Shown here: positions 1-64,000 of the stretch, piece by piece
How the letters are laid out: every line of letters starts with the position of its first letter
Position numbering within the stretch: position 1 is the stretch's first letter
Program-made: the position numbers and the translations under genes
Assembly: GCA_035637095.1 (NCBI GenBank)
Contig: DASPXX010000345.1
Location: forward strand, 1,660-65,659
Length of the DNA stretch: 64,000 nucleotides
Direction: 5' to 3'
Source: Thermoanaerobaculia bacterium
Lineage (GTDB): Bacteria > Acidobacteriota > Thermoanaerobaculia > Multivoradales > UBA5704
Notes under the pieces: model-generated
Told to the model about the DNA's origin: nothing
Database searches by the model: none
The model's input: only the letters and a program-made list of their open reading frames with translations

Positions 1-1390
1 GGATCTGCGGGTCTTCCTCGCCCATGGCCAGCAGGGAGTGGCAGGTCGAGCAGTCCTGCGAGATCTTCCGCCCGTCCGGTGCCGCATGCTCTTCGTCGTG
101 GCACCGGAAGCAGCCTGGGGAGCTCTCATGGCCGATATGGTTCGGATAGGTCCCCCACCCGATCTTCATCGACGGGAAGACATTGGCGCGATAGGCCGAC
201 GAGAGCGCCGCCGCTGCGTTGCCGATCGCGGCAGACTTCTGCATGGCGACCTGCGGATATTGCTTGGCGTAGAAAGCCCGCAGCCCGTCCGCGATCTCGC
301 GGTCCGCCGCGGCGTGCGACGGATACGCGGCCTTGAGCAGCCGCACCCCTTCGCGGTGAACGAACGGCAGGGCGCGATCGATGCGTCCGGCGGCGATCGC
401 CGCGTCGACCTCCTTCTCGGGAGGCTGGAAGGTATGGCTCGGCCGGTTGTGGCAATCGACGCAATCCATGGTCCGCCACACCGCGCCCGCCGCCGGCTTC
501 TGCGCTTTGCTCGTGAACCGCGTCACCTTGCCGTCGGGCGTCCGCATCTCGACCTGATAGATCGTCTCGCGGGACTCGTCCGACAGATAGCGGATGGCGA
601 CGCCCGGGTCGACGTGCCAGTGGATCCCCTGCGAGGCGCTCCCCTGCCGTCCGCCGACCCGCACCAGGAGGACCGTCTTGGCCGGGGTATTGGCCTCGTC
701 GTCGTTGAACCCGTCGATCACCTTGAGGCGGTCGCCCACGAACTTCGACGGCCAGTGGCACTGCTGGCAGGTCTCGCGGGCCGGCCGCAGGCTGTGCACC
801 GGCGTCGGGATCGGGCGCGGATAGAGATCGAAGGTCACCGCGATCACCTGCCAGGTGCCCGAGAGCTTGGACTTGACGAACCAGCCGGCGCCCGGACCGA
901 TGTGACAGTCGACGCAGGCGACGCTGGCGTGCGCGCCCCGCGCGTGGGCGGTGTCCTCGGGCTGCATGACGCTGTGGCAGGTCTTACCGCAGAACGTGGT
1001 CGAATCCATCGTCTCGACCCCTTTGTAGGTGGCTGCCGAGAGGATGACCGCGTTGACCAGGGTCAGGATGACGAAGGCAAGAGCACGCCTGCGCGTCCGG
1101 CGGTCATTCAAGTCGAGGACGGGGAAGGCCGGCGGAGCTTCGCCGCGCAGCTCCGCCCTGCGGTCCCGGCGCCGCTGCCAGGCGATCCCGATCGGGATCA
1201 GGAGGAGGCCCAGGATGAAGATCGCCGGGAGGATCAGGAAGGCGATGATCCCGAGGTAGGGGCTCCCCTTGAACCCCAACAGGTCCAGCAGGAAGAGCGT
1301 GACGATCAGAAAGCCCGACGCGGTCACGATCGCGGCGCCGAGCAGGCTCACCGCATTCCGGGTGAGGGCGATGAAGAAGCTCCTCCACAT
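1..1390 (-). CDS. Membrane-anchored multihaem c-type cytochrome with NapC/NirT-like N-terminal part (3' end runs off the window start)
   Basis: Absent from the ORF track because there is no stop codon in the window. Hand translation from ATG (complement of 1388-1390): MWRSFFIALTRNAVSLLGAAIVTASGFLIVTLFLLDLLGFKGSPYLGIIAFLILPAIFILGLLLIPIGIAWQRRR... That gives two hydrophobic helices followed by six CxxCH motifs (CGKTCH, CVDCH, CQQCH, CVDCH, CFRCH, CSTCH). The stretch TTFCGKTCHSVM...ACVDCH resembles NapC/NirT/CymA. Confidence 0.8.
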   Translation of the reverse strand, partial: MWRSFFIALTRNAVSLLGAAIVTASGFLIVTLFLLDLLGFKGSPYLGIIAFLILPAIFILGLLLIPIGIAWQRRRDRRAELRGEAPPAFPVLDLNDRRTRRRALAFVILTLVNAVILSAATYKGVETMDSTTFCGKTCHSVMQPEDTAHARGAHASVACVDCHIGPGAGWFVKSKLSGTWQVIAVTFDLYPRPIPTPVHSLRPARETCQQCHWPSKFVGDRLKVIDGFNDDEANTPAKTVLLVRVGGRQGSASQGIHWHVDPGVAIRYLSDESRETIYQVEMRTPDGKVTRFTSKAQKPAAGAVWRTMDCVDCHNRPSHTFQPPEKEVDAAIAAGRIDRALPFVHREGVRLLKAAYPSHAAADREIADGLRAFYAKQYPQVAMQKSAAIGNAAAALSSAYRANVFPSMKIGWGTYPNHIGHESSPGCFRCHDEEHAAPDGRKISQDCSTCHSLLAMGEEDPQI

Positions 1391-1472
1391 GGCAGACCTC
1401 CGTCTCCTCACGCAAAGAGAGCCGTCCCCCGGGTTGGCGAGGCGGGTGGACGGCTCTTGCGAGAAAGGGCAA

Positions 1473-1823
1473 CTACTTCTTCTGCTTCTGGATCCAGGCG
1501 ATCAGGGCGCCGAGCTCCTCATCGCTGCCGGTGAACTGCTTCATGTGCTTCTTGCCGTTGATGTCGGCAGTCTTGCGCAGATAGCTGTTCAACTCCTTGG
1601 CATCCGCCTTGATGTTCACCAGGTCAGGCGCCTTCGACGACTTCATGGTCGGCGTGATGCCCTCGGTGGAGACTGAGTGGCACGTATTGCACTTCTGGGC
1701 GAGGAAGATCTGTTTGCCGTCCAGAACCTTCGCGGCCTGGGCCTTGGCCGCGGGGCCGGAGTAGAAGGCGGCCAGCAGGAAGACGGTTGCGAGGACTGAC
1801 AGGGTAAAGCCGAACGTTTTCAT
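1473..1823 (-). CDS. Monohaem class I cytochrome c, secreted (MtoD-like position)
   Basis: Signal peptide MKTFGFTLSVLATVFLLAAF. There is a single CNTCH haem motif and a downstream Met region (ITPTMK). The 116-aa size fits a class I cytochrome c. Confidence 0.85.
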   Translation of the reverse strand: MKTFGFTLSVLATVFLLAAFYSGPAAKAQAAKVLDGKQIFLAQKCNTCHSVSTEGITPTMKSSKAPDLVNIKADAKELNSYLRKTADINGKKHMKQFTGSDEELGALIAWIQKQKK

Positions 1824-2247
1824 GGCTGCTCTCCTTTTTCAGGTTCGGTTTCCTCGGCGCGCATCTGAACACGCCCACTCCGGAGCAAGGAACGCCCCGA
1901 CAGGTGGTTTTTCCAGACTACCCTAAAGGATAGCGGCGGCCAACCCACCCTCCCCCCACCTGAAAGGGTGGGCCTGCCCCACCCTGCGGGAGTGGAGGCG
2001 TCCCCACCCCGCAGGGGGTCGCCGGCATCGACCCAGTAGTTGAGACTGTCCTGGATAAATCAGCGCAGGCCCGGCACGGGTGCCTACCCCGGAGGGTGGG
2101 CAGGCAACCACCCGTCCGGAATGGGAAGACCGTCCGAGCGGCCGTGTCCAGATTCAAGACGCCCTTCCTAAACTACGCGCAGGTTCACAACCCGGCTATC
2201 AGCTCTCCACTTGGAGAAAGCCGACAGAGACGGGAGGAGAGATCCAA

Positions 2248-3201
2248 ATGAGGTCCCACCGACTCCTACTTCTACTTCCGCTCTGCGCGTTGGCGGTCCT
2301 GGCCCTCACGGGCTTCGGATTCGCCACACCGCAAGAGCACCCCTCGGAACCGGCGGCCGCCCCGCCGGCCACACCGCAGGGCTACGCAGGGAGCGACACC
2401 TGCGTTACCTGCCACAGCGACATCGGCGACCATCTGGCGACGACGCCTCACGGTAAAGAGGTCTTCGCAAGCAAGGCGTCGCAAGGATGTGAGAGCTGCC
2501 ACGGGCCGGGAGCGGCGCACGCCGAAAACCCGGACGACCCGGCGCTGCGGCCGAGCATCACGAAACTGAGCAAGAAGCAACAGTCCGCCATATGTCTGAG
2601 CTGCCACGACGGAAGGCAGCAGTTCTTCTGGCACGGTGGCACGCACGAGAAGCGCGGCGTCGCGTGCACCGACTGCCACAGCATCCACGCCTTCAAGTCC
2701 GAGGACAACCAGCTCAAAGCCAAGAACACGACCGAGGCCTGCCTGACCTGCCACAAGGACGTACGGGCCGAGATGTGGAAGTCGTCGCACCATCCTATCC
2801 GCGAGGGCGAGATGAGCTGCTCCGATTGCCACAACCCGCATGGCAGCCAGACGCCGAAGATGATCAAGGCGGTGTCGGTCAACGAGCAGTGCTACACCTG
2901 CCACACCGAGAAGCGCGGTCCGTTCCTCTGGGAGCACCCGCCGGTGCGCGAGAACTGCCTCAACTGCCACGTGCCGCACGGCTCGAACCACATCAAGCTG
3001 CAGAAGACTTCGGTCCCGTTCCTCTGCCAGCAGTGCCATTCCAACACCCGTCACCCCGGTACGCTCTATGACGGTCTGCGCGTGCCCACGCTCGAGGATC
3101 CTTCGCTGAGCAGCAACCGGCTGTTCAACCGTGCGTGCGCCGACTGCCACAACCTGGTCCACGGCAGCAACGATCCGTCGGCCCCGTATCTGGGTCATTA
3201 G
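2248..3201 (+). CDS. Periplasmic decahaem cytochrome c, MtrA/DmsE/PioA/MtoA family
   Basis: ORF 2080..3201 trimmed to ATG 2248, which has a GGGAGGAGA SD upstream and the signal peptide MRSHRLLLLLPLCALAVLAL. Ten CxxCH motifs are present: CVTCH, CESCH, CLSCH, CTDCH, CLTCH, CSDCH, CYTCH, CLNCH, CQQCH, CADCH. Confidence 0.9.
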   Translation: MRSHRLLLLLPLCALAVLALTGFGFATPQEHPSEPAAAPPATPQGYAGSDTCVTCHSDIGDHLATTPHGKEVFASKASQGCESCHGPGAAHAENPDDPALRPSITKLSKKQQSAICLSCHDGRQQFFWHGGTHEKRGVACTDCHSIHAFKSEDNQLKAKNTTEACLTCHKDVRAEMWKSSHHPIREGEMSCSDCHNPHGSQTPKMIKAVSVNEQCYTCHTEKRGPFLWEHPPVRENCLNCHVPHGSNHIKLQKTSVPFLCQQCHSNTRHPGTLYDGLRVPTLEDPSLSSNRLFNRACADCHNLVHGSNDPSAPYLGH

Positions 3202-3210
3202 GAGGACGCC

Positions 3211-5505
3211 ATGCGCATCACTCGAATCACCGCCCTGGCTGCCGGAGCGATCCTCTGGGCGAGCCTGGCGCCGCTTGCGGCCCAGGAGGCGGCACAAGGT
3301 GAGGCGAAGGGGTTCTCCTTCACGGTCGACCCCCTGGTCCTCGGTTACGAAAGCGTCAGCAACGACACCGACTCGGCCAAGTTCGTCGAGTACCGCGACT
3401 TCGACGACGGCCCCCTCGGCTTCCTGAGAGTCACCGGCGCGAGCGGTGACGGCGAGCGGTACCTCGACCTCAATGGCACGCGGATCGGCCGCGAGGACGG
3501 CCGCTACACCTTCGGGTACGGCGCGGTCGGCCGCTACAGCCTCCTCGTCGACTACAACCTGATCGTCCACCGCTTCGGCAACAACGGCCACATGCTGTTC
3601 ACCCGCACCGGCGACGGCCGCTACGAGATCCCGGACGCCACGCAGCTGGCGCTCCAGAACGCGATCACGGCCAACCAGAGCCGGCTCACCTTCCCATTCC
3701 TCCGCAACCTGCTCGCTCCGTACCTGGCCACCGCCAACGAGGTGGACCCGAGGCTGCAGCGCAAGCGGCTTCTCGTCCGTGCCGATCTCGGCCGGATGGC
3801 CGCGTTCGACTGGGGCCTCGAGCTCTTCCAGGAGAAGCGGGACGGTACCCGGCCGTTCGGCGCCACCTTCGGCTTCAACAATGTCACCGAGCTCCCGGAG
3901 CCGATCAACTACACGACCCGTGACGCCGAGCTCTCCGGCGAGTGGAACGGCGACAGAGGCGGCCTGCGCTTCGGCTACCGTATGTCCAACTTCAAGAACG
4001 ACACTCCCACGTTGATCTGGGACAACCCGTTCCGGTTCACCAGCTCGACCGACCCTGGGGCCTACTCGGCGCCCACCACCTCCTCGGTGAACGGCTCGGC
4101 TCTCGGCATCGCCGACCTGCCGCCGGACAACAAGGCGAGCCAGCTCTTCGTGAGCGGGCGCACCCGCTTCGGCTCGTCGTGGTTCGTCAACGGCAGCGCG
4201 GCCTACATAGAGATGAAGCAGGACGATCCGCTGCTCCCCTACACCCTGAACAACTCGATCGTGGGGATCGCCTCCAACGGCTCGACCTTCGATCCGACGA
4301 ACCCGGCGAACCTGCCGGCGCGCAACGCCGACAACAAGGTCGACGTGACGAACTTCACGGCGCAGGCGGGCAGGGATCTGGGCGACAATCTGGATCTGAC
4401 GTTCCGCTACCGCTACTACGACTACGACAACAAGTCGAAGCGCATCGAGTTCCCCGGCTACGTCCGCTTCCACGCGGTTTGGGAACCCATCGCGCGCATC
4501 TCGGTGCCGTATGCCTACACGCGGCAGGACGCCAGCGCCGAGCTCGGTTGGGACATCGGCACCAGGAGCCGTCTCGCCTTCTCCTACGGCCTCCAGCTCT
4601 GGGACCGCGAGTTCCGTGAGGTGGAGAGCTCGGACGAGAACATCCTGCGGGCGTCCTTCGACACCCGGCCGCTGGACCGGCTGACCCTGCGGGCGCGCTA
4701 CGAGCATGGCGACCGCTCGATCGACGGCTATGACGTCGATGCGGCCGAGGCCACCTTCGTCGAGCCCGAGGCTTCGACCAACATCCCCACGCTGCGCCGC
4801 TATGACGAGGCAGCGCGCACCTACGACGAGTACAACACGCAGGCGCAGTGGTTCGCCAGCGACACGTGGAACTTCACCTTCGGCGTGACCGGACGCTCCG
4901 AGGACTACGACAAGAGCCAGTTCGGTCTGATCTCCGACGAGATCTATCAGTACAACGCCGAGGCGGCCTTCGTGCCGAGCGATGCGCTGACCTTCTACCT
5001 CTTCGGGCAGTGGGCGGACCGCACGAGCTTCCAGAAGGCCCGGCAGTCCGGCGCGACGCCCTCGACCAATCCGCTCGACAACTGGCAGGTGAAGTTCGAC
5101 GAGAGCACGGCGACGTTGGGCCTCGGCCTGACCACCACCTTCGCCGAGCGCTGGACGGCCGACCTTTCGGTGCAGCGGTCCGACTCGAACGGCAACGCCG
5201 ACTTCACCGCCTTCCGGGGCGGCCTGCCGCTGGCGTCGCCGGGTCCCGGCCTGCCGGCCCGGACCGCGGCCCAGGACTTCGCGAACTATGAGGACACCGA
5301 GCTGACCGCGGCCCTGGCCAAGCTGGAGTACAAGATCAACAAGCAGTTCTCGCTCGGCCTGTCCTACCTCTGGGAGGACTACACCATCGACAGCTTCATC
5401 CTGCAGGACCTCCAGAACTACCTGCCGGGTGCGCTCCTCCTCGACGCCAACAACGGCGACTACACGGGCAAGGTGTTCACGTTCGACGTGGGCATGCGCT
5501 TCTGA
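3211..5505 (+). CDS. Outer-membrane beta-barrel porin, MtrB/PioB family (decahaem-associated)
   Basis: Starts 10 nt after the decahaem gene. It has a signal peptide (...SLAPLAAQEA). The 764-aa protein is Gly/Tyr/Asp/Asn/Thr-rich with an alternating-strand pattern and ends ...FDVGMRF (terminal Phe). The family call rests on synteny plus composition. Confidence 0.8.
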   Translation: MRITRITALAAGAILWASLAPLAAQEAAQGEAKGFSFTVDPLVLGYESVSNDTDSAKFVEYRDFDDGPLGFLRVTGASGDGERYLDLNGTRIGREDGRYTFGYGAVGRYSLLVDYNLIVHRFGNNGHMLFTRTGDGRYEIPDATQLALQNAITANQSRLTFPFLRNLLAPYLATANEVDPRLQRKRLLVRADLGRMAAFDWGLELFQEKRDGTRPFGATFGFNNVTELPEPINYTTRDAELSGEWNGDRGGLRFGYRMSNFKNDTPTLIWDNPFRFTSSTDPGAYSAPTTSSVNGSALGIADLPPDNKASQLFVSGRTRFGSSWFVNGSAAYIEMKQDDPLLPYTLNNSIVGIASNGSTFDPTNPANLPARNADNKVDVTNFTAQAGRDLGDNLDLTFRYRYYDYDNKSKRIEFPGYVRFHAVWEPIARISVPYAYTRQDASAELGWDIGTRSRLAFSYGLQLWDREFREVESSDENILRASFDTRPLDRLTLRARYEHGDRSIDGYDVDAAEATFVEPEASTNIPTLRRYDEAARTYDEYNTQAQWFASDTWNFTFGVTGRSEDYDKSQFGLISDEIYQYNAEAAFVPSDALTFYLFGQWADRTSFQKARQSGATPSTNPLDNWQVKFDESTATLGLGLTTTFAERWTADLSVQRSDSNGNADFTAFRGGLPLASPGPGLPARTAAQDFANYEDTELTAALAKLEYKINKQFSLGLSYLWEDYTIDSFILQDLQNYLPGALLLDANNGDYTGKVFTFDVGMRF

Positions 5506-5563
5506 GCCCGCTCCCACCGCGGCGCTCCTCCGGGGCGCCGTGGATTGTTCGATAGGTAGTTGA

Positions 5564-5591
5564 GCCGCCCCGGTGACGGGGCGGCTTTTTT
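5564..5591 (+). terminator. Rho-independent terminator after the porin gene
   Basis: Stem GCCGCCCCG, loop gtga, stem CGGGGCGGC, followed by TTTTTT. Confidence 0.7.
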
Positions 5592-5629
5592 GTCAGGGCG
5601 TCGCTATCCTCTTGCGACGATCTACCCCG

Positions 5630-5646
5630 TCATGATATCGTCATGA
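5630..5646 (+). promoter_or_regulatory. Putative TA-module operator: two palindromic TCATGA hexamers 11 bp apart
   Basis: TCATGAtatcgTCATGA ends 5 nt before the antitoxin ATG at 5651. Confidence 0.35.
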
Positions 5647-5650
5647 TGTT

Positions 5651-5893
5651 ATGCGCAGGAAGTTCAGCACTCTTCTCGACGAAAGCCTGTACGACCGCAC
5701 ACGCTACGAGGCCAGCCGCCAAGGCAGGCAAATCGCCGACGTGGTGTGCGACGCTCTCGCTGAGTACCTCGACAGCAAGGCCGCCGTCCGCCGGCCGGGA
5801 GGAGTTGTGGCAGAGACCTGGGGGAGTCTCGCGTTGCCGCCATGCCAGGTCCGGGAGTTGCTCGCCGAAGAGGACGGCCTTTTTGACAGCTGA
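5651..5893 (+). CDS. Ribbon-helix-helix (CopG/VapB-like) antitoxin
   Basis: MRRKFSTLLDESLYDRTRYEASRQGRQIADVVCDALAEYL fits a strand-helix-helix pattern. It lies directly upstream of a PIN-domain remnant. Confidence 0.55.
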   Translation: MRRKFSTLLDESLYDRTRYEASRQGRQIADVVCDALAEYLDSKAAVRRPGGVVAETWGSLALPPCQVRELLAEEDGLFDS

Positions 5894-5906
5894 GGGGGCA
5901 AAGCGG

Positions 5907-6163
5907 TTGTCGGAGGTTCCCTCTGGAACCAGGGTCTTCATCGACGCCACCATCTTTCTCTACCACTTCACAGGCGTTTCGCGCTGCTCACGACCGCCGC
6001 TCCTCTGCGCACCAGGTATGGGTTGCTGACGAACGACTCGATCCTCCTCGCCACCGCGCTCGAACACAGCACCGTGGCATTTGCCTCGGCCGACCGCGAC
6101 TTCGAACGGATTGACACCGTCCAGTTGTTCGGGCCAGAAGATCTCGAAGAGGCCGGGTTGTAG
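5907..6163 (+). pseudogene. VapC (PIN-domain) toxin remnant: internal deletion plus frameshift
   Basis: N-terminal PIN signature from TTG 5907 (LSEVPSGTRVFIDATIFLYHF) hits a stop at 6027-6029. The PIN C-terminus (YGLLTNDSILLATALEHSTVAFASADRDFERIDTVQLF...) continues in another frame to the stop at 6161-6163. Together they give about 85 aa against about 130 expected. Confidence 0.55.
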
Positions 6164-6246
6164 CCCCGCGTTTTCCGTATCGCCTCCAGGACATCGCCGG
6201 GAACGCCATCTCGCTGGCCGCGAGTGCAACGGCGTCGGTCCGTTCC

Positions 6247-6325
6247 CCCAGACAAAACGCGAAGACGAAGGACGCTTCCAGGCTCGCGGCCTATCCGTAC
6301 CATGGAGCTGTCGGGCGCCGACACC
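6247..6325 (+). promoter_or_regulatory. Conserved block upstream of precursor A1 (paralogous to 15317..15396); candidate promoter region
   Basis: CCCAGACAAAACGCGAAGACG...ATCCGTACCATGGAGCT...GCGCCGACACC is shared by both precursor loci. I could not assign confident -35/-10 elements. Confidence 0.35.
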
Positions 6326-6376
6326 GTTAAACCCGATGGCTGCTGAGGCGGTCATCAACCCTGCAAGGAGAAGAAA

Positions 6377-6520
6377 ATGGAAAACGTTCTCGCCCTCCAG
6401 AGCCTGACGTCCGTCGCCGACCCTCTCGACGACGAGATGTGCTGGTCCACCTGTAGCTCGAGCGGCTGCAGCTCCTCGTCGGTGTTCGTGCCGGACGCCG
6501 GCTGCGTCGACAACGGGTAA
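6377..6520 (+). CDS. Class III lanthipeptide precursor A1 (47 aa)
   Basis: Not in the ORF track. AAGGAG SD precedes the ATG. Product: MENVLALQSLTSVADPLDDEMCWSTCSSSGCSSSSVFVPDAGCVDNG. The leader has a VLALQ box. The core has S-x2-S-x3-C (S24..S27..C31), 10 Ser/Thr and 4 Cys. It lies 70 nt upstream of the LanKC gene. Confidence 0.8.
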   Translation: MENVLALQSLTSVADPLDDEMCWSTCSSSGCSSSSVFVPDAGCVDNG

Positions 6521-6530
6521 TCGCTTTGCC

Positions 6531-6560
6531 AGGAGAGCGGCGTGCGTTTGCCGCTCTCCT
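6531..6560 (+). terminator. Stem-loop after precursor A1 (putative leaky terminator or attenuator)
   Basis: AGGAGAGCGGC, loop gtgcgttt, GCCGCTCTCCT. The same stem with a different loop follows A2. The T-tract is weak (GCTCTTTCC). Confidence 0.4.
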
Positions 6561-6590
6561 GCTCTTTCCCCTGGAGGCAGCGAGCGCATC

Positions 6591-9293
6591 ATGTCCAGCA
6601 TCGAAAAGTTCACCTACACTCTGGCCCATCCCGAGTTCTATGAGCCTCTCGATTTCTTCGCCACCGACGAGGTCCGCTACCAGCGCCATCTCCGCGAGCT
6701 CCTTCCGAACGACTGGAAGGTGATGCGGGAGAGCGTCTGGCTGCACTGCATGCCTCCCGATGCGCGCCTTGTCTATCAAGGATGGAAGATCCACCTGTCC
6801 GCGGTCACTCCGAACGCGGTCGATCTCTTTCGCACCGTCATCCCCGTCCTGGTCCGCGAAAACGTCACATTCAAGACCTGCGCCGCGCCGACCATCCTGT
6901 CGATCATGGTCAGCAAGCGGTGGCACCGCGGCGGGGCCGGCAAGTGCATGACCGTCTATCCCTTCGATACCGATCACTTCATCGATCTGATCGAGCTCCT
7001 GCATCAGGCCACCCTCGGTCATGAAGGTCCCTACATTCTTTCGGACCGCAGATACAAGGACAGCAAGTGCGTCTTCTATCGCTATGGAGGGATCGCGCCG
7101 CGCAGCTCGCTGACCGCCAAGGGCGATCGCGTGCCCTACCTGCTTTCGCCGGAAGGCGAGCAGGTCCCCGACCGCCGCCAGGCCTGGTTCCATCTGCCGC
7201 CCTGGGCCAAGGACCCGTTCGCCAGCGAAACGGCTTCCACCGCGCCGGCGATGAATACTCTCAAAGGCGGGAGGTACCGGCCCGAGGCGGCCCTGCGCCA
7301 CACCAACTCGGGGGGCCTGTATCTGGCTCTCGACACGGCGACGGGTGAGAAGGTCGTTATCAAGGAGGCCCGCCCGCTGACCAATGTCGACCCGACCGGC
7401 GGCACCGAGGCGAAGGACCTCCTGGCCCGGGAATACCGGCTGCTCACGCTGCTCGACGGGGCCGGGGTCGGTCCGCGCGCCATCGATTTCTTCCAGGAAT
7501 GGGAGCACACCTTCTTCGTGCAGGAGTACCTGGACGGCATGACGCTCCGCCAGCACTCGATCCTGCACAACGTGGCCCGGTTCTCCCAGCCGTCGCCGAC
7601 CCATTTCGCGGAGTTCTACAGCGAGCTCCGGCGCGTCTTCGAGCAGCTGGCGGTCATCCTGCAGACCCTCCACCGGCACCAGGTCGTCTTCCGCGATCTG
7701 TCGCCGACGAACGTGATCATCTTGAAGACCGGAGAGGTCCGCCTGGTGGACTTCGAGGCGGCGTCGCAGCTCGGCGTCGATCCGATGAGCAACCTTTTTA
7801 CCCCCGGCTTCGCTTCGTCGGATCACTTCTCGAGCGACCTGCCGCAGTTCGAGAACGACTATTTCTCACTGGGCGCGCTGATGCTCGCCTACCTCATGCC
7901 GATGCACGCCGCCCTCGGTCTCGATACGTTGATGCATCACCGGTTCATCCGCTCGATCGGCGACGACTACGGTTTCCCCGAGAGTCTGATCGATCTGATG
8001 AACGGGCTGATGAGCCGCGATCCCGCCCTGCGTCCGGCGCCGGACGCGGTGCTGGAGATCCTCGCCCATCCCTCTCCCGTGCGCGAGCCCCAGATGGGCA
8101 GGAACGCCGGCCTGCCGGACGACAAGCTGCGCGAGGCGGTATCCCGGATCGTGCACTACACGCTCCGCCAGGCGACCCCGGAACGCAAGGACCGGCTCTT
8201 CCCTTGTGATCCCAAATCGTTCGCGACCAATCCCCTGAGCCTCGCCTACGGCGCCTGCGGCACGGTCTATGCCCTGCACCGGCTCACCGGCGAGGTCCCG
8301 GCCGAGCTGACCGAGTGGATCCTCCGCAAAGAGATCACGACGGACTCCTATGCGCCGGGCCTCTACAGCGGCATGGCGGGTATCGCCTGGGTGCTCCTGG
8401 AGCTGGGCTTCGTCGATCAGGCGCGGGAGATCCTCGACAAGGGGCGCAACCATCCGGTCCCGCAGATCCATGACCTGTTCTACGGCCTGGCCGGTTGGGG
8501 CATGACGCAGCTCAAGTTCTATCACGAGCTCGGCGAGTTGGAATATCTGGACGAGGCCGTCCGCACCGGCCGCGAGCTGCTGAAGACGCGAATCCCCGGA
8601 GACGACGGCTGCCACTGGGCTGCGTCGGAAGAGCTCTTCTTCGGATTGGCCCACGGCGCGAGCGGCGTGAGCCTCTTCCTGCTCTACCTGTACCTCGCGA
8701 CCGGCAACGAGGAGTTTCTTCGCGTCGGGCAGGAGGCTCTGGATTTCGATCTCGCGCAGGCCGTGGACCTGGGAGAAGGATTGCTCTGGCCGAGCCGCAC
8801 CGGCCCGCTGCGCACCGTGGTGCCCTACTGGAGGTATGGCAGCGCGGGCGTCGGCGCCGTCCTGCTCCGCTACAGCCGCGTGGCGGACAACGAACGGTAC
8901 CGGCAGCTCCTGCAGGGGATCAAGCGCGCCGCGATCCGCAAGTACGCCATCTTCCCCCACCGCGGATTCGGCCTGGCCGGCCTGGGGGAATTCCTCGTCG
9001 ACATGGCGCAGCACGGGATCGACGCGGAGGAGTGCAGGGAGGCCGCCCGCAGCGTGGCTTCAGGGGTGATGCTCTTCCACCTGGACAAGGAGAGCGAAGG
9101 CATCGCCTTCCCCGGCGCCGATCTCTGGAAGATCAGTTGCGACTACACCGCCGGAAGCGCGGGGATCGCTCTGTTTTTCGACCGGCTGCTGAGCCGCCGG
9201 CCGGCCGATTTTCTGCTGGACGAGCTGTTCCCGGCCGCGGCTGCTCCGCGTCTCGAGCCATCCGCGGTCGAGGCGGCCGGAACGGCTCGCTGA
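6591..9293 (+). CDS. Class III lanthipeptide synthetase (LanKC: lyase-kinase-cyclase)
   Basis: N-terminus: QGWKIHLS, FKTC, GKCMTVYP (pSer/pThr-lyase-like). Middle: VVIKEA, FRDLSPTN, VDFE (protein kinase). C-terminus: GxxG helix-pair repeats (GMAGIAWVL, GLAGWGM, GLAHGASGVS, GSAGVGAVL, GLAGLGEF, GSAGIALFF). WRYG replaces WCxG and SCDYTAG replaces CHG, so the Zn ligands appear absent. Confidence 0.85.
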   Translation: MSSIEKFTYTLAHPEFYEPLDFFATDEVRYQRHLRELLPNDWKVMRESVWLHCMPPDARLVYQGWKIHLSAVTPNAVDLFRTVIPVLVRENVTFKTCAAPTILSIMVSKRWHRGGAGKCMTVYPFDTDHFIDLIELLHQATLGHEGPYILSDRRYKDSKCVFYRYGGIAPRSSLTAKGDRVPYLLSPEGEQVPDRRQAWFHLPPWAKDPFASETASTAPAMNTLKGGRYRPEAALRHTNSGGLYLALDTATGEKVVIKEARPLTNVDPTGGTEAKDLLAREYRLLTLLDGAGVGPRAIDFFQEWEHTFFVQEYLDGMTLRQHSILHNVARFSQPSPTHFAEFYSELRRVFEQLAVILQTLHRHQVVFRDLSPTNVIILKTGEVRLVDFEAASQLGVDPMSNLFTPGFASSDHFSSDLPQFENDYFSLGALMLAYLMPMHAALGLDTLMHHRFIRSIGDDYGFPESLIDLMNGLMSRDPALRPAPDAVLEILAHPSPVREPQMGRNAGLPDDKLREAVSRIVHYTLRQATPERKDRLFPCDPKSFATNPLSLAYGACGTVYALHRLTGEVPAELTEWILRKEITTDSYAPGLYSGMAGIAWVLLELGFVDQAREILDKGRNHPVPQIHDLFYGLAGWGMTQLKFYHELGELEYLDEAVRTGRELLKTRIPGDDGCHWAASEELFFGLAHGASGVSLFLLYLYLATGNEEFLRVGQEALDFDLAQAVDLGEGLLWPSRTGPLRTVVPYWRYGSAGVGAVLLRYSRVADNERYRQLLQGIKRAAIRKYAIFPHRGFGLAGLGEFLVDMAQHGIDAEECREAARSVASGVMLFHLDKESEGIAFPGADLWKISCDYTAGSAGIALFFDRLLSRRPADFLLDELFPAAAAPRLEPSAVEAAGTAR

Positions 9294-9320
9294 AACGACC
9301 AGAACCCAACGAGGGGCATC

Positions 9321-10334
9321 ATGAGCAAACCACTGATCAGTTATTCCTTGACGCGCCATCCCAGCCAGTCCCGCATCGCGTCGGCCTACATCGACGCTCT
9401 GCGCGAGCGCTATGAGATGGTCAGCAGCCAGGACGACGCCGACGTCGTCATCGTCCACCATGCGCCGCGCAACTACGAGACGGTCTATGCCCTGCATCCC
9501 GCGCTCGAGGACAGCTATGTGATCTCCTGCTGCGTAACGCATGCGGACGTCCTGCCGCCCCACTGGCAGCGCAACCTGGCGCGCGTCCAGGAAATCTGGA
9601 CCTGCTCGCGGTATTGCCATCAGATCCTGTCGCGGTACCACCCGAAGGTGACTCACATCCCCTATGTGGCCGAGCGCGACTTCACCTGCTCCGCCACCGC
9701 CCTCGAAGGCATCCGCCGGATGATCGATCACGACGAGGACAACGTCTATTTCCTGAACATCGCCCTCAGCAATCATCCCCGGAAGAACGTCCAGACGCTG
9801 GTCGAGAGCTTCAAGAAGGTGGCCGCCGCCATGCCGAAGGCGCGGCTGGTGCTCAAGGGGATGCCGCAGGACGTGCCGACCTGGTCGCCCCACCCGCAGG
9901 TCCTGTTCCTCCCGTTCCAGATGCCGTTCGAATACATCAGCGCTCTCTACCGGCTGAGCGGCGTGTACGTCAGCACGCACCGCTCGGAGTCCTGGGGCCT
10001 CACGATGTCGGACGCCATCCTCTGCGGCAAGCCCGTCATCGCGACCGGCTATTCCGGAAATCTGGACTACATGAACGAGGACAATGCGTTCCTGCTCTCC
10101 TACCGCGAGAGCGCCATTCCGGGGCAGGCCCTCGGGGTGGAGCTCGACGGGGCGACCTGGGCCGATCCGGATCCGGCCAGCCTCGAAGAGAGATTCCTGT
10201 ACCTGTACGAGACGCATGCCAGCGAAGCGACCCGGCAGAAGGCCGAGCGGGCGCGCCAGGAGATCCTTCGCTTCAACCGGCCGTATGTCACGAACCTGAT
10301 CCATCAGAGCATCGAATCGGCCCTCGCCGGCTAG
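9321..10334 (+). CDS. Glycosyltransferase (GT-B fold, GT1/GT4-like)
   Basis: C-terminal motif STHRSESWGLTMSDAILCGKPVIATGYSGNLDYMNEDNAFLL (E-x7-E type). Starts 27 nt after the LanKC gene. Confidence 0.75.
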   Translation: MSKPLISYSLTRHPSQSRIASAYIDALRERYEMVSSQDDADVVIVHHAPRNYETVYALHPALEDSYVISCCVTHADVLPPHWQRNLARVQEIWTCSRYCHQILSRYHPKVTHIPYVAERDFTCSATALEGIRRMIDHDEDNVYFLNIALSNHPRKNVQTLVESFKKVAAAMPKARLVLKGMPQDVPTWSPHPQVLFLPFQMPFEYISALYRLSGVYVSTHRSESWGLTMSDAILCGKPVIATGYSGNLDYMNEDNAFLLSYRESAIPGQALGVELDGATWADPDPASLEERFLYLYETHASEATRQKAERARQEILRFNRPYVTNLIHQSIESALAG

Positions 10335-10345
10335 GGGAAACGCTC

Positions 10346-11278
10346 ATGAGCACAGATCCTCGCTTCGTGGAGCGCACGGAACAGCTCGACCGCGACGGCT
10401 TCTTCGTTTGGCCCGGGCTGCTGCCGGATTCGCTGGTCGACCGGCACCTCGCGGATTACGAGGCGCTGAATGCCGCGCTGGCTGCCGAGCCGCGGGAGCA
10501 GGCGGAGATCAAGCAGGCGCGCTACGACTTCCATCGCGACAATCCGGCGACGCAGGAGCTGTACTTCAATCCGGACCTGCTGGCCTTCCTGAGCTTCTAT
10601 TTCGGGGAGGAGCCGGTGATGCGGCAGCCGGAGACGGGCCTCCACCACCGGAAGACTCCCGACCACACGGATTCGCTCGATTTCAAGGTCAGCCCGCACC
10701 GGCACGAGCTGCGGATGTGGTGCGCCCTGGAGGACATCCATCCCGACTCGGGTCCGGTCTATTTCGTCCCCGGCAGCCACCGCTCGATTGCCGGCCGGCT
10801 GGAGCGCGACGTCCTGACCGAGCATCCGGAGCTCGGCGAGCTGCTGCGCGCGCAGATGCATCCGACCACGGCCCAGGAGTTCTACGTGGCGACCCAGCCG
10901 CTGTGGAACTATGTGAAGCAGAGGAAGATCCCGACCGCGATCCAGGAGAACGGCGTCGAGCGGGTGCCGCTTCTGCTCGAGAAAGGCGACGTCGTCATCT
11001 TCAGCTCGGATTGCGTGCACGGCACCTGCCGCTGCGCCAATCCCGCGCTGACGAGGAAATACTGCGTCGCCTACTGGTCGGCCGCCGGCGCGGAGTGGTT
11101 CCAGTCGCGTTCCTACTGGGGCCCTCTCCACGACTACCGGGACGCGGAAAACGCCATCTCGGCGCCGGTCGAGAGAACCCCGCTGGGGCTCCGGATGTCG
11201 TTCCAGGAGCTCCACGCGGCCTACATGGCCTCCTTCGAGAAAGCGGTGGTCCAGCCGGCGGTGGCCCGGTCGGCGTGA
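10346..11278 (+). CDS. PhyH-family Fe(II)/2-oxoglutarate dioxygenase
   Basis: ORF 9614..11278 trimmed to ATG 10346 (MSTDPRFVERTEQLDRDGFFVWPGLL). The facial triad is HTD...SSDCVHGT. Starts 11 nt after the glycosyltransferase. Confidence 0.8.
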   Translation: MSTDPRFVERTEQLDRDGFFVWPGLLPDSLVDRHLADYEALNAALAAEPREQAEIKQARYDFHRDNPATQELYFNPDLLAFLSFYFGEEPVMRQPETGLHHRKTPDHTDSLDFKVSPHRHELRMWCALEDIHPDSGPVYFVPGSHRSIAGRLERDVLTEHPELGELLRAQMHPTTAQEFYVATQPLWNYVKQRKIPTAIQENGVERVPLLLEKGDVVIFSSDCVHGTCRCANPALTRKYCVAYWSAAGAEWFQSRSYWGPLHDYRDAENAISAPVERTPLGLRMSFQELHAAYMASFEKAVVQPAVARSA

Positions 11279-11303
11279 GAGCCATGACGCCACGCGCTTT
11301 TTT
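11273..11303 (+). terminator. Weak intrinsic terminator after the dioxygenase gene
   Basis: GCGTG, 13-nt loop, CACGC, then GC and TTTTTT. Confidence 0.35.
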
Positions 11304-11347
11304 GTGTATTCTGAGCGTCGAAACGGTTTCCGGGGAGGATCAGTAAG

Positions 11348-13801
11348 ATGTTTGGACTCCGCCAGCTCTCCCTGTTCACGCGCGAGGTGCGCTTCGCCGC
11401 GCGCGCGCTGCGCAAGAGCCCGGTGTTCACGCTCACGGCGGTGCTGACCCTGGCCATCTGCATCGGCGCGAACACGGCGCTGTTCAGCGTCGTCGATGCG
11501 GTGCTGCTGCGCCCGCTCCCTTACCCGCAGCCGGAGCGGCTGGCCGAGGTGATCACCCGGTTCGAGGACAAGGGTCCCGAGCAAGACGAGGATTCGCACT
11601 CCGGACAGACCTGGTTCCTCATCCGGGATCACGCGGAAGGGTACGACGCCGCCGTCTCCTCGGGTCTCGCCTCGGGAGTCAACTTTGCGGCCGCCGGCCG
11701 GGTGGAGTACGTGCAGCAGGAACGGGTGGGAGCCGGCTTCTTCCGCGTCCTCGGCATTCCGCCCCTCCTCGGACGGGAGATCTCTCCCGAGGAAGACACG
11801 CCGGGAGGCCCGGCGGTGGCGGTGCTCAGCCACCGCCTGTGGCAGCGGGTCTTCCATGCCGATCCTGCCGTCCTCGGCCGCGTCGTCCTGCTGCGCGGCG
11901 TTCCCCATGTCGTCGTCGGGGTCATGCCGCCCGGCCTGGTGACCACGGGATCGGCCGACCTGTGGACGCCCCTCCAGCCCTCGACGACCGGCGAGGGCGA
12001 GGATGAGAACTACCGCGTCATCCTCCGCCTCCACGAGGGGACGGCCTGGCCGCAGGCCGTGGCCCGGATCGCCACGCTCGGCCAGACGGCGCTCACGGAG
12101 AGGCGTGCGGAGGACCCCTCCGTCCGCCTCACGCTCGTACCGCTCCAGCGGGGCCTCACCGAGACGGTCCGCAAGCCGCTCCTCGTGCTCTGGGCCGCGG
12201 CGGGCATGCTCCTGTTGATCGGGTGCGTGAACATCGCGAGCCTGCTCCTCGCGCGGGCGGTCGAGCGCAGCCGTGAGACCGCGACCCGGCTCGCGCTCGG
12301 GGCGGGGCGGACGACCATCCTCCAGCAGCTCCTGGCCGAGAGCCTGCTCCTCGGCGTGAGCGGCGGGCTCGGCGGCCTGCTCCTCGGTTTCTGGGCCTTG
12401 CGCGCGGTCAAACCGCTGGCGCATGGCAGCCTCGAGCTGTGGCAGGAGGTCACGCTCGACACCCGGGTGCTCGCCTGGTCGATCGGCGCCTCGCTCCTCG
12501 CCAGCTGTATCTTCGGCCTCCTTCCCGCGCTCCAGATCCGCCGCGTCGACATCCGTTCGACGCTCGGCGAAGGGGGCCGCGGAAGCACAGGGAGCGGGCA
12601 CCGGTGGGCGAGGCGCCTGCTGGTGATCTCCGAGGTCGCGCTGAGCGTCGTCCTCCTGGTCTGCGCCGGCCTCTTCCTCCGCACCTTCTCGGCGCTCCGC
12701 GCGCTCCAGCCCGGCTTCGATGCGAACAACGTGACGACCGCCCAGCTGTCCTTGCAGGATGCGCGCTATACCACGAGCCGGCAGATGAACCGGCTGTTCA
12801 CCGACACCCTGTCGCGCATCCGCGAGCTGCCCGGGACCGAGGGAGCCGCGGTCGGGCTGGGATTGCCCTATGAGCGCCAGCTCAGAATGGGTTTCCAGCT
12901 CATGGACGGCGCCGAGGCCGCGGGACCCGGCGGCAACACCACCGCGACCTACGTGACGCCGGATTACTTCGCGGTGCTGCGCATCCCGCTCGTGCGCGGC
13001 CGCCTGCTGCGCGACAGCGACGGACCGGAGGCGGGCAAGGTGGCCGTGGTCAACCAGGCCTTCGTCCGCCGCTATCTGCCACAGGGAGAGCCGATCGGCC
13101 GGCACATCCAGCTGGCCGGCGAGACGCGCGAGATCGTCGGCGTCGTCGGCGACGTCCTCCAGCAATCGGGAGGGACGAACGGTCCGATCGCTCCTCTGCC
13201 GGCGACCCTCTTCCCGGCGGCGCAGGCGAGCGACGACATGATCCAGCTCGTGCACACCTGGTTCTCACCGAGCTGGATCGTGAGGACCGGAGAACGCCCC
13301 GACCAGGCGGCGCTCGGCATCCAGCGCGCGATCGAAGCCGTCGATCCCCGGCTGCCCATCGCGAGCTTCCGCGGCATGGAAGACGTCGAGAGGCGCGCCA
13401 CGGCCCGGCAGCGCTTCCAGGCCATCCTCCTGGCGACGCTCGCCGTCCCCGCCGCGCTCCTCGCCGCGATCGGCATCTACGGTCTGATCGCCCACGCGGT
13501 CGCCGAGCGACGGCGCGAAGTGGGCATCCGGCTGGCGCTGGGCGCCACCCGCTGGCAGACGATCCGGGCCGTCGCGCAACCGGGCATCCTGCTCGCTCTT
13601 GTGGGCACCGCGCTCGGCTGCCTTCTGGCGCGAGTCGCCGTCAAGTCGCTGCAACATCTCATCTGGGGAGTCCAGGCCACCGACCCCGGCACCTTCGCCG
13701 CGGTCACGCTGGGCCTCCTCCTCGTGGCCACCGCCGCCAGCATCCTGCCCACGTTGCGCCTGAACCGGCTCGACCCCTCCCAGACCCTGCGCGATTCGTG
13801 A
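11348..13801 (+). CDS. ADOP-type duplicated MacB/FtsX-like permease (acidobacterial duplicated orphan permease family)
   Basis: 817 aa. The N-terminus ...[48 protein letters not shown] is typical of the family. There are two FtsX-like halves and no adjacent ATPase gene. Confidence 0.8.
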
Positions 13802-13930
13802 GCCTCCCAGCCAGGGGCAGGCACAAGGCCCGCCCCTACAGTTGCCAATTACAGCCTCGTGTCCGAGGTCCGTGTAGGGGTACCACCCATCGTCGTTGAT
13901 CTCGCTGTCGCCTCCTCCGGAGGCTTGAGA

Positions 13931-13996
13931 CCGGAGGCGCTCCAGTTCCCGGGGCTCACGCCCCGGGCTAAGCGCCGACGCCCCCTCCGGGGGCTC
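13931..13996. repeat. GC-rich palindromic interspersed element (inverted copy of 14199..14275)
   Basis: Contains hairpins CCCGGGGCtcacGCCCCGGG and CCCCCtCCGGGGG. Its reverse complement aligns with AGCCCCCGAAGGGGGCG...TAGCCCGGGG...CCCCGGGT at 14199..14275. Confidence 0.5.
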
Positions 13997-14002
13997 TCAC
14001 CC

Positions 14003-14504
14003 AGCTCACCCACCGTACAGATCAAGGCAGTTCCGGCCGGGCGGCACGGGCGCGTGGACGGAGATCAGCCGGTTCTTTTACTCGTCGCAATCCCACCGTA
14101 CGGATCAGGGCAGTTCCGACGATAACTACGTCGCGATCGCGGGGAGGCTAGGCAAGTCGCAATCCCACCGTACAGATCAGGGAAGTTGTCGCATCCGAAA
14201 AGCCCCCGAAGGGGGCGACAGAATGTAGCCCGGGGTCAGAGCGACGAAGGAGCAGCGACCCCGGGTAAGGAGCACCCACTCTTTTCCAAGCCCCAGAGGG
14301 GCGGCAGCAGCCTCTCGTCGCAACCGACCACCGTACAGATCAGGGCAGTTCCGGCGCACTGGATCATGTCGGAGCAGATGGCCAACTGAATCACGTCGCA
14401 ATCCCACCGTACAGATCAGGGAAGTTCCAAGGATGAAAGCAGCCGATGGCTGCAACGTCACGATTGAGTCGCAATCCCACCGTACAGATCAGGGAAGTTC
14501 CAAG
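14003..14504 (-). CRISPR. CRISPR array 1 (6 repeats of 37 nt; no cas genes in the window)
   Basis: Repeat as written on the + strand: GTCGCAATCCCACCGTACAGATCAGGGAAGTTCCAAG. Copies: about 14003-14036 (degenerate, partial), 14084-14120, 14156-14187 (truncated after GGAAGTT), 14317-14354 (degenerate), 14395-14431 and 14468-14504 (both exact). Spacers are 35-47 nt and lower in GC. Degeneration at the low-coordinate end and the conserved flank on the right imply minus-strand transcription. In that sense the repeat ends in ATTGCGAC. Confidence 0.85.
14199..14275. repeat. GC-rich palindromic element inserted inside CRISPR array 1
   Basis: Follows the truncated repeat 14156-14187. Contains hairpins GCCCCCgaaGGGGGC and CCCGGGGtcagagcgacgaaggagcagcgaCCCCGGG. 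Confidence 0.5.
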
Positions 14505-14722
14505 GGCGGCCGTTCCAACCCTCTGAGTCCACAGGCACTTAAGTTGGGTCTTTTTATGACCCGGCTCGAAGGTCGTCTCTGCTTCTCGTTTTCCACAGCC
14601 TTTCAGCTCACCTCCTCTCTGGTAACCTCTTGAAGGCCGGGCACTTCCGGTCCTTTTATGATCTCCCCGTCAAAATGGCACTTTGAGGCTGGCATGCTTT
14701 TTGTCTGGCACACCGCTTGCTT
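14505..14722 (-). promoter_or_regulatory. CRISPR leader 1 (conserved with 35694..35910)
   Basis: About 220 nt with roughly 85-90% identity to the flank of array 2. AT-richer patches are present (TTTTTATGA, TTTTATGAT, CAAAATGG). Confidence 0.6.
14706..14721 (+). promoter_or_regulatory. Sigma-54-type -24/-12 promoter motif pointing away from the array
   Basis: TGGCACaccgcTTGCT against the consensus TGGCAC-N5-TTGCW. GG and GC are exactly 10 nt apart. The paralogous site at 35894 keeps both elements while the N5 spacer differs. Confidence 0.45.
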
Positions 14723-14822
14723 CCACTCGGCGACCATGACAGGGCTGCTGCCCAAATAATCCTACTCTCTTTGCCGCGGCTTGGGGAGATCTTCCTCCCC
14801 AGTTCCTCTTCATAGGCCGGAT

Positions 14823-14976
14823 CCCGGCGAGATGCCCGGCTCGTCGCGTTGTTGCTTCAGTTTTCAAAGAGCGCAGGGGATCGGGCGCAGCCTGGCCCCT
14901 CTGACTTCTCTAGACACAGGTTGCCGGCGGATTGTTGGACGCGGCCCAATCTTCCCTCGGCAGGGCGGCCACCGCC
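14823..14976. other. 153-nt conserved non-coding block, copy 1 (paralogue at 36257..36410)
   Basis: About 92% identity between copies. Substitutions do not favour synonymous sites in any frame I checked. A small stem AGGGG...CCCCT is kept with a changed loop. Confidence 0.5.
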
Positions 14977-15007
14977 GGCGTCTCGCCAGGGCGAACACCG
15001 GTCCTCA

Positions 15008-15322
15008 CGGGGCGAAGGCCGGCTGTCTTGGGGCGGAGGCCGGTACTCGCGGGGCGAAGGCGAGGACTGACGGGGCGAACATCGGGACTGACGGGGCGGA
15101 GGCCGGGACTGACGGGGCGAAGCTCATCCCTGCAGGGGGAAAGGCTCCCCCAGGAGGGATGACCTCGTACCCAACAGGGGCGGCCGTCGCCCCTCTTGGG
15201 GGAGCCGTCGCCCCAGCAGGGATGAGCTCGTACCCAGCAGGGGGGACCTCGTACCCGTCAGAGGGGAGCTCGTACCCAGTAGGGGGGAGCTTCCCCCCAA
15301 CACGGGCGGCCGTCATCCCAGA
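15008..15322. repeat. 21-bp phased minisatellite, copy 1 (about 15 units)
   Basis: G-runs start at 15009+21n for n=0..13 with no indel. The first 6 units resemble CGGGGCGRRGGCNGGGACTGA. The later units are GGGG-N-CCCC mini-palindromes (for example GGGGCGgccgtCGCCCC and GGGGGGAgctTCCCCCC). Confidence 0.85.
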
Positions 15323-15396
15323 CAAAACGCGAAGACGCGCGACGCTTCCTTGCTTGCGGCCCATCCGTACCATGGAGCTTGTCGTGCGCCGACACC
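15317..15396 (+). promoter_or_regulatory. Conserved block upstream of precursor A2 (paralogous to 6247..6325)
   Basis: Same sequence block as upstream of A1. It directly abuts the last minisatellite unit. Confidence 0.35.
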
Positions 15397-15424
15397 TTCA
15401 CAACACAAACGTAAGGAGAAGACA

Positions 15425-15568
15425 ATGGAAAACGTTCTCGCCCTCCAGAGCCTGACGTCGATCGCCGATCCCCTCGACGACGAGATGTGCTGGTCGACCT
15501 GCAGCTCCAGCGACTGCAGCTCCTCGTCGGTGTTCGTTCCGGACGCCGGCTGCATCGACAACGGCTAA
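15425..15568 (+). CDS. Class III lanthipeptide precursor A2 (47 aa)
   Basis: This is the C-terminal part of ORF 15350..15568, and an AAGGAG SD precedes ATG 15425. Product: MENVLALQSLTSIADPLDDEMCWSTCSSSDCSSSSVFVPDAGCIDNG. It differs from A1 by V13I, G30D and V44I. Confidence 0.8.
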   Translation: MENVLALQSLTSIADPLDDEMCWSTCSSSDCSSSSVFVPDAGCIDNG

Positions 15569-15578
15569 ATCGCTTGCC

Positions 15579-15617
15579 AGGAGAGCGGCTGGCTGGCTGC
15601 CGCTCTCCTGCTTTTTC
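15579..15617 (+). terminator. Stem-loop plus T-tract after precursor A2 (attenuator or leaky terminator)
   Basis: AGGAGAGCGGC, loop tggctggct, GCCGCTCTCCT, then GCTTTTTCC. Confidence 0.5.
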
Positions 15618-15639
15618 CTTGAGGAGGACGGAGCGCACC

Positions 15640-17301
15640 ATGGATCGCACAGAACAATTCACGGACTCCCTGGCCGGCGCGTTGCTGTTCGACGGCGAGA
15701 TTCGCGACAGAGAGCTGCAGAAATCCATGCGCAAGGAGGTGCGCGTCCAAGGCTTCGACGTCTTTCTCGCCGGGTTTGCCAAGGCGCTCCTGGCCCACAG
15801 CCGTCTCGGGCCCGTGCACGTGACCCGGGAAGCGGCCACCTCGTTCCTGCGCGCTGCGCCGCCCTGGCTTCAGGAGCATGCGGGGCGCCTCTCCATGGTG
15901 TCCGCGAACGATCCGTCGGAGCTCGCGTCGATCGCGCGGCTGGTCCTCCTGTCGGTCGGTCCGGAGATGATCCAGCTCGCCTGGCTCCGCTCGCGGCTGC
16001 ACCGGCCCGACTGGCCGATCACCGCGATTCTTCATTCCCTGTCTCCCGCGCCCCGGATCCGCTATTTCTTCACCAGCGCGCTCCTCCCTATGCTCGGCCG
16101 GCACGATGCGTTCGTCTGCCCCAGCCGCGCGGCGAAGAAGGCGCTCGAAAACCTGTTCTTCTCGGTTCCCGAGGAGATCCGCTCCTGCTCCACCATTCCG
16201 TTCGAAATGCCGGTCATCCCGTTCGGGATCGATTTCCACGAGCATGCATCGATCGGCAAGGAGGAGGCCCGCCGCACCCACGGCATCCCCTCGTCGGCGG
16301 TGGTCTTCCTGTGCTTCGGCCGGCTGGCGATGGACAAATGCGATCTGCTCCCCTTGATGATCGCGTTTTCCCAGCTTCCCAAGGACTCGGGCGCCGTCCT
16401 TCTGATGGCCGGGGATGATACGCAGCTCAGGATGGGCTCTCCACTCCTGGGGCTCGCCCGGGAGCTCGGCTGCGGCGACCGCGTGCAGATCCTGACCGAC
16501 GTGAGTCGGACGGCGAAGCTGGAGATCTTCGCCGCGGCCGACGTCTTCGTCTCTCCCACGGAGAACACCCAGGAATCCTTCAGCATGACTCTCGCCGAGG
16601 CCATGGCGAGCGGCCTGCCCGTCGTGACCTCGGATTGGGGCGCGCACGGCGAGCTCGTGGAGCACGGCGAGACGGGATTTCTGATCCCCACCTATCTGCC
16701 GCCGGTGGCGGAGCCCTGGCACATGCTCACGCTCTATTCGGGGATTCCGCAGGAAAACCTGATCTCGATGAGCACGGCCGTGGACGTGGACCACCTCCTG
16801 CACTCCCTGCAGCTTCTCCTGGCGAGCCCGGATCTCCGGGAGAGGATGGGCCGGGAGGCGAAGCGGCGCGCGGCGGAGACGCTCGACTGGCCGGTCGTGG
16901 TCGGTCAATACGATGCCCTGTGGCTCGAGCTTCTCGAGCGTGCCGGCGCCGTGCGGGCGAAGTCCGGACCTTTCGCCTGCTCGTCGTTTCAGGAGGTCTT
17001 TGCCGGGTACCCGACGCGGTCGCTCCAGGCGGAGGACAGCGTCGAGGTCAACCAGGCTCTCGGCGGCGTGGCCCGCCGGCTCCCGGGCGTCTTGGGCACG
17101 AGCCCGCACTTCGACGCCGACCTCTTCCACCAGGTCATCGCGACTCTCGAATCCGAGGGGCCGACGCGGATCGACCGGCTCGTCGAGCTGGCCGCGGCGC
17201 CCCGGCCGCGCAGCGCCACCGAGGTCGGCCGGCACATCGGCCGCCTGATCAAGTACGGAGTCCTCCGGGTTTCCGCGGGACCCCAGGAGATCGGCCGATG
17301 A
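15640..17301 (+). CDS. GT4-family glycosyltransferase with long N-terminal extension
   Basis: ORF 15487..17301 trimmed to ATG 15640 (GAGGAGGA SD). Motif: ENTQESFSMTLAEAMASGLPVVTSDWGAHGELVEHGETGFLIP. Confidence 0.75.
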   Translation: MDRTEQFTDSLAGALLFDGEIRDRELQKSMRKEVRVQGFDVFLAGFAKALLAHSRLGPVHVTREAATSFLRAAPPWLQEHAGRLSMVSANDPSELASIARLVLLSVGPEMIQLAWLRSRLHRPDWPITAILHSLSPAPRIRYFFTSALLPMLGRHDAFVCPSRAAKKALENLFFSVPEEIRSCSTIPFEMPVIPFGIDFHEHASIGKEEARRTHGIPSSAVVFLCFGRLAMDKCDLLPLMIAFSQLPKDSGAVLLMAGDDTQLRMGSPLLGLARELGCGDRVQILTDVSRTAKLEIFAAADVFVSPTENTQESFSMTLAEAMASGLPVVTSDWGAHGELVEHGETGFLIPTYLPPVAEPWHMLTLYSGIPQENLISMSTAVDVDHLLHSLQLLLASPDLRERMGREAKRRAAETLDWPVVVGQYDALWLELLERAGAVRAKSGPFACSSFQEVFAGYPTRSLQAEDSVEVNQALGGVARRLPGVLGTSPHFDADLFHQVIATLESEGPTRIDRLVELAAAPRPRSATEVGRHIGRLIKYGVLRVSAGPQEIGR

Positions 17302-18809
17302 TCCGAAAGGTTTTTCTCTGGTGCGCCTTCACGGCGCTTCTCCTCCTCCTGGCCGGCGCCGCCGCGGCCCAGGACTTGGCGTCGTTCGAGGCGCGGACGA
17401 CGCTCCACAAGCTGGCCAACGGCTGGACGTTCCTGATCGTCGAGCGGCCCACGGCGCCGGTCTTCTCCTTCGTCACGCTGGCCGACGCCGGCTCGTCGCA
17501 GGACGTCCCCGGGATCACCGGCCTGGCGCACATGTTCGAGCACATGGCGTTCAAGGGAACGACCCTCATCGGCACCAAGGACCCCGTGGGCGAGGCCAAG
17601 GCGCTCGCGGACCTCGAAGCCGCGTACCAGGCCTATCAGGCGGAGCGGCTGGCGCCGCGGCCGGACGCCGCCCGGCTGGAGGGGCTCCTTGCGGAATTCA
17701 AAACCCGGCAGGCGGAGGCGGCCGGGTACGTCGTGCCCAACGAGCTCGACTCCATCCTCACGCGCGAAGGAGCGGCGGCGATCAACGCCGTGACGGACGC
17801 GGACCGGACAATGTTTTTCTATTCGCTCCCGTCGAACAAGGTGGAGCTCTTCGCGTTCCTCGAATCCGAGCGGTTCTATCATCCGGTCTTCCGCGAGTTC
17901 TACGAGGAGCGGAAGGTGGTCCAGGAGGAGCGCCGGATGCGCTATGAGAGCCAGCCGCTCGGCCGTCTCGCCGAGCAGCTGCGGACCACGGCGTTCCAGC
18001 ACCATCCGTACGGGCAGCCGGGGATCGGCACCATGAGCGATCTCGATTCGATGACGATGACGGATGCGGAAAACTTCTTCGAGACCTATTACGCGCCATC
18101 GAACCTCTACACCGTGATCGTCGGGAACGTAGAGGCCGTCACCCTGATTCCGCTCATCGACAAGTATTTCGGCCGCATCCCCGCGCGGCCCGCGCCGCCG
18201 CCTCTGCGTGCCGTAGAGCCGCCGCAGATCGCCGAGAGGACGGTCGTTCTGGAGGATCCGGGGCAGCCGTCCTACCTGGAGGCCTACCACAGGCCGGCCC
18301 AGACGCATCCGGACCAGCCGGTCTACGACGCGATCGAGGACGTCCTCACCAATGGCCGCACGTCGCGCCTCTACCGGTCGCTGGTGCATGACAGGAAGCT
18401 CGCGGCGAACGTGCAGGCCCTTTCCGGGTTTCCCGGGAAAAAGTATCCCAACCTGTGGGGAGTGCTCGTCGTCCCGGCCGCGGGAGTGACCCATCAGCAG
18501 ATCCAGACTGCCCTGCGGGAGGAGCTCGACCGGTTGAAAACGGAGGATGTGACGGACGGCGAGCTGGCCCGGTTCAAGGCCCGCTCGAAAGAGAATCTCC
18601 TCCGCTCGTTGCGCAGCAACCAGGGCCTCGCCATCGAGCTCGCCGAGCACCAGTGCCTCGATGGCGACTGGCGCGAGCTGTTCCGCTCGATCGATCGCCT
18701 GGACCGGGTGACCAAGGCCGACATCCGGCGGGTTGCGGAGGCGACGTTCCAGGCCCCGAACCGCACGGTGGCGATGACCGTCCGGAAGGATGACAAGGAG
18801 AACCCATGA
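17298..18809 (+). CDS. M16 (pitrilysin-family) zinc peptidase, active subunit, secreted
   Basis: ATG 17298 overlaps the glycosyltransferase stop (ATGA). Signal peptide MIRKVFLWCAFTALLLLLAGAAAAQD. The HxxEH motif is HMFEH. Confidence 0.8.
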   Translation: MIRKVFLWCAFTALLLLLAGAAAAQDLASFEARTTLHKLANGWTFLIVERPTAPVFSFVTLADAGSSQDVPGITGLAHMFEHMAFKGTTLIGTKDPVGEAKALADLEAAYQAYQAERLAPRPDAARLEGLLAEFKTRQAEAAGYVVPNELDSILTREGAAAINAVTDADRTMFFYSLPSNKVELFAFLESERFYHPVFREFYEERKVVQEERRMRYESQPLGRLAEQLRTTAFQHHPYGQPGIGTMSDLDSMTMTDAENFFETYYAPSNLYTVIVGNVEAVTLIPLIDKYFGRIPARPAPPPLRAVEPPQIAERTVVLEDPGQPSYLEAYHRPAQTHPDQPVYDAIEDVLTNGRTSRLYRSLVHDRKLAANVQALSGFPGKKYPNLWGVLVVPAAGVTHQQIQTALREELDRLKTEDVTDGELARFKARSKENLLRSLRSNQGLAIELAEHQCLDGDWRELFRSIDRLDRVTKADIRRVAEATFQAPNRTVAMTVRKDDKENP

Positions 18810-20254
18810 AGAAGCTCAGGCTCGCGGCCCTCCTGCTCGCCGCCGGCTGGTCGCTCTCCGCGGCGGCGCAGGTCAGCCGCGTCGAAGACCTGCACTATCC
18901 GCCCTTGCCGCCGTTCGCGATCCCGCAACCCGAGCGCCTGGTGCTCGGGAACGGGCTGGTCGTCATGCTGCTGGAAGACCATGAGCTGCCGCTCGTCGAC
19001 GCCACGGTCCTCATCCGCACCGGCTCGCGCTTCGATCCCGCGGACCAGGCGGGATTGGCCGTTCTCGGCGCGCGAGCGATGCGCGCCGGAGGCACCGGGA
19101 GCCTGCCCGGCGACGCCTTGGACGGTTATCTCGAAAGCCGCGCGGCCGAGATCGAGATCACCGCCGAAGAGGACCTGACCCGTGCGACCGTCTCCTCGCT
19201 GGCCGCGGATTTCCCCCAGGTGTTCCGCGTCTTCGCCGACCTCCTGCGCCGGCCCGCGTTCGACGCGCCCGAGGTGGAGGTGGCGCGGACCCAGGCGATC
19301 ACCGACGTCTCCCGCCGCAACGACAACCCGGGCAAGGTCGCGCTGCGCGAGCTCCGCAGGATCGTCTACGGCGCCGACTCTCCCTATGGACGGGCGGAGA
19401 CGCCCGCGACCTTGGGCGCCATCCGGCGTGAAAATCTGATCGGCTGGCATGCCGCGGCGTTCCATCCGGACCGGATGGTCCTCGGACTGGTGGGCGACTT
19501 CCAACGCAAGGAGGCCGTGGCGCTGATCCGCCAGGTTTTCGGCGACTGGCCGCGCGGCGCCGCATGGCATCCCCAACCGGCGTCCTACCGGCAGCAGCCG
19601 GCTCCCGGCGTCTATTACGTCGAGAAGCCCGGAATCGCGCAGTCCTCGATCCAGATGGGACATCTCGGCGTCCTGGTGAGCGATCCCGACTTCTATGCCC
19701 TCGAGGTGTTGAATCAGGTTCTCTCCGGCTCGTTCTCGTCGCGGCTGTTCGCCGACGTGCGGACCCGCAAGAGCCTCGGCTATGCCGTGTGGGGCGCGGT
19801 CGACAGCGAATGGGACCATCCGGGGCTCGCCTCCCTCTACCTCTCCACCAAGGCGGAGACGACCGGCGCCGGCGTCGAGGCCCTGCTGGAGGAGGCCCGC
19901 AGCCTCACGGAGCTCCCGCCGACCGAGGAGGAGGTGAGCCGGGCCCGGCAGGGCCTCCTCAACTCCTTCGTCTTCCGTTTCGACTCCCCGCGCGAGGTGC
20001 TCGCCCGGCAGCTCCTCCTGGAGTATCACGGCTATCCTCTCGACTGGCTCTCCCGCTACCGGGCGGGGATCGAGGCAGTGACGTCCGACCAGGTCCGGCG
20101 GGCGGCCCGCCACTGGCGGCCGGACGACTTCACCATCCTGGTCGTCGGTCCGAACCAGGGACGGGACAAGCCGCTCACCGATTTCGGCACGGTGACCGTC
20201 CTGGCGGGAGCGTCCGCTCCGGCGCGCCCCGACGTCGATGCGGGGCGCCCATGA
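18806..20254 (+). CDS. M16-family peptidase, non-catalytic partner subunit, secreted
   Basis: 4-nt overlap with the upstream M16 gene. Signal peptide MKKLRLAALLLAAGWSLSAAAQ. There is no HxxEH motif. Confidence 0.75.
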   Translation: MKKLRLAALLLAAGWSLSAAAQVSRVEDLHYPPLPPFAIPQPERLVLGNGLVVMLLEDHELPLVDATVLIRTGSRFDPADQAGLAVLGARAMRAGGTGSLPGDALDGYLESRAAEIEITAEEDLTRATVSSLAADFPQVFRVFADLLRRPAFDAPEVEVARTQAITDVSRRNDNPGKVALRELRRIVYGADSPYGRAETPATLGAIRRENLIGWHAAAFHPDRMVLGLVGDFQRKEAVALIRQVFGDWPRGAAWHPQPASYRQQPAPGVYYVEKPGIAQSSIQMGHLGVLVSDPDFYALEVLNQVLSGSFSSRLFADVRTRKSLGYAVWGAVDSEWDHPGLASLYLSTKAETTGAGVEALLEEARSLTELPPTEEEVSRARQGLLNSFVFRFDSPREVLARQLLLEYHGYPLDWLSRYRAGIEAVTSDQVRRAARHWRPDDFTILVVGPNQGRDKPLTDFGTVTVLAGASAPARPDVDAGRP

Positions 20255-22158
20255 GCATTCCGATCGAAGCCAACTCCGGAGCCGCGCGCGCCGGCCTCTA
20301 CGGCGGCGTCGTCTCCTCGAAGCAGCGGCACCTCCCCCGCGATTCCGCCGGAAAGCTCAAGGTGCCGGGGAAGCTCCCGGTGATCCTCACCGACGCCTGG
20401 GAGATCGTGCGGGCGCGCAAGGGGCGCCTCGCCGTCGGCCTCCTGCTGATCCTCGTCAACCGCCTCTGCGGTCTGGTGCTCCCCGGAATGACCAAGGTTC
20501 TCCTCGACGAGGTGGTCGGACGGCACAACCGGGCCCTGCTGGTGCAGCTCGTCCTCGTCGGCGGCGGCGCGACGCTCCTCCAGGCGCTCAGCTCCTTTTC
20601 TCTCGCGCAGGTCCTCGGCAAGGCGGCGCACCGGTCGATCACCGAGATGCGCCGCACCCTGCAGCGGCACGTCGGCCGTCTGCCGGTGGGCTATTTCGAT
20701 CGCACCAAATCGGGCGTCCTCCTCGCGCGCGTGATGAACGATGCGGACGGGCTGCGCAACCTGGTGGGGACGGGCGTGGTGGAGCTGGTGGGCGGCGTCC
20801 TGACCGCGGTGCTGGCGCTCGCCATCCTCGTCTCCTTGAATGCCCGGCTGGCGGTGATCGTCATCGCCGTGCTGGCGCTCTTCGCGGCCGTCATGCAGCG
20901 GTCGTTCAAAGTGCTCAGGCCGCTCTTCCGCGAGCGTTCCCGGATCAATGCCGAGATCTCGGGCCGGCTCTCCGAGTCGTTCTCCGGCGTGCGGGTCGTC
21001 AAGGTCTACCGCGCCGAGCGGCGTGAGGCGCTCGTCTTCGCCAAGGGAGCCCACCGCCTGTTCCGCAACGTCGTCGCGACAGTCACCAGGATCTCGCTGA
21101 TCGGCGGGACGTCGACGCTGCTGCTCGGCCTCCTGGGCGTCGCGATCATGGCGATCGGGGCGAACGAGGTGCTGGCCGGCCGGATGACGCTGGGCTCGTT
21201 CTTCTCGTTCACCCTGTATCTGGGCCTCCTGGTGAACCCGGTGACGCAGATCGTCAACATCGGAGGCCAGATCAGCGAGGCGTTCGCCGGCCTGGAGCGC
21301 ATCCGCGAGATCCGCAGCGAGACGATCGAGAGCGCCGGCGAGGTCCTCCACGCGCCGCTCGACGCGGTCACCGGGCGGGTCGAGCTCCGCGACGTCTGGT
21401 TCGAATACCAGGAGCAGACGCCGGTCTTGCGCGGCATCTCGTTCACCGCCGAGCCGGGCATGTCGGTGGCGCTGGTCGGCTCCTCCGGCTCCGGCAAGAG
21501 CACGCTGATCGGATTGGTGGCCGCCTTCCACCGTGCGACCGCCGGCCAGGTCCTGGTGGATGGCAGGGACCTCGCGACGCTGCGTTTGAACGACTACCGC
21601 GCCCACCTCGGAGTCGTCTTCCAGGAGAGCTTCCTGTTCGATGGAACCGTGTTCGAAAACATTGCCTATGCGCGGCCGGATGCTTCCCGCGACGAGATCG
21701 TGGAGGCCGCCCGCATCGCCGGCTGTGACGCCTTCGTGACGAAGCTGCCGGACGGCTACGCCACGATCGTCGGCGAGCGGGGCGTCAAGCTCTCCGGCGG
21801 CGAGCGGCAGCGGGTCGCGATCGCGCGGGCGATCCTCGCGGACCCGCGGATCCTCATCCTCGACGAGGCGACCTCTTCGCTCGACAGCGAGAGCGAAGCC
21901 CTGATCCAGCGAGGCCTGGCCGAATTGATGCGCGGACGGACCACCTTCGTCATCGCCCACCGGCTGTCGACCATCCGCAACGCCGACCTGATCCTGGTGC
22001 TGGAACAGGGACAGATCGTCGAGCGCGGCCGTCACGGGGAGCTGCTCGCCCTGGGCGGCCGCTATCACGCGCTCTACACCCGGCAGTACAACCTCGAGTC
22101 GAATCTCTTCCTGAACCCCGGCGAGAAAATCGAGCGGATGTCGGTGATCGGGGCCTGA
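20251..22158 (+). CDS. ABC exporter, fused TMD-NBD (MsbA/type I exporter-like); no C39 peptidase domain
   Basis: ATG 20251 overlaps the upstream stop (ATGA). Motifs: Walker A GSSGSGKST, signature LSGGERQR, Walker B ILILDEATS, H-loop IAHRL. Confidence 0.85.
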   Translation: MSIPIEANSGAARAGLYGGVVSSKQRHLPRDSAGKLKVPGKLPVILTDAWEIVRARKGRLAVGLLLILVNRLCGLVLPGMTKVLLDEVVGRHNRALLVQLVLVGGGATLLQALSSFSLAQVLGKAAHRSITEMRRTLQRHVGRLPVGYFDRTKSGVLLARVMNDADGLRNLVGTGVVELVGGVLTAVLALAILVSLNARLAVIVIAVLALFAAVMQRSFKVLRPLFRERSRINAEISGRLSESFSGVRVVKVYRAERREALVFAKGAHRLFRNVVATVTRISLIGGTSTLLLGLLGVAIMAIGANEVLAGRMTLGSFFSFTLYLGLLVNPVTQIVNIGGQISEAFAGLERIREIRSETIESAGEVLHAPLDAVTGRVELRDVWFEYQEQTPVLRGISFTAEPGMSVALVGSSGSGKSTLIGLVAAFHRATAGQVLVDGRDLATLRLNDYRAHLGVVFQESFLFDGTVFENIAYARPDASRDEIVEAARIAGCDAFVTKLPDGYATIVGERGVKLSGGERQRVAIARAILADPRILILDEATSSLDSESEALIQRGLAELMRGRTTFVIAHRLSTIRNADLILVLEQGQIVERGRHGELLALGGRYHALYTRQYNLESNLFLNPGEKIERMSVIGA

Positions 22159-22189
22159 GGGGACCCTCACCCCCTGGGCCCCTCGGTCC

Positions 22190-22585
22190 TCAGGCGGCGG
22201 AGGTCGGCGTGCGGTCGAACTTGCGGTGGAAGGCGCGGTAGAAGGTCTGGGGGTACAGGTAGCCGACCGCCATGGCGACGTCGAAGACAGGGAACCGTTT
22301 TTCGAGCAATCGGAGGGCGGCGTTCAAGCGGAGGGTTTCGATGTATTCCTTGAGGGTGATTCCCAGGACATGCCGGAACCGGCAGGAGATGTTGTTGTCG
22401 CGGATGCGACATCGCCTCTTGATGCTCTGCACGTTGAGATCGGGATCAAAGAGGTTCGCATGGATGTGCTCCAGGACCTCCCGGATCTCGCGCGACAGGT
22501 TGCCGGGCCGGGAGACCTCCGCCAGGAAGCGGTCGAGCTCAGCTTCGATTCCGGAATGATTGAGAGCGATGCTGTTGGTTCTCAT
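22190..22585 (-). CDS. AraC-family HTH transcriptional regulator (short, DNA-binding domain only)
   Basis: ORF 22190..22804 trimmed to MRTNSIALNH... (GAGGAG SD). The HTH region reads ...ISCRFRHVLGITLKEYIETLRLNAALRLL...VGYLYPQTFYRAFHRKF. Confidence 0.7.
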   Translation of the reverse strand: MRTNSIALNHSGIEAELDRFLAEVSRPGNLSREIREVLEHIHANLFDPDLNVQSIKRRCRIRDNNISCRFRHVLGITLKEYIETLRLNAALRLLEKRFPVFDVAMAVGYLYPQTFYRAFHRKFDRTPTSAA

Positions 22586-22646
22586 CGAGCTCCTCGCGTC
22601 ATGAAAAAGCGTTCCCCGGCGGCCGGAGCCGCCGGGGAGGGACTCC

Positions 22647-22844
22647 TCAAGCTGACTCTCCTCCCGCAAACAGATTGCAGGAGTATTGGACACAGTTCGT
22701 CGACTCGTCATTGCCGCCGAGAACCTGCGCCAGAACCGAGTCCACCAGCGCCTCCAGATCCCCCGTCTGGATATCCTGCGCGCCCAGCCGGAATGCGGCT
22801 CCATTCAAACGTACGACCTGCCCAGCACACCAACTCTTTTTCAT
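22647..22844 (-). CDS. Candidate RiPP precursor with double-glycine leader (65 aa)
   Basis: GAGGA SD. Product: MKKSWCAGQVVRLNGAAFRLGAQDIQTGDLEALVDSVLAQVLGG/NDESTNCVQYSCNLFAGGESA. It starts 57 nt downstream of the radical SAM/SPASM gene on the same strand. Confidence 0.55.
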   Translation of the reverse strand: MKKSWCAGQVVRLNGAAFRLGAQDIQTGDLEALVDSVLAQVLGGNDESTNCVQYSCNLFAGGESA

Positions 22845-22901
22845 CGTCAGATCCTCACATCAAAAAACCGCCGGGCCTCCCGGCGGATCATTTCCCGGAG
22901 A

Positions 22902-24404
22902 TCACAGATCGCAGACTTTCTCCCGCAGCGCCACCGGCGCGCCACCGGCCAGGTGCTGCCGGTAGGCCTCGGCGAGGCTGGCCTGGAAACGCGAGGAGAA
23001 TCCATCGCAATAGTTCGAGTTGTACGAGCCGTTGCTGCCCAGGGCCAGCACGGCGCAGCCGCCTCCGCAATGGAGCGCATAGCGGCAGCGGCGGCAGACC
23101 GGATTGCTCGCCACGGTCCGGCTCTGCCAGACCGCGAGCTGCTCCCGGCTCAGCTCCACCTCGCCGTCCGGCAGGACGCGGCCGGTGCGGATCTTGGCAT
23201 CGCCGGTCCGCTCCCAGCAGGAGTAGATGTCACCGAACGGATCGAAGATGTACATGCGGTCGTGGGCGCCGCAGAAGCTCGGCCGCAGGCTCGGGAGGAC
23301 CTCGCCACCGGTGTCGAAGATCCGCCGGGCCCGGGCGCGCAGCCCTTCGTCCGGACGGGAGAGGACCGCGACCTCGGGATGCTCCCCGCGCAGGCGCGTC
23401 AGCTCCCGGTCGAGATCCCAGGTGGAGAACGTCGAGCCGGGGTCGGTCTTGCCGTTCCCGGCGCGCACCGGCGAGGTGTAGGCCGCAAAGCCCGGATGCG
23501 CGGCCCAGCCGCGCGCCGCGAGCTCGCGGGCCACGGCCGGCAGGTCGGCCAGGTTCGTCCGGTCGACGTTGATCCGGAGGCTCACGACCGCGCCCTCTGC
23601 CAGGGCCAGGTCGATCCCCCCGGCGATCCGCTCGTACGAGCCGGAGCCGTCGGCGTAGATCCGCCGGCGGTCGTGCTGCGGCGGCGGTCCGTCGAGGGTG
23701 ATCTGGAGCATGGCGATTCCAACGGGGCCGAGGAGGTCGCGATAGGCGGCGAGCTCGGTCCCGTTGCTCACCGCCCAGACGTCGACCGGTCCCAGGTCGA
23801 AGGCGCGGGCCAGGATGTGCTCCACCACGGGCCGGTTCGCCGCGAGCAGCGGCTCGCCGCCGAAGAACCCGATGTTGCGCCGGTGCCGCGATCCCGGCGC
23901 CACCCCGTGGAGCGCCTCGATCTTCGGCAGTGCCGCAAAGATGCGGTCCACCATCGGAGGCTGCATCGTCCGCAGCAGATGACGCAGGTTGCAGTCGCTC
24001 CGCATGTGATCCTGGTAGCAATACGAGCAGCGCAGGTTGCAGTCGTAGGTCGGCATGAAGATGTAGCTCGGAGGCTGCTGCAAAGCCCGCTCGTGGAGAC
24101 GGGTGGCCAGCCGGCCGAAAAAGGTTTCTTCCTGCTCGCTGCTCAGCTCGGTGAGGTAGCCCTGGGCGCAGAGGTGCTCGATCAGGGAGTCGGACGGATC
24201 GGCGACCGGCTCGGCGGCGTCCGCCTCCTCGCTCCACGCGCCGTAGAGAGGGCTCGCCGCGGTCCTGGCGCCCCGGGACCGCAGGAAGCCGGCCACCCGG
24301 CGAGAAACCTTGTCGTACGCGCCGGTGTATCCGTGGACCAGGAGGACCTCGTCCTCGCTGTCCGGAAGATTGACAAAGATCACGTAACTGCTCATTCGAA
24401 GCAT
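22902..24404 (-). CDS. Radical SAM/SPASM-domain peptide maturase
   Basis: Trimmed to MLRMSSYVIF... (GGGAGG SD). Radical SAM cluster: CNLRCSYC. SPASM motifs: C-x17-C (FCGAHDRMYIFDPFGDIYSC) and CRRCRYALHCGGGC. The N-terminal roughly 100 aa look like a PqqD/RRE-type peptide-binding region (VLLVHGYTGAYDKVS). Confidence 0.8.
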   Translation of the reverse strand: MLRMSSYVIFVNLPDSEDEVLLVHGYTGAYDKVSRRVAGFLRSRGARTAASPLYGAWSEEADAAEPVADPSDSLIEHLCAQGYLTELSSEQEETFFGRLATRLHERALQQPPSYIFMPTYDCNLRCSYCYQDHMRSDCNLRHLLRTMQPPMVDRIFAALPKIEALHGVAPGSRHRRNIGFFGGEPLLAANRPVVEHILARAFDLGPVDVWAVSNGTELAAYRDLLGPVGIAMLQITLDGPPPQHDRRRIYADGSGSYERIAGGIDLALAEGAVVSLRINVDRTNLADLPAVARELAARGWAAHPGFAAYTSPVRAGNGKTDPGSTFSTWDLDRELTRLRGEHPEVAVLSRPDEGLRARARRIFDTGGEVLPSLRPSFCGAHDRMYIFDPFGDIYSCWERTGDAKIRTGRVLPDGEVELSREQLAVWQSRTVASNPVCRRCRYALHCGGGCAVLALGSNGSYNSNYCDGFSSRFQASLAEAYRQHLAGGAPVALREKVCDL

Positions 24405-24580
24405 TGTGACCTCCCCGCTTGGCAACCTGCGCGAAAGGACTTCTGCAAGGGGTGGACCAGGGATGCAAGGAGGTGAAGGAGAGCGAAAAACCTTTCGACT
24501 CGGGTAACGCGCTACTCAACGCGGGTAAGCCCCTACCCCTGCCGGATGGGCGAGCCGTGCCGGAACGCCCCCGGTCTCCC

Positions 24581-24596
24581 TGGCATGCGGGATGCA
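24581..24596 (+). promoter_or_regulatory. Sigma-54-type -24/-12 promoter motif upstream of the ABC-2 operon
   Basis: TGGCATGcgggATGCA has the correct GG-N10-GC spacing. It lies 54 nt upstream of ATG 24650. Confidence 0.45.
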
Positions 24597-24649
24597 GCAA
24601 GCCACGATATACTCCGGCCCCGGAGTACCCTTCCGCGGAAAGACGAGAC

Positions 24650-26251
24650 ATGCTGCGTGCTGTGATTCGAAAGGAATTTCAGTTCCATCTCGCGGGCTTT
24701 CCCCTGCGGGTCGGGACGCTGTTGGCGCTCCTGCTGGCCGCGTCGTCCACGCTGCTCGTCACCCGGGACTACAACCTGCGGCTGGAGGCGTATCGGGACC
24801 GCGTCGCCGCGCATGCGCGCGCGCTTCAGGAGGAGACGGTCTACTCGTACCTGCAGCCGGTCGTGGTCCGCCCGCCGGAGCCGCTCAGCGTGCTGGACCA
24901 GGGCTACGACGCCCAGCTGGGGACCGATGCGACCATCAATCTCTTCGCGGTTCCGGCGGAGGCCACGGGCGGATACCGGGGCAACGAGTTCCTCGTCACC
25001 TCTCCCGCGGCGGACCTCACGGCGATCGTGGCGGTCGTCCTCGGCCTCCTCGCGCTCCTGCTCGCCCACGACGCGGTGGCGGTCGAGCGGGACGGCCAAG
25101 CGCTCTCCGCGCTCCTCGCCTCCGGCCTGCCGCGCCACACCCTGCTCGCCGGCAAGGTCCTGGGCGGTCTGCTGAGCCTGGCGCTGCCGCTCGGCGGGGC
25201 GCTCCTGGTCAGCCTGGCGATCTTCGTCCAGCAGGTCGACGTCGAGCTCTCGGTCCGGCAGTGGTTGCGCGCGGCGGGGCTCGGGGCGGGGTACGTCCTC
25301 TATCTCTCGCTCATGTTCCTTCTCGGCGTGCTCATCTCCCTGTCCTCGCGCAAGCGGTCGCGCGTGCTCGCCCTGGCGGTCGTGATCTGGCTCGCCGCGG
25401 TGGTCGTCCTGCCGGGAGCGGTGCGCACCCTGGTGGCCGATCTCGGGGGTGCGCGCGAGGCCCGGCTGGCCGCGGAGCGCCGCGGCGCCGAGCTCCTCGC
25501 CGAACGGGACCGGCGCCTCGAGGCGGAGCTCCGGCGCGTGCCCCTGCGCGCCGTCTTCAACGGCGACTCGGCCATCTCCTTCGCGAGCGGCGAGAACCGG
25601 GCCGTGCGCTACCGCTACGGATCGGCCGCCTATTACGACGCGCTCAGCGCCTACTACCGCACCGAGGTGGCGCTCGGGATGCGCTATGCTGAGACCGTGT
25701 TCGCCGAGCAGCGGCGCGCCGAGGAGCACCTCAGGGCCGCCGAGAGGCTCGGCCTGATGCTGGGCATGATCTCTCCCGCCGTCCTCCTCGACAACCTGTC
25801 GGAAGAGCTCGCCGGGACCTCGACCGCGGAGTACGACCGCTTCCTCGCGGCCTGCCGGGACTACCGCCTCGCCCTGATCCGCTACTTCGAGGAGCGCAAT
25901 GCGTTCGCGTCCTGGCGCTGGTTCACCGACGATCGTCCGGACCGGCTCCACCCCTGGCCGCTGTTTCTCGGCCTCACGCCCGATGAGGCGCGGCCGGAGG
26001 ACGTCCAGCGGCTCTTCGCACGGCTCGGCGATCCGGAGATCGCGGGCCGGGTGAGCCGCGAGCAGGCCGCCCTGGCGGGCGATCCGGCCCGCCGGCTGCC
26101 GCTGGCGGACATGCCTCGTTTCGTCCCTCCGGGCGCGGGGTTCCTCGAGTGCCTGCGCCGCGGAATCCCCGAGGCGCTCGGGCTCCTGGCCTTCAACCTG
26201 CTGGCCTGGGCCGCGGTCTCGGCGCGCTTCCGGCGATGGTCTCCCCGATGA
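24650..26251 (+). CDS. ABC-2-type permease with long C-terminal extension (DUF3526-like)
   Basis: ORF 24419..26251 trimmed to MLRAVIRKEFQFHLAGFPLRVG. It has multiple TM helices followed by an Arg/Glu-rich helical region and a terminal TM helix. Confidence 0.65.
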   Translation: MLRAVIRKEFQFHLAGFPLRVGTLLALLLAASSTLLVTRDYNLRLEAYRDRVAAHARALQEETVYSYLQPVVVRPPEPLSVLDQGYDAQLGTDATINLFAVPAEATGGYRGNEFLVTSPAADLTAIVAVVLGLLALLLAHDAVAVERDGQALSALLASGLPRHTLLAGKVLGGLLSLALPLGGALLVSLAIFVQQVDVELSVRQWLRAAGLGAGYVLYLSLMFLLGVLISLSSRKRSRVLALAVVIWLAAVVVLPGAVRTLVADLGGAREARLAAERRGAELLAERDRRLEAELRRVPLRAVFNGDSAISFASGENRAVRYRYGSAAYYDALSAYYRTEVALGMRYAETVFAEQRRAEEHLRAAERLGLMLGMISPAVLLDNLSEELAGTSTAEYDRFLAACRDYRLALIRYFEERNAFASWRWFTDDRPDRLHPWPLFLGLTPDEARPEDVQRLFARLGDPEIAGRVSREQAALAGDPARRLPLADMPRFVPPGAGFLECLRRGIPEALGLLAFNLLAWAAVSARFRRWSPR

Positions 26252-27744
26252 GCGGCTCGCCGGCACCGCTCGTCTCGCTCCGGGAGACCCCCGCCGCCGC
26301 GGACCGCGGCTTCCCGGCGCCCGCCGCCGTGGGCAGGCCCCGCCGGGTCGTTGCGACGGTGTTCTGGAACGAGGTGCGGCTGGCGGCGGACAGCATCCGT
26401 CTCTGGGCTCCGGCGGTCCTCCTGGTGGCGTTGATGGTGCTCGCCGCCGTCATCTCCTCCGCGCGGTTCCGGCGGGACGCCGCGGACCAGGCGGGCTCTG
26501 CGAAGGACTATGCCCGGCGCCTGGAAGGAGCCTCGCTCGATGAGCTCTCGGTGCTCCGGTACCCGGCCCTCAAACCTCCCTGGCGTCTCGCCGTGGTCGT
26601 CGAGGGCGGGCAGACCGCGACGCCCGACACCTACGATCAGGTGCTGAGCGCGTTGGAGGAGCCGGAGCTGCGCAGGGCTGCCGGGGAGGATCCGCGCCTG
26701 TCCGGAGCTCCCGCGGTCGATTGGATGCTCGCCATCCGGGTCGTCCTCTCGATCGGCGCCTTCCTCCTCTGCCATGGCGCCATGAGCGGCGAGCGGCGGT
26801 CGGGACGGCTGAAGCTCGTCTTCTCGCTGCCGATCCCGCGCTGGAAGATCCTGGCGGGCAAGTTCCTCGCCGCCTGGTCCTGCCTCGCGGTCCCGTTCCT
26901 CGCCGGCGCCGTGGCCAGCCTTCTCGTCGCCTCCGGCCTCGGCGGCTTCCGCCTCGCGGAGGAGGATCTCGCCCGCGCCGGCCTGGGGGTGCTCCTGGGG
27001 CTCTGGGCGGCGGCGTTCTTCGTGCTCCTCGCCCTGCTCGTCTCCTCGCTGACCCGCGAGCCCTCGACCAGCCTCGGCGTCCTCGCCCTGCTCTGGGTGG
27101 CCGCGGTCATCGTGGTCCCGGCCCTCTCCGTCCTGCTCGCCCGGAGGCTGCAACCGTTCCCGACCCGCGCCGAGGTCAACCAGCGCATGGCCGAGGCCCG
27201 GCAGGAGGCCCGGCGCGAGATCGCCGGGCAGGACGGACGGTGGCGGCCGTCCTCCTGGGCCGCGGCCGACGGGTACGCGTGGGAGAAGATCTCCGCGCGC
27301 GGAGAGAATCGGCGGTCCTTCCTCCAGGAGGAGATCCGCCGCCAGGTCCTCCAGCAGAAGCTGCGGCAGGCGGAGCTGGCCCGCACCCTGGCTTCCGTAT
27401 CCCCGCCGTCGCTCGTCCAGACGATCGCCGAACGGCTGCTCGGCAGCGGCGTCGAGCGGGACCGCGCCTTCCTGACGCAGGCGTGGGTCCTCCGCGCCGC
27501 CATGCGCGAACGGGTGCGGCAGCTCGACGCCGCGGACCCGGAGAGCCCCCACATCCTGTATTTCCATGGCTACATGTCGCAGCGCCCCATCGCGCCCGGA
27601 TCTCTCCCCGGCTTCGCCTTCCGTGAGCGGACTCTGCGCAAGGGCCTGACCTCCACCCGTCCGGCCCTCCTGGCGTTTCTCTTGGAGACGCTTCTCCTCG
27701 CGGCCGCGGCCCTCTTCGCCTTCTCTCGCTATGACGCGGGGTGA
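26248..27744 (+). CDS. Second ABC-2-type permease (DUF3526-like), paralogous architecture
   Basis: ATGA overlap with the upstream gene at 26248; the start could also be 26236. It has the same TM, helical and TM layout. Confidence 0.6.
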   Translation: MSGSPAPLVSLRETPAAADRGFPAPAAVGRPRRVVATVFWNEVRLAADSIRLWAPAVLLVALMVLAAVISSARFRRDAADQAGSAKDYARRLEGASLDELSVLRYPALKPPWRLAVVVEGGQTATPDTYDQVLSALEEPELRRAAGEDPRLSGAPAVDWMLAIRVVLSIGAFLLCHGAMSGERRSGRLKLVFSLPIPRWKILAGKFLAAWSCLAVPFLAGAVASLLVASGLGGFRLAEEDLARAGLGVLLGLWAAAFFVLLALLVSSLTREPSTSLGVLALLWVAAVIVVPALSVLLARRLQPFPTRAEVNQRMAEARQEARREIAGQDGRWRPSSWAAADGYAWEKISARGENRRSFLQEEIRRQVLQQKLRQAELARTLASVSPPSLVQTIAERLLGSGVERDRAFLTQAWVLRAAMRERVRQLDAADPESPHILYFHGYMSQRPIAPGSLPGFAFRERTLRKGLTSTRPALLAFLLETLLLAAAALFAFSRYDAG

Positions 27745-27747
27745 ACC

Positions 27748-28470
27748 ATGATCGAAGCCGTCGACCTCAGCAAGCGCTATCCCAACGGCCAGCTGGCCCT
27801 CGATGCCTTGAACCTCCGGATCGCGCCGGGCGAGATCTACTGCCTGCTCGGGCCGAAGGGCGCGGGGAAGACCACGGTGATCAATCTCTTCCTCGGCCTC
27901 ACCATGCCCACGGCCGGCCGGGCGCTCCTCGGCGGCTGCGACGTGGCGCAGGACCCCCAGGAAGCCCGGCGGCGGGTGGCCTTCCTGTCCGACGGCATGA
28001 CGTTCTACGAGCGGCTCACCGTGCGGCAGAACCTCGAATTCTTCGCCCGGCTGGCCGGACGCTCGCGGGCGGTTTCCGGCGACTGCGAGATGCTGCTGCG
28101 GGAGGTGGGCCTGCCGGAGGCCTCGTTCGATCAGAAGCTGGCCGGGATCGGCACCGGCGCGCTCCGCAAGCTCGGCCTCGCCGTGGCCATGGCCAGGAAC
28201 GCGCCGGCGATCCTGCTCGACGAGCCGCTCTCCGGCGTCGATCCCAAGGCCGCCGCCGAGCTGGTCGAGATCCTGGAACGGCTGCGCGACCAGGGCAAGG
28301 CGCTGCTGATCACCCTCCAGGAGCTGGTCTGGGTCCGCCAGCTCGCCGACCGCGCCGGCTTCCTTCAGGAAGGCCGGCAGGTGCTGGCGCGCACCCGCGA
28401 GGAGCTGCGCTATGAGGACGTCGAACGCCTGTACCTCGACTACACCCGGGGGGGATTGATGGCACGGTGA
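27748..28470 (+). CDS. ABC transporter ATP-binding protein with degenerate catalytic motifs
   Basis: Walker A (GPKGAGKT) and Walker B (ILLDEP) are intact. Other motifs are degenerate: Q-loop Q->D (FLSDG), signature IGTGA instead of LSGGQ, H-loop H->Q (ITLQEL). Confidence 0.75.
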   Translation: MIEAVDLSKRYPNGQLALDALNLRIAPGEIYCLLGPKGAGKTTVINLFLGLTMPTAGRALLGGCDVAQDPQEARRRVAFLSDGMTFYERLTVRQNLEFFARLAGRSRAVSGDCEMLLREVGLPEASFDQKLAGIGTGALRKLGLAVAMARNAPAILLDEPLSGVDPKAAAELVEILERLRDQGKALLITLQELVWVRQLADRAGFLQEGRQVLARTREELRYEDVERLYLDYTRGGLMAR

Positions 28471-28474
28471 GGGC

Positions 28475-29859
<1,385 letters not shown>

Positions 29860-29875
<16 letters not shown>

Positions 29876-31263
29876 GCGGCATTCTCCACGAGCGGCAAGC
29901 GGACCGAAGCCGTGGTACCCCGTCCCTCTTCGCTCTCGAGCTCGATCTCGCCCTGATGCCTCTCGACGATGCCGTGGCAGATGGCGAGCCCGAGACCCGT
30001 GCCATCCCGTTTGGTCGTATAGAAGGGATCGAAGACGCGGCGGACCTGGTCCGGCGGAATGCCCGGCCCGGTGTCGGCGATGCGGACCTGCGCCCAGCGC
30101 GCCCCCGGGCTGCTCGGGGGAGACCAGGAAGCCGCCGCCACCGTGATCCGGCCGCCGCCGGGCATGGACTGCAGGGAATTGAGCAGCAGGTTGAGAAAGA
30201 CCTGCTTGAGCTGGCCCGAATCGCCGCGGACGCGCAGCGGCTCGCTGCCCAGGCGGGCTTCGAGAGCGACCCCCTGCTCGGTTGCGCGGGCCTGCACCAG
30301 ATGGACCGACGCGGAGAGCGGATCGATGAGATCGAATTCCGTCAGATGGAGCTCGCCGGGCCGGCCGAGGCTGAGCAGGCCGCCGACGGTGCCGTTGATG
30401 CGGTCGACCTCGCTCAGCAGCTCGGCCACGAGCTCGTGGTGCGGCTCGTCGGGCGCGAACCCATGCAGGAGGTACTGCATGGTCGAGCGGATCGCCGTCA
30501 GGGGGTTGCGGATCTCGTGGGCCACGCCGGCCGCGAGCTGTCCGACCGCGGCGAGGCGCTCGGCGCGGTGGAGGCGGTCGAGGCGGTCCTGCTGCGCGCG
30601 GTAGAGGGCCGCGTTCTCGAACGCGAGGCTCACCTGCGCGGACAGCAGCTGCAACAGCTCGAGGTCTCTCCCGACCAGCCATCGCCCGGGCCGGTCGCAC
30701 CCCAGGAGGAGGATCCCGGTCAGCCGGTTGATGGAGACCATGGGAACGGCGACGTCGATCCCCAGGCGGCGGAACAGGTCCTGCTCGACCGGGTCGAGGT
30801 AGTCGAAGACCCCCGGCTGGCGATCGCGGACGAAGGAGATCTCGTTGACTTTGAGCCAGCGGGCGAGCTTGCCGCGACCGAGGATCTCGACCCCGGAGAG
30901 CGCGGCGTCCTCGATTCCGAAGGAGAAGCCTGGCCGGAAGACGGCCTCGCCGAGGTCGGGCTCGAGGAAGACGATCCGGTCCGGATCGAACATCTCGCGC
31001 AGGCGCGCGGCCACGCTGGACTCCAGGGCCTCGCGGTCGACGATCAGCGCCAGCGCGCGCCCGAGCTCCTGGAAGGCCCGGCGGTCGACCCCCCGGCGGC
31101 GCCATCGTCCAAAGAGTCCTTCGAAGAGTGGCCACCGTGACTTCAAAGGCTGATCATACCTCCGGCGGCGATCGGGGCCGCCGCGCGTCACCGCTCTCCT
31201 CGTCTCTGCACGGAGGAGGGCCCTTCCCTGGACAACATCCGTATATACGGACCGTGGCTCCAT
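29860..31263 (-). CDS. Sensor histidine kinase (GAF-like input, HisKA, HATPase_c); start uncertain
   Basis: H-box GVAHEIRNPL. N, G1 and G2 boxes: LLLNSLQSM, DTGPGI, GTGLGLAI. It overlaps the response-regulator start by 16 nt. Confidence 0.8.
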
Positions 31264-31394
31264 GCCGTCCTTTCACGGCCATCTCCCCGCAAGGCCTGTG
31301 TGTATCAGTACGAACAAACAGCGGGCAAGTTGCCCGGAATTCCGCGTACCTCCAACCGGCAAAACGGAGAGCCTTTGTGGTAAAAAAGGGCGCT

Positions 31395-34208
31395 ATGGCA
31401 AAAGCATTCACCAAGAAGGAGCGCCGCCGCGGCGGCCGGGCGGGGCGGGTCGAGGAGCGCCGTCCCCGGTTTCAGGGGTGGCTCAGCACGGACGAAGAGG
31501 AGATCGAGCGGCGGCGGCAGCGGGCCCAGGTCGAGCCGCTCACCGTCGAAGCGCTCGAAGCGGACGAGCCGGTCTTCGGGACTTTCCGGGTCGGCTCCGC
31601 CGGGGGCCGCGTCGGCTCCGCCCAGGGGAGCGCCTACGAGGTCGAGATCCGTTCCCGCGTCGAGCGGGACAACTCCTGCGGCTGCCCGGACCATCGGGTC
31701 AACGGTCTCGGGACCTGCAAACACATCGAGGCCGCGCTGGCCCGCCTCGAGCGCAGGTCCCGGGCGCAAGCCGCGAGCCCGCGAGCCGAGATCTTCCTCC
31801 GGCGTTCCGGCGAGCGGCCGGAGGTGCGCATCCAGTGGCCGGAGGGGCCGGATGGGTCGCGCCTCGGCGCTCTGCTGGGGCCGTTCTTCACCGCCGGCGG
31901 CCGGCTGCGCGGCAATCCGGCCACGGCGCTCCCGGCGCTCGCCCGCACGGTCGGCGAGGCCCCGTTCCAGCTCCGCAAGCGCATCCGGCTCTCGCGCCAG
32001 CTCCTCCCCTGGGCCGACGAAGAGCGGCGGCGCGCGGCACGGAGCACGGCCCGCGAGCGCTTCCTCGCCGACGTCCAGGCCGGGCGGCAGAGCCTCGACC
32101 TTCTGAAGCTCCCGCTCTATCCCTATCAGCAGGAAGGGATGCTGCACCTCGCCTTCACCGAGCGGGCGCTCCTCGCCGACGAGATGGGCCTCGGCAAGAC
32201 GATCCAGGCGATCGCCGCCTGCGAGCTGCTGCGGCGCCTGCGCGGCATCGAGCGCGTGCTGGTCATCTCCCCCACCTCGCTCAAGGGCGAATGGGAGGAG
32301 CAGATCGCCCGCTTCACCGACCTGCCCGTCCGCATCCTCCAGGGGACGCGCCCCCAGCGCCTCCTCCAGTACAAGGAGGGAGCCTTCTTCTATCTCGCCA
32401 ACTACGAGCAGGTCCTGATCGACGGAGCCGACATGCAGGAGCGGCTCGCGCCGGACGTCGTCATCCTCGACGAGGCGCAGCGGATCAAGAACTGGCAGAG
32501 CCGCACCGCCCAGGCGGTCAAGCGCCTGCGGAGCCCCTACGCCTTCGTGCTCACCGGCACGCCGCTCGAAAACCGCATCGACGAGATCTACTCGATCGTC
32601 CAGTTCCTCGATCCGGCCCTGTTCGGTCCGCTCTTCCGGTTCAACCGGCAATATTACGACCTGGACGACCGCGGCCGGCCGGTGGGCTACAGGAACCTCG
32701 ACGAGCTGCACCGGAGGCTCGCCCCCATCCTGCTGCGGCGGAGGAAGAGCGAGGTCGAGGGGCAGCTGCCCGGTCGCACGGACAAGCACTACTTCGTGCC
32801 CATGGACGCCGAGCAGGGCGCCCGGTACGGCGACTACGAGCTGCGGGTCTCCCGCCTCGCCGCCGCGGCCCGGCGCCGCCCTCTGACGCCCGATGAATTC
32901 AAGAAGCTCCAGCAGTGGCTGGCGTGCATGCGGATGCTCTGCGACACGCCCTACATCCTCGACTCCGACTGCCGCGTCTGCCCCAAGCTGCACGAGCTGG
33001 AGGAGATCCTCGGCGAGGTGCTGGCCGACCGGGAAGCCAAGGTGCTGATCTTCTCGGAATGGGAGCGGATGCTCGAGCTGGTCCGCGAGCTCGCCGGCGA
33101 GATGGGGCTCGGCTTCGCCTGGCACACCGGCTCCGTGCCCCAGATGGCGCGCCGGCAGGAGATCCGGCGCTTCAAGGAGGACCCGGAGTGCCGGCTCTTC
33201 CTCTCGACCGAATCCGGAGGCGTCGGCTTGAACCTCCAGGCGGCGAACGTGGTGATCAACCTCGACCTGCCGTGGAATCCCGCGCGGCTCGAGCAGCGCA
33301 TCGCCCGCGCCTGGCGCAAGCACCAGACGCGGCCGGTCCAGGTCCTCCATCTGGTCACCGAGGACAGCATCGAGCACCGGATGCTTCCGCTCCTCGCCGG
33401 CAAGCAGGCCCTGGCCGACGGCGTGCTCGACGGCGTGGGAGATCTGAGCGCGATGCCCCTCCCCTCCGGCCGCAAGGCCCTCGTCGCCCGTCTCGAAGCG
33501 CTGATGCGGCCCACGGAGCCGCCTCCTCCTGCCGCCGGCGGCCTCCGCGACGACGTCGTCGCCAAGCTCGGCGAGCACGTCCTGCTCCTGGAGATGGTGC
33601 CCGGGAGCGGCGGCGAGACGCTCTTCGCCGTGGTCGACCAGAACACCGCGCCGGCGCGCCGGCAGATCGAGACCCTCCTGGCGGAGCAGCAGGCCGGCGC
33701 GGCCTCCCCGCCTGCACTGGAGGTGATCGACCGCGCGACCTTAGAGACCATCGAGCGCCTCGCCAAAGCCGGAGTCCTGCAGCTCGCACCCGGCGCCCGC
33801 CTCCTCCATCGCGCAGCCACCCTCGACCGCTCGCCGGAAGCGGACGACGCCGAGCGCACCCGCCGGCTCGCCCGCGCCCGCGAGCTCTTCGAGCAGGCCG
33901 AGCGCAAGATCCGGATGGCCGCCGTCCTCGCCTCCGGCGGCTTCCCGCTCGAAGCCCTCCCCTCGCTGCGGGAAGGCGTCGACCTCGGCGTGCGCTCCTG
34001 GGCTCATCTCCAGGGAGAAGAGCCGGCGGGACAGGACGGGGAGGCCCTCGTGTGGGGGGAGAAGAACCTGCCCAGGCCTCTCCCCCTCCTCGGCAAGCTG
34101 CGCGGCGGCCCCGAGGCCCTGCTCGGAGTCGCAGAGAGCGAAGTGAGAAGCTGGATCGACGAAGGAGCGCGATGGGCGGAGGAGCTGGGGAGGGAGATGG
34201 CGAGGTGA
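31395..34208 (+). CDS. SNF2-family helicase with N-terminal SWIM zinc finger
   Basis: Trimmed to MAKAFTKKERRR. SWIM: CGCPDHRVNGLGTCKHIEA. SNF2 motifs: LADEMGLGKTIQ, DEAQRIKN. Helicase C: GGVGLNLQAANVVINLDLPWNPARLEQRIARAWR. Confidence 0.85.
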   Translation: MAKAFTKKERRRGGRAGRVEERRPRFQGWLSTDEEEIERRRQRAQVEPLTVEALEADEPVFGTFRVGSAGGRVGSAQGSAYEVEIRSRVERDNSCGCPDHRVNGLGTCKHIEAALARLERRSRAQAASPRAEIFLRRSGERPEVRIQWPEGPDGSRLGALLGPFFTAGGRLRGNPATALPALARTVGEAPFQLRKRIRLSRQLLPWADEERRRAARSTARERFLADVQAGRQSLDLLKLPLYPYQQEGMLHLAFTERALLADEMGLGKTIQAIAACELLRRLRGIERVLVISPTSLKGEWEEQIARFTDLPVRILQGTRPQRLLQYKEGAFFYLANYEQVLIDGADMQERLAPDVVILDEAQRIKNWQSRTAQAVKRLRSPYAFVLTGTPLENRIDEIYSIVQFLDPALFGPLFRFNRQYYDLDDRGRPVGYRNLDELHRRLAPILLRRRKSEVEGQLPGRTDKHYFVPMDAEQGARYGDYELRVSRLAAAARRRPLTPDEFKKLQQWLACMRMLCDTPYILDSDCRVCPKLHELEEILGEVLADREAKVLIFSEWERMLELVRELAGEMGLGFAWHTGSVPQMARRQEIRRFKEDPECRLFLSTESGGVGLNLQAANVVINLDLPWNPARLEQRIARAWRKHQTRPVQVLHLVTEDSIEHRMLPLLAGKQALADGVLDGVGDLSAMPLPSGRKALVARLEALMRPTEPPPPAAGGLRDDVVAKLGEHVLLLEMVPGSGGETLFAVVDQNTAPARRQIETLLAEQQAGAASPPALEVIDRATLETIERLAKAGVLQLAPGARLLHRAATLDRSPEADDAERTRRLARARELFEQAERKIRMAAVLASGGFPLEALPSLREGVDLGVRSWAHLQGEEPAGQDGEALVWGEKNLPRPLPLLGKLRGGPEALLGVAESEVRSWIDEGARWAEELGREMAR

Positions 34209-34214
34209 GCGCCC

Positions 34215-34259
34215 GAAAGAGGGTAATACCGCGGAAAGAGGGTAATAAAGAGGGTACTA
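34215..34259 (+). repeat. Three direct copies of AAGAGGGTAMTA upstream of the Fic remnant
   Basis: GAAAGAGGGTAATA at 34215 and 34234, and AAGAGGGTACTA at 34248. Confidence 0.5.
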
Positions 34260-34267
34260 TCTACCCC

Positions 34268-34483
34268 ATGAGCTCCTTCCGCGGCGGCCGGCTGGCCGGC
34301 CTTGCCCTGCCGGTCAGCTCGGTCTGGCTGTTGACCGACGTCGCCGAGGCGAAGGGCCGGCAGGACCTCTACGCCCGGCAGGCGCCCCAGCTCCTGGCGC
34401 CGCGTCCTCCGGCGGCTCCAGCACGACGGCAGGGTCGAGTGCATTGGGTGGGGGCCGGGAGCGCGGTGGCGGCGGAGAGAATA
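34268..34483 (+). pseudogene. Fic/DOC-family gene remnant (N- and C-termini only; catalytic core deleted)
   Basis: The N-terminus MSSFRGGRLAGLALPVSSVWLLTDVAEAKGRQDLYARQAPQLL resembles Fic N-terminal domains. In a different frame, VLRRLQHDGRVECIGWGPGARWRRRE* resembles the C-terminal winged helix. No HPFxxGNGR core is present. Confidence 0.45.
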
Positions 34484-34507
34484 AACCATATATTCACTCT
34501 CCTCACT

Positions 34508-34948
34508 TCAGAAGAGCTCCTCGGCCAGCGCGACGATGATGCCCGCAGGGCCTCGCATGTAGCAGAGTCTGTACTTGTCCTCGTACTGGACCACCTCGCC
34601 GACGAGCTCGGCGCCGTTGGCGCGCAGGCGAGCGACAGTGTCGTCGACGCTTTCGACTGTAAACATGACGCTCCGGAGGCCCAGCGCGTTCGGCGGTGCG
34701 ATCGCCGGTTCGATCTCGACCAGTTTTGGATTGCGAAACTTCGTCAACTCGAGCCGCCCGTGCCCATCTGGGGTCCGCATCATAACGATGTCGACTTGGA
34801 CCCTTTCGAGCCCGTTGACGCGGTCCACCCACGGGCCCTCGACCGGCGCCTCGCCTTCGAGCGTCATGCCGAGCGCGGTGAAAAAAGCGATAGCGCCTGC
34901 AAGGTCGTCGACGACGACGCTGACGTGGTCCAATCTCTTGATCGTCAT
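34508..34948 (-). CDS. VOC/glyoxalase-family protein
   Basis: Trimmed to MTIKRLDHVSVVVDDLAGAIAFFTALGM. 146 aa. Confidence 0.8.
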   Translation of the reverse strand: MTIKRLDHVSVVVDDLAGAIAFFTALGMTLEGEAPVEGPWVDRVNGLERVQVDIVMMRTPDGHGRLELTKFRNPKLVEIEPAIAPPNALGLRSVMFTVESVDDTVARLRANGAELVGEVVQYEDKYRLCYMRGPAGIIVALAEELF

Positions 34949-35071
34949 GTACCTAGTATAGCAGAGGCCGTGCGCGGCGGCCCAGGCCGACCGTTCTCGC
35001 GAGTTGGACGTGGTTAGCCGCAATACCGTTCGCTTTGCTGGTTACGCTTGGTTCTTCGGGTGTACCAACAT

Positions 35072-35693
35072 GTCGCAATCCCACCGTACAGATCAGGGAA
35101 GTTTGCGAAGTGCCGGACTGTCCGGCCCAACGGGCCGGGAGAGCCAAGCCCAGGGCATCGAGGCCGCAGGCCGATGCCCTGGGTCAAAAGGCCCCCGCAT
35201 TCCTACGGCCTGAAAGGCCGGGAGAACCTGAACGAAATCGGTAAAATCTCTCGCGACCTTTCAGGCCGCTATCATTGATCGGCTTTCTCTCCCAGGGTGT
35301 CGGCCTACGGCCTCGACCCTGGGCTCCGTTCTCTCGGCCCGTTGGGCCGATTCCTGCCCCCCCACCGTACAGATCAGGGAAGTGGAAGTTCCAAGGGACC
35401 AGGCGGTCTGGCGGCCCACCGGCATGAACCCGTCGCAATCCTACCGTACAGATCAGGGAAGTTCCAAGCAATTCTCTTCAGTATGGACACAACGAGCGCT
35501 CAGAAGTCGCAATCCCACCGTACAGATCAGGGAAGTTCCAAGTGAGACAGAAGCTGTTGGGAATCGTCGCCTTCCTGAAGAAGTCGCAATCCCACCGTAC
35601 AGATCAGGGAAGTTCCAAGAGGTTGAGGCGTTTATCATCAACGATGGCGGAGGTATGTCGCAATCCCACCGTACAGATCAGGGAAGTTCCAAG
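35072..35693 (-). CRISPR. CRISPR array 2 (same repeat as array 1; 6 repeats, one pair interrupted)
   Basis: Repeats: 35072-35103 (truncated after GGAAGTT), 35361-35395 (lacks the first 8 nt and has a 6-nt GGAAGT duplication), 35432-35468 (1 mismatch), then 35506-35542, 35583-35619 and 35657-35693 (all exact). Spacers are 36-40 nt. The leader is on the right. Confidence 0.85.
35104..35360. mobile_element. MITE-like element with about 32-bp terminal inverted repeats, inserted in a CRISPR repeat
   Basis: TIRs: 35124-35155 (GGCCCAACGGGCCGGGAGAGCCAAGCCCAGGG) and 35317-35348 (reverse complement GGCCCAACGGGCCGAGAGAACGGAGCCCAGGG). There are several internal hairpins and no ORF. Confidence 0.5.
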
Positions 35694-35910
35694 GGCGACC
35701 GCGCCAACCCGCTGAGTCTACAGGCACTTAAGTTGGGCCTTTTTACGACCCGGCCCGAAAGCCGTCTCTGCTTCTCGTTTTCCACAGCCTTGCAGCTCAC
35801 CTCCTCTCGGGCAACCCACTGAAAACCAGGCACTTCCGGCATTTTTACGATCCCCCGTCAAAATGGCACTTTGGGGCTGGCATGCTTTTTGTCTGGCATG
35901 TCATTTGCTT
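35694..35910 (-). promoter_or_regulatory. CRISPR leader 2 (conserved with 14505..14722)
   Basis: Aligns end to end with leader 1, including the terminal -24/-12 motif. Confidence 0.6.
35894..35909 (+). promoter_or_regulatory. Sigma-54-type -24/-12 motif, paralogue of 14706
   Basis: TGGCATGtcatTTGCT. Confidence 0.4.
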
Positions 35911-35984
35911 GGGATCAGTGCCACGGTATGGGTCGGACAGTGAGGAACACAGAAGTAATTCTTATCTTCTCCCGCCTCCTGCTG

Positions 35985-36070
35985 GACCGCGAACCCGATC
36001 CAATCACCGCTCACGCGGCGCTCGGCATCCAGCGCGCGATTCCATCCGACGACCCTACCATAACGACCTG
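35985..36070 (+). pseudogene. Fragment of an ADOP-type permease paralogue
   Basis: 36015-36040 is identical (26/26 nt) to 13307-13332 inside the intact ADOP gene. It translates to ...[14 protein letters not shown]... against [14 protein letters not shown]. Confidence 0.4.
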
Positions 36071-36122
36071 GGCAGGCTCCGGCACAGGACGATGATCCGA
36101 TTCCGGCGGCCAAGAACATCGA

Positions 36123-36159
36123 GTCGCAATCCCACAGTACAGATCAGGGCAGTTCCAAG
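36123..36159 (-). repeat. Solitary degenerate CRISPR repeat about 430 nt beyond leader 2
   Basis: GTCGCAATCCCACAGTACAGATCAGGGCAGTTCCAAG has 2 mismatches to the consensus and no neighbouring repeat. Confidence 0.7.
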
Positions 36160-36192
36160 TCAGCGGCAAGTACTTCCCATGTCGCGAAATGG

Positions 36193-36214
36193 AAAAAAAG
36201 GCCCGCGGCCCGCC
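36193..36214 (-). terminator. Possible weak minus-strand terminator (GC stem plus T7)
   Basis: The minus strand reads GGCGGGCCGCGGGCC followed by TTTTTTT. The stem is only 4-5 bp. Confidence 0.3.
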
Positions 36215-36256
36215 TTCTGGGGGAGGCGGAGCCGCGAGGGGCTCGGTGTGCCTGGT

Positions 36257-36410
36257 CCCGGCGAGGCGCCGGGCTCGTCGCGTTCTTGCTTCAGTTTTCA
36301 AAGAGCGCAGGGGATCGGGCGCGGCCTGACCCCTTTGCCTTCTCTAGACACAGGTTGCCGGCGGATTGTTGGACGCGGCCGAATCTTTCCTCGGCAGGGC
36401 GGCCATCGCC
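36257..36410. other. 153-nt conserved non-coding block, copy 2
   Basis: Paralogue of 14823..14976. Confidence 0.5.
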
Positions 36411-36432
36411 CCCGGCGCGTGCCTGGTTCCCC

Positions 36433-36832
36433 TCCGCACGGCGTTCACAGGCCCCGCGACGTGCGCTGCTCCCCTCGCAAGGGCGGCGAGCCCCCTCGGG
36501 ACGTGCGCTGGTCCCCTCGCGAGGGCGACGGCTGCCCTCGCGACGTGCGCCATCGCCCTCGGGACGGCGATGACTCCCCTCGGCACGGCGGCATTCCCCC
36601 TCGCGAGGGCAGCGACGCCCCCCGCGGGGGGAGAGACCGCCCTCCGGAGGGGAGTGACTCCCCCGGCGGGGGGAGTGGCTGCCCCCGGGAGGGGGATGAC
36701 CGCCGTCGCGGGGGCCGTGGTTCCCCTCGCGAGGGAAGTGGTTGCCCTTGCAGGGGCTGCGGCTCCCCTCGCGGGGGGAGAGGCTCCCCTTCCGGGGGAA
36801 ATCGTTCCCCTCTGAAGGGGAGAGGCTGCCGC
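36433..36832. repeat. 21-bp phased minisatellite, copy 2 (about 19 units of CCCC-N-GGGG mini-palindromes)
   Basis: The C-run/T junction falls at 36433+21n (36475, 36496, 36517, 36538, 36559, 36580, 36601, 36643, 36706, 36727, 36748, 36769, 36790, 36811). Example units: CCCTCGCGAGGG, CCCCCCGCGGGGGG, CCCTCCGGAGGG, CCCCTctgaAGGGG. Confidence 0.85.
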
Positions 36833-37164
36833 ACATATCGCAACCATAGTGCTCTCAAGCAAGCCTTCCTCTGAATACAGACTCTCGTGAATCATCCGTT
36901 CGATCATTTCAAAGACCCCCTTGACATCAATACAACAGCCAGGCCAGTATACACGCCGCCGGGAGGAGACGGAAGTCTCGCTCGACGGCGGGGTGCCATG
37001 GAGGCACTCCGTTCAACGGACCCAGGAGGTTCGCCATGAAGAGGCAACACAACGGCATCCGCCGGCCCGGGGCTCTGCGCCTCGGGCCATCCATCAACCC
37101 GTGGCGCGGTGGACGGGACCACCACGCCTGAGGTCGGACTCAACCCCGAGAAAGGAGAGGGACC

Positions 37165-37560
37165 ATGCCCAACAACTCGTCCCGCGCCGATACGGTGGTG
37201 GGCGCCGAGGATCTGCTGGCGGCGGTGGATGGCAATCCCGGGTTGCTGCCGGACATCGGCCGGCACCGGGATCCGGTGGTCGATGCGCTGTCGGAGGTGA
37301 AGTCGCTGAGCATCCAGCAGCAGGCGCTCACGGCGGATCGGCAGAGTGTGACGCAGAAGCTCAAGGCGGCGACCCGCAAGCTCAAGGATCTGACGATGCA
37401 CCTGCGGGCGGCCGTGCGGGCCGACATCGGCATGCGCAATGAGAAGCTCGTGCAGTTCGATGTGGCGCCGCTGCGTCCGCGCCCGCGCAAGCCGAAGCCG
37501 GCTGAGCCCGAGGCTGCGAAGTCGCCCGAGGCCGGGGCGGCGAAGCCGGCCGAGCCGTGA
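37165..37560 (+). CDS. Hypothetical coiled-coil protein with Pro/Lys/Ala-rich tail
   Basis: GAAAGGAGAGGG SD and strong GC3 bias. I recognised no family. Confidence 0.65.
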   Translation: MPNNSSRADTVVGAEDLLAAVDGNPGLLPDIGRHRDPVVDALSEVKSLSIQQQALTADRQSVTQKLKAATRKLKDLTMHLRAAVRADIGMRNEKLVQFDVAPLRPRPRKPKPAEPEAAKSPEAGAAKPAEP

Positions 37561-37742
37561 GATGAGACGTAGGGTGTAGGTTTCGAAGTCTGGTGCTCAT
37601 GCAGTCCTTCGGGGGGCGGTTGGACGAGCCCCCCGGTTTTGGCCTTCTTCCTTGCGCTGGGGCCGAGGGCGCGGTGGCGGAGGAGGGGGTAAACCCGATA
37701 TCCTCCCGCCGCTGCTGGAGCGCAAACCCGGAGGGAGAGGCC

Positions 37743-38489
37743 ATGGAACTGCATCGCCGCGTCATCGATGGATGGTATAGCCCGAGCCTCGGGCAAGACA
37801 TGCCGATCGTGTCCTATGGGCACTGGGGACACCCGATCCTCCTCTTCCCCACCGCCGCGGCGGACTTCCTGGAGAACGAGCGGTTTGGCCTCGTCGGCGC
37901 CGTCGCAGACAGGATCAACGACGGGCGGATCCGCGTCTTCTCGATCAACAGCATCAACAACCAGTCGTGGATGGACCAGGGCCTCCCCGTCCCTGAGAAG
38001 GCCCGGCGCCAGGCGCTCTACGACCGCTACATCGAGGACGAGGTCGTGCCCTACATCCGCACGGCCTGCCAGACCGCCGACCTGCGTATCGCGACGGCCG
38101 GAGCGAGCTTCGGCGCCTTCCATGCCGCCAACACGCTGTTCCGCCGGCCCGACCTCTTCGACGCCGTCATCGCAATGAGCGGCTTCTACGACCTGTCGTC
38201 CGACTACCTCCACGGCTACAGCGACGACAACGTCTACTTCAACAACCCGGCCTGGTACCTGCCCAACCTGGAGGGGCACAACCTCCATCTGCTCCGCAAC
38301 CACTGCAAGATCCACATCCTGACCGGCCAGGGAGCCTACGAGGCGCCCCACGCCTCCCGGCAGCTCTCGGACATCCTCTACAGCAAAGGCATCTCCCACT
38401 TCCTCGACCTCTGGGGGCACGACGTCGACCACGACTGGCCGTGGTGGCTGAAGATGCTCCCCTACTCGGTCGACTTGATGGGGTGGTGA
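37743..38489 (+). CDS. Esterase-family alpha/beta hydrolase (esterase D / enterochelin-esterase-like)
   Basis: Trimmed to MELHRRVIDGW (GGAGGGAGAGG SD). The serine motif is GASFGAFHA. Confidence 0.7.
   Translation: MELHRRVIDGWYSPSLGQDMPIVSYGHWGHPILLFPTAAADFLENERFGLVGAVADRINDGRIRVFSINSINNQSWMDQGLPVPEKARRQALYDRYIEDEVVPYIRTACQTADLRIATAGASFGAFHAANTLFRRPDLFDAVIAMSGFYDLSSDYLHGYSDDNVYFNNPAWYLPNLEGHNLHLLRNHCKIHILTGQGAYEAPHASRQLSDILYSKGISHFLDLWGHDVDHDWPWWLKMLPYSVDLMGW
38456..38489 (+). repeat. Direct repeat A (3' end of the esterase gene)
   Basis: GCTCCCCTACTCGGTCGACTTGATGGGGTGGTGA. 31/34 positions are identical to 38909..38942. Confidence 0.85.
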
Positions 38490-38530
38490 GGGGCGGCGGG
38501 TCCTGCGCCGGTGCGGAGTCATGAGATAGA

Positions 38531-38902
38531 ATGTCTTCGGGAGGATTCATGGGCATTACCTTCATCGACGGAGAGGTGAAAGGTCCCACCGGCACCACGG
38601 CGACCGTCCACTTTCTGGTCGACAGCGGTGCGACCTATTCGCTCCTGGCCAAAGATACCTGGCAAGCTTTGGGACTCCAGCCCAAGCGGTCCGCATCCTT
38701 TTCGCTCGCCGACGGAACGCGGATCGAGCGTCAGATCTCCGAATGCCATCTCACCCTGCCCCAAGGGGAGGGGCACACGCCCGTGATCCTCGGTGAGGAG
38801 GGGGATGAGCCACTGCTCGGTGCCGTGACCCTGGAAATCCTTGGGCTGGTGCTGAACCCGTTCAACCGCACTCTGCAGCCGATGCGGATGATGCTGGTTT
38901 AG
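38531..38902 (+). CDS. Retropepsin-like (clan AA) aspartyl protease
   Basis: FLVDSGATYSLL active-site motif and ...EPLLGAVTLEILGL. 123 aa; the start could be 38549. Confidence 0.7.
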   Translation: MSSGGFMGITFIDGEVKGPTGTTATVHFLVDSGATYSLLAKDTWQALGLQPKRSASFSLADGTRIERQISECHLTLPQGEGHTPVILGEEGDEPLLGAVTLEILGLVLNPFNRTLQPMRMMLV

Positions 38903-38908
38903 GGGAGG

Positions 38909-38942
38909 GCTCCCCTACTCGGTCGACCTCATGGGTTGGTGA
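38909..38942 (+). repeat. Direct repeat B (orphan copy of the esterase 3' end)
   Basis: GCTCCCCTACTCGGTCGACCTCATGGGTTGGTGA still reads LPYSVDLMGW*. All 3 differences from repeat A are synonymous. Confidence 0.85.
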
Positions 38943-38943
38943 A

Positions 38944-39360
38944 TCAGCGAATGAAGCGTATGGGGCAGACGTTCGCTTCGGCGATCGGGTCAAGCTCGTG
39001 GTGGTCGCTCGTCACCAGAGCACCACTCTCCTGAATCGTCAGCGCGAGGGCGAAGCAGTCTGCCAGAGAAACCCTTCGCCACTGAGCCTTGAGCTGGCCG
39101 GCAGCCTTCCAGAGGCTCGGAGGCAGCCGATCGAGAAGCATGAGATTGTATTCGGCGAAAATCGAAACGAGACTCTCCGCATCCTCCTCGTTCCCGCGGC
39201 GGCGGAGGTCGTAATAAATCTCGCACGCACTGATCGCGGAGATGAGGCAGTGATTGTTGGGCTCCAGCAGCATCTCCTCAACGATCTCGGCCCCAGGCTC
39301 GTCCTCCAGAAGAGCAATGAACGCACAAGCATCCACGACATAGACAGGCTCAACGACCAA
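38944..39360 (-). CDS. vapC: VapC toxin (PIN domain)
   Basis: TTG start at 39360 overlaps the antitoxin stop. Motifs: VYVVDACAFIALL..., ...SAISACEIYY..., ...LVTSDHHELD. Confidence 0.75.
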   Translation of the reverse strand: MVVEPVYVVDACAFIALLEDEPGAEIVEEMLLEPNNHCLISAISACEIYYDLRRRGNEEDAESLVSIFAEYNLMLLDRLPPSLWKAAGQLKAQWRRVSLADCFALALTIQESGALVTSDHHELDPIAEANVCPIRFIR

Positions 39361-39688
39361 GCGTCCGCTCCTCGATCTCGATCTCCTCTTGCTTGCGCTT
39401 CGCAAACTCCTCGCTTCCTGACGTCAACCCGCGGCCGGCGCCCCTCAGGCGCCGCAAGCGGGCACGACGCTCGTCCACGGTCAGATCCCGGAACGACCTC
39501 GGGTCTTCAGCCAGCTCAGCGGCGAGGGACGCCAAGCGACCCCGCCCTTCCGGGATCGCGTCAGCTCGCTCCTCCCGGTGCGGCACGAGCACGATCAGCT
39601 CTACCGGTCCAGCAGGGACCGTGTCCGGGAGCTCGATCGTCATCCGATGATCCTCGGAAACTACGCCATGAATTCGATGTGCCTGCAT
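39350..39688 (-). CDS. Type II antitoxin (AF2212/DUF104-like N-terminus)
   Basis: MQAHRIHGVVSEDHRMTIELPDTVPAGPVELIVLVP followed by a charged tail. It overlaps the vapC start. Confidence 0.6.
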   Translation of the reverse strand: MQAHRIHGVVSEDHRMTIELPDTVPAGPVELIVLVPHREERADAIPEGRGRLASLAAELAEDPRSFRDLTVDERRARLRRLRGAGRGLTSGSEEFAKRKQEEIEIEERTLGR

Positions 39689-39829
39689 CGCGAGCTTTCT
39701 CCTCATCCTGCGGATCTAGTATAGCGGCTTGAGAGGTGGACCGAGACGCCACTCCCGAAAGCCTCGGGCGCGTCCCCGGCGCCAACGCCCGAGGAGTACA
39801 ATACCCCTCCCTCTCCAGGGAGGTTCGTC

Positions 39830-42292
39830 ATGCAAGTGATGAAATTCGGCGGAACGTCGGTCGGCAGCGCGGAGCGCATGCGCGGCGTGGTCCGGCTGGT
39901 GGACCGGGCGCTGGCCGAAAGCCGCGTGCTGGTGGTGGCTTCGGCGGTCGCGGGGGTCACCAATTTGCTCCTCGACGGCGCCCAGGCCGCGGCGGACCTC
40001 GGGGAGACCGCGGCGGCTTCCGAACGGTTCCGCAGGGTCCACCAGACCGTCTTCGCGGAGCTCTCGACCGATCTCGTCCCCGTGATCCGCGAAGGGGTCG
40101 GCGGGGCTCTGGAAGATCTCGCCGCCGAGCTCGACAACCTCCTCCACGGCGTTTCTCTCCTGCGCGAGTGCTCGCCTCTGATCCTGGCTCATCTCTCGGG
40201 GATCGGCGAGCGGGCCTCGTGCGTCCTTCTTTCGGGCCTGTTCCGTTCCGCCGGCTGGCCGGTGGTCGATCTCGATGCGCGCGAGGTGATCGCCTGCACC
40301 GGCAATCCTCTGGAGGCGACACCGCTGCCGGCCGAGATCCGCGAGCGGTTCCGCCCGTTCCGCGAAGGGTCCGGTCCTCTCGCGCTCCTGCCGGGCTTCT
40401 TCGGCGGCGACCGCCGGGGCAAGACCCTGTCGCTGGGGCGTGGGGGCTCCGATTACTCGGCGGCTCTCGCCGCGGCGGCTCTCGATGCCGACCTCCTGGA
40501 GATCTGGACGGACGTGGACGGCGTCTACACGGCCGATCCGCGCGGGGTGCCCGAGGCGCTGCCCGTTCCCGAGATGAGCTTCGAGGAGGCCATGGAGCTC
40601 TCCCATTTCGGCGCCAAGGTGCTCCACCCCAAGACCATCGCACCAGTCCGCGAGCGCGGCATCCCGGTGCGGGTTCGCGACTCGTTCCATCCCGAGCGGC
40701 CCGGGACGTTGATCCGCGCCCGTGCGGAGGCGCCCCTGCACGGCGTGCGCGGCATCTCGTTCCTCTCCGATCTGGCTCTCCTCAACATCACCGGTCCGGG
40801 CATGCCCGGCGTGCCGGGGGTCGCGGCCCGCGTCTTCGGTGCCCTGGCGGCGCGCGACGTCTCGGTCGTCCTGATCAGCCAGGCGTCCAGCGAGTGCGCC
40901 ATCTCGCTCTGCGTCCGCGAGCGGGACACGGAGGCGGCCGTGGAAGCCCTCCACAGCGCGTTCGAGGCCGAGATCGCCAGCGGCCGGGTCGATGCGGTCG
41001 AGGTGCGGAGCGGTCTGGCCGCGCTCTCCGTGGTGGGCGACAGCCTGCAGCAGCGGATCGGCGCCGCCGGGACCTTCTTCGGCGCGCTCGGCGCCGTGCA
41101 GAGCAACGTGGTGGCGATCGCGCAAGGATCGAGCGAGCGGACCATCTCGGCGGTGATCTCCGCGGGGGACGCCCGGCGGGCCCTGCATCACGTCCACCAC
41201 TGCTTCTTCGATACGCCGGAGATCCTGGAGATCTATCTGCTCGGCGTGGGCACGGTGGGCCGCAAGCTTCTCCTCCAGATGGAACGGCAGAGCGCCGCGC
41301 TGCACCGGCAGAACCTGGACCTCCGGCTGTGCGGCGTCGCGAGCTCGCGGCGGATGCTGCTCGCTCCGGAAGGGATCGCGCCGGGACGAGCACTCGCCGC
41401 GCTCGCCGACGACCAGGGCGTCGAGCCACCCGATCTCGACCGTCTCGTGGGGCTCCTGCGCAGCCGCCGCCCGACCCAGCCGGTGCTGGTGGACTGCACG
41501 TCGTCCGACGACCTCGCCGCGGCCTATCCGCGGCTCCTGGCGGCGGGCTTCCACATCGTGACCGCGAGCAAGAAGGCCAACAGCGGCTCCCTGGAGCTCT
41601 ATCGCTCGGTACGCGCCGCGGCGTCGCGCCACCGCCGGCGCTTCCGCTACGAGACCAACGTGGGCGCCGGCCTGCCGGTCATCGACACGGTGCGCAACCT
41701 GATGGCCGGCGGCGACCGGCTGGTCCGCTTCGAGGGGGTCCTGTCGGGGTCGCTGTCGTTCATCTTCGGTCTGCTCGAAGAGGGCACCCCGTTCAGCCAG
41801 GCGGTGCGGACCGCGCGCGAGCGTGGGTTCACGGAGCCCGATCCGCGCGACGACCTCTCCGGCGTGGACGTGGCGCGCAAGGTCCTCATTCTGCACCGGG
41901 AGCTCGGCGGCGAGGCCGAGCCGGCCGACGTGGTGATCGAGGGAGCCCTGCCGCCGGATTTCGAAGCCTCAGGGGATGTCGAGACATTCCTCGCCCGGCT
42001 TCCGGACCTGGACGCCAGGTTCGCGGACCGCGTCCAAGGTCTGGCGGCGCGGGGAGAGGTGATGCGCTTCGTCGGCTCGATCGAGGAGGGCGTCTGCCAT
42101 GCCGGCGTGCGTGCCGTGGGAGCCGATCACCCCCTGCGGGCGATCCGCGGCGGCGAGAACGCGTTCAGCTTCCTGACCGAGCACTACCAGCCGCGCCCGC
42201 TCCTCGTCCAGGGATATGGAGCGGGGCCGGAGGTCACGGCCTCCGGCGTGCTCGCCGATCTCCTGAAGATCGCGACGCGAGGAAGTCTGTGA
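39830..42292 (+). CDS. thrA: Bifunctional aspartokinase / homoserine dehydrogenase
   Basis: [12 protein letters not shown]... (aspartokinase), ACT regions, then a homoserine dehydrogenase domain ([12 protein letters not shown]...). 820 aa. Confidence 0.9.
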
Positions 42293-43230
42293 GACGTCTG
42301 CGCGCCTTCGCTCCCGCCGGCATCGGCAACTTCGCCGCCGGCTTCGACGTCCTCGGAGCGGCGGTGACTCCGGAGGACGGGAGCCTCTGGGGAGATCAGG
42401 TGGAGATCACAGAGTCCGGCGCGACCCGGCTGGTCTGCACGGGTCCGTTCGCCGACCGGCTGCCTGCCGACCCGGCCGAGAACCTCGTGCTCCGCACGCG
42501 GGATCTGTTCGCGGAGGCTCTCGGACGTCCCCTGCCGCCGCTCCAGCTCACCCTGGTCAAGGGCCTGCCGGTGTGCAGCGGCCTCGGCTCCAGCGCCGCG
42601 AGCGTGGCCGCCACGGCGCGGGCGCTCAACGCCTGGTGCGGCGATCCCCTCTCTCCCGGAGATCTCCTGGCAGTGGCCGGCCGGGCGGAGGGTCTGGCTT
42701 CCGGCGCGGTCCACCTCGACAACGTGGCCCCCTGCCTGCTGGGAGGGCTCCTGCTGATCCCTCCGGCGGGACCGCCCCGCTCCCTGCCCTTCTCCGAGGA
42801 CCTGCGCATCGTGGTGGCGAGCCCCTCCTTGTCTCTCTCCACCCGGGAGGCACGGCGCGTGCTGCCGCGGGAGGTACCGCTCGCACTCGCCGTCGAGCAC
42901 GCGCAGAATCTGGCCTCTTTCGTCCATGCTCTGCATACGGACGACCGCGACCTGCTGCGCGCTTCGTTGCGCGACCTCGTGGCCGAGCCCTGGCGGGCCG
43001 ATCTCGTGCCCGGCTTCCGCGCCGCCCAGCGAGGGGCTCTGGAAGCCGGAGCTCTGGGGTCCACCTTGTCCGGCGCCGGTCCCGCGGTCTTTGCCGTGGC
43101 GGCAAAGCGCGAGGCCACGGCCGTGGCTGCTGCCCTGACCCGCGGATTCCAGAGCGAAGGGATCGAGGCGGCGGTGCGCATCTGCCGGCTCGATCTCCGA
43201 GGCGCCCGTATCATCGAGACCGAGCCATGA
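42289..43230 (+). CDS. thrB: Homoserine kinase
   Basis: GTG 42289 overlaps the thrA stop (GTGA). GHMP kinase motif: [14 protein letters not shown]. Confidence 0.85.
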
Positions 43231-44528
43231 TCCTCACCAGCACCCGCGATTCCCGCAAACGCGCCCGCTTCGGCGAGGCCATGACGCAGAACCTCGCCCC
43301 GGGCGGCGGGCTCTACATCCCGCTGGCGCTGCCGGCGTTCGAGGACGTGGACCACCTGCTGGCCCTCGCCTGGACGGAACGCTCGATCGAGATCCTCCGG
43401 CGCCTGCTGGGCGATGACTATGGAGAGCACGAGATCGCGGCCGTGGCGCGAGACGCGTTCGACTTCCCCGTCCCTCTCGTCCAGGTGAGCGACACCATCC
43501 ATGCCCTGGAGCTCTTCCATGGGCCGTCCCTCGCCTTCAAGGACTTCGGCGCCCGCTTTCTCGCCCGCATGCTTCAGCTGGAGCGCGAGCGGCAGGGAGC
43601 GAGCGGGCCGCTCACCGTCCTCACCGCCACGAGCGGAGACACCGGGGCGGCGGTGGCCCTGGCGTTCTGGCGCGTGCCCGGCGTCCGGGTCGTGGTCCTC
43701 TATCCGCGCGGCCGGGTCTCTCCTCTCCAGGAGCGGCAATTCGCGGCGCTCGGCGACAACGTGCTCGCCCTGGCGGTCGACGGCAGCTTCGATCACTGCC
43801 AATACCTGGCCAAGGCCTGCTTCGCCGACCGCGAGCTGACGGCGGAGCTCGGGCTGACCTCGGCGAATTCGATCAACATCGCGCGCCTGACCGCCCAGAT
43901 CCTCTATTACTTCGAAGCGGTTTCCGCCCTGCGCCGGCTCAGTGTGACGGCAGCCCCGGTCATCGCGGTCCCCAGCGGCAACTTCGGTAACCTCTGTGCC
44001 GGCCTCTACGCCAGGAGAATGGGCCTGCCGGTGCGCGTCTTCGTGGCGGCGACCAACGTCAACAAGACGGTCCCTGAGTACCTGGAGAGCGGCGAGTACC
44101 GTCCGCGCCCGAGCATCGCGACTCTCTCGAACGCCATGGACGTGGGAGATCCGAGCAACTGGGAGCGGATTACACACCTTTTCGGCCGCGACTGGCAGGC
44201 CCTGCGCGCCGCCCTGCGCTGGGGGAGCCTGGACGATGACGAAACGCGAGCCGCGATCCGCGCCCTGGCTGCGAAGGGCTACGTGGCCGATCCGCATACC
44301 GCGGTTGCCTGGGCCGTCCTGCGCCGCCGCCTCCAGCGGACCGAGACGGGGATCTTCCTGGCGACCGCGCACCCGGCGAAGTTCCAGGAGGTCCTGGAGC
44401 CCGTGCTGGGCCGGGAGATCCCCCTGCCGCCGGCGCTGGCGGAGCTGGTGGACCGGCCGCTGGTGAGGGAGGCGATGGTGGCGGAGGTGGAGGTGTTGAA
44501 GCGGCGGCTGCGGGAGCTCGCTCGCTGA
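43227..44528 (+). CDS. thrC: Threonine synthase
   Basis: ATGA overlap with thrB. PLP-lysine motif: FHGPSLAFKDFG. Confidence 0.9.
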   Translation: MILTSTRDSRKRARFGEAMTQNLAPGGGLYIPLALPAFEDVDHLLALAWTERSIEILRRLLGDDYGEHEIAAVARDAFDFPVPLVQVSDTIHALELFHGPSLAFKDFGARFLARMLQLERERQGASGPLTVLTATSGDTGAAVALAFWRVPGVRVVVLYPRGRVSPLQERQFAALGDNVLALAVDGSFDHCQYLAKACFADRELTAELGLTSANSINIARLTAQILYYFEAVSALRRLSVTAAPVIAVPSGNFGNLCAGLYARRMGLPVRVFVAATNVNKTVPEYLESGEYRPRPSIATLSNAMDVGDPSNWERITHLFGRDWQALRAALRWGSLDDDETRAAIRALAAKGYVADPHTAVAWAVLRRRLQRTETGIFLATAHPAKFQEVLEPVLGREIPLPPALAELVDRPLVREAMVAEVEVLKRRLRELAR

Positions 44529-44608
44529 GGACGAGCCCAGGGACTGTCTCGTTGGTGTCCTTTACGTCCTTGAGGTCCTTTTTGTCCTCTCGCCGAACTA
44601 TGCTGCTA

Positions 44609-44617
44609 TGCTATAAT
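44609..44617 (+). promoter_or_regulatory. Extended -10 promoter element TGcTATAAT upstream of the MoxR-like gene
   Basis: A perfect TGnTATAAT lies 28 nt before ATG 44645. This is unusual in such GC-rich DNA. I found no clear -35 element. Confidence 0.45.
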
Positions 44618-44644
44618 CTTCCTGCTTCACCCCGGGCCCCTATC

Positions 44645-45727
44645 ATGAACGCCGCCAAGACGGTCGCGCCGTCCCAACTCATGGACTTCCTGCTCAACGT
44701 GGCCGTTGTGCGCCCGGTGTTCATCTGGGGTCCTCCCGGGATCGGGAAGTCGAGCCTGGTGACGCAGTTCGCCGAGCAGCTCGGCCTCGATTGCGTGTCG
44801 CTCCTGGGCAGCCAGCTCGCTCCCGAGGACCTGATCGGCGTCCCCCAGGTGGTCGACGGGGTCAGCCGCTTCTGCCCGCCGGCCCAGATCGCCAGGAGCG
44901 AGCCCTACTGCCTGTTTCTGGACGAGCTCAACGCCTGCTCGCATGAGGTCCAGAAGGCGTTCTACAGCCTGATCCATGAGCGGCGGATCGGCGAGTACCG
45001 CCTGCCCGCAGGCTCCATCGTCATCGGAGCCGGCAACCGGGCGCAGGACAGCGCGATCGTCAAGCCGATGTCGTCGGCTCTCCTCAACCGCATGGTGCAC
45101 GTGCACCTGCAGGTCTCGCACCGCGACTGGATGGCCTGGGCGCGGCAGACCAACATCCATGCCCAGGTGATCCAGTACCTGGAGCTGCGGCCGGATCACC
45201 TGTGGAGCGCTCCTCCCAAGCACGAGGAGCCGTTCTCGACGCCGCGCTCCTGGCACATGCTGAGCGACGCCCTCCACCAGCTCGGCGAGGGATGCAAGGA
45301 CGACGATCTGGAGGCCCTGGCCTACGGCTGCCTGTCTCCCCAGCACGCGACCCAGCTCAAGGCGTTCGTCAAGCAGACGCGCAGCCGGTTCGCTCTCCAC
45401 CGCATTCTCAAGGGCGAGGTGGGCTGGCCCAGCGATCCGGGCGACCGCGACGTCCTCTATTTCCTCTCGCAGTCGTTCCGCGCCCAGCTCATCAAGGAGC
45501 TTCCAGGGGACTCGCAGTCGATGAGCCCGCAGCAGAAGCAGCTCGCCCACCGCGGCAAGGCGCTCCTCAAGGACCTGGCCTCGATCAGCCTCGAGATGGC
45601 CCAGCTCGTGGTGGCCGACGAGGATCCCCAGGGGCGGGACGGCGGCTCGGGGGGCGCCCTGCCGGGCTGGTTCCTCGTCGAGGTCGTGCGCGACCTGCCG
45701 CGCCTGGTGGAAAAGCGTGCCTCCTAG
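44645..45727 (+). CDS. MoxR-like AAA+ ATPase
   Basis: Walker A GPPGIGKS and Walker B CLFLDELN. Layout is AAA_5/CbbQ-like. Confidence 0.8.
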   Translation: MNAAKTVAPSQLMDFLLNVAVVRPVFIWGPPGIGKSSLVTQFAEQLGLDCVSLLGSQLAPEDLIGVPQVVDGVSRFCPPAQIARSEPYCLFLDELNACSHEVQKAFYSLIHERRIGEYRLPAGSIVIGAGNRAQDSAIVKPMSSALLNRMVHVHLQVSHRDWMAWARQTNIHAQVIQYLELRPDHLWSAPPKHEEPFSTPRSWHMLSDALHQLGEGCKDDDLEALAYGCLSPQHATQLKAFVKQTRSRFALHRILKGEVGWPSDPGDRDVLYFLSQSFRAQLIKELPGDSQSMSPQQKQLAHRGKALLKDLASISLEMAQLVVADEDPQGRDGGSGGALPGWFLVEVVRDLPRLVEKRAS

Positions 45728-47528
45728 AAAGCAGAAGCAGCGCCCCAAAGATCCCGCGACGCAGGCCTTTGATCTGGGTGTCTCAGCCCTCTCTGGACAC
45801 CCACTGTTCCTGCCGCTCGTGGGGCGCGCCCACCTGCAGCGCGAGGGATGGGACCGCTGCCCGCCCGGCGGTTGGGCCGTGGTGGCTCAGAGCGGGTATG
45901 TCTTCGTCCACCCGAAGCGGCGCGCCGCACCCGAGGAGTGGACGTGGGTCATCGCACACAGCCTTCTCCATCTCGCCTTCGGTCATTTCCAGAAGCGGGC
46001 CCGGCCGGACCTGTGGAACCTCGCCTGCGACGTATTCGTGAACCGGTTCCTGGCCGACTTGAAGCTCGGGCGCCGCCCCGCGGAGATCGAAATGGCCGAG
46101 CCCCTGCCCCACGGCCTGCCAATCACGTCGGAAAATGCACTCTACGACTGGTTGTTCGAGCAGGGCGTCCCTCCCGAGCTCCGTGGCGGGGGCACGGCCG
46201 GACCCGGCGCGCCGGACATGATCCTGGTCGAGGACCGCTGGGCGCCCAGGCACAGCGATTGGAAAGGGCTCCTCGGCGAAGGGCTGCGCAACGCGGTCTC
46301 CGCGGCGGTCGATCTGGCCGGCGGCAAAACCTCGACCCTCGCCGGCGGCAGGAGCCGGAGCACGCCATCCCAACGCGCCCGCTCGTGGTTCATGAGCAAC
46401 TTCCCCCTGCTCGGCTCCCTGGCCTCCTCCTTCAAGCTGATCGAGGATTCTGCGGTCTGCCGTAACCTGGACATCCACATCGCGGCGGTGGATGCCGAGG
46501 CGCGCGAGATCTACGTCAACCCACTCATCGCATTGAACGATGCAGAGGCGCGCTTCGTCATGGCTCACGAGCTCCTCCACGTGGGGCTCCGGCACCAGGC
46601 GCGCTGCCAGGGCCGCGACCCCTATCTCTGGAACGTGGCCTGCGACTATGTGATCAACGACTGGCTGATGGAGATGCACGTGGGGACCCCGCCGCGCTTC
46701 GGGCTCCTCCAAGATGCGGAGCTGAAGGGGCTCTCCGCCGAGGCGGTGTACGACCGGATCGTGACGGACCTCCGCAAGTACCGCAAGCTGGCAACGCTTC
46801 GCGGCACGGGACTGGGGGACATCCTGCCGGGCCACACCCGGCGCTGGTGGGAGACGGGCGAGGGCGTGGCGCTCGACCAGTTCTACAGGAGCTGCCTGGG
46901 ACAGGGGCTTTTTTCGCACCGGGATCAAGGCCGGGGCTTCCTCCCCGCCGGGTTGATCGAAGAGATCGAGGCGCTGGCGCAGCCGCCGATCCCCTGGGAC
47001 GTGGAGCTCGCGCAGTGGTTCGACCACCACTTTCCACCCAAGGAGCGCCGCCGCTCGTACGCCCGTCCCAGCCGGCGGCAGATGGCCACGCCGGAGATCC
47101 CGCGGCCCCGGTACGTGCCGGTCGACGACGGCTCGGTCCGCACCTTTGCGGTGCTGCTCGACACCTCGGGGAGCATGGACAGGAAGCTTCTCGCCAAGGC
47201 CCTGGGCGCGATCGCCAGCTACAGCATGGCCCGCGAGGTGGATCAGGTGCGGCTCGTCTTCTGCGATGCCGCGGTGTACGACCAGGGCTATGTCCCCCCG
47301 GACGACATCGCCGGCCGGGTGCGCGTCAAGGGCCGCGGCGGCACGGTCCTGCAACCCGGCGTCGACCTCCTGGAGAAGAGCCCGGACTTTCCCCAGGATG
47401 GACCGGTCCTGATCATCACGGACGGCTGGTGCGACGTTCTCCGCGTACGCCGCGACCATGCGTTTCTGGTCCCGGCGGGCAACCGGCTGCCGTTCGTTCC
47501 GCGAGGTCCGGTGTTCTGGGTGTCATGA
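45717..47528 (+). CDS. VWA-domain protein with duplicated DUF2201-type metallopeptidase-like N-domain
   Basis: GTG start overlaps the ATPase gene by 11 nt. Copy 1: VIAHSLLHLAFGH...WNLACDVFVN. Copy 2: VMAHELLHVGLRH...WNVACDYVIN (HExxH intact). The C-terminus is VWA-like (FAVLLDTSGSMD). Confidence 0.75.
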   Translation: MPPRKQKQRPKDPATQAFDLGVSALSGHPLFLPLVGRAHLQREGWDRCPPGGWAVVAQSGYVFVHPKRRAAPEEWTWVIAHSLLHLAFGHFQKRARPDLWNLACDVFVNRFLADLKLGRRPAEIEMAEPLPHGLPITSENALYDWLFEQGVPPELRGGGTAGPGAPDMILVEDRWAPRHSDWKGLLGEGLRNAVSAAVDLAGGKTSTLAGGRSRSTPSQRARSWFMSNFPLLGSLASSFKLIEDSAVCRNLDIHIAAVDAEAREIYVNPLIALNDAEARFVMAHELLHVGLRHQARCQGRDPYLWNVACDYVINDWLMEMHVGTPPRFGLLQDAELKGLSAEAVYDRIVTDLRKYRKLATLRGTGLGDILPGHTRRWWETGEGVALDQFYRSCLGQGLFSHRDQGRGFLPAGLIEEIEALAQPPIPWDVELAQWFDHHFPPKERRRSYARPSRRQMATPEIPRPRYVPVDDGSVRTFAVLLDTSGSMDRKLLAKALGAIASYSMAREVDQVRLVFCDAAVYDQGYVPPDDIAGRVRVKGRGGTVLQPGVDLLEKSPDFPQDGPVLIITDGWCDVLRVRRDHAFLVPAGNRLPFVPRGPVFWVS

Positions 47529-47662
47529 GCCCTGAAGGAGGACAAGCCCGCGGGACCCCCGCGGAAGCACCGGCCGCTGGGTAGTCCAGTAGAGTCCTGT
47601 TACTCTGGGCGCATGACCTTCCGCATCCTCGCCCTCAGAATCCCCCCCAGAGGGAGGGCTGC

Positions 47663-48982
47663 ATGACCGACCTGCTGGCGGCGCGGTCGCAGATGGCGAT
47701 CTCGCTGATGTTCCACATCCTGTTCGCCATCGCGGGCATGGCGATGCCGGTGCTCATGGTCGTCTCGGAGGCCCTCTGGCTGCGGACGGGACGGACGGTC
47801 TATCTCGACCTCACCCGGCGTTGGGCCAAGGGGACGGCGATCCTGTTCGCGGTGGGGGCGGTCTCCGGGACGGTACTGTCGTTCGAGCTCGGCCTCCTCT
47901 GGCCGAAGTTCATGGAGCACGCCGGGGCGATCATCGGCATGCCCTTCTCGCTCGAAGGGTTCGCGTTCTTCACGGAGGCCATCTTCCTCGGCATCTATCT
48001 CTATGGCTGGGACCGGGTGGCGCCGCGGGCGCACCTGGCGGCCGGGGTCGTGGTGGCGGTGAGCGGCGGGCTCTCCGCCGTCTTCGTGGTGACCGCCAAC
48101 GCCTGGATGAACACGCCGGTGGGATTCGAGCTGGTCGACGGCCGGATGACCAACATCGATCCGGTGGCGGCGATGCTGAGCCCGGCGGCTTTCCCTGAAG
48201 CCCTGCACATGCTGCTGGCGGCCTATGCCGCGGTGGGGTTCGCGGTGGCCGGCATCCACGCGTTCGTGCTGCTGCGCCATCCGGGCGATCCCTTCCACCG
48301 CGCCGCCCTCGCCATCGCGCTCCTGGTCGGCGGACCGGCGGCCCTGCTCCAACCGGTTTCGGGCGACTCCCTGGCGCGGATGGTGGCGAAGACCCAGCCG
48401 GCGAAGCTCGCGGCCCTGGAGGGACAGTTCGCGACCGAGCGGGGCGCTCCGCTGCGCCTCGGCGGACTGCCTGATCCGGAGCGCAGGACCACCCGCTGGG
48501 CGATCGAAATCCCTTACGGGCTCAGCCTCCTCGCCCATCACGACCCGCACGCCACGATCGTCGGGCTGAACGACATCCCGCGGGAAAGTTGGCCGAATCC
48601 GGTGATCGTCCATCCGTCCTTCCAGATCATGATCGCCTGCGGCACGGCCATGGCCCTGCTGGCGCTGGCGGCAGGATTCCTGGCGTGGCGGCGGCGCCAT
48701 CAACCAGACAGATTGCCGGATCAGCGCTGGCTCCTGCGCTCGCTGGTCTTCGCCTCCCCGCTCGGCGTGCTCGGCCTCGAGGCGGGCTGGTTCGTCACCG
48801 AGCTCGGGCGGCAGCCGTGGATCATCCAGGGGGTGATGCGGACGCGCGACGCGCTGACTCCCATGCCGGGGCTCACCGTCCCCCTGGTGACGATCACGCT
48901 GGTCTATCTTGCGCTCGGGCTGATCGTGATCGTCCTGCTCCGCCGGCACGTCATCTCGACCGTTCCATCGGTGCCGGTCTGA
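47663..48982 (+). CDS. cydA: Cytochrome bd ubiquinol oxidase subunit I
   Basis: MFHILFAIAGMAMP..., GWDRV... 439 aa. Confidence 0.9.
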   Translation: MTDLLAARSQMAISLMFHILFAIAGMAMPVLMVVSEALWLRTGRTVYLDLTRRWAKGTAILFAVGAVSGTVLSFELGLLWPKFMEHAGAIIGMPFSLEGFAFFTEAIFLGIYLYGWDRVAPRAHLAAGVVVAVSGGLSAVFVVTANAWMNTPVGFELVDGRMTNIDPVAAMLSPAAFPEALHMLLAAYAAVGFAVAGIHAFVLLRHPGDPFHRAALAIALLVGGPAALLQPVSGDSLARMVAKTQPAKLAALEGQFATERGAPLRLGGLPDPERRTTRWAIEIPYGLSLLAHHDPHATIVGLNDIPRESWPNPVIVHPSFQIMIACGTAMALLALAAGFLAWRRRHQPDRLPDQRWLLRSLVFASPLGVLGLEAGWFVTELGRQPWIIQGVMRTRDALTPMPGLTVPLVTITLVYLALGLIVIVLLRRHVISTVPSVPV

Positions 48983-50016
48983 TGGACGCCCTGGCTCTCG
49001 TCGCCGGGCTGGTGATCGTCGCCGCGCTCGACCTCTATGCGATTTCGGGAGGCGCCGACTACGGCGGCGGCGTCTGGGACCTGCTCGCACGCGGACCCCG
49101 CGCCGGGCGGCAGCGGGACCTCATCTCGCATGCCATCGGGCCGATCTGGGAGGCGAACCACGTCTGGCTGATCCTGGCGATCGTGGTGCTCTTCACGGGA
49201 TTTCCGGCGGCCTTCGCGCGGATCACGACGATCCTCCATGTGCCTTTCTTCCTGATGCTCCTCGGGATCGTGGCGCGTGGCGCGGCTTTCAGCTTCCGCT
49301 CGTACGGCAGCCCGCAAGGGGAGACGCAAGGGCGCTGGGGCCGGGTATTCGCGGTGGCGAGCCTGATCACGCCGCTCCTCCTCGGGACGATCCTCGGCGC
49401 GGTGGCGGCCGGAACCGTGCCGGCCGAGGCCACCTCCGCGGCGGTCTTCTTCACCTCCTGGCTGGGGCTCTTCCCTCTGTCCGTAGGCCTTTATGCCTTG
49501 ATCATGTTCGCGTTCCTGGCGGCGGTCTATCTGACGGTCGAAGCCGAGGACGAGGAGTTGCGGGAGGACTTCCGCCGGCGAGCGCTCGCCTCCGGGATCC
49601 TGCTGGGAATCCTGGCGGCGGCGGTTCTCGCGGTGGCTGGCCTGCGGGTTCCCGAGATTCTGGAGGACCTGACGCGGACTCCCTGGTCCTGGGCGCTCCA
49701 CGCGTTCACGGCCGCGGCGGCCCTCGGGACCCTCTTCGCCCTCTGGCGCCGTCTCTATCCCCTGGCCCGGATCGGGGCGGTGCTGCAGGTATCGTTGATC
49801 ATCTGGGGATGGGCCTTCTCCCAATACCCGCACCTGATCGAGCCAGACCTCACCCTGTGGGATGCGGCGGCGCCCCACATCACCCTGAAGCTTCTCCTGG
49901 AAGCTCTCGCTCTGGGGGCCGTGCTCCTCGTTCCATCCTTCGTCTACCTGTTTCGGGTGTTCGGGAAGGTCTGGAGGGCGGTCCCCACAAGCGGGGGACC
50001 GCGGGGCGATGGCTGA
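48982..50016 (+). CDS. cydB: Cytochrome bd ubiquinol oxidase subunit II
   Basis: ATG 48982 overlaps the cydA stop by 1 nt. Motif: ...IGPIWEANHVWLI... Confidence 0.85.
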   Translation: MDALALVAGLVIVAALDLYAISGGADYGGGVWDLLARGPRAGRQRDLISHAIGPIWEANHVWLILAIVVLFTGFPAAFARITTILHVPFFLMLLGIVARGAAFSFRSYGSPQGETQGRWGRVFAVASLITPLLLGTILGAVAAGTVPAEATSAAVFFTSWLGLFPLSVGLYALIMFAFLAAVYLTVEAEDEELREDFRRRALASGILLGILAAAVLAVAGLRVPEILEDLTRTPWSWALHAFTAAAALGTLFALWRRLYPLARIGAVLQVSLIIWGWAFSQYPHLIEPDLTLWDAAAPHITLKLLLEALALGAVLLVPSFVYLFRVFGKVWRAVPTSGGPRGDG

Positions 50017-50022
50017 GAAGAG

Positions 50023-50175
50023 CTAATTGGTGACGGTGATGCAGCAATCCTCGCCGCTGGGGCTACGGCTCAGCGTGGGGAAGCCACCGCGGACCTCGCG
50101 GAGGTCAAAATTCTCCAGATCGCGGACGGTTTCCCGATTGAGGACAAGCTTCTTCGGCGTCTGCGCCTTTTTCAT
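50023..50175 (-). CDS. Orphan GG-leader peptide (50 aa), candidate RiPP or bacteriocin precursor
   Basis: Not in the ORF track. AAGGAGA SD. Product: MKKAQTPKKLVLNRETVRDLENFDLREVRGG/FPTLSRSPSGEDCCITVTN. Confidence 0.6.
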   Translation of the reverse strand: MKKAQTPKKLVLNRETVRDLENFDLREVRGGFPTLSRSPSGEDCCITVTN

Positions 50176-50308
50176 GGCAGTCTCCTTGGGCGAATGAGGG
50201 GGACTCTCCCCCGCAGCTGAAGTGCCGACCCGCCCGACAACCGGGCAGGCTCACCTGTCATCAAACGATCGGGATGCAATAATCCCCTCCGTCTCCCGCG
50301 GAGGGATC

Positions 50309-51766
50309 ATGAAGAAAGCGCTCGCCGTCATCGGCCTCGTCCTGCTCGTCCTGATCGCGGTCCTGCTCGTCCGCACCGGAATGGCTCGTTCGCACCAGAT
50401 CGCCGCGGCTCCGGTGACGGACAACTCGATCGACGCCCGCGCCGTGGCGGAGCATCTCTCCGGAGCCGTTCGCTTCGCCACGATCTCGCACGACGACGGC
50501 CAGGTGGAGCGCGATGCGTTCCTCGGGCTGCACGACTACCTGGCGCGGAGCTTCCCGCTCGTCCATGCGCAGCTGACCCGCGAGGTGGTGGCGGGCTACA
50601 GCCTGCTCTACACCTGGAAGGGGCGCAATCCGAGCTTGGCGCCGGTCCTCCTCCTGTCGCATCAGGACGTGGTCCCGGTCGAGCCGGGGACGGAACGCGC
50701 GTGGACCCGGCCGCCGTTTTCGGGCGCCATCGCGGACGGCTTCATCTGGGGCCGCGGCACCATGGACGACAAGGCCGGAGTGCTCGGCATCCTCGAAGCG
50801 GTCGAGCACCTGCTCCGCCAGGGCTTCCAGCCGGAGCGTACCGTCCTCCTCGCTTTCGGGCACGACGAGGAGGTCAGCGGCGTGCACGGCGCGAAGAACA
50901 TCGCGGCGCTCCTCCGGCAGCGCGGAGTGAAGCCCGAATTCATCCTCGACGAGGGGGGCGTCATCGCCGCGGGGATGGTCGAAGGGATCAAGGCGCCGAT
51001 CGCTCTCGTCGGCACGGCCGAGAAGGGGTATGTGAGCGTCGACCTGGTCGCCAGAGCGGAGGGCGGGCACTCCTCCATGCCGCCGCAACACACCGCCATC
51101 GGGAGCCTGGCCGCGGCGATCAACGGCTTGGAGGAGAACCAGATGCCGGCGCGGATCGCGGGGGCCACCAAGGAGTCCTTCGAGTACCTGGCCCCGGAGA
51201 TGCCGTTTGGGCCGCGGCTTTTCCTCTCGAACCTCTGGCTCTTCGCGCCGCTCGCCGAGCGGACCTTCGCAAGTGACCCGGCATCCAACTCGCGCATCCG
51301 CACCACGACGGCCGCGACCATCATCAACGCCGGGGTCAAGGAGAACGTGCTCCCGCACGAGGCGCGGGCGGTGGTGAACTTCCGCATCCTGCCCGGTGAT
51401 TCGGTGGCGGACGTCGTGGCGCATGTGCGCGCCGAGGCCGGGCCGGACGTCCAGGTCGCGGCCCGCCAAGCCACGGCCACGGAGCCTTCCCCCGAATCGG
51501 ACGTGGAGGCGCCGGCGTTCCGGCTGATCCAGAAGACCGTCGTCCAGGTCTTCCCCGGCACCCTGGTGTCCCCCAACCTGTTGGCCGGCGGGACCGATAC
51601 GAAGCACTACAAAGACCTCACCCGGAACGTCTATCGCTTCCTGCCGGCGCGCATCCACAAGGAGGACCTCGCCCGCCTGCACGGCACGAACGAGCGGATC
51701 GGCGTCGACACCTTCGCCGGGGTGGTCCGCTTCTACGTGCAGCTCCTGCGCAACGCGGCGGGGTGA
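50309..51766 (+). CDS. M20-family metallopeptidase (carboxypeptidase-like), membrane-anchored
   Basis: Trimmed to MKKALAVIGLVLLVLIAVLLV. Motifs: LLLSHQDVVPV, RGTMDDKAG, GHDEEVSG. Confidence 0.8.
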   Translation: MKKALAVIGLVLLVLIAVLLVRTGMARSHQIAAAPVTDNSIDARAVAEHLSGAVRFATISHDDGQVERDAFLGLHDYLARSFPLVHAQLTREVVAGYSLLYTWKGRNPSLAPVLLLSHQDVVPVEPGTERAWTRPPFSGAIADGFIWGRGTMDDKAGVLGILEAVEHLLRQGFQPERTVLLAFGHDEEVSGVHGAKNIAALLRQRGVKPEFILDEGGVIAAGMVEGIKAPIALVGTAEKGYVSVDLVARAEGGHSSMPPQHTAIGSLAAAINGLEENQMPARIAGATKESFEYLAPEMPFGPRLFLSNLWLFAPLAERTFASDPASNSRIRTTTAATIINAGVKENVLPHEARAVVNFRILPGDSVADVVAHVRAEAGPDVQVAARQATATEPSPESDVEAPAFRLIQKTVVQVFPGTLVSPNLLAGGTDTKHYKDLTRNVYRFLPARIHKEDLARLHGTNERIGVDTFAGVVRFYVQLLRNAAG

Positions 51767-51770
51767 GGTC

Positions 51771-52202
51771 CTACAGCTTGAACAGGGCGTCGAAGGCGGA
51801 GCGGGCGTCCTTGGAGGTCTCGCGGTCGTGCTGGCGGCCGGACTCCGCGGCTTCCTTGGGGGTGAAGAAGGTGCACTCGTTGCGCGTGCTCTTCTTGACG
51901 ATGCGCGCCGGAATCTCTTCGAACTTCCGGCACTCCCAGCGGACCGAAGTGTCGAAGTGGATGCAGTTGGAGCAGGTGTGGAGGTCGGTGTGGCACTTGG
52001 CGCACGCCGTGTCGAGCTCGATGGGATCGGCGATCGCCCGCTCGGTGCCGCAGCGGGCGCAGCGGAAGACCGTCTCGGTTGGCCCGCCCAGACCGCGACC
52101 CCGCGGTCCTTCCTTCTTCTCCCGCGGCCCCTGCTGCGGCGCACGGCTCTCCCGGGGGGCGTCGTCCTGATAGCCGCTCTGCCGGTATCTGCGATCGGAC
52201 AT
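51771..52202 (-). CDS. Cys-rich zinc-ribbon protein, function unknown
   Basis: Trimmed to MSDRRYRQSGYQDD (GAAGGAGA SD). Cysteine motifs: CARCG...CAKCH...CSNC. Confidence 0.6.
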   Translation of the reverse strand: MSDRRYRQSGYQDDAPRESRAPQQGPREKKEGPRGRGLGGPTETVFRCARCGTERAIADPIELDTACAKCHTDLHTCSNCIHFDTSVRWECRKFEEIPARIVKKSTRNECTFFTPKEAAESGRQHDRETSKDARSAFDALFKL

Positions 52203-52296
52203 GCGAGGATCTCCTTCGGAGAGATGATACCGCGGGACCTCTCTCCAGACCATCCGAGCTATCCTACCGTCTGTCCAACCACCCCCTGGAGGCGGC

Positions 52297-53724
52297 ATGA
52301 GCGTACAGAGCCCGCGGATCGAGGAGGAGCCCGGCGCGGTCGAACCGGCCCCGGACTCCGGCGACGATGAGCGCGTCTGGCAGGAGGAGCTGGAGGTCGT
52401 GGTGCCGGTGTACGGCCCCGAGGACGTGCCGCCGCTCCTCGAAACGCTCCTCTATGCCTGGCAGCACACGCTGGTGGACGTCTCGCCGTACGTCCTGCCG
52501 ATGATTGTGGCGGGCGCCGTCGGCTATGGTGCCGAGCAGACGGCGGCGATGATCTCCGCCTGCCTCGTGCTGATGGGCGTGTCGACGTTCGCCAACGTGA
52601 CGTGGGGCAACCGGCTGCCCTCGGTTCTCGGACCTTCGGCGACCGACACGGGAGCAATGGCCACCGCCGGAGCGATCTATGGCGCTCCCGCGATGTGGAT
52701 GGCCGGCTTCATCGGCGGTCTGTTCGAGATCGTGGTGGGCGCGAGCGGCATGCTCGCGCCGCTGCGTCGCTTCCTACCGCCCTACGTCTGCGGCATCGTG
52801 GTCCTCACGATCGGCATCTCGCTCGCCCGCGTGGCCGGCGGCTGGATCTTCACGCACCCCGATCCGACCCTGCTCATGCTCGCCGCGGGCGCGGTCCTCT
52901 CGATCCTCGCGCTGACCGTCGTCGGGCACCACTTCGGGCTCGGGGTCCTTGCGCGCGGGGCCATCTTCTTCAGCCTGATCCTCTTCGGCGTGCTGATCGC
53001 CGGCTTCCTGGGCCTCGCCGACTTCGCCGCCGTGGCGAGCGCGCGCTGGTTCGGCCTGCCGCGGCTCTTCGCCTTCGGCGGTCCCGGCCTGGGATGGGAG
53101 CTCGCGGCGGGCGCGGTGTTCGGCGTCCTCGTCGGCTACATCGGCTCGATCAGCGAATCGATCGGCGACTACGCCGGCACCTGCGCCGTCTCCGGCATCG
53201 CCTACCGGGTACGGCACATGCGCCGCGGCATCACGGTCGAGGGGATCGCCTCGGTCATCGGTCCCCTCTTCGGCGGGCTGCCGCTGACCACCTACAGCCA
53301 GAACACCGGCGTCATCGCCACCACGCGCGTCGCCAGCCGCCGGGTGGTCCAGGTCGCGGCCGTGATCCTGCTTCTCTATGGGCTCTCCCCGAAGCTCGGG
53401 GCCTTGCTGGTGCTGATCCCGCGGCCGATCACCGGCGCGGTCTTCCTGGTGATCTGCGGCATGATCGCCACGGTCGGTTTGCGCCTCCTCGGCTGCGGCG
53501 CCAAGGACGAGGCCTGGCTCCTCACCACCGCGATCGCCCTGATCGCGGCCCTCACCCTGCCGCCCGTCGCCACCGCCCAGAAGGAGTGGTACGCGACGCT
53601 CCCTCCGATCGCCAAGCTCTTCCTCGGCAATGCCGTGGTGATCGCCATCACCCTGGGCATCCTGCTGAATGCGGTCTTCCGCGCCGTGCTCTCAGCAGCA
53701 ATTGACGATGGTACTAAGACGTAG
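52297..53724 (+). CDS. NCS2-family nucleobase:cation symporter (xanthine/uracil permease-like)
   Basis: About 12 TM helices. Motifs: YAWQHTLV, ...SQNTGVIATTRVASR.... Confidence 0.75.
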   Translation: MSVQSPRIEEEPGAVEPAPDSGDDERVWQEELEVVVPVYGPEDVPPLLETLLYAWQHTLVDVSPYVLPMIVAGAVGYGAEQTAAMISACLVLMGVSTFANVTWGNRLPSVLGPSATDTGAMATAGAIYGAPAMWMAGFIGGLFEIVVGASGMLAPLRRFLPPYVCGIVVLTIGISLARVAGGWIFTHPDPTLLMLAAGAVLSILALTVVGHHFGLGVLARGAIFFSLILFGVLIAGFLGLADFAAVASARWFGLPRLFAFGGPGLGWELAAGAVFGVLVGYIGSISESIGDYAGTCAVSGIAYRVRHMRRGITVEGIASVIGPLFGGLPLTTYSQNTGVIATTRVASRRVVQVAAVILLLYGLSPKLGALLVLIPRPITGAVFLVICGMIATVGLRLLGCGAKDEAWLLTTAIALIAALTLPPVATAQKEWYATLPPIAKLFLGNAVVIAITLGILLNAVFRAVLSAAIDDGTKT

Positions 53725-53773
53725 TACTATCGACACCTCGTTACAGCAAGGGTGAGTCCGAAAGGAGGAGGTC

Positions 53774-55495
53774 ATGATCCGAAGCTCCGGCGGTTGGGCT
53801 CGTTATAGGCCGGCCATAGCGTTTCTTGTCGCCCTGCTCGCGGTGCCGGTTGCAGGCGCGGCCCAGTCGATTACGATCGACTCTTTCACGACCAACCAGG
53901 CGAGCCTTTCGCTCACCTTCCCGCCAGCGGGCACCAGCGCCTCGTCGAGCGTCTCCGGCGCCGGCATCCTCGGCGGAGAGCGCGACCTGGAGATCAACCT
54001 GACCGCCGGCGTCATCGCCGGCAACGGCATGTCTGCCGTAGTCGGCAGCGGCTTCTTCTCGTACTCGCAGGACGCCACGATCTCGGGCACGGGCCGGATC
54101 CAATGGGATGGGACGGACGGCTCGGCGACTCTCAATCCCACCGGCCTCGGGGGTCTCGACCTGACCGCCGGCGGCAGCCAGGACGCATTCGTCCTCGACT
54201 TCACCTTCGATGACCTGCCGGTCGACGTGGTGATCGAGGTCTTCTCCGACGCCGGCAATGCCTCGTCGCTGACCCTCACGACACCCGGGCTGATCTTCTC
54301 GACGACCAACTTCGTCGTGCCGTACAGCGCGTTTACCACCAGCCTGGGCGCGGGAGCGGACTTCAGCAACGTCGGCGCCATCGTCCTGACCCTCGGCTCC
54401 AGCATCACCGCTCCGGACGTGGTCATCGATGACATCCAGACCACCTCGACTCTCACCGCATCCAAGACCGTCGCCATCATCAACGACGTGGATGGTGACG
54501 GCAATGCGGATCCCGGCGACACCTTGCGCTACACGGTCGTCGTGAGCAATCCCGACGACGCCTTCAATGCCGCGGCGACAGGGGTCCTGTATGGCAACGC
54601 GACCCCGGCCAACACCTCGCTGGTGACCGGCTCGGTGACCACCACGCAGGGGACCGTCACGGCCGGAAACGGCGGCGGGGACACCAGTGTGGGCGTGAAC
54701 CTCGGCACCATCGCCGATGGCGGGGGCGTCACGATCACCTTCGACGTCCTGATCAACAATCCCCTCCCGGCCGGCGTGACCCAGATCGTCTGCCAGGGAA
54801 CGGTCAGCAGCGACACCTTGACCAACCTGCTCACCGACGATCCCACCCCTCCCGGACCAACCGACCCGACGGTGATCCCGGTGGTCGCCGACCCGCTGAT
54901 CGTCGCGACCAAGGCGGACGCCCTGTTCGTCGACGGCAACAGCAATGGCATCGTCAACCCGGGCGACACCATCCGCTACACCGTGGTGATCACCAACAAC
55001 GGCAATGAGGACGCCAGCGGGGTCGTCTTCACGAGCGGCACCCCGGCCAACACGAGCCTCGTCGTCGGCTCGGTGACGACCACGCAGGGCACCGTCACCA
55101 CCGGCAACGGGGGCGGGGACACCAGCGTGGCGGTCAACATCGGTACGATTCCGGGGGGCGGCGGCAGCGTCACGATCCAGTTCCGGGTCACCATCGACGA
55201 TCCTCTGGCTGCCGGTGTGACCCAGATCATCTGTCAAGGATCGGTGACCGGAACGAACATCCCCTCGACCGTCACGGACGACCCCGACACCGCCGCGCCG
55301 AACGACCCGACGGTCACTCCGATCGTGGTCGACGTCGTCGTCCAAGAGATCCCCACCCTGGGCGAGTGGGGTCTCCTGGCGCTGATCCTGATGCTTTCGG
55401 GGCTCGCGCTCCGAGGGATGAGGAAGAGGGCTACGCAGGCAGTCGCACCAGCGAGCCCAGCAGATCCGCCACCCACGCGAGCTCGTCCTCGTTGA
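53774..55495 (+). CDS. Secreted DUF11-repeat protein with IPTL-CTERM sorting signal
   Basis: Signal peptide present. Two DUF11-like repeats of about 130 aa (PGDTLRYTVVVSN..., PGDTIRYTVVITN...). C-terminus: IPTLGEWGLLALILMLSGLALRGMRKR. Confidence 0.75.
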   Translation: MIRSSGGWARYRPAIAFLVALLAVPVAGAAQSITIDSFTTNQASLSLTFPPAGTSASSSVSGAGILGGERDLEINLTAGVIAGNGMSAVVGSGFFSYSQDATISGTGRIQWDGTDGSATLNPTGLGGLDLTAGGSQDAFVLDFTFDDLPVDVVIEVFSDAGNASSLTLTTPGLIFSTTNFVVPYSAFTTSLGAGADFSNVGAIVLTLGSSITAPDVVIDDIQTTSTLTASKTVAIINDVDGDGNADPGDTLRYTVVVSNPDDAFNAAATGVLYGNATPANTSLVTGSVTTTQGTVTAGNGGGDTSVGVNLGTIADGGGVTITFDVLINNPLPAGVTQIVCQGTVSSDTLTNLLTDDPTPPGPTDPTVIPVVADPLIVATKADALFVDGNSNGIVNPGDTIRYTVVITNNGNEDASGVVFTSGTPANTSLVVGSVTTTQGTVTTGNGGGDTSVAVNIGTIPGGGGSVTIQFRVTIDDPLAAGVTQIICQGSVTGTNIPSTVTDDPDTAAPNDPTVTPIVVDVVVQEIPTLGEWGLLALILMLSGLALRGMRKRATQAVAPASPADPPPTRARPR

Positions 55496-56075
55496 TGGTG
55501 TGCCCCAGGCCCGGGTAGATCCGTTCGGTCACCCGGGCCCCCATCCGCCGGAAGACCTCGGCGCTCTCGTGCACCCGCTCCTCCGGAACGTGCGGATCGC
55601 GGTCGCTGCAGCCGAGGAAGACCGGCGTGCCGTCGAGTGAGCCTTCATACTCTCGCGGCGTGCCGGGCGGACCGATCAGCCCGCCCGACAGCGCCACGAC
55701 TCCGGCGAAACGCTGTGCATGGCGCGCGGCGAATTCCAGCGACAGGCAGGCCCCCTGGGAAAACCCGAGAAGGACCGTACGCTCCGGAGGAATTCCCTGT
55801 GCGGCCAGCTTCGCGAGCACATCCTCCAGGAGCTCCAGCGCCGACGACAGATACGGCTCGTTGCGCTCGATCGGGGCCATGAAGCTGTACGGATACCAGG
55901 TGTACCCCGCCGCCTGCGGGGCCAGGTACGCCAGCTCCGGCCGGCCGAGCTCATCCGCGAGCGTCAGGATCGACTCCGCGGTCGCGCCCCGGCCATGCAC
56001 CATGACCACCGCCGCATCCGCCTCGCCTGGAGGCCGGCCCGCGATGACGACCGGCTGGCCGCGGTGGGGGCTCAT
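55431..56075 (-). CDS. Phospholipase/carboxylesterase-family alpha/beta hydrolase
   Basis: Nucleophile elbow GFSQGA. 214 aa. Confidence 0.8.
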   Translation of the reverse strand: MSPHRGQPVVIAGRPPGEADAAVVMVHGRGATAESILTLADELGRPELAYLAPQAAGYTWYPYSFMAPIERNEPYLSSALELLEDVLAKLAAQGIPPERTVLLGFSQGACLSLEFAARHAQRFAGVVALSGGLIGPPGTPREYEGSLDGTPVFLGCSDRDPHVPEERVHESAEVFRRMGARVTERIYPGLGHTINEDELAWVADLLGSLVRLPA

Positions 56076-57046
56076 TGCGCACCTCCTGCTTGAGCAGCGA
56101 GCTCCCGCACCTCGACCTTCGGCAGGATCTCCTCGATCCGCGCGCGGTCCGGCTCCAGCCAGGGCGGCAGCCGGAGCGAGCTCCCCAGAGTCTCCACCGT
56201 CTCGTCCGTTGTGAAGCCCGGCGGATCGGTCGCCAGCTCGAAGAGCACGCCGCCCCGCTCACGGAAGTAGATCGAGTGGAAGTACTGCCGGTCCATGACC
56301 GGGCTCACATGGAAGCCCTCCTCGGTCAGCTCCTCGTGCCAGGCCACCTGCGCCGGATCATCGGCCACCCGGAACGCCACGTGGTGCACCGTGCCCGCCG
56401 AGACATGGCCGCGCGGCGCATCCGGCCGGGCCAGGATGTCCACCCGCGCGCCGGGGCCGGCGTCTCCCGCCGCGAAGCGGAAGCGGTCCTTCCCCTCGCC
56501 CGCCGGCTGGAACCCCATCACGTCCCGCACCACCGCCGCCGTGACCTCCGGATTCCACTCGGTGAGCGTCACCCCGTCGAAGCCGCGGATCGCATGCGCC
56601 GCCGGCACCGGACCACCTGTCCACGGCTCCCGGCCGTCCCCGGCGCGGGCCACCAGCTCGAGCTTCAGGCCGTCCGGATCGAGCAGCGTGATCACCTCCT
56701 CGTCGAAGCCTTGCCGCGGCTTCGGCTCCTCCGCGGAGACACCGAGCTTCGCCAGGCGCTCCGCCCACCAACCCAGCGAGCCCTCGGGCACCGAAAACGC
56801 CGTGGCCGTGGCCATCCCGGCGCCATGGGTGCCGCGCTTCGCCATCGGCCAGGGGAAGAACGTGATGATCGTCCCCGGCCTGCCCTGCTCGTCGCCGTAA
56901 TAGAGATGGTAGGTCCCCGGATCGTCGAAATTCACCGTCTTCTTGACCAGCCGGAGACCCAGCACACCGGTATAGAAATCCACGTTCGTCTGAGGATCGC
57001 GCGCCAGCGCGGTGACGTGGTGGATGCCTTCGATCTGCTTGGTCAT
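56072..57046 (-). CDS. Ring-cleaving (extradiol-type, VOC-fold) dioxygenase
   Basis: Trimmed to MTKQIEGIHHVTALARDPQ (GGAGGGAAA SD). Two VOC modules. 4-nt overlap with the downstream hydrolase gene. Confidence 0.75.
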   Translation of the reverse strand: MTKQIEGIHHVTALARDPQTNVDFYTGVLGLRLVKKTVNFDDPGTYHLYYGDEQGRPGTIITFFPWPMAKRGTHGAGMATATAFSVPEGSLGWWAERLAKLGVSAEEPKPRQGFDEEVITLLDPDGLKLELVARAGDGREPWTGGPVPAAHAIRGFDGVTLTEWNPEVTAAVVRDVMGFQPAGEGKDRFRFAAGDAGPGARVDILARPDAPRGHVSAGTVHHVAFRVADDPAQVAWHEELTEEGFHVSPVMDRQYFHSIYFRERGGVLFELATDPPGFTTDETVETLGSSLRLPPWLEPDRARIEEILPKVEVRELAAQAGGAQ

Positions 57047-57113
57047 GAGCGTTTCCCTCCTCGCCCTGTGCAACGAAAACGTATTCCCGAGGGTGAGGGT
57101 GTACTCTTGGGTC

Positions 57114-59360
57114 ATGTCCCGCCTCATCGCCTTTGCCCGCCGCAGGGGGCTTGTGCCCCGCATCTCCGACACCGAGCGCCAGGCGCTCGAGGCGGGGACG
57201 GTCTGGGTCGACGGCGAGCTGTTCTCGGGCCGGCCGGATTTCCGGCGCCTCCTCTCCGAGCCGTATCCGCAGCTCACCGAGCGCGCTCTCGCGTTCCTCG
57301 ACGGCCCGGTCGAGGAGGTCTGCGCCATGGTCGACGAGTGGGAGCTGTCGCGCACCCGGGAGCTGCCGCCGGAGGTCTGGCGGTTCCTCAAGGAGAAGGG
57401 GTTCTTCGGCCTGGCGATCCCCGAAGAGTATGGCGGCCACGGCTTCTCCGCCCTCGCCCTCTCGACCATCTTCGGCAAGCTGGCGTCGCGCTCCCTGTCT
57501 CTCTCGGCGGTCGTCCTGATCCCCAATTCGGTGGGTCCGGGCGAGCTCCTTCTCCACTACGGCACACCGGAGCAGAAGGATCACTATCTCCCCCGCCTCG
57601 CCCGCGGCGAGGAGATCCCCTGCTTCGCACTGACCGAGCCCGAGGCCGGCTCCGATGCCGCGTCGATCCGCTCCGAGGGAATCCTGTTCCGCGACGGCCG
57701 GCTCGCCCTGCGCCTCACCTGGCAGAAGCGCTACATCACCCTCGCCCCGGTCGCTACGCTCCTCGGCCTCGCCTTCCGCCTGCGCGATCCCGAGAACCTC
57801 CTGGGCCGCGGCGAGGACCTCGGTATCACGGTCGCCCTCGTGCCCACCCACCTGCCGGGCATCCGCATCGGCGAGCGGCACGATCCGCTGGGCGTCCCTT
57901 TCCCCAACGGCCCGACCGAGGGGAAGGACGTCATCGTGCCCGCGGAAGCCATCCTCGGCGGCCTCGAACATGCCGGCAAGGGGTGGAAGATGCTCATGGA
58001 GGCCCTGTCGGCCGGCCGGGCCATCTCGCTGCCCGCCCAGTCGGTGGGCGGCGCCAAGGTCGTGGCGCGGGTCGCCGGCGCCTACAGCAGCGTCCGCCGG
58101 CAGTTCGGCCTCGACATCGGCCGCTTCGAAGGGATCGAGGAGCCGCTCGCCCGCATCGCGGGTCTGACCTATCTGATGGAGGCGGCGCGCGTCTGGACCT
58201 GTGGCGCCATCGACTCGGGCCACCGGCCGTCGGTCCTCTCGGCGATCTCGAAGTACAACCAGACCGAGCTGCTGCGCGCGCTGGTGCAGGACGGCATGGA
58301 CATCCTGGGCGGCGCCGCGATCTGCCGCGGGCCGCGCAACCTCCTGGCCAACGGCCACATGAGCGCTCCGATCGGGATCACGGTCGAAGGGGCCAACATC
58401 CTGACGCGAAGCCTGATCATCTTCGGCCAGGGAGCGCTGCGCGGGCACCCCTACGCCCTCTGCGAGGTCCACGCCCTGGAGGCGGGAGACGGCAAGGCGC
58501 TGCGCCGCACACTCTTCAAGCACGCCGGCTTCTTCCTGGGCAACCTCGTCCGCTCGGCTCTCCTCGGCGCCACCCGCGGCCGGCTGGCCCGCGCGCCGGT
58601 CGGGGGGCCTACGTCTCGATCTATTTCCAAATACTGGCGGCGGATCGCCTGGGCGTCCGCTCGCTTCGCCGTGCTCACCGATCTCGCCATGCTCTCGCTG
58701 GGCAGCCGGCTCAAGCTGCGCCAGAAGCTGACCGGCCGCCTGGCCGACGTCCTCTCCTGGCTGTACCTCGCCCTCTGCGCCCTGCGCCGCTTCGAGGCCG
58801 AGGGCCGGAGGGAGGAAGACCTGCCGCTCGTGCGCTGGAGCGTCGAGCACGCGCTGGCCCGCATCCAGACCGCCTTCGAGGGGATCTACCGGAACTTCGA
58901 AGGACCCGCCGCTCCCCTCCTTCGCTCGTTCGGAGCCTGGTGGTGCCGGACGAACCCGGTGGGCCAGCCGCCGTCCGACCAGCTGGGCGCCCAGGCCGCC
59001 GCTGCCCTGCGCCGCCCCGGCGAGCAGCGGGACCGCCTGACCGCCGGCCTGTTCATCCCGGCCGACCCGGGACAGGCATTGGGACGGCTGGAACGCGCAT
59101 TCGTCCTGGTCACCGAAGCCGCGCCAGTCCTGGAACGGATCGCGAAGGCCTCCCGCGCCGGTCAGCTCCCGGCCGGCGCGCCGGAGTCCCTCCTCGACGC
59201 CGCCCTCGGTGCCGGCCTTATCCAGAAGGACGAGGCCGAGCGAGTGCGAGAGGCGGCGTCCGCCCGGGAGGACGCGATCCAGGTGGACAGCTTCTCGCTC
59301 GCCGAGTACCTCCGCCTGAGCCAGGCCGACACCGACCTGCCCGCGGCCGTGTCGGCATAG
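57114..59360 (+). CDS. fadE: Large FadE-type acyl-CoA dehydrogenase
   Basis: Trimmed to MSRLIAFARRRG. Motifs: ...CFALTEPEAGSDA... and ...ITVEGANILTRSLIIFGQG.... 748 aa. Confidence 0.8.
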   Translation: MSRLIAFARRRGLVPRISDTERQALEAGTVWVDGELFSGRPDFRRLLSEPYPQLTERALAFLDGPVEEVCAMVDEWELSRTRELPPEVWRFLKEKGFFGLAIPEEYGGHGFSALALSTIFGKLASRSLSLSAVVLIPNSVGPGELLLHYGTPEQKDHYLPRLARGEEIPCFALTEPEAGSDAASIRSEGILFRDGRLALRLTWQKRYITLAPVATLLGLAFRLRDPENLLGRGEDLGITVALVPTHLPGIRIGERHDPLGVPFPNGPTEGKDVIVPAEAILGGLEHAGKGWKMLMEALSAGRAISLPAQSVGGAKVVARVAGAYSSVRRQFGLDIGRFEGIEEPLARIAGLTYLMEAARVWTCGAIDSGHRPSVLSAISKYNQTELLRALVQDGMDILGGAAICRGPRNLLANGHMSAPIGITVEGANILTRSLIIFGQGALRGHPYALCEVHALEAGDGKALRRTLFKHAGFFLGNLVRSALLGATRGRLARAPVGGPTSRSISKYWRRIAWASARFAVLTDLAMLSLGSRLKLRQKLTGRLADVLSWLYLALCALRRFEAEGRREEDLPLVRWSVEHALARIQTAFEGIYRNFEGPAAPLLRSFGAWWCRTNPVGQPPSDQLGAQAAAALRRPGEQRDRLTAGLFIPADPGQALGRLERAFVLVTEAAPVLERIAKASRAGQLPAGAPESLLDAALGAGLIQKDEAERVREAASAREDAIQVDSFSLAEYLRLSQADTDLPAAVSA

Positions 59361-59575
59361 GCTCCACAAGTGCTAGACTGACAGCGGGTGGCCGGGTTGT
59401 CCATCCGCACGGGTAACGAATCGTGCGTGAGTCGTGACCTGGATCACGGGCCGGCCCTCCGGATCGAGGTGACCCGGCAAACGGGATGGATTGGAGCCTG
59501 CCGCACACGAAAGTGTGAAGCGGGCACTTCAAAAAATCCAGACCGGCACACAATCAGGCCGCCCACTATCCACTC

Positions 59576-61375
59576 TCAGCTCTCTGAGGGAAGGCCCAGC
59601 AACTCCTCCACGGTCCGGCGGATTCCCAGGGCCACGTTCTTGAAGCCCTCATCCCGCGGCCGCCAGTTGATGACCGGCTTGCCCTCTTCGGGCAGGGCCT
59701 GGAGCTTCTCGAACGGCGCGAGCGACCAGTCCACCGGCCGCAGGATCACCGGGATCACGCGCGCCGTCCCCGCTTCGTGGCGCTCCATCGCCCGTTTCAC
59801 CTCCACGTCCTGGCTGTATCTGGACGCCATGAACGACTTGCTCACCAGGAAGAGGACGAGGTCGGCTTTCTCGAGGTTGTCGCTGATCTGGCCGGCCCAC
59901 TCTCTGCCCGCACCGATCTTCCGGTCGCTCCAGCCCTCGACGCGACCAGAGCTTTTCAGCCCGCTCAGATGCTCATCGAGTTGCTCTCGCAGCTCCTTGT
60001 CCTCATGGGCATAGGAGAAGAAGATGCGCACCTTCCGTGAGGTCCCAGGCTCCCGGCGGGCGGAAAGCTCGTCCTCTCGATCCGCCGGGTCGGGAAAGAG
60101 CGACTCGATCGCCTCGATCCTGCGGATGCGCTCCTGGAGCTCCCCGATCTCCTTCGCGACCTCGGGCCCCGACCGCGCGGAGTACCAGCGCTCGACCTCG
60201 TCGAGCCTCTGCCGGAGGAGCGCAGGCCGCACCGGGTTGCTGTAGGTCCACACGTCGCGGGCGAAGGCGTTGAGCACCCGCACCGGGAGCCTCTCGAGGA
60301 ACCGGAGAGACGAGATCGCCCGCAGGACCTCGCCCATGGTCTCGAGGAGCCGGAGCAGATAGTCGAAGCCGGTCCCCTGGCCGGGCAGCCAGGACGCGTC
60401 GAGCCGGCCCTCTCCCACGATCTGGCCGAGCTCCTCGATGAAGGCCTGCTCGGCGTAGGCGGCGGCCGACACGAGCTCGCGGGTCTCGGCCAGGACCTCC
60501 AGGCGCGCGATCCTTTTGTCCCGCGGCTCCAGGCCGGCGATCAGGAGCGCGACGTCCTGCCCCGCCACCGCCAGCGTCCTCTCCGTCCGCCAGGAGGAGG
60601 ACCGCAGCGCCTCGCTGAGACGGCTCTCCAGGAAGCCGGCCTGCTGCTCGTTGCCGGGCGCCAGCGACATCAGCCGGGCCAGCTCGGGGAGCCAGGGCGC
60701 AGGGTCGCTGCTCCCGGCGTCCCGCAGGCTGTAGACGGTTTGTGGCGGCTGCCAACGGCGATCCTCGTTTCCCTGGAGGAAAAGCGCCTTGTCGACCTGG
60801 TCGATGACGTCGAAAAAGAGCTCGCTCGGCGGCTTCGCCTGCCCTGCCGCGTCCACGAAGAGCAGGTCTTCCACGTGTTGTGCCATACGGGCGACGGCCT
60901 CGACGTCCACCGCCTCGCGAAAGGTCAGAGTCACAGTGACCTGGACGACCCCGGTCCCCGGCGGATAGATGCGGAGCCGGCCGCCGGCCTGGTGGTTCTC
61001 CACCAGGCCCCCCGCAGCTCCCAGGACCGTCTCGAGGTCGGAGCCAGGGGCAAAGCCGAGGGCCAGCCGGTCGGAGAGCGACAGCTCGAACGGGAGAAAA
61101 AACAGGGGCGAGGTCCCCGGCCGCCGCAGGTCCGGCACGCTGCCGCGCCAGAAGCGGTCCTGCGCGATCGCCACCGGGCGCAGCTTGCCCAGGTTGCCGA
61201 TCTGGATCTCCAGCGGCCGGTTGAGCGCCCGGCGCATCGCGGCCGGCTCGCGAATCGCCTTGAGAAAGCCCCGGGCACGGACACTGTCCGGATAGGTCAG
61301 CAGGTCGACCATCTGGAAGAGCTGCGAGATGGCGATCTGCACGACGCGGGTTCCGGGCAGCAGAGAAGCGCTCAT
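59576..61375 (-). CDS. TIR-domain protein with about 450-aa N-terminal domain of unknown function
   Basis: C-terminal TIR: KVRIFFSYAHEDKELREQL...ADLVLFLVSKSFMASRYSQDVEVKRAM...VIPVILRPVDW. I recognised no family for the N-terminal region. Confidence 0.75.
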   Translation of the reverse strand: MSASLLPGTRVVQIAISQLFQMVDLLTYPDSVRARGFLKAIREPAAMRRALNRPLEIQIGNLGKLRPVAIAQDRFWRGSVPDLRRPGTSPLFFLPFELSLSDRLALGFAPGSDLETVLGAAGGLVENHQAGGRLRIYPPGTGVVQVTVTLTFREAVDVEAVARMAQHVEDLLFVDAAGQAKPPSELFFDVIDQVDKALFLQGNEDRRWQPPQTVYSLRDAGSSDPAPWLPELARLMSLAPGNEQQAGFLESRLSEALRSSSWRTERTLAVAGQDVALLIAGLEPRDKRIARLEVLAETRELVSAAAYAEQAFIEELGQIVGEGRLDASWLPGQGTGFDYLLRLLETMGEVLRAISSLRFLERLPVRVLNAFARDVWTYSNPVRPALLRQRLDEVERWYSARSGPEVAKEIGELQERIRRIEAIESLFPDPADREDELSARREPGTSRKVRIFFSYAHEDKELREQLDEHLSGLKSSGRVEGWSDRKIGAGREWAGQISDNLEKADLVLFLVSKSFMASRYSQDVEVKRAMERHEAGTARVIPVILRPVDWSLAPFEKLQALPEEGKPVINWRPRDEGFKNVALGIRRTVEELLGLPSES

Positions 61376-61445
61376 CGGCTCATTCTACCTGCCGGCCGAG
61401 GCTCTCTCTGCTACGATCGCCGCGCAACTTTTCAGGGAGAGAGCG

Positions 61446-61919
61446 ATGGCGATCGAGATTGGACAGAAGATTCCGGACGTGAAGCTCAAGATGGTGGATG
61501 GCCAGGACGTCACCACGAGCGACCTGTGCCGTGGCAAGAAGGTCGTGCTCTTTGCCGTCCCGGGGGCCTTCACCCCCACCTGCTCCGACTATCACCTGCC
61601 CGGATTCATCGACCACGCCGACCAGATCCTGGCGAAGGGGGTCGACACCATCGCCTGTGTCGCGGTGAACGACCATTACGTCATGGGCGCCTGGGCCAAG
61701 GCCAAAGAGACGAATGACAAGATCCTGATGTTGGCGGACGGCAACGGCGACCTCGCGCGCGCCATGGGCCTGGAGTCGGACTCGCGTCCCTGGGGCATGG
61801 GCCTCCGCACCCGCCGCTATGCCGCGGTGATCGAGGACGGTGTGATCAAACAGCTGAACGTCGACCAGCCCGGCCGCCTGGAGATCAGCGCGGCCGAGGA
61901 GATCTTGAAGGGGCTGTAG
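61446..61919 (+). CDS. Prx5-subfamily peroxiredoxin
   Basis: Trimmed to MAIEIGQKIPDVKL. Motif: PGAFTPTCS. Confidence 0.85.
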   Translation: MAIEIGQKIPDVKLKMVDGQDVTTSDLCRGKKVVLFAVPGAFTPTCSDYHLPGFIDHADQILAKGVDTIACVAVNDHYVMGAWAKAKETNDKILMLADGNGDLARAMGLESDSRPWGMGLRTRRYAAVIEDGVIKQLNVDQPGRLEISAAEEILKGL

Positions 61920-61950
61920 GAAAGTATCTCGACAGACGCGGCCCTGAGGA

Positions 61951-62111
61951 CCTCACCCCCCGTCCCCCTCTCCCATCGCACACCCCTCCAACCGGGAGAG
62001 GGGGCGCCACCACCCAAGAAACTTCCAACGTCGAGTTTTTCGCATTGGGCGGGCCTCCCCCTCTCCCGGGGGAAGGGTGTGCGATGGGAGAGGGGGACCG
62101 AGGGGGTGAGG
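61951..62111. repeat. Nested long inverted repeat (35-37-bp outer arms plus 13-bp inner arms)
   Basis: Outer arms: 61951-61985 (CCTCACCCCCCGTCCCCCTCTCCCATCGCACACCC) and 62075-62111. Inner arms: CCGGGAGAGGGGG (61992-62004) and CCCCCTCTCCCGG (62056-62068). Confidence 0.8.
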
Positions 62112-62202
62112 TCGGGCGGTGGGACCGGCCGCGGTTGAAGCTCCACGATCTTTTCGCGAGGCCCACGAGGGGTGAGGTTCCGGGGGGAGGGGGCGCAATA
62201 CC

Positions 62203-62286
62203 CTGTACGACTACTACATCACCACGATCCTCTATCGCAACAACAACACGGTATCGCCGAAGCTCTACGGCTTGAGGCTCTTCTGA
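62203..62286 (+). pseudogene. Possible C-terminal remnant of an outer-membrane beta-barrel/TonB-dependent receptor gene
   Basis: Reads LYDYYITTILYRNNNTVSPKLYGLRLF* (terminal Phe, alternating pattern). There is no upstream body, and it abuts the inverted repeat. Confidence 0.3.
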
Positions 62287-62304
62287 GGCTGTTGCGAAGT
62301 CGCT

Positions 62305-62949
62305 CTAGGGTAGCCGGCGGCGGGCCTTGATCAGGACGGCGATCTCGTCCGGCCGGGGATTGACGAAATCGAGACGGATGCGGCCGTCCGGGGTCTCGGA
62401 GACCACGGCCGGGATCGAGCTCGCGGTCAGAGACCAGCCGGCGGGCAGGACCACGGCGTTCCTGGGCCGGCCGAAAGTGCGGTCGAAGACCAGCTCCTCG
62501 CCCTCCAGGCGATAGCTCTTGGGATCCGTGTAGGTCTCCGCGATGCGCAGGCGGATCGAGCCGCCCGGCTGGACCGCCGGGAAGTGAACGATCACCACCT
62601 CGGCGTCCGGCGGCACCTCCTCGTCCTCGGGTGTGCCGGTCTTCGGGAGGGCGCTCGCAGGGATGGTCTCCACCGCGAGCGTCTCGCCGGTGTCGAGATT
62701 CCGCGCCGACGGATGGGAGGCGCTGCTCCCCTTGCGCACCACGTTCAGGTAGCGGGCCACGCCGGGCCGTGACTCGGTGTAATCGTGATAGAGGTCGAAG
62801 GCGTGAGTCTCCGGCTGGAGCAGGAAATAGACGATCTCGCGGTCCTGATGCGCCCGTTCGACGAGCCGGTCCTCCTCTTGCGCGATCGCGGGCAGGGCCA
62901 CGAGCAGGGCGAGCAGACCGATCCGCTTGCACATCCGCAAGCCGCTCAC
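62305..62949 (-). CDS. Secreted hypothetical protein (paralogue of the upstream gene)
   Basis: Signal peptide ...LLALLVALPAIAQE. It shares ...TYxDxKSY... and ...RNxxVLPAGxxL... blocks with 62946..63608. Confidence 0.65.
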   Translation of the reverse strand: MSGLRMCKRIGLLALLVALPAIAQEEDRLVERAHQDREIVYFLLQPETHAFDLYHDYTESRPGVARYLNVVRKGSSASHPSARNLDTGETLAVETIPASALPKTGTPEDEEVPPDAEVVIVHFPAVQPGGSIRLRIAETYTDPKSYRLEGEELVFDRTFGRPRNAVVLPAGWSLTASSIPAVVSETPDGRIRLDFVNPRPDEIAVLIKARRRLP

Positions 62950-63608
62950 CCTCCCAACCTCCGCGCCTCGATCACCAGCGGCGCCGCTTCCGGGCCGGTG
63001 TGCATGAAGCTCACCGCGAGGCGCCCGTCCGGACCGGTCAGGACCTGGGCCGGAACGTTGCAGGCGACCAGCTCGTAACCCGCCGGCAGGACGATCGAAT
63101 TGCGGCGGATGCCGAGCGGACGGGAGAAGACGATGCGGTCCGGACTCTTGCGGAAATAGCTCTTCGCATCCTGATAGGTCTTTTCGATCAACAGCCGGAC
63201 GCCGCCTTCCTTGGGCACCGGACGCGGCAGGTGGACCCGGATGTAGTGGGTGTCGAGCTCCGCGTCAGGCAGACCGCCGGCGCGCGCCTCCGCACCGCTC
63301 ACGACCTCGAACCGCAGCGGCTGTCCGGTCGCCTGGTCGCGCACCGACTCGCCGCTCGCCACGCTCCCTTTGCGGATCGGATTGAAGAACACCGTCGCAC
63401 CGGCTTCGATCGACGTGACCTCGTAAAGAATATGAAACTGCGCCGTGCCGGGATCGAGCAGCTCGTAGCGTGTGTACTCATCGGCCTCGCGCGGCGCGGA
63501 CTCACGAGACGGCGCCGCGGCGACGGACGTCGCGGCGCGAGGCGGCGGCCCGCAGGCGGCCAGCAGGCACAGGCCGGAAAGCAGGAGCGCGCATCGAGCG
63601 GAGAACAT
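62946..63608 (-). CDS. Lipoprotein, paralogue of 62305..62949
   Basis: Lipobox LLAAC. 4-nt overlap with the downstream paralogue. Confidence 0.65.
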   Translation of the reverse strand: MFSARCALLLSGLCLLAACGPPPRAATSVAAAPSRESAPREADEYTRYELLDPGTAQFHILYEVTSIEAGATVFFNPIRKGSVASGESVRDQATGQPLRFEVVSGAEARAGGLPDAELDTHYIRVHLPRPVPKEGGVRLLIEKTYQDAKSYFRKSPDRIVFSRPLGIRRNSIVLPAGYELVACNVPAQVLTGPDGRLAVSFMHTGPEAAPLVIEARRLGG

Positions 63609-63609
63609 C

Positions 63610-64000
63610 TCACGCCCCCTCGGCGGTGTCGGTCCGGATGAATTTCAACGGAGATTTGGCCAACATCAGCTTGAGGTCCGCGATCTGCTCTCGCGTCGTG
63701 TCGGCCATCCATTTCTCTGGGGCTGCGGCGTACGCCGCCTCCAACTGCGCCTGGCCCTTCGCTTCGTCGCCGAGGCCCAGGCACGCCTCGCCGATCGTCG
63801 CCAGGATCCAGTACCGTTGGGCCTGCGCCTGTTTGACGGCCTCCGGGCTGGCGCTCGCCGCATCCGGGACGGGATTTGCCGCGAGCCACTGCTCGCAGAT
63901 GGCGAGGACCTCTTTGCGCACGCGACGCGCCTGGACGAAGTCGGTCACGGCTTCCGCCGGATCCGCAGCCTCCGCGGCCCGGCAGTTGAGCAGAAAGGCC
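63610..64000 (-). CDS. Hypothetical helical (TPR-like) protein, probably 5'-truncated by the window end
   Basis: The frame stays open upstream of the GTG at 63948 all the way to the window edge (AFLLNCRAAEAADPAEA-VTDFVQ...). Confidence 0.5.
   Translation of the reverse strand, partial: AFLLNCRAAEAADPAEAVTDFVQARRVRKEVLAICEQWLAANPVPDAASASPEAVKQAQAQRYWILATIGEACLGLGDEAKGQAQLEAAYAAAPEKWMADTTREQIADLKLMLAKSPLKFIRTDTAEGA

Follow-up and report, generated by a model that had tools for sequence, protein, structure and literature searches.

The window analysed here, a 64,000-nucleotide stretch of DNA from a Thermoanaerobaculia bacterium, contains two predicted co-oriented transcription units that each start with their own copy of a module consisting of an upstream element, a precursor gene and a hairpin. 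The unit boundaries are drawn from this duplicated module and from gene spacing. The first unit consists of:

6247..6376, forward strand: lanA1 upstream region, its first ~80 nt (6247-6325) also conserved in the lanA2 copy
6377..6520, forward strand: lanA1, a 47-aa class III precursor with a VLALQ leader, an S24-x2-S27-x3-C31 core and four Cys residues
6530..6561, forward strand: GC-rich hairpin followed by CUCUUUCC, after lanA1 (fold -35.4 kcal/mol, z = -3.4)
6591..9293, forward strand: lanKC, class III lanthionine synthetase with lyase, kinase and zinc-free cyclase domains (Pfam, NCBIfam, alignments)
9321..10334, forward strand: GT-short, 337-aa family-4 glycosyltransferase (Pfam Glycos_transf_1)
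10346..11278, forward strand: PhyH-type Fe(II)/2-oxoglutarate oxygenase with an HTD (HxD) motif (Pfam PhyH, E = 1e-17)
11348..13801, forward strand: ADOP-family duplicated MacB/FtsX-type permease (TIGR03434, 780.4 bits against a cutoff of 622.3)

The second unit consists of:

15327..15424, forward strand: conserved lanA2 upstream element (alignment with the lanA1 upstream region and with contig L021)
15425..15568, forward strand: lanA2, second precursor copy, with V13I, G30D and V44I relative to lanA1
15578..15610, forward strand: hairpin followed by CUUUUUCC, after lanA2, a duplicate of the probable lanA1 attenuator
15640..17301, forward strand: GT-long, 553-aa retaining GT-B family-4 glycosyltransferase (Pfam, structure model)
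17298..18809, forward strand: M16_1, catalytic subunit of an M16B peptidase, with HMFEH at residue 78 and an N-terminal signal-like sequence
18806..20254, forward strand: M16_2, non-catalytic M16B subunit without HxxEH, with an N-terminal signal-like sequence
20251..22158, forward strand: ABC exporter with fused membrane and ATPase domains and no C39 peptidase domain

The lanA1 product (MENVLALQSLTSVADPLDDEMCWSTCSSSGCSSSSVFVPDAGCVDNG), with the RBS AAGGAGAAG upstream of its gene, is encoded 70 nt upstream of the 900-aa synthetase, where an earlier sequence-only reading of this DNA had placed it. The second precursor reported there as 94% identical matches at 44 of 47 residues. Both genes are intact, and their 11 nucleotide differences comprise eight synonymous and three non-synonymous changes, a pattern of purifying selection on both copies. 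The VLALQ box (residues 4-8) and the exact S24, S27, C31 motif, also recognised previously, are invariant in a five-sequence alignment of the precursor family, as are DPLDDE, C22, W23, T25, C26, S28 and S33-35, and both peptides combine the LxLQ-type leader motif with the S-x2-S-x(3-5)-C core that marks class III precursors. This precursor family is kept from Thermoanaerobaculia to Xanthomonas, and a variant core in contig L011 that lacks C26 still has S24-x2-S27-x3-C31. The single S-x2-S-x3-C motif leaves the other Cys residues unexplained. Of the four Cys, two are found on the N-terminal side of the Ser residues; such a placement is unusual in the ring topology of class III peptides and counts against the overall reading preferred below.

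The duplicated module spans from ~6247 to the start codon of the following gene. Besides the precursor gene, it comprises an upstream element of ~80 nt and a GC-rich hairpin with a T-run after it. The lanA1 upstream region, which can be aligned both to 15327-15424 and to the lanA2 upstream region of L021, is a probable promoter or 5' UTR; a promoter-motif search identified no lanA1 promoter, a point against the preferred reading of the cluster. Hairpins of different sequence occupy the equivalent place in L005 and L002, and the one following lanA1 is probably an attenuator placed between the gene for the precursor and those for the enzymes.

LanKC (900 aa) and GT-long are each identical to an NCBI protein of a Thermoanaerobaculia MAG (phylum Acidobacteriota), in line with the acidobacterial host that had been thought probable. 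The LanKC sequence itself is not new, the exact protein (100% identity) being already annotated as LanKC in that MAG. The lyase-kinase-LanC-like architecture read from the sequence was confirmed by Pfam, which matches RamC_N (lyase, residues 33-218), Pkinase (240-488) and LANC_like (550-870) in this order within 6591..9293, and every motif quoted for it is present, among them the predicted catalytic motifs QGWKIHLS, VVIKEA, FRDLSPTN and VDFE. In a profile alignment to LANCL1 (reference sequence identical to PDB 3E6U), which has an hhalign probability of only 46% but is anchored by the GxxG repeat motifs, C276 corresponds to R748 and C322/H323 to G792/F793 of LanKC. Cys/Cys/His is absent from the zinc-ligand columns of all 60 LanKC homologues, which carry R/Q/E/K at the Cys column and G/F-type residues at the Cys-His column. 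The loss of the zinc ligands had been spotted correctly, but not the replacement of CHG by SCDYTAG: the equivalent of CHG is G792-F793, within 'HRGFGLAGLG', whereas 'SCDYTAGSAG' aligns with the final GxxG repeat. The enzyme passes the NCBIfam class III equivalog NF038151 (761.3 bits, cutoff 575) and fails the class IV model NF038150 (590.3 bits, cutoff 650). These scores, the ligand columns and the closest PDB relatives, which are all class III LanKC enzymes and in several cases so named by their depositors, make it highly improbable that the protein is a class IV LanL-type synthetase with a zinc-dependent cyclase, although lyase and kinase domains are common to classes III and IV, NF038150 still gives it 590 bits, and H688 (conserved in 51 of the 60 homologues) stands at the catalytic His position of zinc-dependent LanC proteins. 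The 900-aa enzyme is assigned as a class III LanKC.

GT-short is conserved in 11 related loci. The PhyH-type protein, for which only weak PDB relatives were found, is also conserved in related loci and is a predicted hydroxylase on the basis of its HTD (HxD) motif. The sequence-only reading missed these two; as unit 1 holds a second family-4 glycosyltransferase and a PhyH hydroxylase, the product is probably more tailored than it implied. In the ADOP permease, Pfam shows two stretches each of MacB_PCD and FtsX. Homologues are present in L002, L003, L004, L005, L006, L016, L017, L020 and L022, a recurrence that identifies the permease as a conserved cluster member and not as the interruption it had been taken for; the repeat array described below does lie between the units. 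No ATPase partner is encoded near the permease, which counts against the preferred reading of the cluster.

The second unit is built as described earlier, its glycosyltransferase, two M16 peptidase and ABC exporter genes being joined by three 4-nt ATGA overlaps. The structure model of GT-long (pLDDT 89.8) is that of a retaining GT-B enzyme, with a putative winged-helix-like domain of ~110 aa at the C-terminus; the C-terminal 114 aa are predicted to form helices and short strands (pLDDT 75.5). Foldseek returned weak matches for this domain (best E not better than 0.3), including winged-helix regulators and the RRE-bearing proteins ThcOx, McbBCD, TbtB and MccB, and one GT-long homologue is labelled as a glycosyltransferase plus ArsR-family regulator by JGI. 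RREs (RiPP recognition elements) are winged-helix PqqD-like domains that bind leader peptides. M16_1 has 3amj_C, an annotated active subunit, as its best PDB match (E = 5.5e-43), and the pair shows the predicted PttP1/PttP2-type arrangement of two subunits with HxxEH in M16_1 only. The signal-like sequences of both subunits were read by eye, without a dedicated predictor. M16B pairs are proven leader proteases of class III lanthipeptides (PMC8960859).

Between the units lies a 1.6-kb non-coding stretch with three features:

14001..14505, reverse strand: CRISPR-like array in which the copies of a 37-nt repeat, six in all, are perfect at the right end but degenerate at the left end
14706..14721, forward strand: putative promoter, a perfect sigma-54 -24/-12 consensus TGGCACACCGCTTGCT pointing to lanA2 (motif search)
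14989..15312, no strand assigned: tandem repeats of 21-nt period, non-coding and with GC flat across codon positions

In the closest relative found, L021, whose GT-long is 85% identical, 232 nt without any array separate ADOP from the lanA2 that follows it; hence, the stretch with its array, sigma-54-type promoter and 21-nt repeats is probably an insertion. The six repeats (none expected by chance) are spaced 72-83 nt from start to start, and the sequence between any two neighbours is unique; one interval is longer, at 163 nt, its 'spacer' having an inserted palindromic element. Regular direct repeats with unique spacers of similar length are the geometry of a CRISPR array. The same 37-nt repeat forms another array at 35070-35700, whose flank is homologous, and analogous 21-nt-type tandem repeats lie at 36455-36812. 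The array could be some other interspersed repeat, for instance regulatory binding sites tied to the neighbouring sigma-54 promoter, since the scanned window ORFs include no cas gene, Rfam CRISPR-DR does not match the 37-nt repeat, IMG/VR has no match to the repeat or to three spacers, and a sigma-54-type site comes after each of the two arrays, together with a 160-nt segment that is conserved and tandem repeats of 21 nt. We regard this alternative as rather unlikely, because the spacing is canonical in all but one interval, the repeats degenerate with distance from a conserved ~200-bp leader-like flank common to both arrays, and the reverse-complement repeat ends in ATTGCGAC, close to the common ATTGAAAC handle. 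Moreover, L005 has a perfect sigma-54 site 280 nt upstream of its own lanA but no copy of the 37-nt repeat.

Related contigs belong to Acidobacteriota or to Xanthomonas, Luteibacter or Luteimonas, and the cluster family is widespread, with members in two Gram-negative phyla. In these contigs lanA, KC, GT-long, GT-short, PhyH, M16 and ADOP occur together in one operon: L005, L008, L020 and L022 have a single operon with GT-long, GT-short, PhyH and M16, and ADOP was detected in L005, L020 and L022. As the gene set of both units is found in one operon in relatives, the two units are best viewed as one system, as had been proposed. In some relatives M16 is a fused two-unit protein of 905-946 aa, and M16 genes were not detected within the sequenced flanks of L003, L006 and L009, two points that weigh against the preferred reading. 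Extra precursor copies recur: L006 has two, L020 and L022 have three, and L017 has one within the cluster. The units might instead be independent, unit 2 serving another pathway and lanA2 being a decaying relic of a local duplication, as the 1.6 kb of non-coding DNA with its CRISPR-like array between them and the presence in L002 of unit 1 but no unit 2 within 10 kb would allow. This seems improbable given the GT-long and M16 homologues inside the lanKC operon of L005, L008, L020 and L022, an intact lanA2 in which the three amino acid changes (against eight synonymous ones) are conservative and G30D falls at a position where the five aligned family sequences have either G or D, and the placement of lanA2 and GT-long straight after ADOP in L021.

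Downstream of the ABC exporter is a block that also adjoins the cluster in L005:

22647..31263, no strand assigned: candidate associated neighbour block
22647-22844, reverse strand: 65-aa Cys-containing peptide
22902-24425, reverse strand: rSAM/SPASM peptide maturase, 750 nt from the ABC exporter
about 24419-28470, forward strand: ABC-2 transporter
28475-29872, reverse strand: NtrC-type sigma-54 activator
29860-31263, reverse strand: GAF histidine kinase

The block is possibly associated with the cluster; it is missing from the flanks of family loci other than L005. The proximity of the maturase to the exporter, its recurrence next to the cluster in L005 and the LanA Cys residues beyond the lone S-x2-S-x3-C motif raise the idea that it also acts on LanA (e.g. 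at C22, C26 or C43) to give a hybrid with radical-SAM thioethers. We doubt this strongly, because a candidate substrate of its own, the 65-aa peptide, is encoded immediately downstream of the maturase and is a homologue of the rSAM-adjacent peptide of L005, and because tblastn against the family loci detected rSAM in L005 only.

Hence, the locus is identified from its gene content as a genuine gene cluster for biosynthesis of a class III lanthipeptide in an uncultured acidobacterium, and the best explanation, which we consider likely, is one cluster in two co-oriented transcription units that makes a tailored class III lanthipeptide. Its product is probably a ring-containing peptide that is sugar-decorated and hydroxylated. 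We hypothesize that LanKC would bind the VLALQ leader and phosphorylate core Ser/Thr residues, with phosphate elimination giving Dha/Dhb, and that the zinc-free cyclase domain would then close labionin or lanthionine on S24/S27/C31, while C22, C26 and C43 may serve further rings or a disulfide. The PhyH-type oxygenase would hydroxylate the peptide and the two family-4 glycosyltransferases would add one or two sugars. The modified precursor would be moved to the periplasm by the ABC exporter, where the secreted M16B heterodimer, with one HxxEH subunit and one non-catalytic subunit, would remove the leader, and the ADOP MacB-type permease may aid release or self-protection. Each lanA is followed by a hairpin that would hold precursor transcripts above enzyme transcripts. 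A literature search found no characterised product for any member of the cluster family, and the product was rightly described as uncharacterised.

Among known systems, NAI-112 from Actinoplanes, a glycosylated, labionin-containing class III peptide, likewise has a class III LanKC, an in-cluster glycosyltransferase and a zinc metallopeptidase for the leader. The sugar of NAI-112 is carried on the central Trp (PMC8341899), and W23 does not vary among the five precursor sequences aligned here. However, the host of the present cluster is a diderm acidobacterium, two family-4 glycosyltransferases stand in place of the single glycosyltransferase of NAI-112, a PhyH oxygenase is present in addition, and a predicted secreted M16B pair and an ADOP permease are found, whereas the NAI-112 peptidase is AplP (given as AlpP in PMC8341899). 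The paenithopeptins and bacinapeptins of Firmicutes (PttP1/PttP2 and Bcn-gP1/gP2) share the heteromeric M16B peptidase with HxxEH in one subunit only, and PDB 3amj is the template or match both for these peptidases (PMC8960859) and for M16_1. In contrast to those systems, the M16 genes are translationally coupled here to an ABC exporter, and the signal-like sequences at the N-termini of both subunits suggest that processing takes place in the periplasm, once the peptide has been exported.

The LanKC structures 8sap/8sao/8sam (depositor name 'Class III lanthionine synthetase LanKC'; presumably ThurKC, subclass III-a) and 9wj0/9wop (which we take to be TherKC, III-c) show full-length homology to the present enzyme (E = 1e-70 to 1e-74) and have the same three domains without zinc ligands. 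The clade described here differs in having 'AHG' (H688) in place of 'IDG' and, in the last repeat, a Cys850-Asp851 pair that is conserved and specific to the clade. In the paper that defines the subclasses, III-c leaders have a hydrophobic VLxLxxL-type motif, and S-x2-S-x3-C is assigned to III-b and III-d and STxSNxC to III-a and III-c (PMC13504147); the precursor here has S-x2-S-x3-C and not the STxSNxC of III-a/III-c. Labyrinthopeptins and other class III peptides have this exact motif in common with LanA, and depending on the peptide it yields either labionin or lanthionine (Walker et al. 2020, PMC7268733). Unlike labyrinthopeptins, the LanA core has only one such motif, two extra Cys residues on its N-terminal side and, after C31, four consecutive Ser residues (S32-S35).

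By sequence, the cluster would work as a class III lanthipeptide pathway, and each membership test run returned that result. Its genes all lie on the + strand, and on re-reading the sequence we found the coordinates, peptide sequences, enzyme motifs and gene overlaps of the sequence-only reading to be correct. ATGA overlaps join the last four cluster genes, GT-long, M16_1, M16_2 and the ABC exporter. The genes which that reading had listed are present, while two further members, GT-short and PhyH, had been omitted from its inventory. The features are as follows:

6377-6520, + strand: lanA1, precursor gene, 47 aa
6530-6561, + strand: GC-rich hairpin followed by a T-run, after lanA1
6591-9293, + strand: lanKC, synthetase gene, 900 aa
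9321-10334, + strand: GT-short, family-4 glycosyltransferase, 337 aa
10346-11278, + strand: PhyH-type oxygenase
11348-13801, + strand: duplicated MacB/FtsX-type permease (ADOP)
between the ADOP permease and lanA2: non-coding DNA, 1.6 kb
15425-15568, + strand: lanA2, second precursor gene
15578-15610, + strand: second hairpin, after lanA2
15640-17301, + strand: GT-long, family-4 glycosyltransferase, 553 aa
17298-18809 and 18806-20254, + strand: M16 peptidases M16_1 and M16_2
20251-22158, + strand: ABC exporter

The lyase, kinase and LanC-like regions claimed for the synthetase LanKC were recovered by Pfam HMMs as RamC_N, Pkinase and LANC_like, in that order. LanKC scores 761 bits against the NCBIfam class III model (cutoff 575) and 590 bits against the class IV model (cutoff 650), and its best 12 PDB sequence matches are full-length lanthipeptide-synthetase chains (about 860-900 aa; E = 1e-74 to 1e-44), several of which are named class III LanKC or SalKC. 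As a reference for the zinc ligands, human LANCL1, the sequence of which was checked to be identical to PDB 3E6U, was aligned by hhalign to a profile built from the cyclase domains of 60 family members; the GxxG repeats anchor the alignment, the probability of which is only 46% because the template is a single sequence. LANCL1 C276 falls on R748 of LanKC, in PYWRYGSAG, and C322/H323 fall on G792/F793, in HRGFGLAGLG. None of the 60 homologues has Cys or Cys-His in the zinc-ligand columns, which upholds the proposed loss of the zinc ligands, but the 'SCDYTAG' stretch that had been taken as the replacement for CHG falls on the last repeat, which reads FEGMAG in LANCL1. With a score under the class IV cutoff and the zinc ligands absent, assignment to class IV was rejected; on its model scores and alignments, LanKC is a class III synthetase.

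Two features of the cyclase distinguish this clade. H688 (in 'LAHGASG'; window 8652-8654) aligns with the catalytic His of LanC and is conserved in 51 of the 60 homologues; the two best-matching class III PDB chains have an Asp at this position, in 'IDG', and the LanC catalytic His has been stated to be absent from class III cyclases (2020 review, PMC8341899). Cys850-Asp851, in the last cyclase repeat (window 9138-9143), is almost invariant (58/60 and 60/60). As judged from these alignments, H688 and Cys850-Asp851 are clade-specific features of this LanKC, and H688, C850 and D851 are candidate catalytic residues of a zinc-free cyclase. The enzyme offers a naturally occurring variant in which to ask how Cys is activated by class III cyclases that lack zinc.

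LanA1 and LanA2 are distinguished by three substitutions, V13I, G30D and V44I. Since eight of the 11 nucleotide differences between lanA1 and lanA2 are synonymous, both genes appear to be under purifying selection. The duplication exceeds the coding sequence: it begins about 130 nt upstream, with a conserved element of about 80 nt, spans the hairpin and stops just short of where the next gene starts. The hairpins fold with about -35 and -34 kcal/mol, and the related loci L005 and L002 have a hairpin of unrelated sequence at the equivalent position. A hairpin after lanA fits an attenuator setting the precursor:enzyme transcript ratio. No third lanA copy was found in the window by tblastn. In an alignment of five precursors (the two window copies and those of L002, L005 and Xanthomonas), L5, L7, Q8, DPLDDE (15-20), C22, W23, S24, T25, C26, S27, S28, C31, S33-S35, V36, F37, V38, P39 and the C-terminal Cys are invariant, V38 and P39 being relaxed in further precursors (VFIA or VFIS in L020 and L022). 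A variant core in L011, CWSTLSFAHC..., keeps S24-x2-S27-x3-C31 and has lost C26, which singles out S24, S27 and C31 as the putative ring-forming triad. A phmmer search with lanA1 against 1.84 billion representative proteins gave six matches at E <= 0.001, five of them small proteins of 39-70 aa; it seems that gene annotation seldom picks up precursors of this family.

The predicted model of GT-long (pLDDT 89.8) has a retaining GT-B fold like that of MshA, BshA and PimA. Lower among its structural matches are GtfA and SdgB (PDB titles: O-GlcNAc transferase, SdgB), both of which glycosylate Ser-rich proteins. The extra C-terminal part of GT-long, about 110 residues (440-553), is predicted to form a helical, winged-helix-like domain. 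A fold search with this domain gave no significant match; among the non-significant matches are winged-helix proteins of transcription and several RiPP enzymes with an RRE, and that the modelled domain might bind the leader we only hypothesize. Because PhyH carries an HxD motif (HTD), it is predicted to be a hydroxylase rather than a halogenase. M16_1 carries HMFEH and M16_2 lacks HxxEH, and the N-termini of both are signal-like and hydrophobic. In the PDB, M16_1 is best matched by the active subunit of 3amj, an M16B heterodimer from Sphingomonas; 3amj is also the template on which the proven class III leader proteases PttP1/PttP2 were modelled (PMC8960859). The ABC exporter has no C39 peptidase domain. 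Together, the glycosyltransferases and PhyH, the signal-like M16B pair and the C39-free exporter suggest that the modified precursor would be exported with its leader on and then trimmed in the periplasm. Cleavage is predicted at DPLDDEM|CWST, a conserved junction.

Proteins identical to LanKC and GT-long are NCBI entries from a 'Thermoanaerobaculia bacterium' MAG, Thermoanaerobaculia being a class of Acidobacteriota, and with 780 bits the permease is above the threshold of the model for ADOP (acidobacterial duplicated orphan permease), so the guess of an acidobacterial host was right. Homologue loci contain a recurrent gene set consisting of lanA (1-3 copies), lanKC, GT-long, GT-short, PhyH, M16 (pair or fusion) and ADOP. 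Four loci have this set as one operon: L005, whose LanKC is 67% identical, L008, from an Acidobacteriaceae MAG, L020 and L022. ADOP was detected in L005, L020 and L022, and was not seen in the stretch of L008 that was retrieved. The set is rearranged in three gammaproteobacterial genera, represented by Xanthomonas nasturtii (L003/L004), Luteibacter (L006) and Luteimonas (L009). The single-operon counterparts support the proposal that the two units form one biosynthetic system. The permease gene had been seen as splitting the cluster, but it is a conserved member and not an intruder, because it is part of the gene set that recurs in homologue loci. The closest relative of GT-long (85% identical) is encoded in L021, where the order is ADOP, 232 nt, the 80-nt element, a lanA2-type gene, the hairpin and GT-long; neither an array nor tandem repeats lie between ADOP and the lanA2-type gene. 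L017 has a precursor copy inside the cluster. The ancestral state was likely a single operon, in which a rearrangement likely put an internal precursor module at the head of the second half, the non-coding DNA between ADOP and lanA2 being a likely later insertion in the window genome. The split-operon layout with its duplicated precursor module is mainly of evolutionary interest.

Several elements of the DNA between ADOP and lanA2 have a second copy further along the window:

14001-14505, - strand (predicted transcription): array in which a 37-nt repeat occurs six times, with perfect copies on the right and degenerate ones towards the left end
14706, + strand: perfect sigma-54 consensus TGGCACACCGCTTGCT (-24/-12), at the far end of the flank common to both arrays
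35070-35700: second array of the same 37-nt repeat, five to six copies, with a solo repeat at 36123
35894: one-mismatch sigma-54-type site, in the second cassette copy
14706-15312 and 35894-36812: repeated non-coding cassettes (sigma-54-type site, 160-nt segment, tandem repeats)

Both arrays have about 200 bp of homologous flank beside the perfect repeats, a canonical CRISPR geometry with the leader on the right, so they would be transcribed on the - strand. The arrays are likely CRISPR; no cas genes were found among the window ORFs scanned, the repeat and three spacers had no matches in IMG/VR, and the repeat is absent from 19 related loci searched. Rfam gave no match in the whole window at gathering thresholds, and at E <= 1 only spurious miRNA matches on palindromic tandem repeats and a near-threshold Acido-Lenti-1 match. 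The latter lies just before the array at 13948-13995 (+; 36.3 bits against a gathering score of 37), and a weaker copy at 14201-14234 (-) lies inside an abnormally long 125-nt 'spacer'; the sequence has the appearance of a short palindromic element that inserted into the array.

In the cassettes, the sigma-54-type sites are followed by a 160-nt segment that is 92% identical between the copies (14816-14976 and 36250-36410) and then by non-coding tandem repeats with a 21-nt period, which differ in sequence. ORFs across these repeats (14781-15455 and 35882-36874) were rejected as genes because GC content is flat across codon positions. The first cassette precedes lanA2, and the other a 131-aa ORF (37165-37560) and an esterase/S9-like gene (37593-38489). 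Sigma-54 control of unit 2 (lanA2 to the ABC exporter) is plausible given the site at 14706, its counterpart in L005, where a perfect site lies 280 nt upstream of lanA near an NtrC-type activator and a GAF histidine kinase, and the matching activator/kinase pair of the window at 28475-31263. However, the site is 700 nt from lanA2, and L021 and lanA1 are without one, no sigma-54 promoter being present upstream of lanA1 at <= 3 mismatches. A weak GG-N10-GC candidate in the conserved 80-nt element was not adopted, as the lanA1 copy has a 1-nt deletion that disrupts the spacing of the candidate, and a sigma-70 scan gave nothing beyond shuffle expectation. Sigma-54 dependence as a family trait was rejected, since a perfect site upstream of lanA occurs in L005 only; L020 and L016 have candidates with two mismatches.

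Beyond the exporter lies a further set of genes:

22647-22844, - strand: gene for a 65-aa Cys-containing peptide with GG then NDESTNCVQYSCNLF, directly downstream of the maturase gene
22902-24425, - strand: rSAM/SPASM peptide maturase
24419-31263: ABC-2 transporter (two permeases and an ATPase), NtrC-type sigma-54 activator and GAF histidine kinase

An ORF scanned as an AraC-type regulator shares its 5' end, read in a different frame, with the peptide gene. Homologues of the peptide and maturase adjoin the cluster in L005, as does the whole block with the ABC-2 transporter and sigma-54 pair, which was seen in no other family locus scanned. The rSAM protein was rejected as a core family member, its tblastn match being confined to L005 among the family loci scanned; with the 65-aa peptide it probably constitutes a separate RiPP system next door. 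Just upstream of the lanA1 module, at 5643-6163, an antitoxin-like small ORF and, after it, an apparent degraded PIN-domain (VapC-like) gene were noted by eye, a region in which Pfam found nothing; in L022, too, a PIN/FitA-like pair precedes the cluster. Window 2-5505 resembles a module for extracellular electron transfer: it encodes an MtrB/PioB-type outer-membrane porin (3211-5505) and multihaem c-type cytochromes (2059-3201, 2-1501 and 1473-1838). A protein of 602 aa that carries a TIR domain at its C-terminus (59576-61384, - strand) and a MoxR-like AAA ATPase beside a DUF2201 metallopeptidase/VWA protein (44552-47528) may be defence-related.

NCBI already has an automatic annotation of LanKC, and this cluster would probably be flagged by antiSMASH or RODEO, both of which detect class III/IV clusters via Pfam HMMs (PMC7268733). 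The cluster is a good discovery target and not a surprise, an expressible target for a new scaffold and a test case for lanthipeptide export and maturation in diderm bacteria. Luteibacter and Xanthomonas genomes in NCBI with an equivalent gene set could open a route to the chemistry, provided that the strains can be obtained. Our joint reading, offered tentatively and somewhat short of probable, is that a family spanning Acidobacteriota, Xanthomonas, Luteibacter and Luteimonas makes a hitherto unseen kind of diderm class III lanthipeptide, which would be hydroxylated and glycosylated (the sugar perhaps on the new hydroxyl or a Ser-rich stretch), exported with its leader and trimmed in the periplasm; LanKC would represent a distinct subclass, with a zinc-free cyclase keeping the LanC catalytic His and adding a conserved Cys-Asp, and a winged-helix domain fused to one glycosyltransferase would bind the leader and so guide the enzyme.

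No characterised member of this family was found in the literature searched on the core motif and on class III lanthipeptides together with glycosyltransferases, PhyH or the host groups (Acidobacteria, Xanthomonas, Luteibacter), in agreement with the claim that the product is uncharacterised. The class III lanthipeptides isolated so far are mainly products of Gram-positive bacteria, and characterised lanthipeptides of Gram-negative origin are few, whatever the class (literature including PMC7268733); only few tailoring modifications have been described for class III (PMC8341899). In contrast to the characterised class III examples compared, the host here is a diderm bacterium, and the cluster combines two family-4 glycosyltransferases and a PhyH oxygenase with M16B subunits that are secreted, judging by their signal-like N-termini, an ADOP permease and a cyclase with the His and Cys-Asp features.

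What the first reader, a model, noticed from the sequence alone, without database searches (positions are those of the whole stretch)
14505..15322. A large non-coding module is duplicated beside both CRISPR arrays: leader, outward -24/-12 motif, 153-nt conserved block and phased minisatellite
Seen in sequence: 14505..14722 aligns with 35694..35910 at about 85-90% identity. Both end in a sigma-54-type motif on the + strand, TGGCACaccgcTTGCT and TGGCATgtcatTTGCT. The -24 and -12 elements are conserved while the spacer has diverged. About 100 nt later in locus 1 (about 350 nt in locus 2) comes a 153-nt block at about 92% identity (14823..14976 against 36257..36410). A 21-bp-period repeat array follows immediately (15008..15322 against 36433..36832). 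No frame shows a synonymous-biased substitution pattern, and the long ORFs spanning the module (14781..15455, 35882..36874) have implausible Arg/Gly/Pro composition. In locus 1 the module runs directly into the upstream block of lanthipeptide precursor A2. In locus 2 it precedes an unrelated hypothetical gene. Inference: this is either a paralogous pair of long structured ncRNAs or 5' leaders, or a DNA-level regulatory or architectural element travelling with this CRISPR leader. I know of no described element with this composition.
Basis: partly seen in the sequence, partly recalled or inferred. Interest (0 to 1): 0.75.

Follow-up and report, generated by a model that had tools for sequence, protein, structure and literature searches.

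The report
Long CRISPR leader with upstream minisatellite

Summary
Leader (88%), a 170-nt block (90%) and a 21-bp-period array occur beside both arrays, and no frame looks coding.

The module is not confined to this window. I found it in more than 12 soil-metagenome loci that carry the same CRISPR repeat, and next to cas10 in Thermoanaerobaculia MAGs.

On the crRNA-sense strand (window minus) every copy reads in the same order:
- 21-bp satellite
- "box12" (CGTCCAACAA-N12-CYGTGTC)
- a variable hairpin
- "boxS" (GTTCTTTGACAACTGAAG)
- a GC hairpin
- the TGGCA-repeat motif
- the proximal leader
- the first repeat

Box12 also sits 47-76 nt upstream of the start codon of cas10 (nine loci) and of an RT-remnant/cas1 gene. 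Its spacer has fixed length and free sequence, and it fits the ECF-sigma pattern AA-N16-(C/T)GT. I read it as a cas-type promoter firing toward the array.

BoxS is the cas2 stop region in related loci. The window has no cas genes, so both copies are orphan relics or trans-used arrays.

The sigma-54-like motif lies antisense inside the leader and is only partly conserved, so its function cannot be judged. The satellite keeps its 21-bp period while its unit sequence differs between loci. It is absent from seven cas10 loci, so it is optional and unexplained.

The parts
14084..14504 (-). CRISPR array 1. It is small and decayed, with four recognisable 37-nt repeats and more degenerate ones further left. 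crRNA sense is the minus strand.
   Evidence: D1. The reverse-complemented repeat ends in ATTGCGAC. In L050, L024, L039 and L053, cas1-cas2 lie upstream of the array on the same strand.
14505..14722 (-). Leader A, copy 1. This is the proximal leader plus the TGGCA-repeat motif at its distal end (14677-14722).
   Evidence: 88-90% identical to 35694-35910. 76-92% identical to leaders in L045, L050, L028, L044, L033 and L024.
14706..14721 (+). Sigma-54-type motif TGGCACaccgcTTGCT, antisense to the leader. A second near-match, TGGCATgctttTTGTC, lies 16 nt upstream.
   Evidence: 2 hits, 0.06 expected. Conservation across 8 leaders is.
14825..14846 (.). GC-rich hairpin between boxS and leader A.
   Evidence: The scan calls it terminator-like on the + strand. 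Other loci hold a different conserved hairpin at the same position.
14855..14872 (-). boxS. It reads GCTCTTTGAAAACTGAAG on the minus strand, and the family consensus is GTTCTTTGACAACTGAAG.
   Evidence: In L053 and L039 the same 18-mer holds the last codons and the stop of cas2 and is followed directly by the TGGCA motif.
14875..14900 (-). P2, a variable GC hairpin (GGGG...CCCC) between box12 and boxS.
   Evidence: Present in 11 of 12 block copies, with different inner sequence and length.
14913..14941 (-). box12, a promoter-like element CGTCCAACAA-N12-CTGTGTC that points toward the array.
   Evidence: 2 hits in the window, 0.12 expected. 14 copies in the repeat-anchored loci keep a fixed 12-nt spacer of free sequence. 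It lies 47-76 nt upstream of cas10 or cas1 start codons.
14989..15322 (.). 21-bp minisatellite 1, with two unit types, lying upstream of box12.
   Evidence: 70-79% similar to part of the satellite of the intact locus L050.
35072..35693 (-). CRISPR array 2. It has five or six repeats and is interrupted by a palindromic insertion at about 35105-35360.
   Evidence: D1.
35694..35910 (-). Leader A, copy 2. The sigma-54-type motif TGGCATgtcatTTGCT lies at 35894-35909 on the + strand.
35911..36122 (.). Insertion specific to locus 2. It holds a 17-residue MacB/FtsX-like fragment at 36007-36055.
   Evidence: D14; tblastn E = 0.002. No homolog was found in other loci.
36123..36159 (-). Lone CRISPR repeat with 2 mismatches. 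I take it as the vestige of an array that once lay directly downstream of the block.
   Evidence: L033 has the same arrangement. In L027, L038, L048, L055 and L059 the block directly precedes an array.
36192..36211 (-). Hairpin plus T7 run, terminator-like on the minus strand.
   Evidence: The homologous T7/T8 run occurs in L050 and L059.
36289..36375 (-). Block copy 2: boxS 36289-36306, P2 36309-36334, box12 36347-36375.
   Evidence: (D4).
36455..36826 (.). 21-bp minisatellite 2. Each unit is a CCCCTCGCGAGGGG palindrome plus a 7-nt variable part.
   Evidence: It aligns in register with the L044 satellite at 76.6% over 397 nt, with one 42-nt (2-unit) indel.
36921..36953 (+). Conserved element after the satellite, TTGACAT...CAGCCAG.CCAGTATACAC.
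   Evidence: Conserved in L044. Function unknown.

Best explanation
Each copy is one long CRISPR leader (about 480 nt in locus 1) plus the DNA upstream of it, and it is to be read on the minus strand. From right to left it holds:
- a 21-bp minisatellite
- a two-box promoter-like element (box12) of the kind that stands in front of cas10 and cas1 in related type III loci
- a short transcribed stretch with a variable hairpin
- an 18-nt box (boxS) that is the cas2 stop region in related loci
- a GC hairpin
- the TGGCA-repeat motif
- the proximal leader and the first repeat

Most likely mode of action: box12 is an alternative-sigma (ECF-type) promoter, and RNA polymerase starting there transcribes through the leader into the array. 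This is inferred, not shown. In relatives that keep cas1-cas2, the same promoter sits in front of those genes and reads on into the array. The window has lost (or never had) all cas genes at both loci, so the two copies are orphan arrays. They may be relics, or arrays served in trans by a type III system elsewhere in the genome.

The satellite is an optional accessory that grew by tandem duplication of the 21 bp just upstream of the -35 box. Whether it modulates the promoter is open.
For: Orientation:
- The reverse-complemented repeat ends in ATTGCGAC. That this is a type III handle rests on my own knowledge.
- Decay of the repeats is at the left end of the arrays.
- cas1-cas2 precede leader and array on that strand in L050, L024, L039 and L053.

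Wider conservation:
- Full-length block copies occur in W1, W2, L028, L044, L050, L033, L027, L045, L038, L030 (two copies) and L048, with nhmmer E from 1e-12 to 1e-25.
- Further copies occur in L055, L059 and L060, which were fetched through Cas10 and not through the repeat.
- The order of parts is constant in every locus.

Promoter reading of box12:
- Among the repeat-anchored loci it has 14 copies with two invariant boxes and a 12-nt spacer of free sequence.
- It stands before cas10 in L050 (55 nt from box end to start codon), L041 (57), L054 (52), L055 (62), L058 (59), L059 (58) and L060 (60).
- Diverged forms stand before cas10 in L056 (about 76 nt) and L057 (47 nt), whose Cas10 is 54-55% identical.
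- It stands 57 nt before the RT-remnant/cas1 gene in L050.
- It fits the AA-N16-(C/T)GT pattern. The AA and the GT are the bases shown to be crucial in the ECF-sigma DdvS promoters of the M. xanthus type III-B locus (PMC6061681).
- No sigma-70-type promoter is called in these regions.

Block and leader A as one unit:
- In L053 and L021, boxS is followed directly by the TGGCA motif.
- In L044, boxS and the TGGCA motif are 53 nt apart.
- In L055, L059 and L060 the block lies back to back with the cas10 promoter and faces an array.

No cas genes in the window.
Against: - No transcription data exist. The start site, the sigma factor and the reading-through into the array are all inferred.
- No ECF sigma gene lies within the fetched flanks of any locus.
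- The spacer from AAC to (C/T)GT is 15 nt, and the -10 box is TGT rather than CGT in most copies.
- A GC hairpin lies between box12 and the array, with a T7 run in W2, L050 and L059. It could stop transcription, which would make the block a separate short RNA.
- Most loci were found with the CRISPR repeat as bait. The association with arrays is therefore partly built in.
- Three searches that used the block itself as bait found nothing, and the source contig is missing from that metagenome collection. Block copies away from CRISPR loci cannot be excluded.
Confidence: 0.68

Rival explanations
1. A sigma-54 promoter at the distal end of the leader fires on the + strand. It makes a long structured ncRNA or 5' leader that covers block and satellite, and in locus 1 it drives the lanthipeptide A2 operon.
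For: - Perfect core match TGGCAC-N5-TTGCT at 14706 and TGGCAT-N5-TTGCT at 35894, the only two in 64 kb.
- TTGC is kept in 8 of 8 leaders and GG in 7 of 8, with a free spacer.
- An NtrC-type activator gene lies in the window at about 28475-29860.
Against: - In L050, L045 and L024 the motif points into the 3' end of cas2, antisense.
- The C of GGC is lost in L050 and L044, and a G of GG is lost in L045.
- The L053-type leader has TTCAG instead of TTGC.
- The distance from motif to block ranges from 30 nt to 2.7 kb.
- The block's conserved boxes are directional the other way.
- The block does not fold better than shuffles on the + strand (z = -1.0).
- No Rfam family matches it.
- Precursor A1 has the same 140-nt upstream region as A2 without any module (D10).
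Confidence: 0.1
2. The block is a self-contained small RNA gene on the minus strand. Box12 would be its promoter, the RNA (about 120-190 nt) would hold P2 and boxS, and the GC hairpin would be its terminator. It would act in trans or as an attenuator, not as part of the pre-crRNA.
For: - A GC hairpin directly follows boxS in all copies. It has T-rich tails in L045, L027, L033 and L030b and a T7/T8 run in W2, L050 and L059.
- RNAalifold pairs UUGAAGGG with YUCUUUGA, with G.U pairs that exist only on this strand.
Against: - The terminator scan calls only the W2 copy.
- There are few compensatory changes.
- In L055 and L039, boxS lies 17-35 nt from a repeat with no hairpin between them.
- BoxS doubles as the end of the cas2 coding sequence in L053.
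Confidence: 0.15
3. The 21-bp satellite is a functional cis-element. It would be a phased array (two helical turns per unit) of protein-binding palindromes, or a copy-number rheostat, that controls the box12 promoter.
For: - The period is 21 bp in every locus although unit sequences differ completely.
- It lies directly upstream of a box12 in 11 loci.
- It runs in register into the -35 box in W2, L044, L050 and L041. Match at lag 21 is 8.2 of 21 against a background of 6.0, sd 0.7.
- In W2 vs L044 the stems CCCC/GGGG are conserved while loop and spacer vary (mod-21 chi-square p = 0.017).
- Length changes are in whole units.
Against: - It is absent from all seven Cas10-anchored loci, so the promoter does not need it.
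- Different unit sequences within one assembly (WNGB01: L028, L043, L045, L050) argue against a single binding protein.
- The palindrome is significant in only about half of the arrays.
- The period could simply be inherited, since unequal crossing-over preserves unit length.
- Two satellites (L042, L043) have no box12 next to them.
Confidence: 0.25
4. The satellite and block encode a heptad-repeat protein (ORFs 14781-15455, 35882-36874, or the minus-strand ORFs 15005-15373 and 36344-36907).
For: Long open frames on both strands with PPAGG-like heptads. A gene caller called the 330-aa ORF.
Against: - No Pfam hit and no homolog in 5.8 billion proteins.
- The 88 substitutions between the W2 and L044 satellites fall 28/34/26 on the three codon positions (p = 0.55).
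- Block mismatches fall 6/5/6.
- The GC3 pattern is not that of genes.
- The AT-richer L028 satellite has stops in every frame.
- The open frames follow from 68% G+C and from the palindromic units.
Confidence: 0.02

Closest known systems
CRISPR leaders, and cas-operon promoters that read through into the array. The example is the Myxococcus xanthus type III-B CRISPR4 locus under the ECF sigma factor DdvS (PMC6061681).
   Same: - A type III system.
- Promoters of the AAc-N16-cGT type stand in front of cas genes.
- The leader itself has negligible sigma-70 promoter activity there, and here it has no sigma-70 match.
- The array depends on an upstream alternative-sigma promoter.
   Different: - The -35 box here is CCAAC, not GTAAC, and the -10 is mostly TGTGTC.
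- No sigma/anti-sigma pair is seen nearby.
- The promoter sits inside a cas-less leader about 400 nt from the first repeat.
- A 21-bp minisatellite lies upstream.
- Nothing has been tested experimentally.
Orphan (isolated) CRISPR arrays.
   Same: Small arrays with decayed repeats, insertions inside the array, and no cas genes within tens of kb.
   Different: Besides the leader, they keep the promoter cassette that in relatives is shared with the cas10 and cas1 operons. Two copies lie 21 kb apart and many more occur in related genomes.
Sigma-54 (-24/-12) promoters.
   Same: Exact GG-N10-GC geometry and core consensus at 14706 and 35894.
   Different: The motif is antisense to the unit it lies in. 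It is only partly conserved among homologous leaders, and no sense-oriented downstream gene is shared between loci.
Phased operator or iteron arrays upstream of promoters. Examples from my own knowledge are ARG boxes at 21-bp spacing and the ParR-binding parC repeats of plasmids R1 and pSK41.
   Same: Tandem, partly palindromic units at an integral number of helical turns, directly upstream of a promoter.
   Different: There are 10-40 units. The unit sequence differs between loci of one genome. No cognate binding protein is known, and the array is dispensable in related loci.
Bacterial minisatellites (VNTR-type arrays).
   Same: Head-to-tail units, higher-order 42/63/84-bp periods, whole-unit length changes, and units more alike within an array than between arrays.
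   Different: The array keeps a constant position next to one promoter type across many loci, and its register is continuous with the -35 box in some of them.

Membership tests
CRISPR leader | Directly abuts the first (best conserved) repeat, on the transcription-upstream side | tested here: met
   14505 follows the perfect repeat at 14468-14504 and 35694 follows the one at 35657-35693. The decayed repeats are at the far end.
CRISPR leader | Conserved among arrays that share the repeat, and lying between cas2 and the array where cas genes are present | tested here: met
   76-92% identical in six other loci. It lies between cas2 and the array in L050, L045 and L024.
CRISPR leader | Carries or receives the promoter for the pre-crRNA | not testable with these tools
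   No sigma-70 match. Box12 is a candidate, but there are no RNA data.
ECF-sigma-type promoter | -35 AAC and -10 (C)GT boxes at a fixed distance, with a free spacer | tested here: met
   All 14 copies read CCAAC-N15-(C/T/G)GTGTC. The spacer length is invariant and its sequence is free. The pattern equals AA-N16-CGT of PMC6061681. CGT occurs in 4 copies, TGT in 9 and GGT in 1.
ECF-sigma-type promoter | Stands at promoter distance upstream of genes, on their sense strand | tested here: met
   It lies 47-76 nt before the start codon of cas10 in nine loci and of the RT-remnant/cas1 gene in one locus.
ECF-sigma-type promoter | Cognate sigma factor and a mapped transcription start | not testable with these tools
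   No sigma gene in the fetched flanks, and no RNA data.
Sigma-54 promoter | GG at -24 and GC at -12 with exact spacing | tested here: met
   14706-14721 and 35894-35909.
Sigma-54 promoter | Both elements conserved in homologous copies | tested here: inconclusive
   GG in 7 of 8 leaders, GGC in 5 of 8, TTGC in 8 of 8. TTGC is absent in L053-type leaders.
Sigma-54 promoter | A sense-oriented gene or RNA downstream that is shared by homologous loci | tested here: not met
   Downstream lies antisense cas2 in L050, L045 and L024, the antisense block in W1 and L044, and an unrelated insertion in W2.
Structured ncRNA | Match to a described family, or a structure supported by covariation or by stability beyond shuffles | tested here: not met
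   No Rfam hit for the block. z = -1.0 on the + strand and -0.14 on the minus strand. The alignment covariation term is -0.33 kcal/mol. Only the variable hairpin P2 recurs.
Protein-coding gene | Codon-position bias of substitutions, gene-like GC3, homologs | tested here: not met
Minisatellite under concerted evolution | Tandem units, whole-unit indels between homologous arrays, and units more alike within an array than between arrays | tested here: met
   There is a 42-nt indel between W2 and L044. Unit consensus differs per locus.

The most novel reading that the evidence does not exclude
The 21-bp satellite is a functional, helically phased control array for an ECF-type cas promoter, grown from and in register with its -35 region. 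Its copy number or bound protein would set expression of a type III CRISPR-Cas system. The conserved antisense sigma-54-like promoter in the same leader would form a convergent switch with it. Neither arrangement has been described for CRISPR-Cas regulation.
Probability: 0.15. Interest if true: 0.65.

Novelty: new variant of a known kind. Interest (0 to 1): 0.4.

Why it matters
The work turns an apparently exotic "module" into an interpretable unit. In Thermoanaerobaculia (Acidobacteriota), the type III cas10 operon, the cas1-cas2 genes and the arrays share one conserved two-box promoter of alternative-sigma type.

That gives a testable handle on how an uncultivated soil lineage switches on CRISPR immunity. 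It resembles the single experimentally studied ECF-controlled type III system, in Myxococcus.

It also shows that orphan arrays can keep a complete promoter-bearing leader. That bears on whether such arrays are dead or are used in trans.

The minisatellite is the remaining oddity. Its period is conserved, its sequence is free, and in some loci it runs in register into a -35 box. It is cheap to test with reporters and long-read population data.

Tried and rejected
- Pfam on 10 spanning ORFs: nothing.
- Search of 5.8 billion proteins with the block translated in the open frame: nothing.
- Genome-contig scan with a 20-mer from the block: one chance hit in a Deferribacteres MAG.
- Viral-contig scan with an 18-mer: 13 chance hits.
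- Metagenome-contig scan with back-translated block patterns: 294 candidates, none confirmed. The source contig is not in that collection, so these negatives are weak.
- Contigs that encode window proteins exactly are 99.995-100% identical to the window (one mismatch in L004), so they give almost no variation.
- Rfam at gathering and E-value thresholds: only microRNA-like hits to the long palindrome inside satellite 1, and nothing for the block.
- Idea that satellite units derive from the CRISPR repeat: best matches are no better than shuffles.
- Idea that every satellite unit is a hairpin: significant in only about half of the arrays.
- Sigma-70 promoter scans around block and leader: none relevant.
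- My first reading of the GC hairpin after boxS as a general intrinsic terminator: the scan confirms it only for W2.
- cas1, cas2 or cas10 remnants in the window: none by tblastn.
- Synteny of flanking genes between the window and other loci: none.
Full report
**Check of the observation**

The two loci share these parts:
- the terminal CRISPR repeat plus 218 nt of flank (14468-14667 vs 35657-35856 at 88%; 14665-14722 vs 35853-35910 at 90%)
- a 170-nt block (14816-14985 vs 36250-36419, 90%, 17 mismatches) (alignments)
- tandem arrays of period 21/42/63 that follow at 14989-15309 and 36455-36812 and do not align with each other

TGGCAY-N5-TTGCW occurs twice in the window, at 14706 and 35894, against 0.06 expected. 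None of ten ORFs across the region has a Pfam match. The block's mismatches fall 6/5/6 on codon positions in every frame.

Two things were missed. A lone CRISPR repeat lies at 36123-36159, in the gap of locus 2. And the arrays run on the minus strand.

**Orientation and context**

The reverse complement of the repeat ends in ATTGCGAC. That this is the type III crRNA handle rests on my own knowledge. The perfect repeats abut the conserved flank and the decayed ones lie at the far end. In related loci, cas1 and cas2 precede this flank and the array on the same strand. Hence 14505-14722 and 35694-35910 are true leaders read leftwards.

The window has no cas gene (Pfam; tblastn with Cas1, Cas2 and Cas10).
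- Locus 1 sits inside a class III lanthipeptide cluster. Precursor A1, LanKC, a glycosyltransferase and MacB lie to its left. Precursor A2, a glycosyltransferase, M16 peptidases and an ABC transporter lie to its right.
- Locus 2 lies between a glyoxalase gene and hypothetical genes.

The window comes from a soil metagenome contig, JGI 3300012360 Ga0137375_10000069. Other assemblies hold near-identical copies (100% in four contigs, one mismatch in L004), so they give almost no variation.

**Related loci**

Searches that used the block itself as bait failed. The source contig is missing from the metagenome collection, so these negatives are weak.

A scan with 25 nt of the CRISPR repeat returned 34 loci. 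By blastn and nhmmer the leader recurs in L045, L050, L028, L044, L033 and L024. The block recurs at full length in L028, L044, L050, L033, L027, L045, L038, L030 (twice) and L048. So the block is not a private duplication.

L050 (WNGB01000512.1) is an intact type III locus, as follows:
- cas10 (2572-4329, minus) followed by a RAMP fusion
- then a 1.4-kb spacer
- then a reverse-transcriptase remnant, cas1, cas2, leader and 22 repeats on the plus strand

L045 keeps a frameshifted cas2 between leader and block. L028 keeps 19 codons of it.

**Anatomy on the crRNA-sense strand**

A feature map of all loci gives one order everywhere:
- 21-bp satellite
- box12 (CGTCCAACAA, 12 nt, CYGTGTC)
- a variable GC hairpin, P2
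- boxS (GTTCTTTGACAACTGAAG)
- a GC hairpin
- then either cas2, or the TGGCA motif and proximal leader, or an array directly

BoxS in L053 and L039 is the end of cas2 (..F V L stop) and is followed at once by the TGGCA motif of the leader. In L044 the two are 53 nt apart. The block and "leader A" are therefore two ends of one long leader.

In locus 1 this unit is box12 14913-14941, P2 14875-14900, boxS 14855-14872, hairpin 14825-14846, TGGCA motif 14677-14722, and the first repeat ending at 14504. Locus 2 is the same with a 350-nt insertion. That insertion holds the lone repeat and a 17-residue MacB-like fragment.

**Box12 as a promoter**

All 14 copies in the first set of loci keep both boxes and a 12-nt spacer whose sequence is free. 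Box12 occurs twice in the window against 0.12 expected.

It also stands, in sense orientation, before genes:
- 55 nt before the cas10 start in L050
- 57 nt before a 26%-identical cas10 in L041
- 57 nt before the RT-remnant/cas1 gene in L050

I then fetched seven further loci through Cas10 homologs, independent of the CRISPR repeat. There are 114 homologs, and those that carry an organism name are almost all from Thermoanaerobaculia or Acidobacteriota MAGs. All seven have the element before cas10:
- L054 at 52 nt, L055 at 62, L058 at 59, L059 at 58 and L060 at 60
- diverged forms in L056 (CTTAACAA-N12-CGGTGTC) and L057 (AAACCAA...CGTGTC), whose Cas10 is only 54-55% identical

In L050, L055, L059 and L060 the block lies back to back with this cas10 promoter and faces an array or its remains.

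The motif equals AA-N16-(C/T)GT. That is the pattern (GTAA-N16-CGT) used for the ECF sigma DdvS promoters of the M. xanthus type III-B locus. There the AA and the GT are the crucial bases and the array leader itself has negligible promoter activity (PMC6061681).

I therefore read box12 as an alternative-sigma promoter firing toward the array. The element and its positions are shown. Its activity, its sigma factor and the read-through into the array are inferred. No sigma gene lies in the fetched flanks.

**The sigma-54-like motif**

It lies in the TGGCA motif, antisense to the leader. Among eight leaders, GG is kept in seven, GGC in five and TTGC in all, with a free spacer. The L053-type leader has TTCAG in place of TTGC. 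A second copy 16 nt upstream (TGGCAT-N5-TTGTC) is better conserved but has GT at -12.

In intact loci the motif points into the 3' end of cas2. An antisense sigma-54 promoter is possible. Equally, the three TGCCA repeats on the sense strand may be a protein-binding site of the leader. The sequence cannot decide between these.

**The satellite**

TRF on all loci finds 21-bp-period arrays next to the block in W1, W2, L044, L045, L033, L028, L038, L027, L030, L041 and L050. Unit sequences differ completely. Examples are GCTCATCGGCTGACCCGATGA in L038, GGCTAGATCATCCAGCTCAGA in L028 and CCCCTCGCGGGGGGAGTGGCT in W2. Different units occur within one assembly.

It is not coding:
- The W2 and L044 satellites align in register (76.6% over 397 nt, one 42-nt indel). 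Their 88 substitutions fall 28/34/26 on the three codon positions (p = 0.55).
- By contrast they are uneven over the 21 positions (p = 0.017). The CCCC and GGGG arms are conserved.
- The L028 array has stops in all frames.

Other properties:
- A palindrome is significant in about half of the arrays only.
- Units are not derived from the CRISPR repeat.
- Cut into 21-nt pieces from the -35 box backwards, the array runs in register into the box in W2, L044, L050 and L041. This suggests growth by tandem duplication of the promoter-proximal 21 bp.
- The seven Cas10-anchored loci have no satellite, so it is dispensable.
- W1's satellite is 70-79% similar to part of L050's.

I regard the satellite as an accessory minisatellite whose period is inherited. 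A regulatory role is possible (about 0.25) but unproven.

**Verdict**

It is two cas-less type III CRISPR arrays, each with a long leader that carries the family's cas-type promoter.

New here are the conserved two-box promoter shared by cas10, cas1 and the arrays in Thermoanaerobaculia, and the satellite with conserved period and free sequence upstream of it. The finding is of moderate interest.

Noticed in passing
window 6378-6521 and 15426-15569; 6591-9293; 9321-10334; 15640-17301; 17.3-22.2 kb: A class III lanthipeptide cluster is split by CRISPR locus 1. It has two about 90% identical 47-residue precursors (MENVLALQSLTS...), a LanKC synthetase (RamC_N, kinase and LanC domains), two glycosyltransferases, two M16 peptidases and an ABC exporter. 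The two precursors share only about 140 nt of upstream sequence.
   Followed up: partly
window 14195-14310 and 35105-35360: GC-rich palindromic insertions (MITE-like) lie inside both CRISPR arrays. Similar sequence occurs inside arrays of L043 and L030, and related palindromic elements interrupt L045, L059 and the RT remnant of L050.
   Followed up: partly
window 36007-36055 vs 13299-13347: A 49-nt stretch in the locus-2 insertion is 82% identical to part of the MacB/FtsX gene beside locus 1 (17 residues, tblastn E = 0.002). In L045 a PadR-MacB pair lies beside the satellite.
   Followed up: partly
window 36921-36953 and 37037-37132: A conserved element TTGACAT..CAGCCAG.CCAGTATACAC follows satellite 2 and is shared with L044. 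Just downstream lies a 31-codon ORF (MKRQHNGIRRPGALRLGPSINPWRGGRDHHA) before the gene at 37165.
   Followed up: no
L050 5547-5729: A 60-codon ORF upstream of cas1 begins like a reverse transcriptase (MLDEITSRHTLYAAFDRVRENAG...) and then runs into a palindromic repeat. It is probably the remnant of an RT that once preceded or was fused to Cas1. The RT assignment rests on my reading of the N-terminal motif only.
   Followed up: no
L053 (whole locus, 9.4 kb): Three tandem modules occur, each with a cas1 3' fragment, cas2, leader and array. They use a variant repeat (…CTGTACTGAGGGATTGAGAC) mixed with the window's repeat type. This points to repeated duplication of adaptation-end modules in this lineage.
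   Followed up: partly
L054-L057, L059: The effector operon of this family is cas10, a 610-750-residue RAMP fusion, several further RAMP genes and a TIR-SAVED (or NACHT-TIR) protein. L056 has a divergent cas6 and an HTH_3 gene.
   Followed up: no
window 59576-61375 (-), 31128-34208 (+), 28475-31263 (-): Other genes of possible defence or regulatory interest in the window are a 599-residue TIR-domain protein, a 1026-residue SNF2-family helicase beside array 2, and an NtrC-type sigma-54 activator with its GAF histidine kinase.
   Followed up: no
L059 691-866: Three box12 copies lie within 180 nt, one facing the array and two in tandem facing cas10. The promoter region itself is therefore prone to local duplication.
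   Followed up: no

What the first reader, a model, noticed from the sequence alone, without database searches (positions are those of the whole stretch)
22190..24404. Radical SAM/SPASM maturase, a Cys-containing GG-leader peptide and an AraC regulator: a second, unclassified RiPP locus
Seen in sequence: the maturase has CNLRCSYC, a full SPASM motif (Cx2Cx5Cx3C) and an RRE-like N-terminus. Fifty-seven nt downstream on the same strand is a 65-aa ORF with a good SD. Its sequence ...DLEALVDSVLAQVLGG/NDESTNCVQYSCNLFAGGESA has a double-glycine-type leader end and a 21-aa tail with two Cys. A short AraC-type regulator follows. Established knowledge: SPASM enzymes install thioether (sactipeptide or ranthipeptide) or C-C crosslinks on such tails. 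GG leaders are normally cleaved by C39-domain ABC transporters. No C39 domain is present in the window. Inference: an uncharacterised thioether-type RiPP whose export or processing partner is elsewhere, or is the neighbouring atypical ABC-2 system.
Basis: partly seen in the sequence, partly recalled or inferred. Interest (0 to 1): 0.6.

Follow-up and report, generated by a model that had tools for sequence, protein, structure and literature searches.

The report
Sigma-54-controlled radical SAM peptide cluster
This is a real gene cluster for a small enzyme-crosslinked peptide in an uncultured soil acidobacterium; it belongs to a large unstudied family and always travels with its own unusual transporter and on-switch, but it is a new variant of a well-known kind of system, not a new kind.

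Summary
On the minus strand lie a 500-aa radical SAM/SPASM enzyme (22902-24404), a 65-aa precursor 57 nt downstream (22647-22844), and a 131-aa stand-alone AraC HTH protein (22190-22585). The enzyme has an RRE-type N-terminal domain.

The precursor is conserved beside orthologous maturases in every related locus where I looked for one and could find it. Both Cys are invariant, in the motif C-x-[QE]-[FY]-x-C-[NS]-x-[YF]-A.

The maturase passes only the generic SPASM model. It falls far below every curated NCBIfam subfamily; the nearest are CefB, TIGR04463 and PapB, and the closest structure is CteB. It is not a sulfatase maturase. It belongs to a large unnamed family (611 clusters at 50% identity).

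The locus is larger than reported. The divergent DUF3526 ABC-2 transporter, with a degenerate ATPase, occurs in exactly the genomes that carry the orthologous maturase, always next to it. The shared intergenic region holds two opposed sigma-54 promoters flanking two GGGTAA-N5-YTACCC palindromes. An NtrC-type activator and a GAF kinase are adjacent. A rearranged locus keeps all parts and motifs.

Thioether crosslinking is the best inference but is untested. No C39 peptidase lies in any locus, and GG is not strictly conserved.

The parts
22902..24404 (-). Radical SAM/SPASM peptide maturase, 500 aa: N-terminal RRE-like domain (about residues 1-108), CX3CX2C radical SAM core, and a seven-Cys SPASM domain for two auxiliary clusters
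   Evidence: TIGR04085 SPASM scores 49.8 bits (cut-off 27). Every equivalog model is below its cut-off.
22647..22844 (-). Precursor peptide, 65 aa. Leader 1-44 (RLNGAAFRL...LEALVDSVLAQVLGG). Core NDESTN-CVQYSCNLFA-GGESA, with invariant Cys51 and Cys56
22868..22886 (-). GC-rich hairpin followed by T6, between the maturase stop and the precursor start. It looks like a terminator or attenuator. Its role is unknown and it is not conserved in most orthologues
22613..22638 (-). 11-bp GC hairpin followed by a T5 tract just after the precursor stop: a likely operon terminator or attenuator ahead of the AraC gene
22190..22585 (-). Stand-alone AraC/XylS HTH protein of SoxS/MarA size, 131 aa. It is an accessory gene, adjacent to the precursor in only some orthologous loci
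24444..24459 (-). Sigma-54-type -24/-12 promoter (TGGTCCACCCCTTGCA on the minus strand), about 40 nt upstream of the maturase ATG
   Evidence: Conserved in 12 of 13 orthologous intergenic regions.
24502..24538 (.). Two tandem palindromes, GGGTAACGCGCTACTC and GGGTAAGCCCCTACCC, between the two promoters: likely binding sites (UAS) for the NtrC-type activator
   Evidence: The same palindrome recurs before each transcription unit in L126 and before the precursor in L107.
24581..24596 (+). Sigma-54-type -24/-12 promoter (TGGCATGCGGGATGCA) for the ABC-2 operon
24650..26251 (+). ABC-2 permease 1 with a DUF3526 insert of about 220 aa between TM5 and TM6
26236..27744 (+). ABC-2 permease 2 with a DUF3526 insert
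27748..28470 (+). ABC ATPase with intact Walker A and B motifs. The Q-loop, signature and H-loop motifs are degenerate, and this is conserved in all 12 orthologues
28475..29875 (-). NtrC-type sigma-54 enhancer-binding response regulator (REC-AAA+-HTH_8)
29860..31191 (-). GAF-HisKA-HATPase histidine kinase, partner of the activator. I did not test it for membrane segments; by eye it looks soluble

Best explanation
This is a self-contained cluster of about 9 kb (22190-31191) for a radical-SAM-crosslinked ribosomal peptide.

Shown:
- The maturase has an RRE domain, a radical SAM core and a SPASM domain.
- The precursor has a conserved leader and a short core with two invariant Cys.
- A DUF3526 ABC-2 transporter, an NtrC-type sigma-54 activator and a GAF histidine kinase are always linked to them.
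- Two opposed -24/-12 promoters flank two conserved palindromes in the shared intergenic region.

Inferred mechanism:
1. The kinase senses a signal and phosphorylates the activator.
2. The activator binds the GGGTAA-N5-YTACCC palindromes and switches on both operons through sigma-54.
3. The RRE domain of the maturase grips the leader, probably at the conserved RLNGAAFRL segment.
4. The enzyme cleaves SAM and abstracts a hydrogen from an acceptor residue. It then joins the sulfur of Cys51 and Cys56 to nearby carbons, giving two small non-hairpin thioether rings (expected -4 Da).
5. The most likely acceptors are the aromatic residues three positions after each Cys (Tyr54, Phe59). C-x-x-[FY] is the unit that repeats four times in paralogous precursors. 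Gln53 is an alternative acceptor.
6. The leader is removed near the GG by a protease that is not encoded in the cluster.
7. The ABC-2 system exports the product or protects the producer, in the manner of LanFEG.

The biological role of the peptide (antibiotic or signal) is unknown.
For: Maturase architecture.

Chemistry:
- The nearest curated families all act on Cys-rich peptides: CefB 106 bits, TIGR04463 96, PapB 94.
- The nearest structure by sequence and by fold is the thioether synthase CteB.
- The two Cys are the only invariant residues in 22 precursors.
- C-x-x-F/Y repeats four times in the precursors of L017, L021 and L039, and C-L-I-Y occurs in the Polyangium precursor.

Transporter linkage:
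- All three transporter genes lie next to the maturase in 12 of the 18 loci whose maturase is 57% identical or more, and L112 has both permeases before its contig ends. The five without them are L110, L114, L115, L027 and L039; at least L114 and L039 carry the C-x-x-F repeat precursor type.
- The permease is found in exactly 12 of 61 related genomes. It is single-copy there and always next to the maturase.
- It is absent from the other 49 genomes. These include G002, which carries only paralogous maturases, and G031, which has only a weak maturase match.
- In a phylum sample of 151 genomes only 26-31% identical paralogues exist.
- In L126 the gene order is rearranged: the precursor is divergent and the transporter lies downstream on the same strand behind a MacB-like permease. 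Maturase, C-T-Q-F-T-C-S-P-Y precursor, two DUF3526 permeases, ATPase, NtrC and GAF kinase all stay together.

Regulation:
- Both promoters and both palindromes are conserved in the intergenic alignment.
- In L126 each of the three units has its own GG-N10-GC promoter, and a GGGTAA-N4-TTACYC palindrome lies in each of the two intergenic regions, one of them shared by the divergent precursor and maturase.
- In L107 the precursor has its own palindrome and TGGCAAGGCGCTTGCA promoter after a terminator.
Against: - No chemistry was measured. The maturase is only about 20% identical to CteB and far below every subfamily cut-off, so the type of crosslink is extrapolated.
- Neither candidate acceptor is invariant. 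P0012 has Asn in place of the first aromatic residue. L024 has Leu in place of Gln/Glu.
- The catalytic-site proximity residues mapped through the CteB alignment are Y/F, F, V, T, W, E, against F, F, T, S, H, Q in CteB. They match at only two of six positions (PMC10288494).
- No leader peptidase is conserved in the cluster.
- The transporter ATPase has degenerate Q-loop, signature and H-loop motifs, so whether it transports at all is open.
- A terminator-like hairpin sits between the maturase and the precursor in the window, and I cannot explain it.
- Promoters and binding sites are motif matches only.
Confidence: 0.6

Rival explanations
1. The cluster is the same, but the chemistry is different. 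The maturase installs a carbon-carbon (cyclophane) or ether crosslink on the conserved Tyr/Phe residues, or epimerises residues. The two Cys only form a disulfide or bind a metal.
For: - SPASM enzymes with RRE domains also make cyclophanes, ethers, cyclopropylglycine and epimers. TigE, SuiB and ChlB are among the fold matches.
- DynA (74 bits), YhhB (47 bits) and FxsB (42 bits) models give weak hits.
- Aromatic residues are nearly as conserved as the Cys.
- The active-site proximity residues differ from CteB at four of six positions (PMC10288494).
Against: - The three best family models all have Cys-rich substrates.
- Only the two Cys are invariant.
- A three-residue cyclophane motif read from the aromatic residues would put Gly at the acceptor position in paralogous cores (F-T-G in L021, F-G-C in L017). 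Gly has no beta carbon.
- Paralogous cores in L022 have Cys but no aromatic residue after the first Trp.
Confidence: 0.22
2. The rSAM-precursor pair is a minimal two-gene RiPP unit. The ABC-2/NtrC/kinase genes are only neighbours by common descent, with a function of their own such as a stress-induced efflux system. Export and leader cleavage are done elsewhere, for example by one of the C39 transporters on other contigs.
For: - C39-domain proteins exist elsewhere in the genome.
- Most orthologous precursors do have GG.
- Paralogous maturase subgroups lack the ABC-2 system altogether.
- Most loci come from one bacterial class, so shared ancestry can mimic linkage.
- The ATPase looks catalytically impaired.
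Against: - Presence and absence match perfectly across 61 genomes, although the distribution is patchy, at 12 of 61.
- Linkage survives a rearrangement of order and orientation in L126.
- The same palindrome and the same promoter type precede the maturase, the precursor and the transporter units.
- GG is replaced in three relatives.
Confidence: 0.12
3. The small ORF is not the substrate. The maturase acts on a protein or another peptide encoded elsewhere, as QhpD or the sulfatase maturases do.
For: - There is no direct evidence of modification.
- The QhpD model (61 bits) and a QhpR-like AraC model (30 bits) give weak hits.
Against: - The enzyme has an RRE domain.
- The ORF has a leader/core layout with a conserved leader and a variable spacer.
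- It follows the maturase through 16 or more loci and through one rearrangement.
- The anSME and QhpD scores are far below their cut-offs.
Confidence: 0.04

Closest known systems
CteB / SCIFF and PapB ranthipeptide systems (thermocellin, freyrasin)
   Same: - RRE, radical SAM core and full SPASM architecture.
- CteB is the best match by sequence (E 9e-18) and by fold (E 5e-17, about 500 aligned columns).
- The PapB model is among the top three hits.
- The precursor has a short Cys-containing core after a leader.
- The likely small sequential rings resemble PapB's C-x3-D rings (PapB chemistry from my own knowledge).
   Different: - About 20% identity to CteB.
- PapB 94 bits against a cut-off of 340; SCIFF 50 bits against 425.
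- The core motif is C-x-[QE]-[FY]-x-C-x-x-[YF], not C-x3-D or the six-Cys SCIFF pattern.
- The maturase gene precedes the precursor.
- It comes with a dedicated DUF3526 ABC-2 transporter and sigma-54/NtrC control.
CefB 'Cys-every-fifth' maturase (NF038107) and the TIGR04463 'C-rich' maturase family
   Same: - These are the top two NCBIfam hits for the window enzyme and for distant family members.
- The two Cys of the core are five residues apart (C51, C56).
   Different: - Scores of 106 and 96 bits against cut-offs of 600 and 525.
- Only two Cys in the core, not a long periodic array.
- No peptide model matches.
- As far as I know neither family has been characterised chemically, and I found no paper on them.
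Sactipeptides (subtilosin A/AlbA, SkfB)
   Same: - Cys-to-Phe/Tyr-type pairs are a plausible acceptor logic. In subtilosin, Cys is joined to the alpha carbon of Phe (my own knowledge).
- SkfB is a fold match.
   Different: - There is no hairpin layout with Cys in one half of the core and acceptors in the other.
- The cores are very short, with acceptors predicted at i+3.
- Sequence similarity is low.
LanFEG-type ABC-2 immunity transporters of lantibiotic clusters
   Same: - One ATPase plus two different ABC-2 permeases encoded next to a RiPP operon.
- The ATPase hits the lantibiotic-protection model TIGR03740 at 106 bits.
   Different: - Below the cut-off of 310.
- The permeases are twice as long, with a DUF3526 insert of about 220 aa.
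- The ATPase has degenerate Q-loop, signature and H-loop motifs.

Membership tests
Radical SAM/SPASM peptide maturases (SPASM domain, TIGR04085) | CX3CX2C radical SAM cluster motif | tested here: met
   CNLRCSYC is invariant in 16 and in 32 homologues. PF04055 scores 39 bits against a cut-off of 29.5.
Radical SAM/SPASM peptide maturases (SPASM domain, TIGR04085) | Seven-Cys SPASM motif and an HMM score above the cut-off | tested here: met
   C-x12-G-x4-C, C-x2-C-x5-C-x3-C and a downstream C are all invariant. TIGR04085 scores 49.8 bits against a cut-off of 27.
Radical SAM/SPASM peptide maturases (SPASM domain, TIGR04085) | N-terminal RiPP recognition element (PqqD-like winged helix) | tested here: met
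   The AF2 model shows three strands and three helices in residues 8-108. The full-length Foldseek alignment to the RRE-containing CteB and TigE agrees. No Pfam PqqD hit at E<=0.01.
PapB-family ranthipeptide maturase (NF047865) | HMM score at or above 340 bits | tested here: not met
   93.8 bits. Relatives score 93-124 bits.
SCIFF maturase (TIGR03974) | HMM score at or above 425 bits and a six-Cys SCIFF precursor | tested here: not met
   50.4 bits. The precursor has two core Cys.
CefB Cys-every-fifth maturase (NF038107) | HMM score at or above 600 bits | tested here: not met
   106.5 bits.
Ranthipeptide / sactipeptide (by chemistry) | Thioether from Cys sulfur to a beta/gamma carbon (ranthi-) or alpha carbon (sacti-) of an acceptor residue | not testable with these tools
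   Needs mass spectrometry and NMR or desulfurisation of the modified peptide.
Anaerobic sulfatase maturase (TIGR03942), the non-RiPP alternative | HMM score at or above 349 bits, no RRE, a sulfatase partner | tested here: not met
   43 bits. An RRE is present. The neighbour is a leader-core peptide.
Double-glycine leader / C39 peptidase-ABC exporter (PCAT) systems | Invariant GG (or GA/GS) at the leader end and a C39-domain transporter in the cluster | tested here: not met
   GG is replaced by LGK, LG-T and IGS in three relatives and is absent in paralogous subgroups. There is no C39 on the window contig, nor among the Pfam-annotated genes of the three loci read with gene calls. C39 genes exist on other contigs.
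LanFEG-like ABC-2 protection transporter (TIGR03740 ATPase) | HMM score at or above 310 bits, two six-TM ABC-2 permeases of about 250 aa | tested here: not met
   105.7 bits. The permeases are 502-533 aa with a DUF3526 insert.
Sigma-54 / NtrC-type regulon | GG-N10-GC promoter, upstream palindromic sites, adjacent REC-AAA+(Sigma54_activat)-HTH_8 activator | tested here: met
   The motifs are conserved in 12 of 13 orthologous intergenic regions and recur in rearranged loci. Binding and transcription were not tested.

The most novel reading that the evidence does not exclude
The family makes a thioether topology that has not been described: very small sequential rings joining each Cys to the aromatic residue three positions downstream (a C-x-x-Phe/Tyr unit, used two to four times). 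The peptide is handled by a dedicated class of ABC-2 transporter with a periplasmic DUF3526 domain and a constitutively degenerate ATPase. The whole unit is a sigma-54 regulon driven by its own NtrC/GAF-kinase pair. This would be a new RiPP subclass typical of soil Acidobacteriota.
Probability: 0.3. Interest if true: 0.65.

Novelty: new variant of a known kind. Interest (0 to 1): 0.52.

Why it matters
Radical SAM/SPASM peptides are a productive source of new crosslink chemistry and of narrow-spectrum antibiotics, and Acidobacteriota are abundant in soil but almost untouched as producers.

- The work defines a large unnamed maturase family: 611 clusters at 50% identity with E<=1e-30, and 1529 clusters at 90% identity. 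Public names are only 'radical SAM protein' or 'uncharacterized protein'.
- It gives the family's precursor motif.
- It gives a complete, portable parts list of maturase, precursor, transporter, activator and kinase, plus the likely promoter and operator sequences.
- That makes the system directly testable by co-expression.
- It offers a rare case in which a RiPP cluster's regulation can be read from sequence.
- It gives a functional context to DUF3526 ABC-2 permeases and their odd ATPase.

Tried and rejected
- NCBIfam scan of nine precursor variants at E<=10 found no peptide family.
- Pfam gave nothing for the precursor and no PqqD hit for the RRE. The RRE was established from the predicted structure instead.
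- All-against-all clustering of raw ORFs from the loci was swamped by spurious high-GC antisense ORFs. I replaced it with tblastn of the window's real proteins and a GC3-based gene call.
- Literature searches for DUF3526, CefB/OhkG/FlmE, Thermoanaerobaculia with ranthipeptide, and sigma-54 with RiPP returned nothing on this family.
- I tried catalytic-site proximity profiling (Precord et al. 2023, PMC10288494). I could map the six residues through the CteB alignment. The reference table is in a supplement that is not held, so it gave no call between sacti- and ranthi-type chemistry.
- M16 peptidases and the ABC exporter of the neighbouring lanthipeptide cluster as processing partners: rejected. 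The M16 genes have no counterpart beside any orthologous locus, and exporter-like genes appear beside only three.
- A sigma-54 promoter for the precursor inside the 3' end of the maturase gene: only a poor match at 22951, so it was not adopted.
Full report
**1. What is in the sequence**

All three genes of the finding lie on the minus strand.

- The maturase ORF runs from 24425 to 22902. The functional start is ATG 24404. GGGGAGG lies 5 nt upstream, every orthologue begins MLR(T/M)SSY, and the public gene call is the same 500-aa protein.
- It carries CNLRCSYC and the complete SPASM cysteine pattern: SFC-x12-G-x4-C, C-x2-C-x5-C-x3-C, and a further Cys. All of these are invariant in alignments of 16 and 32 homologues.
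- Exactly 57 nt downstream, behind a GAGGA Shine-Dalgarno sequence, is the 65-aa ORF MKKSWCAGQVVRLNGAAFRLGAQDIQTGDLEALVDSVLAQVLGG-NDESTNCVQYSCNLFAGGESA.
- It is followed by an 11-bp GC hairpin with a T tract, and then by a 131-aa protein that is only an AraC-type HTH domain (22190-22585).

**2. The maturase**

- Against NCBIfam it passes only the generic SPASM domain model (49.8 bits, cut-off 27).
- The best subfamily models are CefB (106 bits, cut-off 600), TIGR04463 (96 bits, cut-off 525) and PapB (94 bits, cut-off 340).
- The anaerobic sulfatase maturase model scores 43 bits against a cut-off of 349.
- The closest solved structure by sequence is the thioether synthase CteB (E 9e-18).
- An AlphaFold2 model built on 32 sequences is confident (pLDDT 87.7). 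It shows three strands followed by three helices at the N-terminus, which is the RRE fold.
- Foldseek puts CteB first, with about 500 aligned columns. TigE, anSME, SuiB, ChlB and SkfB follow.
- The enzyme belongs to a large family. There are 611 representatives at 50% identity with E<=1e-30, and most of the 150 listed align end to end. There are 1529 clusters at 90% identity, named only 'radical SAM protein', 'SPASM domain-containing protein' or 'uncharacterized protein'.
- Ten distant members also fail every equivalog cut-off.

The family is uncurated, and I found no paper on it.

**3. The precursor is real and conserved**

- Orthologous maturases (50-83% identity) occur in 13 of 60 related genomes of the class Thermoanaerobaculia (the organism comes from the record titles).
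- A homologous small ORF lies directly downstream of the maturase in 11 other loci with the same core type. In the rearranged L126 it lies upstream instead.
- Twelve further relatives come from metagenomes.
- In the alignment of 22 sequences the only invariant residues are the two Cys.
- The core motif is C-[VTAS]-[QE]-[FY]-x-C-[NS]-x-[YF]-A, often followed by a proline run. The leader RLNGAAFR(L/I)...L(E/D)xL(V/L)(D/E)xxLSxV(L/F)GG is well conserved. The four to eight residues between GG and the first Cys vary freely, as expected at a leader-core junction.
- GG is not invariant. It reads LGK in L011, LG-T in P0011 and IGS in L024.
- Paralogous maturase subgroups (50-57% identity) have precursors with a related leader (SLNxELFSL...ELDxRLEL), no GG, and different cores. 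L017, L021 and L039 have four C-x-x-F/Y units. L022 has three tandem genes ending WSCCVDGGGTCPNLQSC.
- More distant loci show further variants. *Ktedonosporobacter rubrisoli* has four tandem genes ending LWDCGCDSDC. A Polyangium locus has DWKFCLIYFG.
- No NCBIfam peptide model matches any of them.

**4. The locus is bigger than the finding**

- I ran tblastn of the window's neighbouring proteins against all loci. In 12 of the 18 loci whose maturase is 57% identical or more, the maturase is linked to two DUF3526 ABC-2 permeases and an ATPase. L112 has both permeases before its contig ends. In L113 the transporter lies about 3 kb from the maturase.
- The five loci without the transporter are L110, L114, L115, L027 and L039. 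L114 and L039 carry the C-x-x-F repeat precursor type.
- An NtrC-type activator and a GAF histidine kinase follow convergently wherever the contig reaches that far.
- The permease is present in exactly 12 of 61 genomes. It is single-copy and always beside the maturase.
- It is absent from the other 49. These include G002, which carries only the paralogous maturase types, and G031, which has only a weak maturase match.
- A phylum-wide sample of 151 genomes contains only 26-31% identical paralogues, in two other families.
- In L126 (maturase 62% identical, from a 12-Mb genome) the layout is rearranged. The precursor (...DPCTQFTCSPYG) is divergent and upstream. The transporter lies downstream on the same strand behind a MacB-like permease. 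All components remain together.

This argues for functional coupling and against mere inherited synteny.

**5. Regulation**

- The alignment of 13 maturase/transporter intergenic regions shows four conserved blocks:
  - a -24/-12 element reading towards the maturase (window 24444-24459, TGGTCCACCCCTTGCA on the minus strand, about 40 nt before the ATG);
  - two tandem palindromes GGGTAA-N5-YTACCC (24502-24517 and 24523-24538);
  - a -24/-12 element reading towards the transporter (24581-24596).
- In L126 the precursor, the maturase and the transporter unit each have their own GG-N10-GC element. A GGGTAA-N4-TTACYC palindrome lies in each of the two intergenic regions, and the divergent precursor and maturase share one.
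- In L107 the 265-nt spacer between maturase and precursor holds a terminator, the palindrome, and a near-consensus TGGCAAGGCGCTTGCA.
- With the adjacent REC-AAA+-HTH_8 activator, the simplest reading is a sigma-54 regulon. No sigma-70-like promoter was found in the region.

**6. Transporter**

- Both permeases have TM1, a loop, TM2-5, a hydrophilic insert of about 220 aa that includes DUF3526, and a last TM. From the usual ABC-2 topology the insert should be periplasmic; this is an inference.
- The ATPase keeps Walker A and B. It lacks the Q-loop Gln, has GPGxxRK in place of LSGGQ, and has Q in place of the H-loop His. This holds in all 12 orthologues, except that L116 keeps the His.
They are a conserved trait of the system.
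- Whether the system exports the peptide, protects the producer, or does something else is open.

**7. Chemistry: inference, not shown**

Evidence for thioethers:
- The nearest families and the nearest structure act on Cys.
- The Cys are the only invariant core residues.
- In the paralogues the number of Cys scales with the number of C-x-x-F units.

I therefore favour two small sequential rings, Cys51 to Tyr54 and Cys56 to Phe59. Gln53 is an alternative acceptor, by analogy with N-x-x-C and C-x3-D systems (that chemistry is from my own knowledge).

Evidence against certainty:
- P0012 has Asn for the first aromatic residue, and L024 has Leu for Gln/Glu.
- The six active-site proximity residues defined by Precord et al. 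(PMC10288494) match CteB at only two positions.

I put thioether at roughly 0.6, another crosslink at roughly 0.2, and leave the rest open.

**8. Leader removal and the AraC gene**

- No C39 domain and no other peptidase is conserved in the loci. C39 proteins exist on other contigs of the MAG.
- The genes beyond the precursor differ from locus to locus:
  - AraC in the window, G026 and one G032 locus, and 6 kb away in G019;
  - an RND pump with a membrane fusion protein in G019 and G026;
  - an ABC exporter in G004;
  - a lanthipeptide-like gene set in L026;
  - a thiopeptide cluster in L127;
  - MbtH plus a megasynthase in G014.
- The AraC protein is thus an accessory gene. In the window it lies behind a terminator-like hairpin.
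- The cluster tends to sit in islands of secondary-metabolite genes, as it does here next to the class III lanthipeptide cluster noted earlier.

**9. Unexplained**

A perfect 8-bp GC hairpin with a T6 tract lies between the maturase stop and the precursor start in the window (22868-22886). It would be expected to lower precursor transcription, and most orthologues have only a 28-49-nt spacer without it.

**10. Verdict**

This is a genuine, complete and well-delimited RiPP cluster of an uncharacterised radical SAM/SPASM family. It is a new variant of a known kind, with a new precursor motif, a dedicated atypical ABC-2 transporter, and sigma-54/NtrC control that can be read from the sequence. 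Interest is moderate. The chemistry is unproven but directly testable.

Noticed in passing
window 27748-28470 and orthologues (L105-L116, L025-L028): The ABC ATPase has degenerate motifs: no Q-loop Gln, GPGxxRK instead of LSGGQ, and Q instead of the H-loop His. These are conserved in all 12 orthologous clusters, except that L116 keeps the His. They are a family trait, not decay in this genome.
   Followed up: partly
G000 contig C51 (L002:908-2814): This looks like a third radical SAM RiPP locus in the same genome. A short ORF ending ...GDGVVAIRICECCVLIQD lies directly upstream of a 490-aa radical SAM/SPASM protein that is 34% identical to the window maturase.
   Followed up: partly
L120:10237-11048, L107:7057-7848, L025:7844-8470: In several orthologous loci the gene after the precursor encodes a secreted protein. 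Its C-terminus in L120 (CSCSTDSDWCNNASHCVSGGCTLVRDECGTWWIY) resembles fulvocin-C-type bacteriocins. That resemblance is from memory and was not tested.
   Followed up: no
L127:11771-21500, L026:7835-12602, L111:2765-8615: The rSAM cluster repeatedly borders other secondary-metabolite clusters: a thiopeptide cluster (YcaO, ThcOx, Lant_dehydr_C, Thiopep_pre), a lanthipeptide-like set, and MbtH plus a PKS/NRPS. In the window it borders a class III lanthipeptide cluster. This suggests biosynthetic islands.
   Followed up: no
window 22868-22886 (-): A terminator-like hairpin (CCGCCGGG-AGG-CCCGGCGG followed by T6) sits between the maturase stop and the precursor start. It is absent from most orthologues and I cannot explain it.
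   Followed up: partly
G072, G090, G106 (same phylum, another family): Some acidobacterial genomes carry 6-9 copies of distant (26-29% identical) DUF3526-type ABC-2 permeases. Their genomic context was not examined.
   Followed up: no
L120 (G003:C3) and L028: The maturase reading frame is split in two in these two assemblies. In L120 the NtrC gene and the second permease are also fragmented. These are probably indel errors of the assemblies rather than pseudogenes.
   Followed up: no
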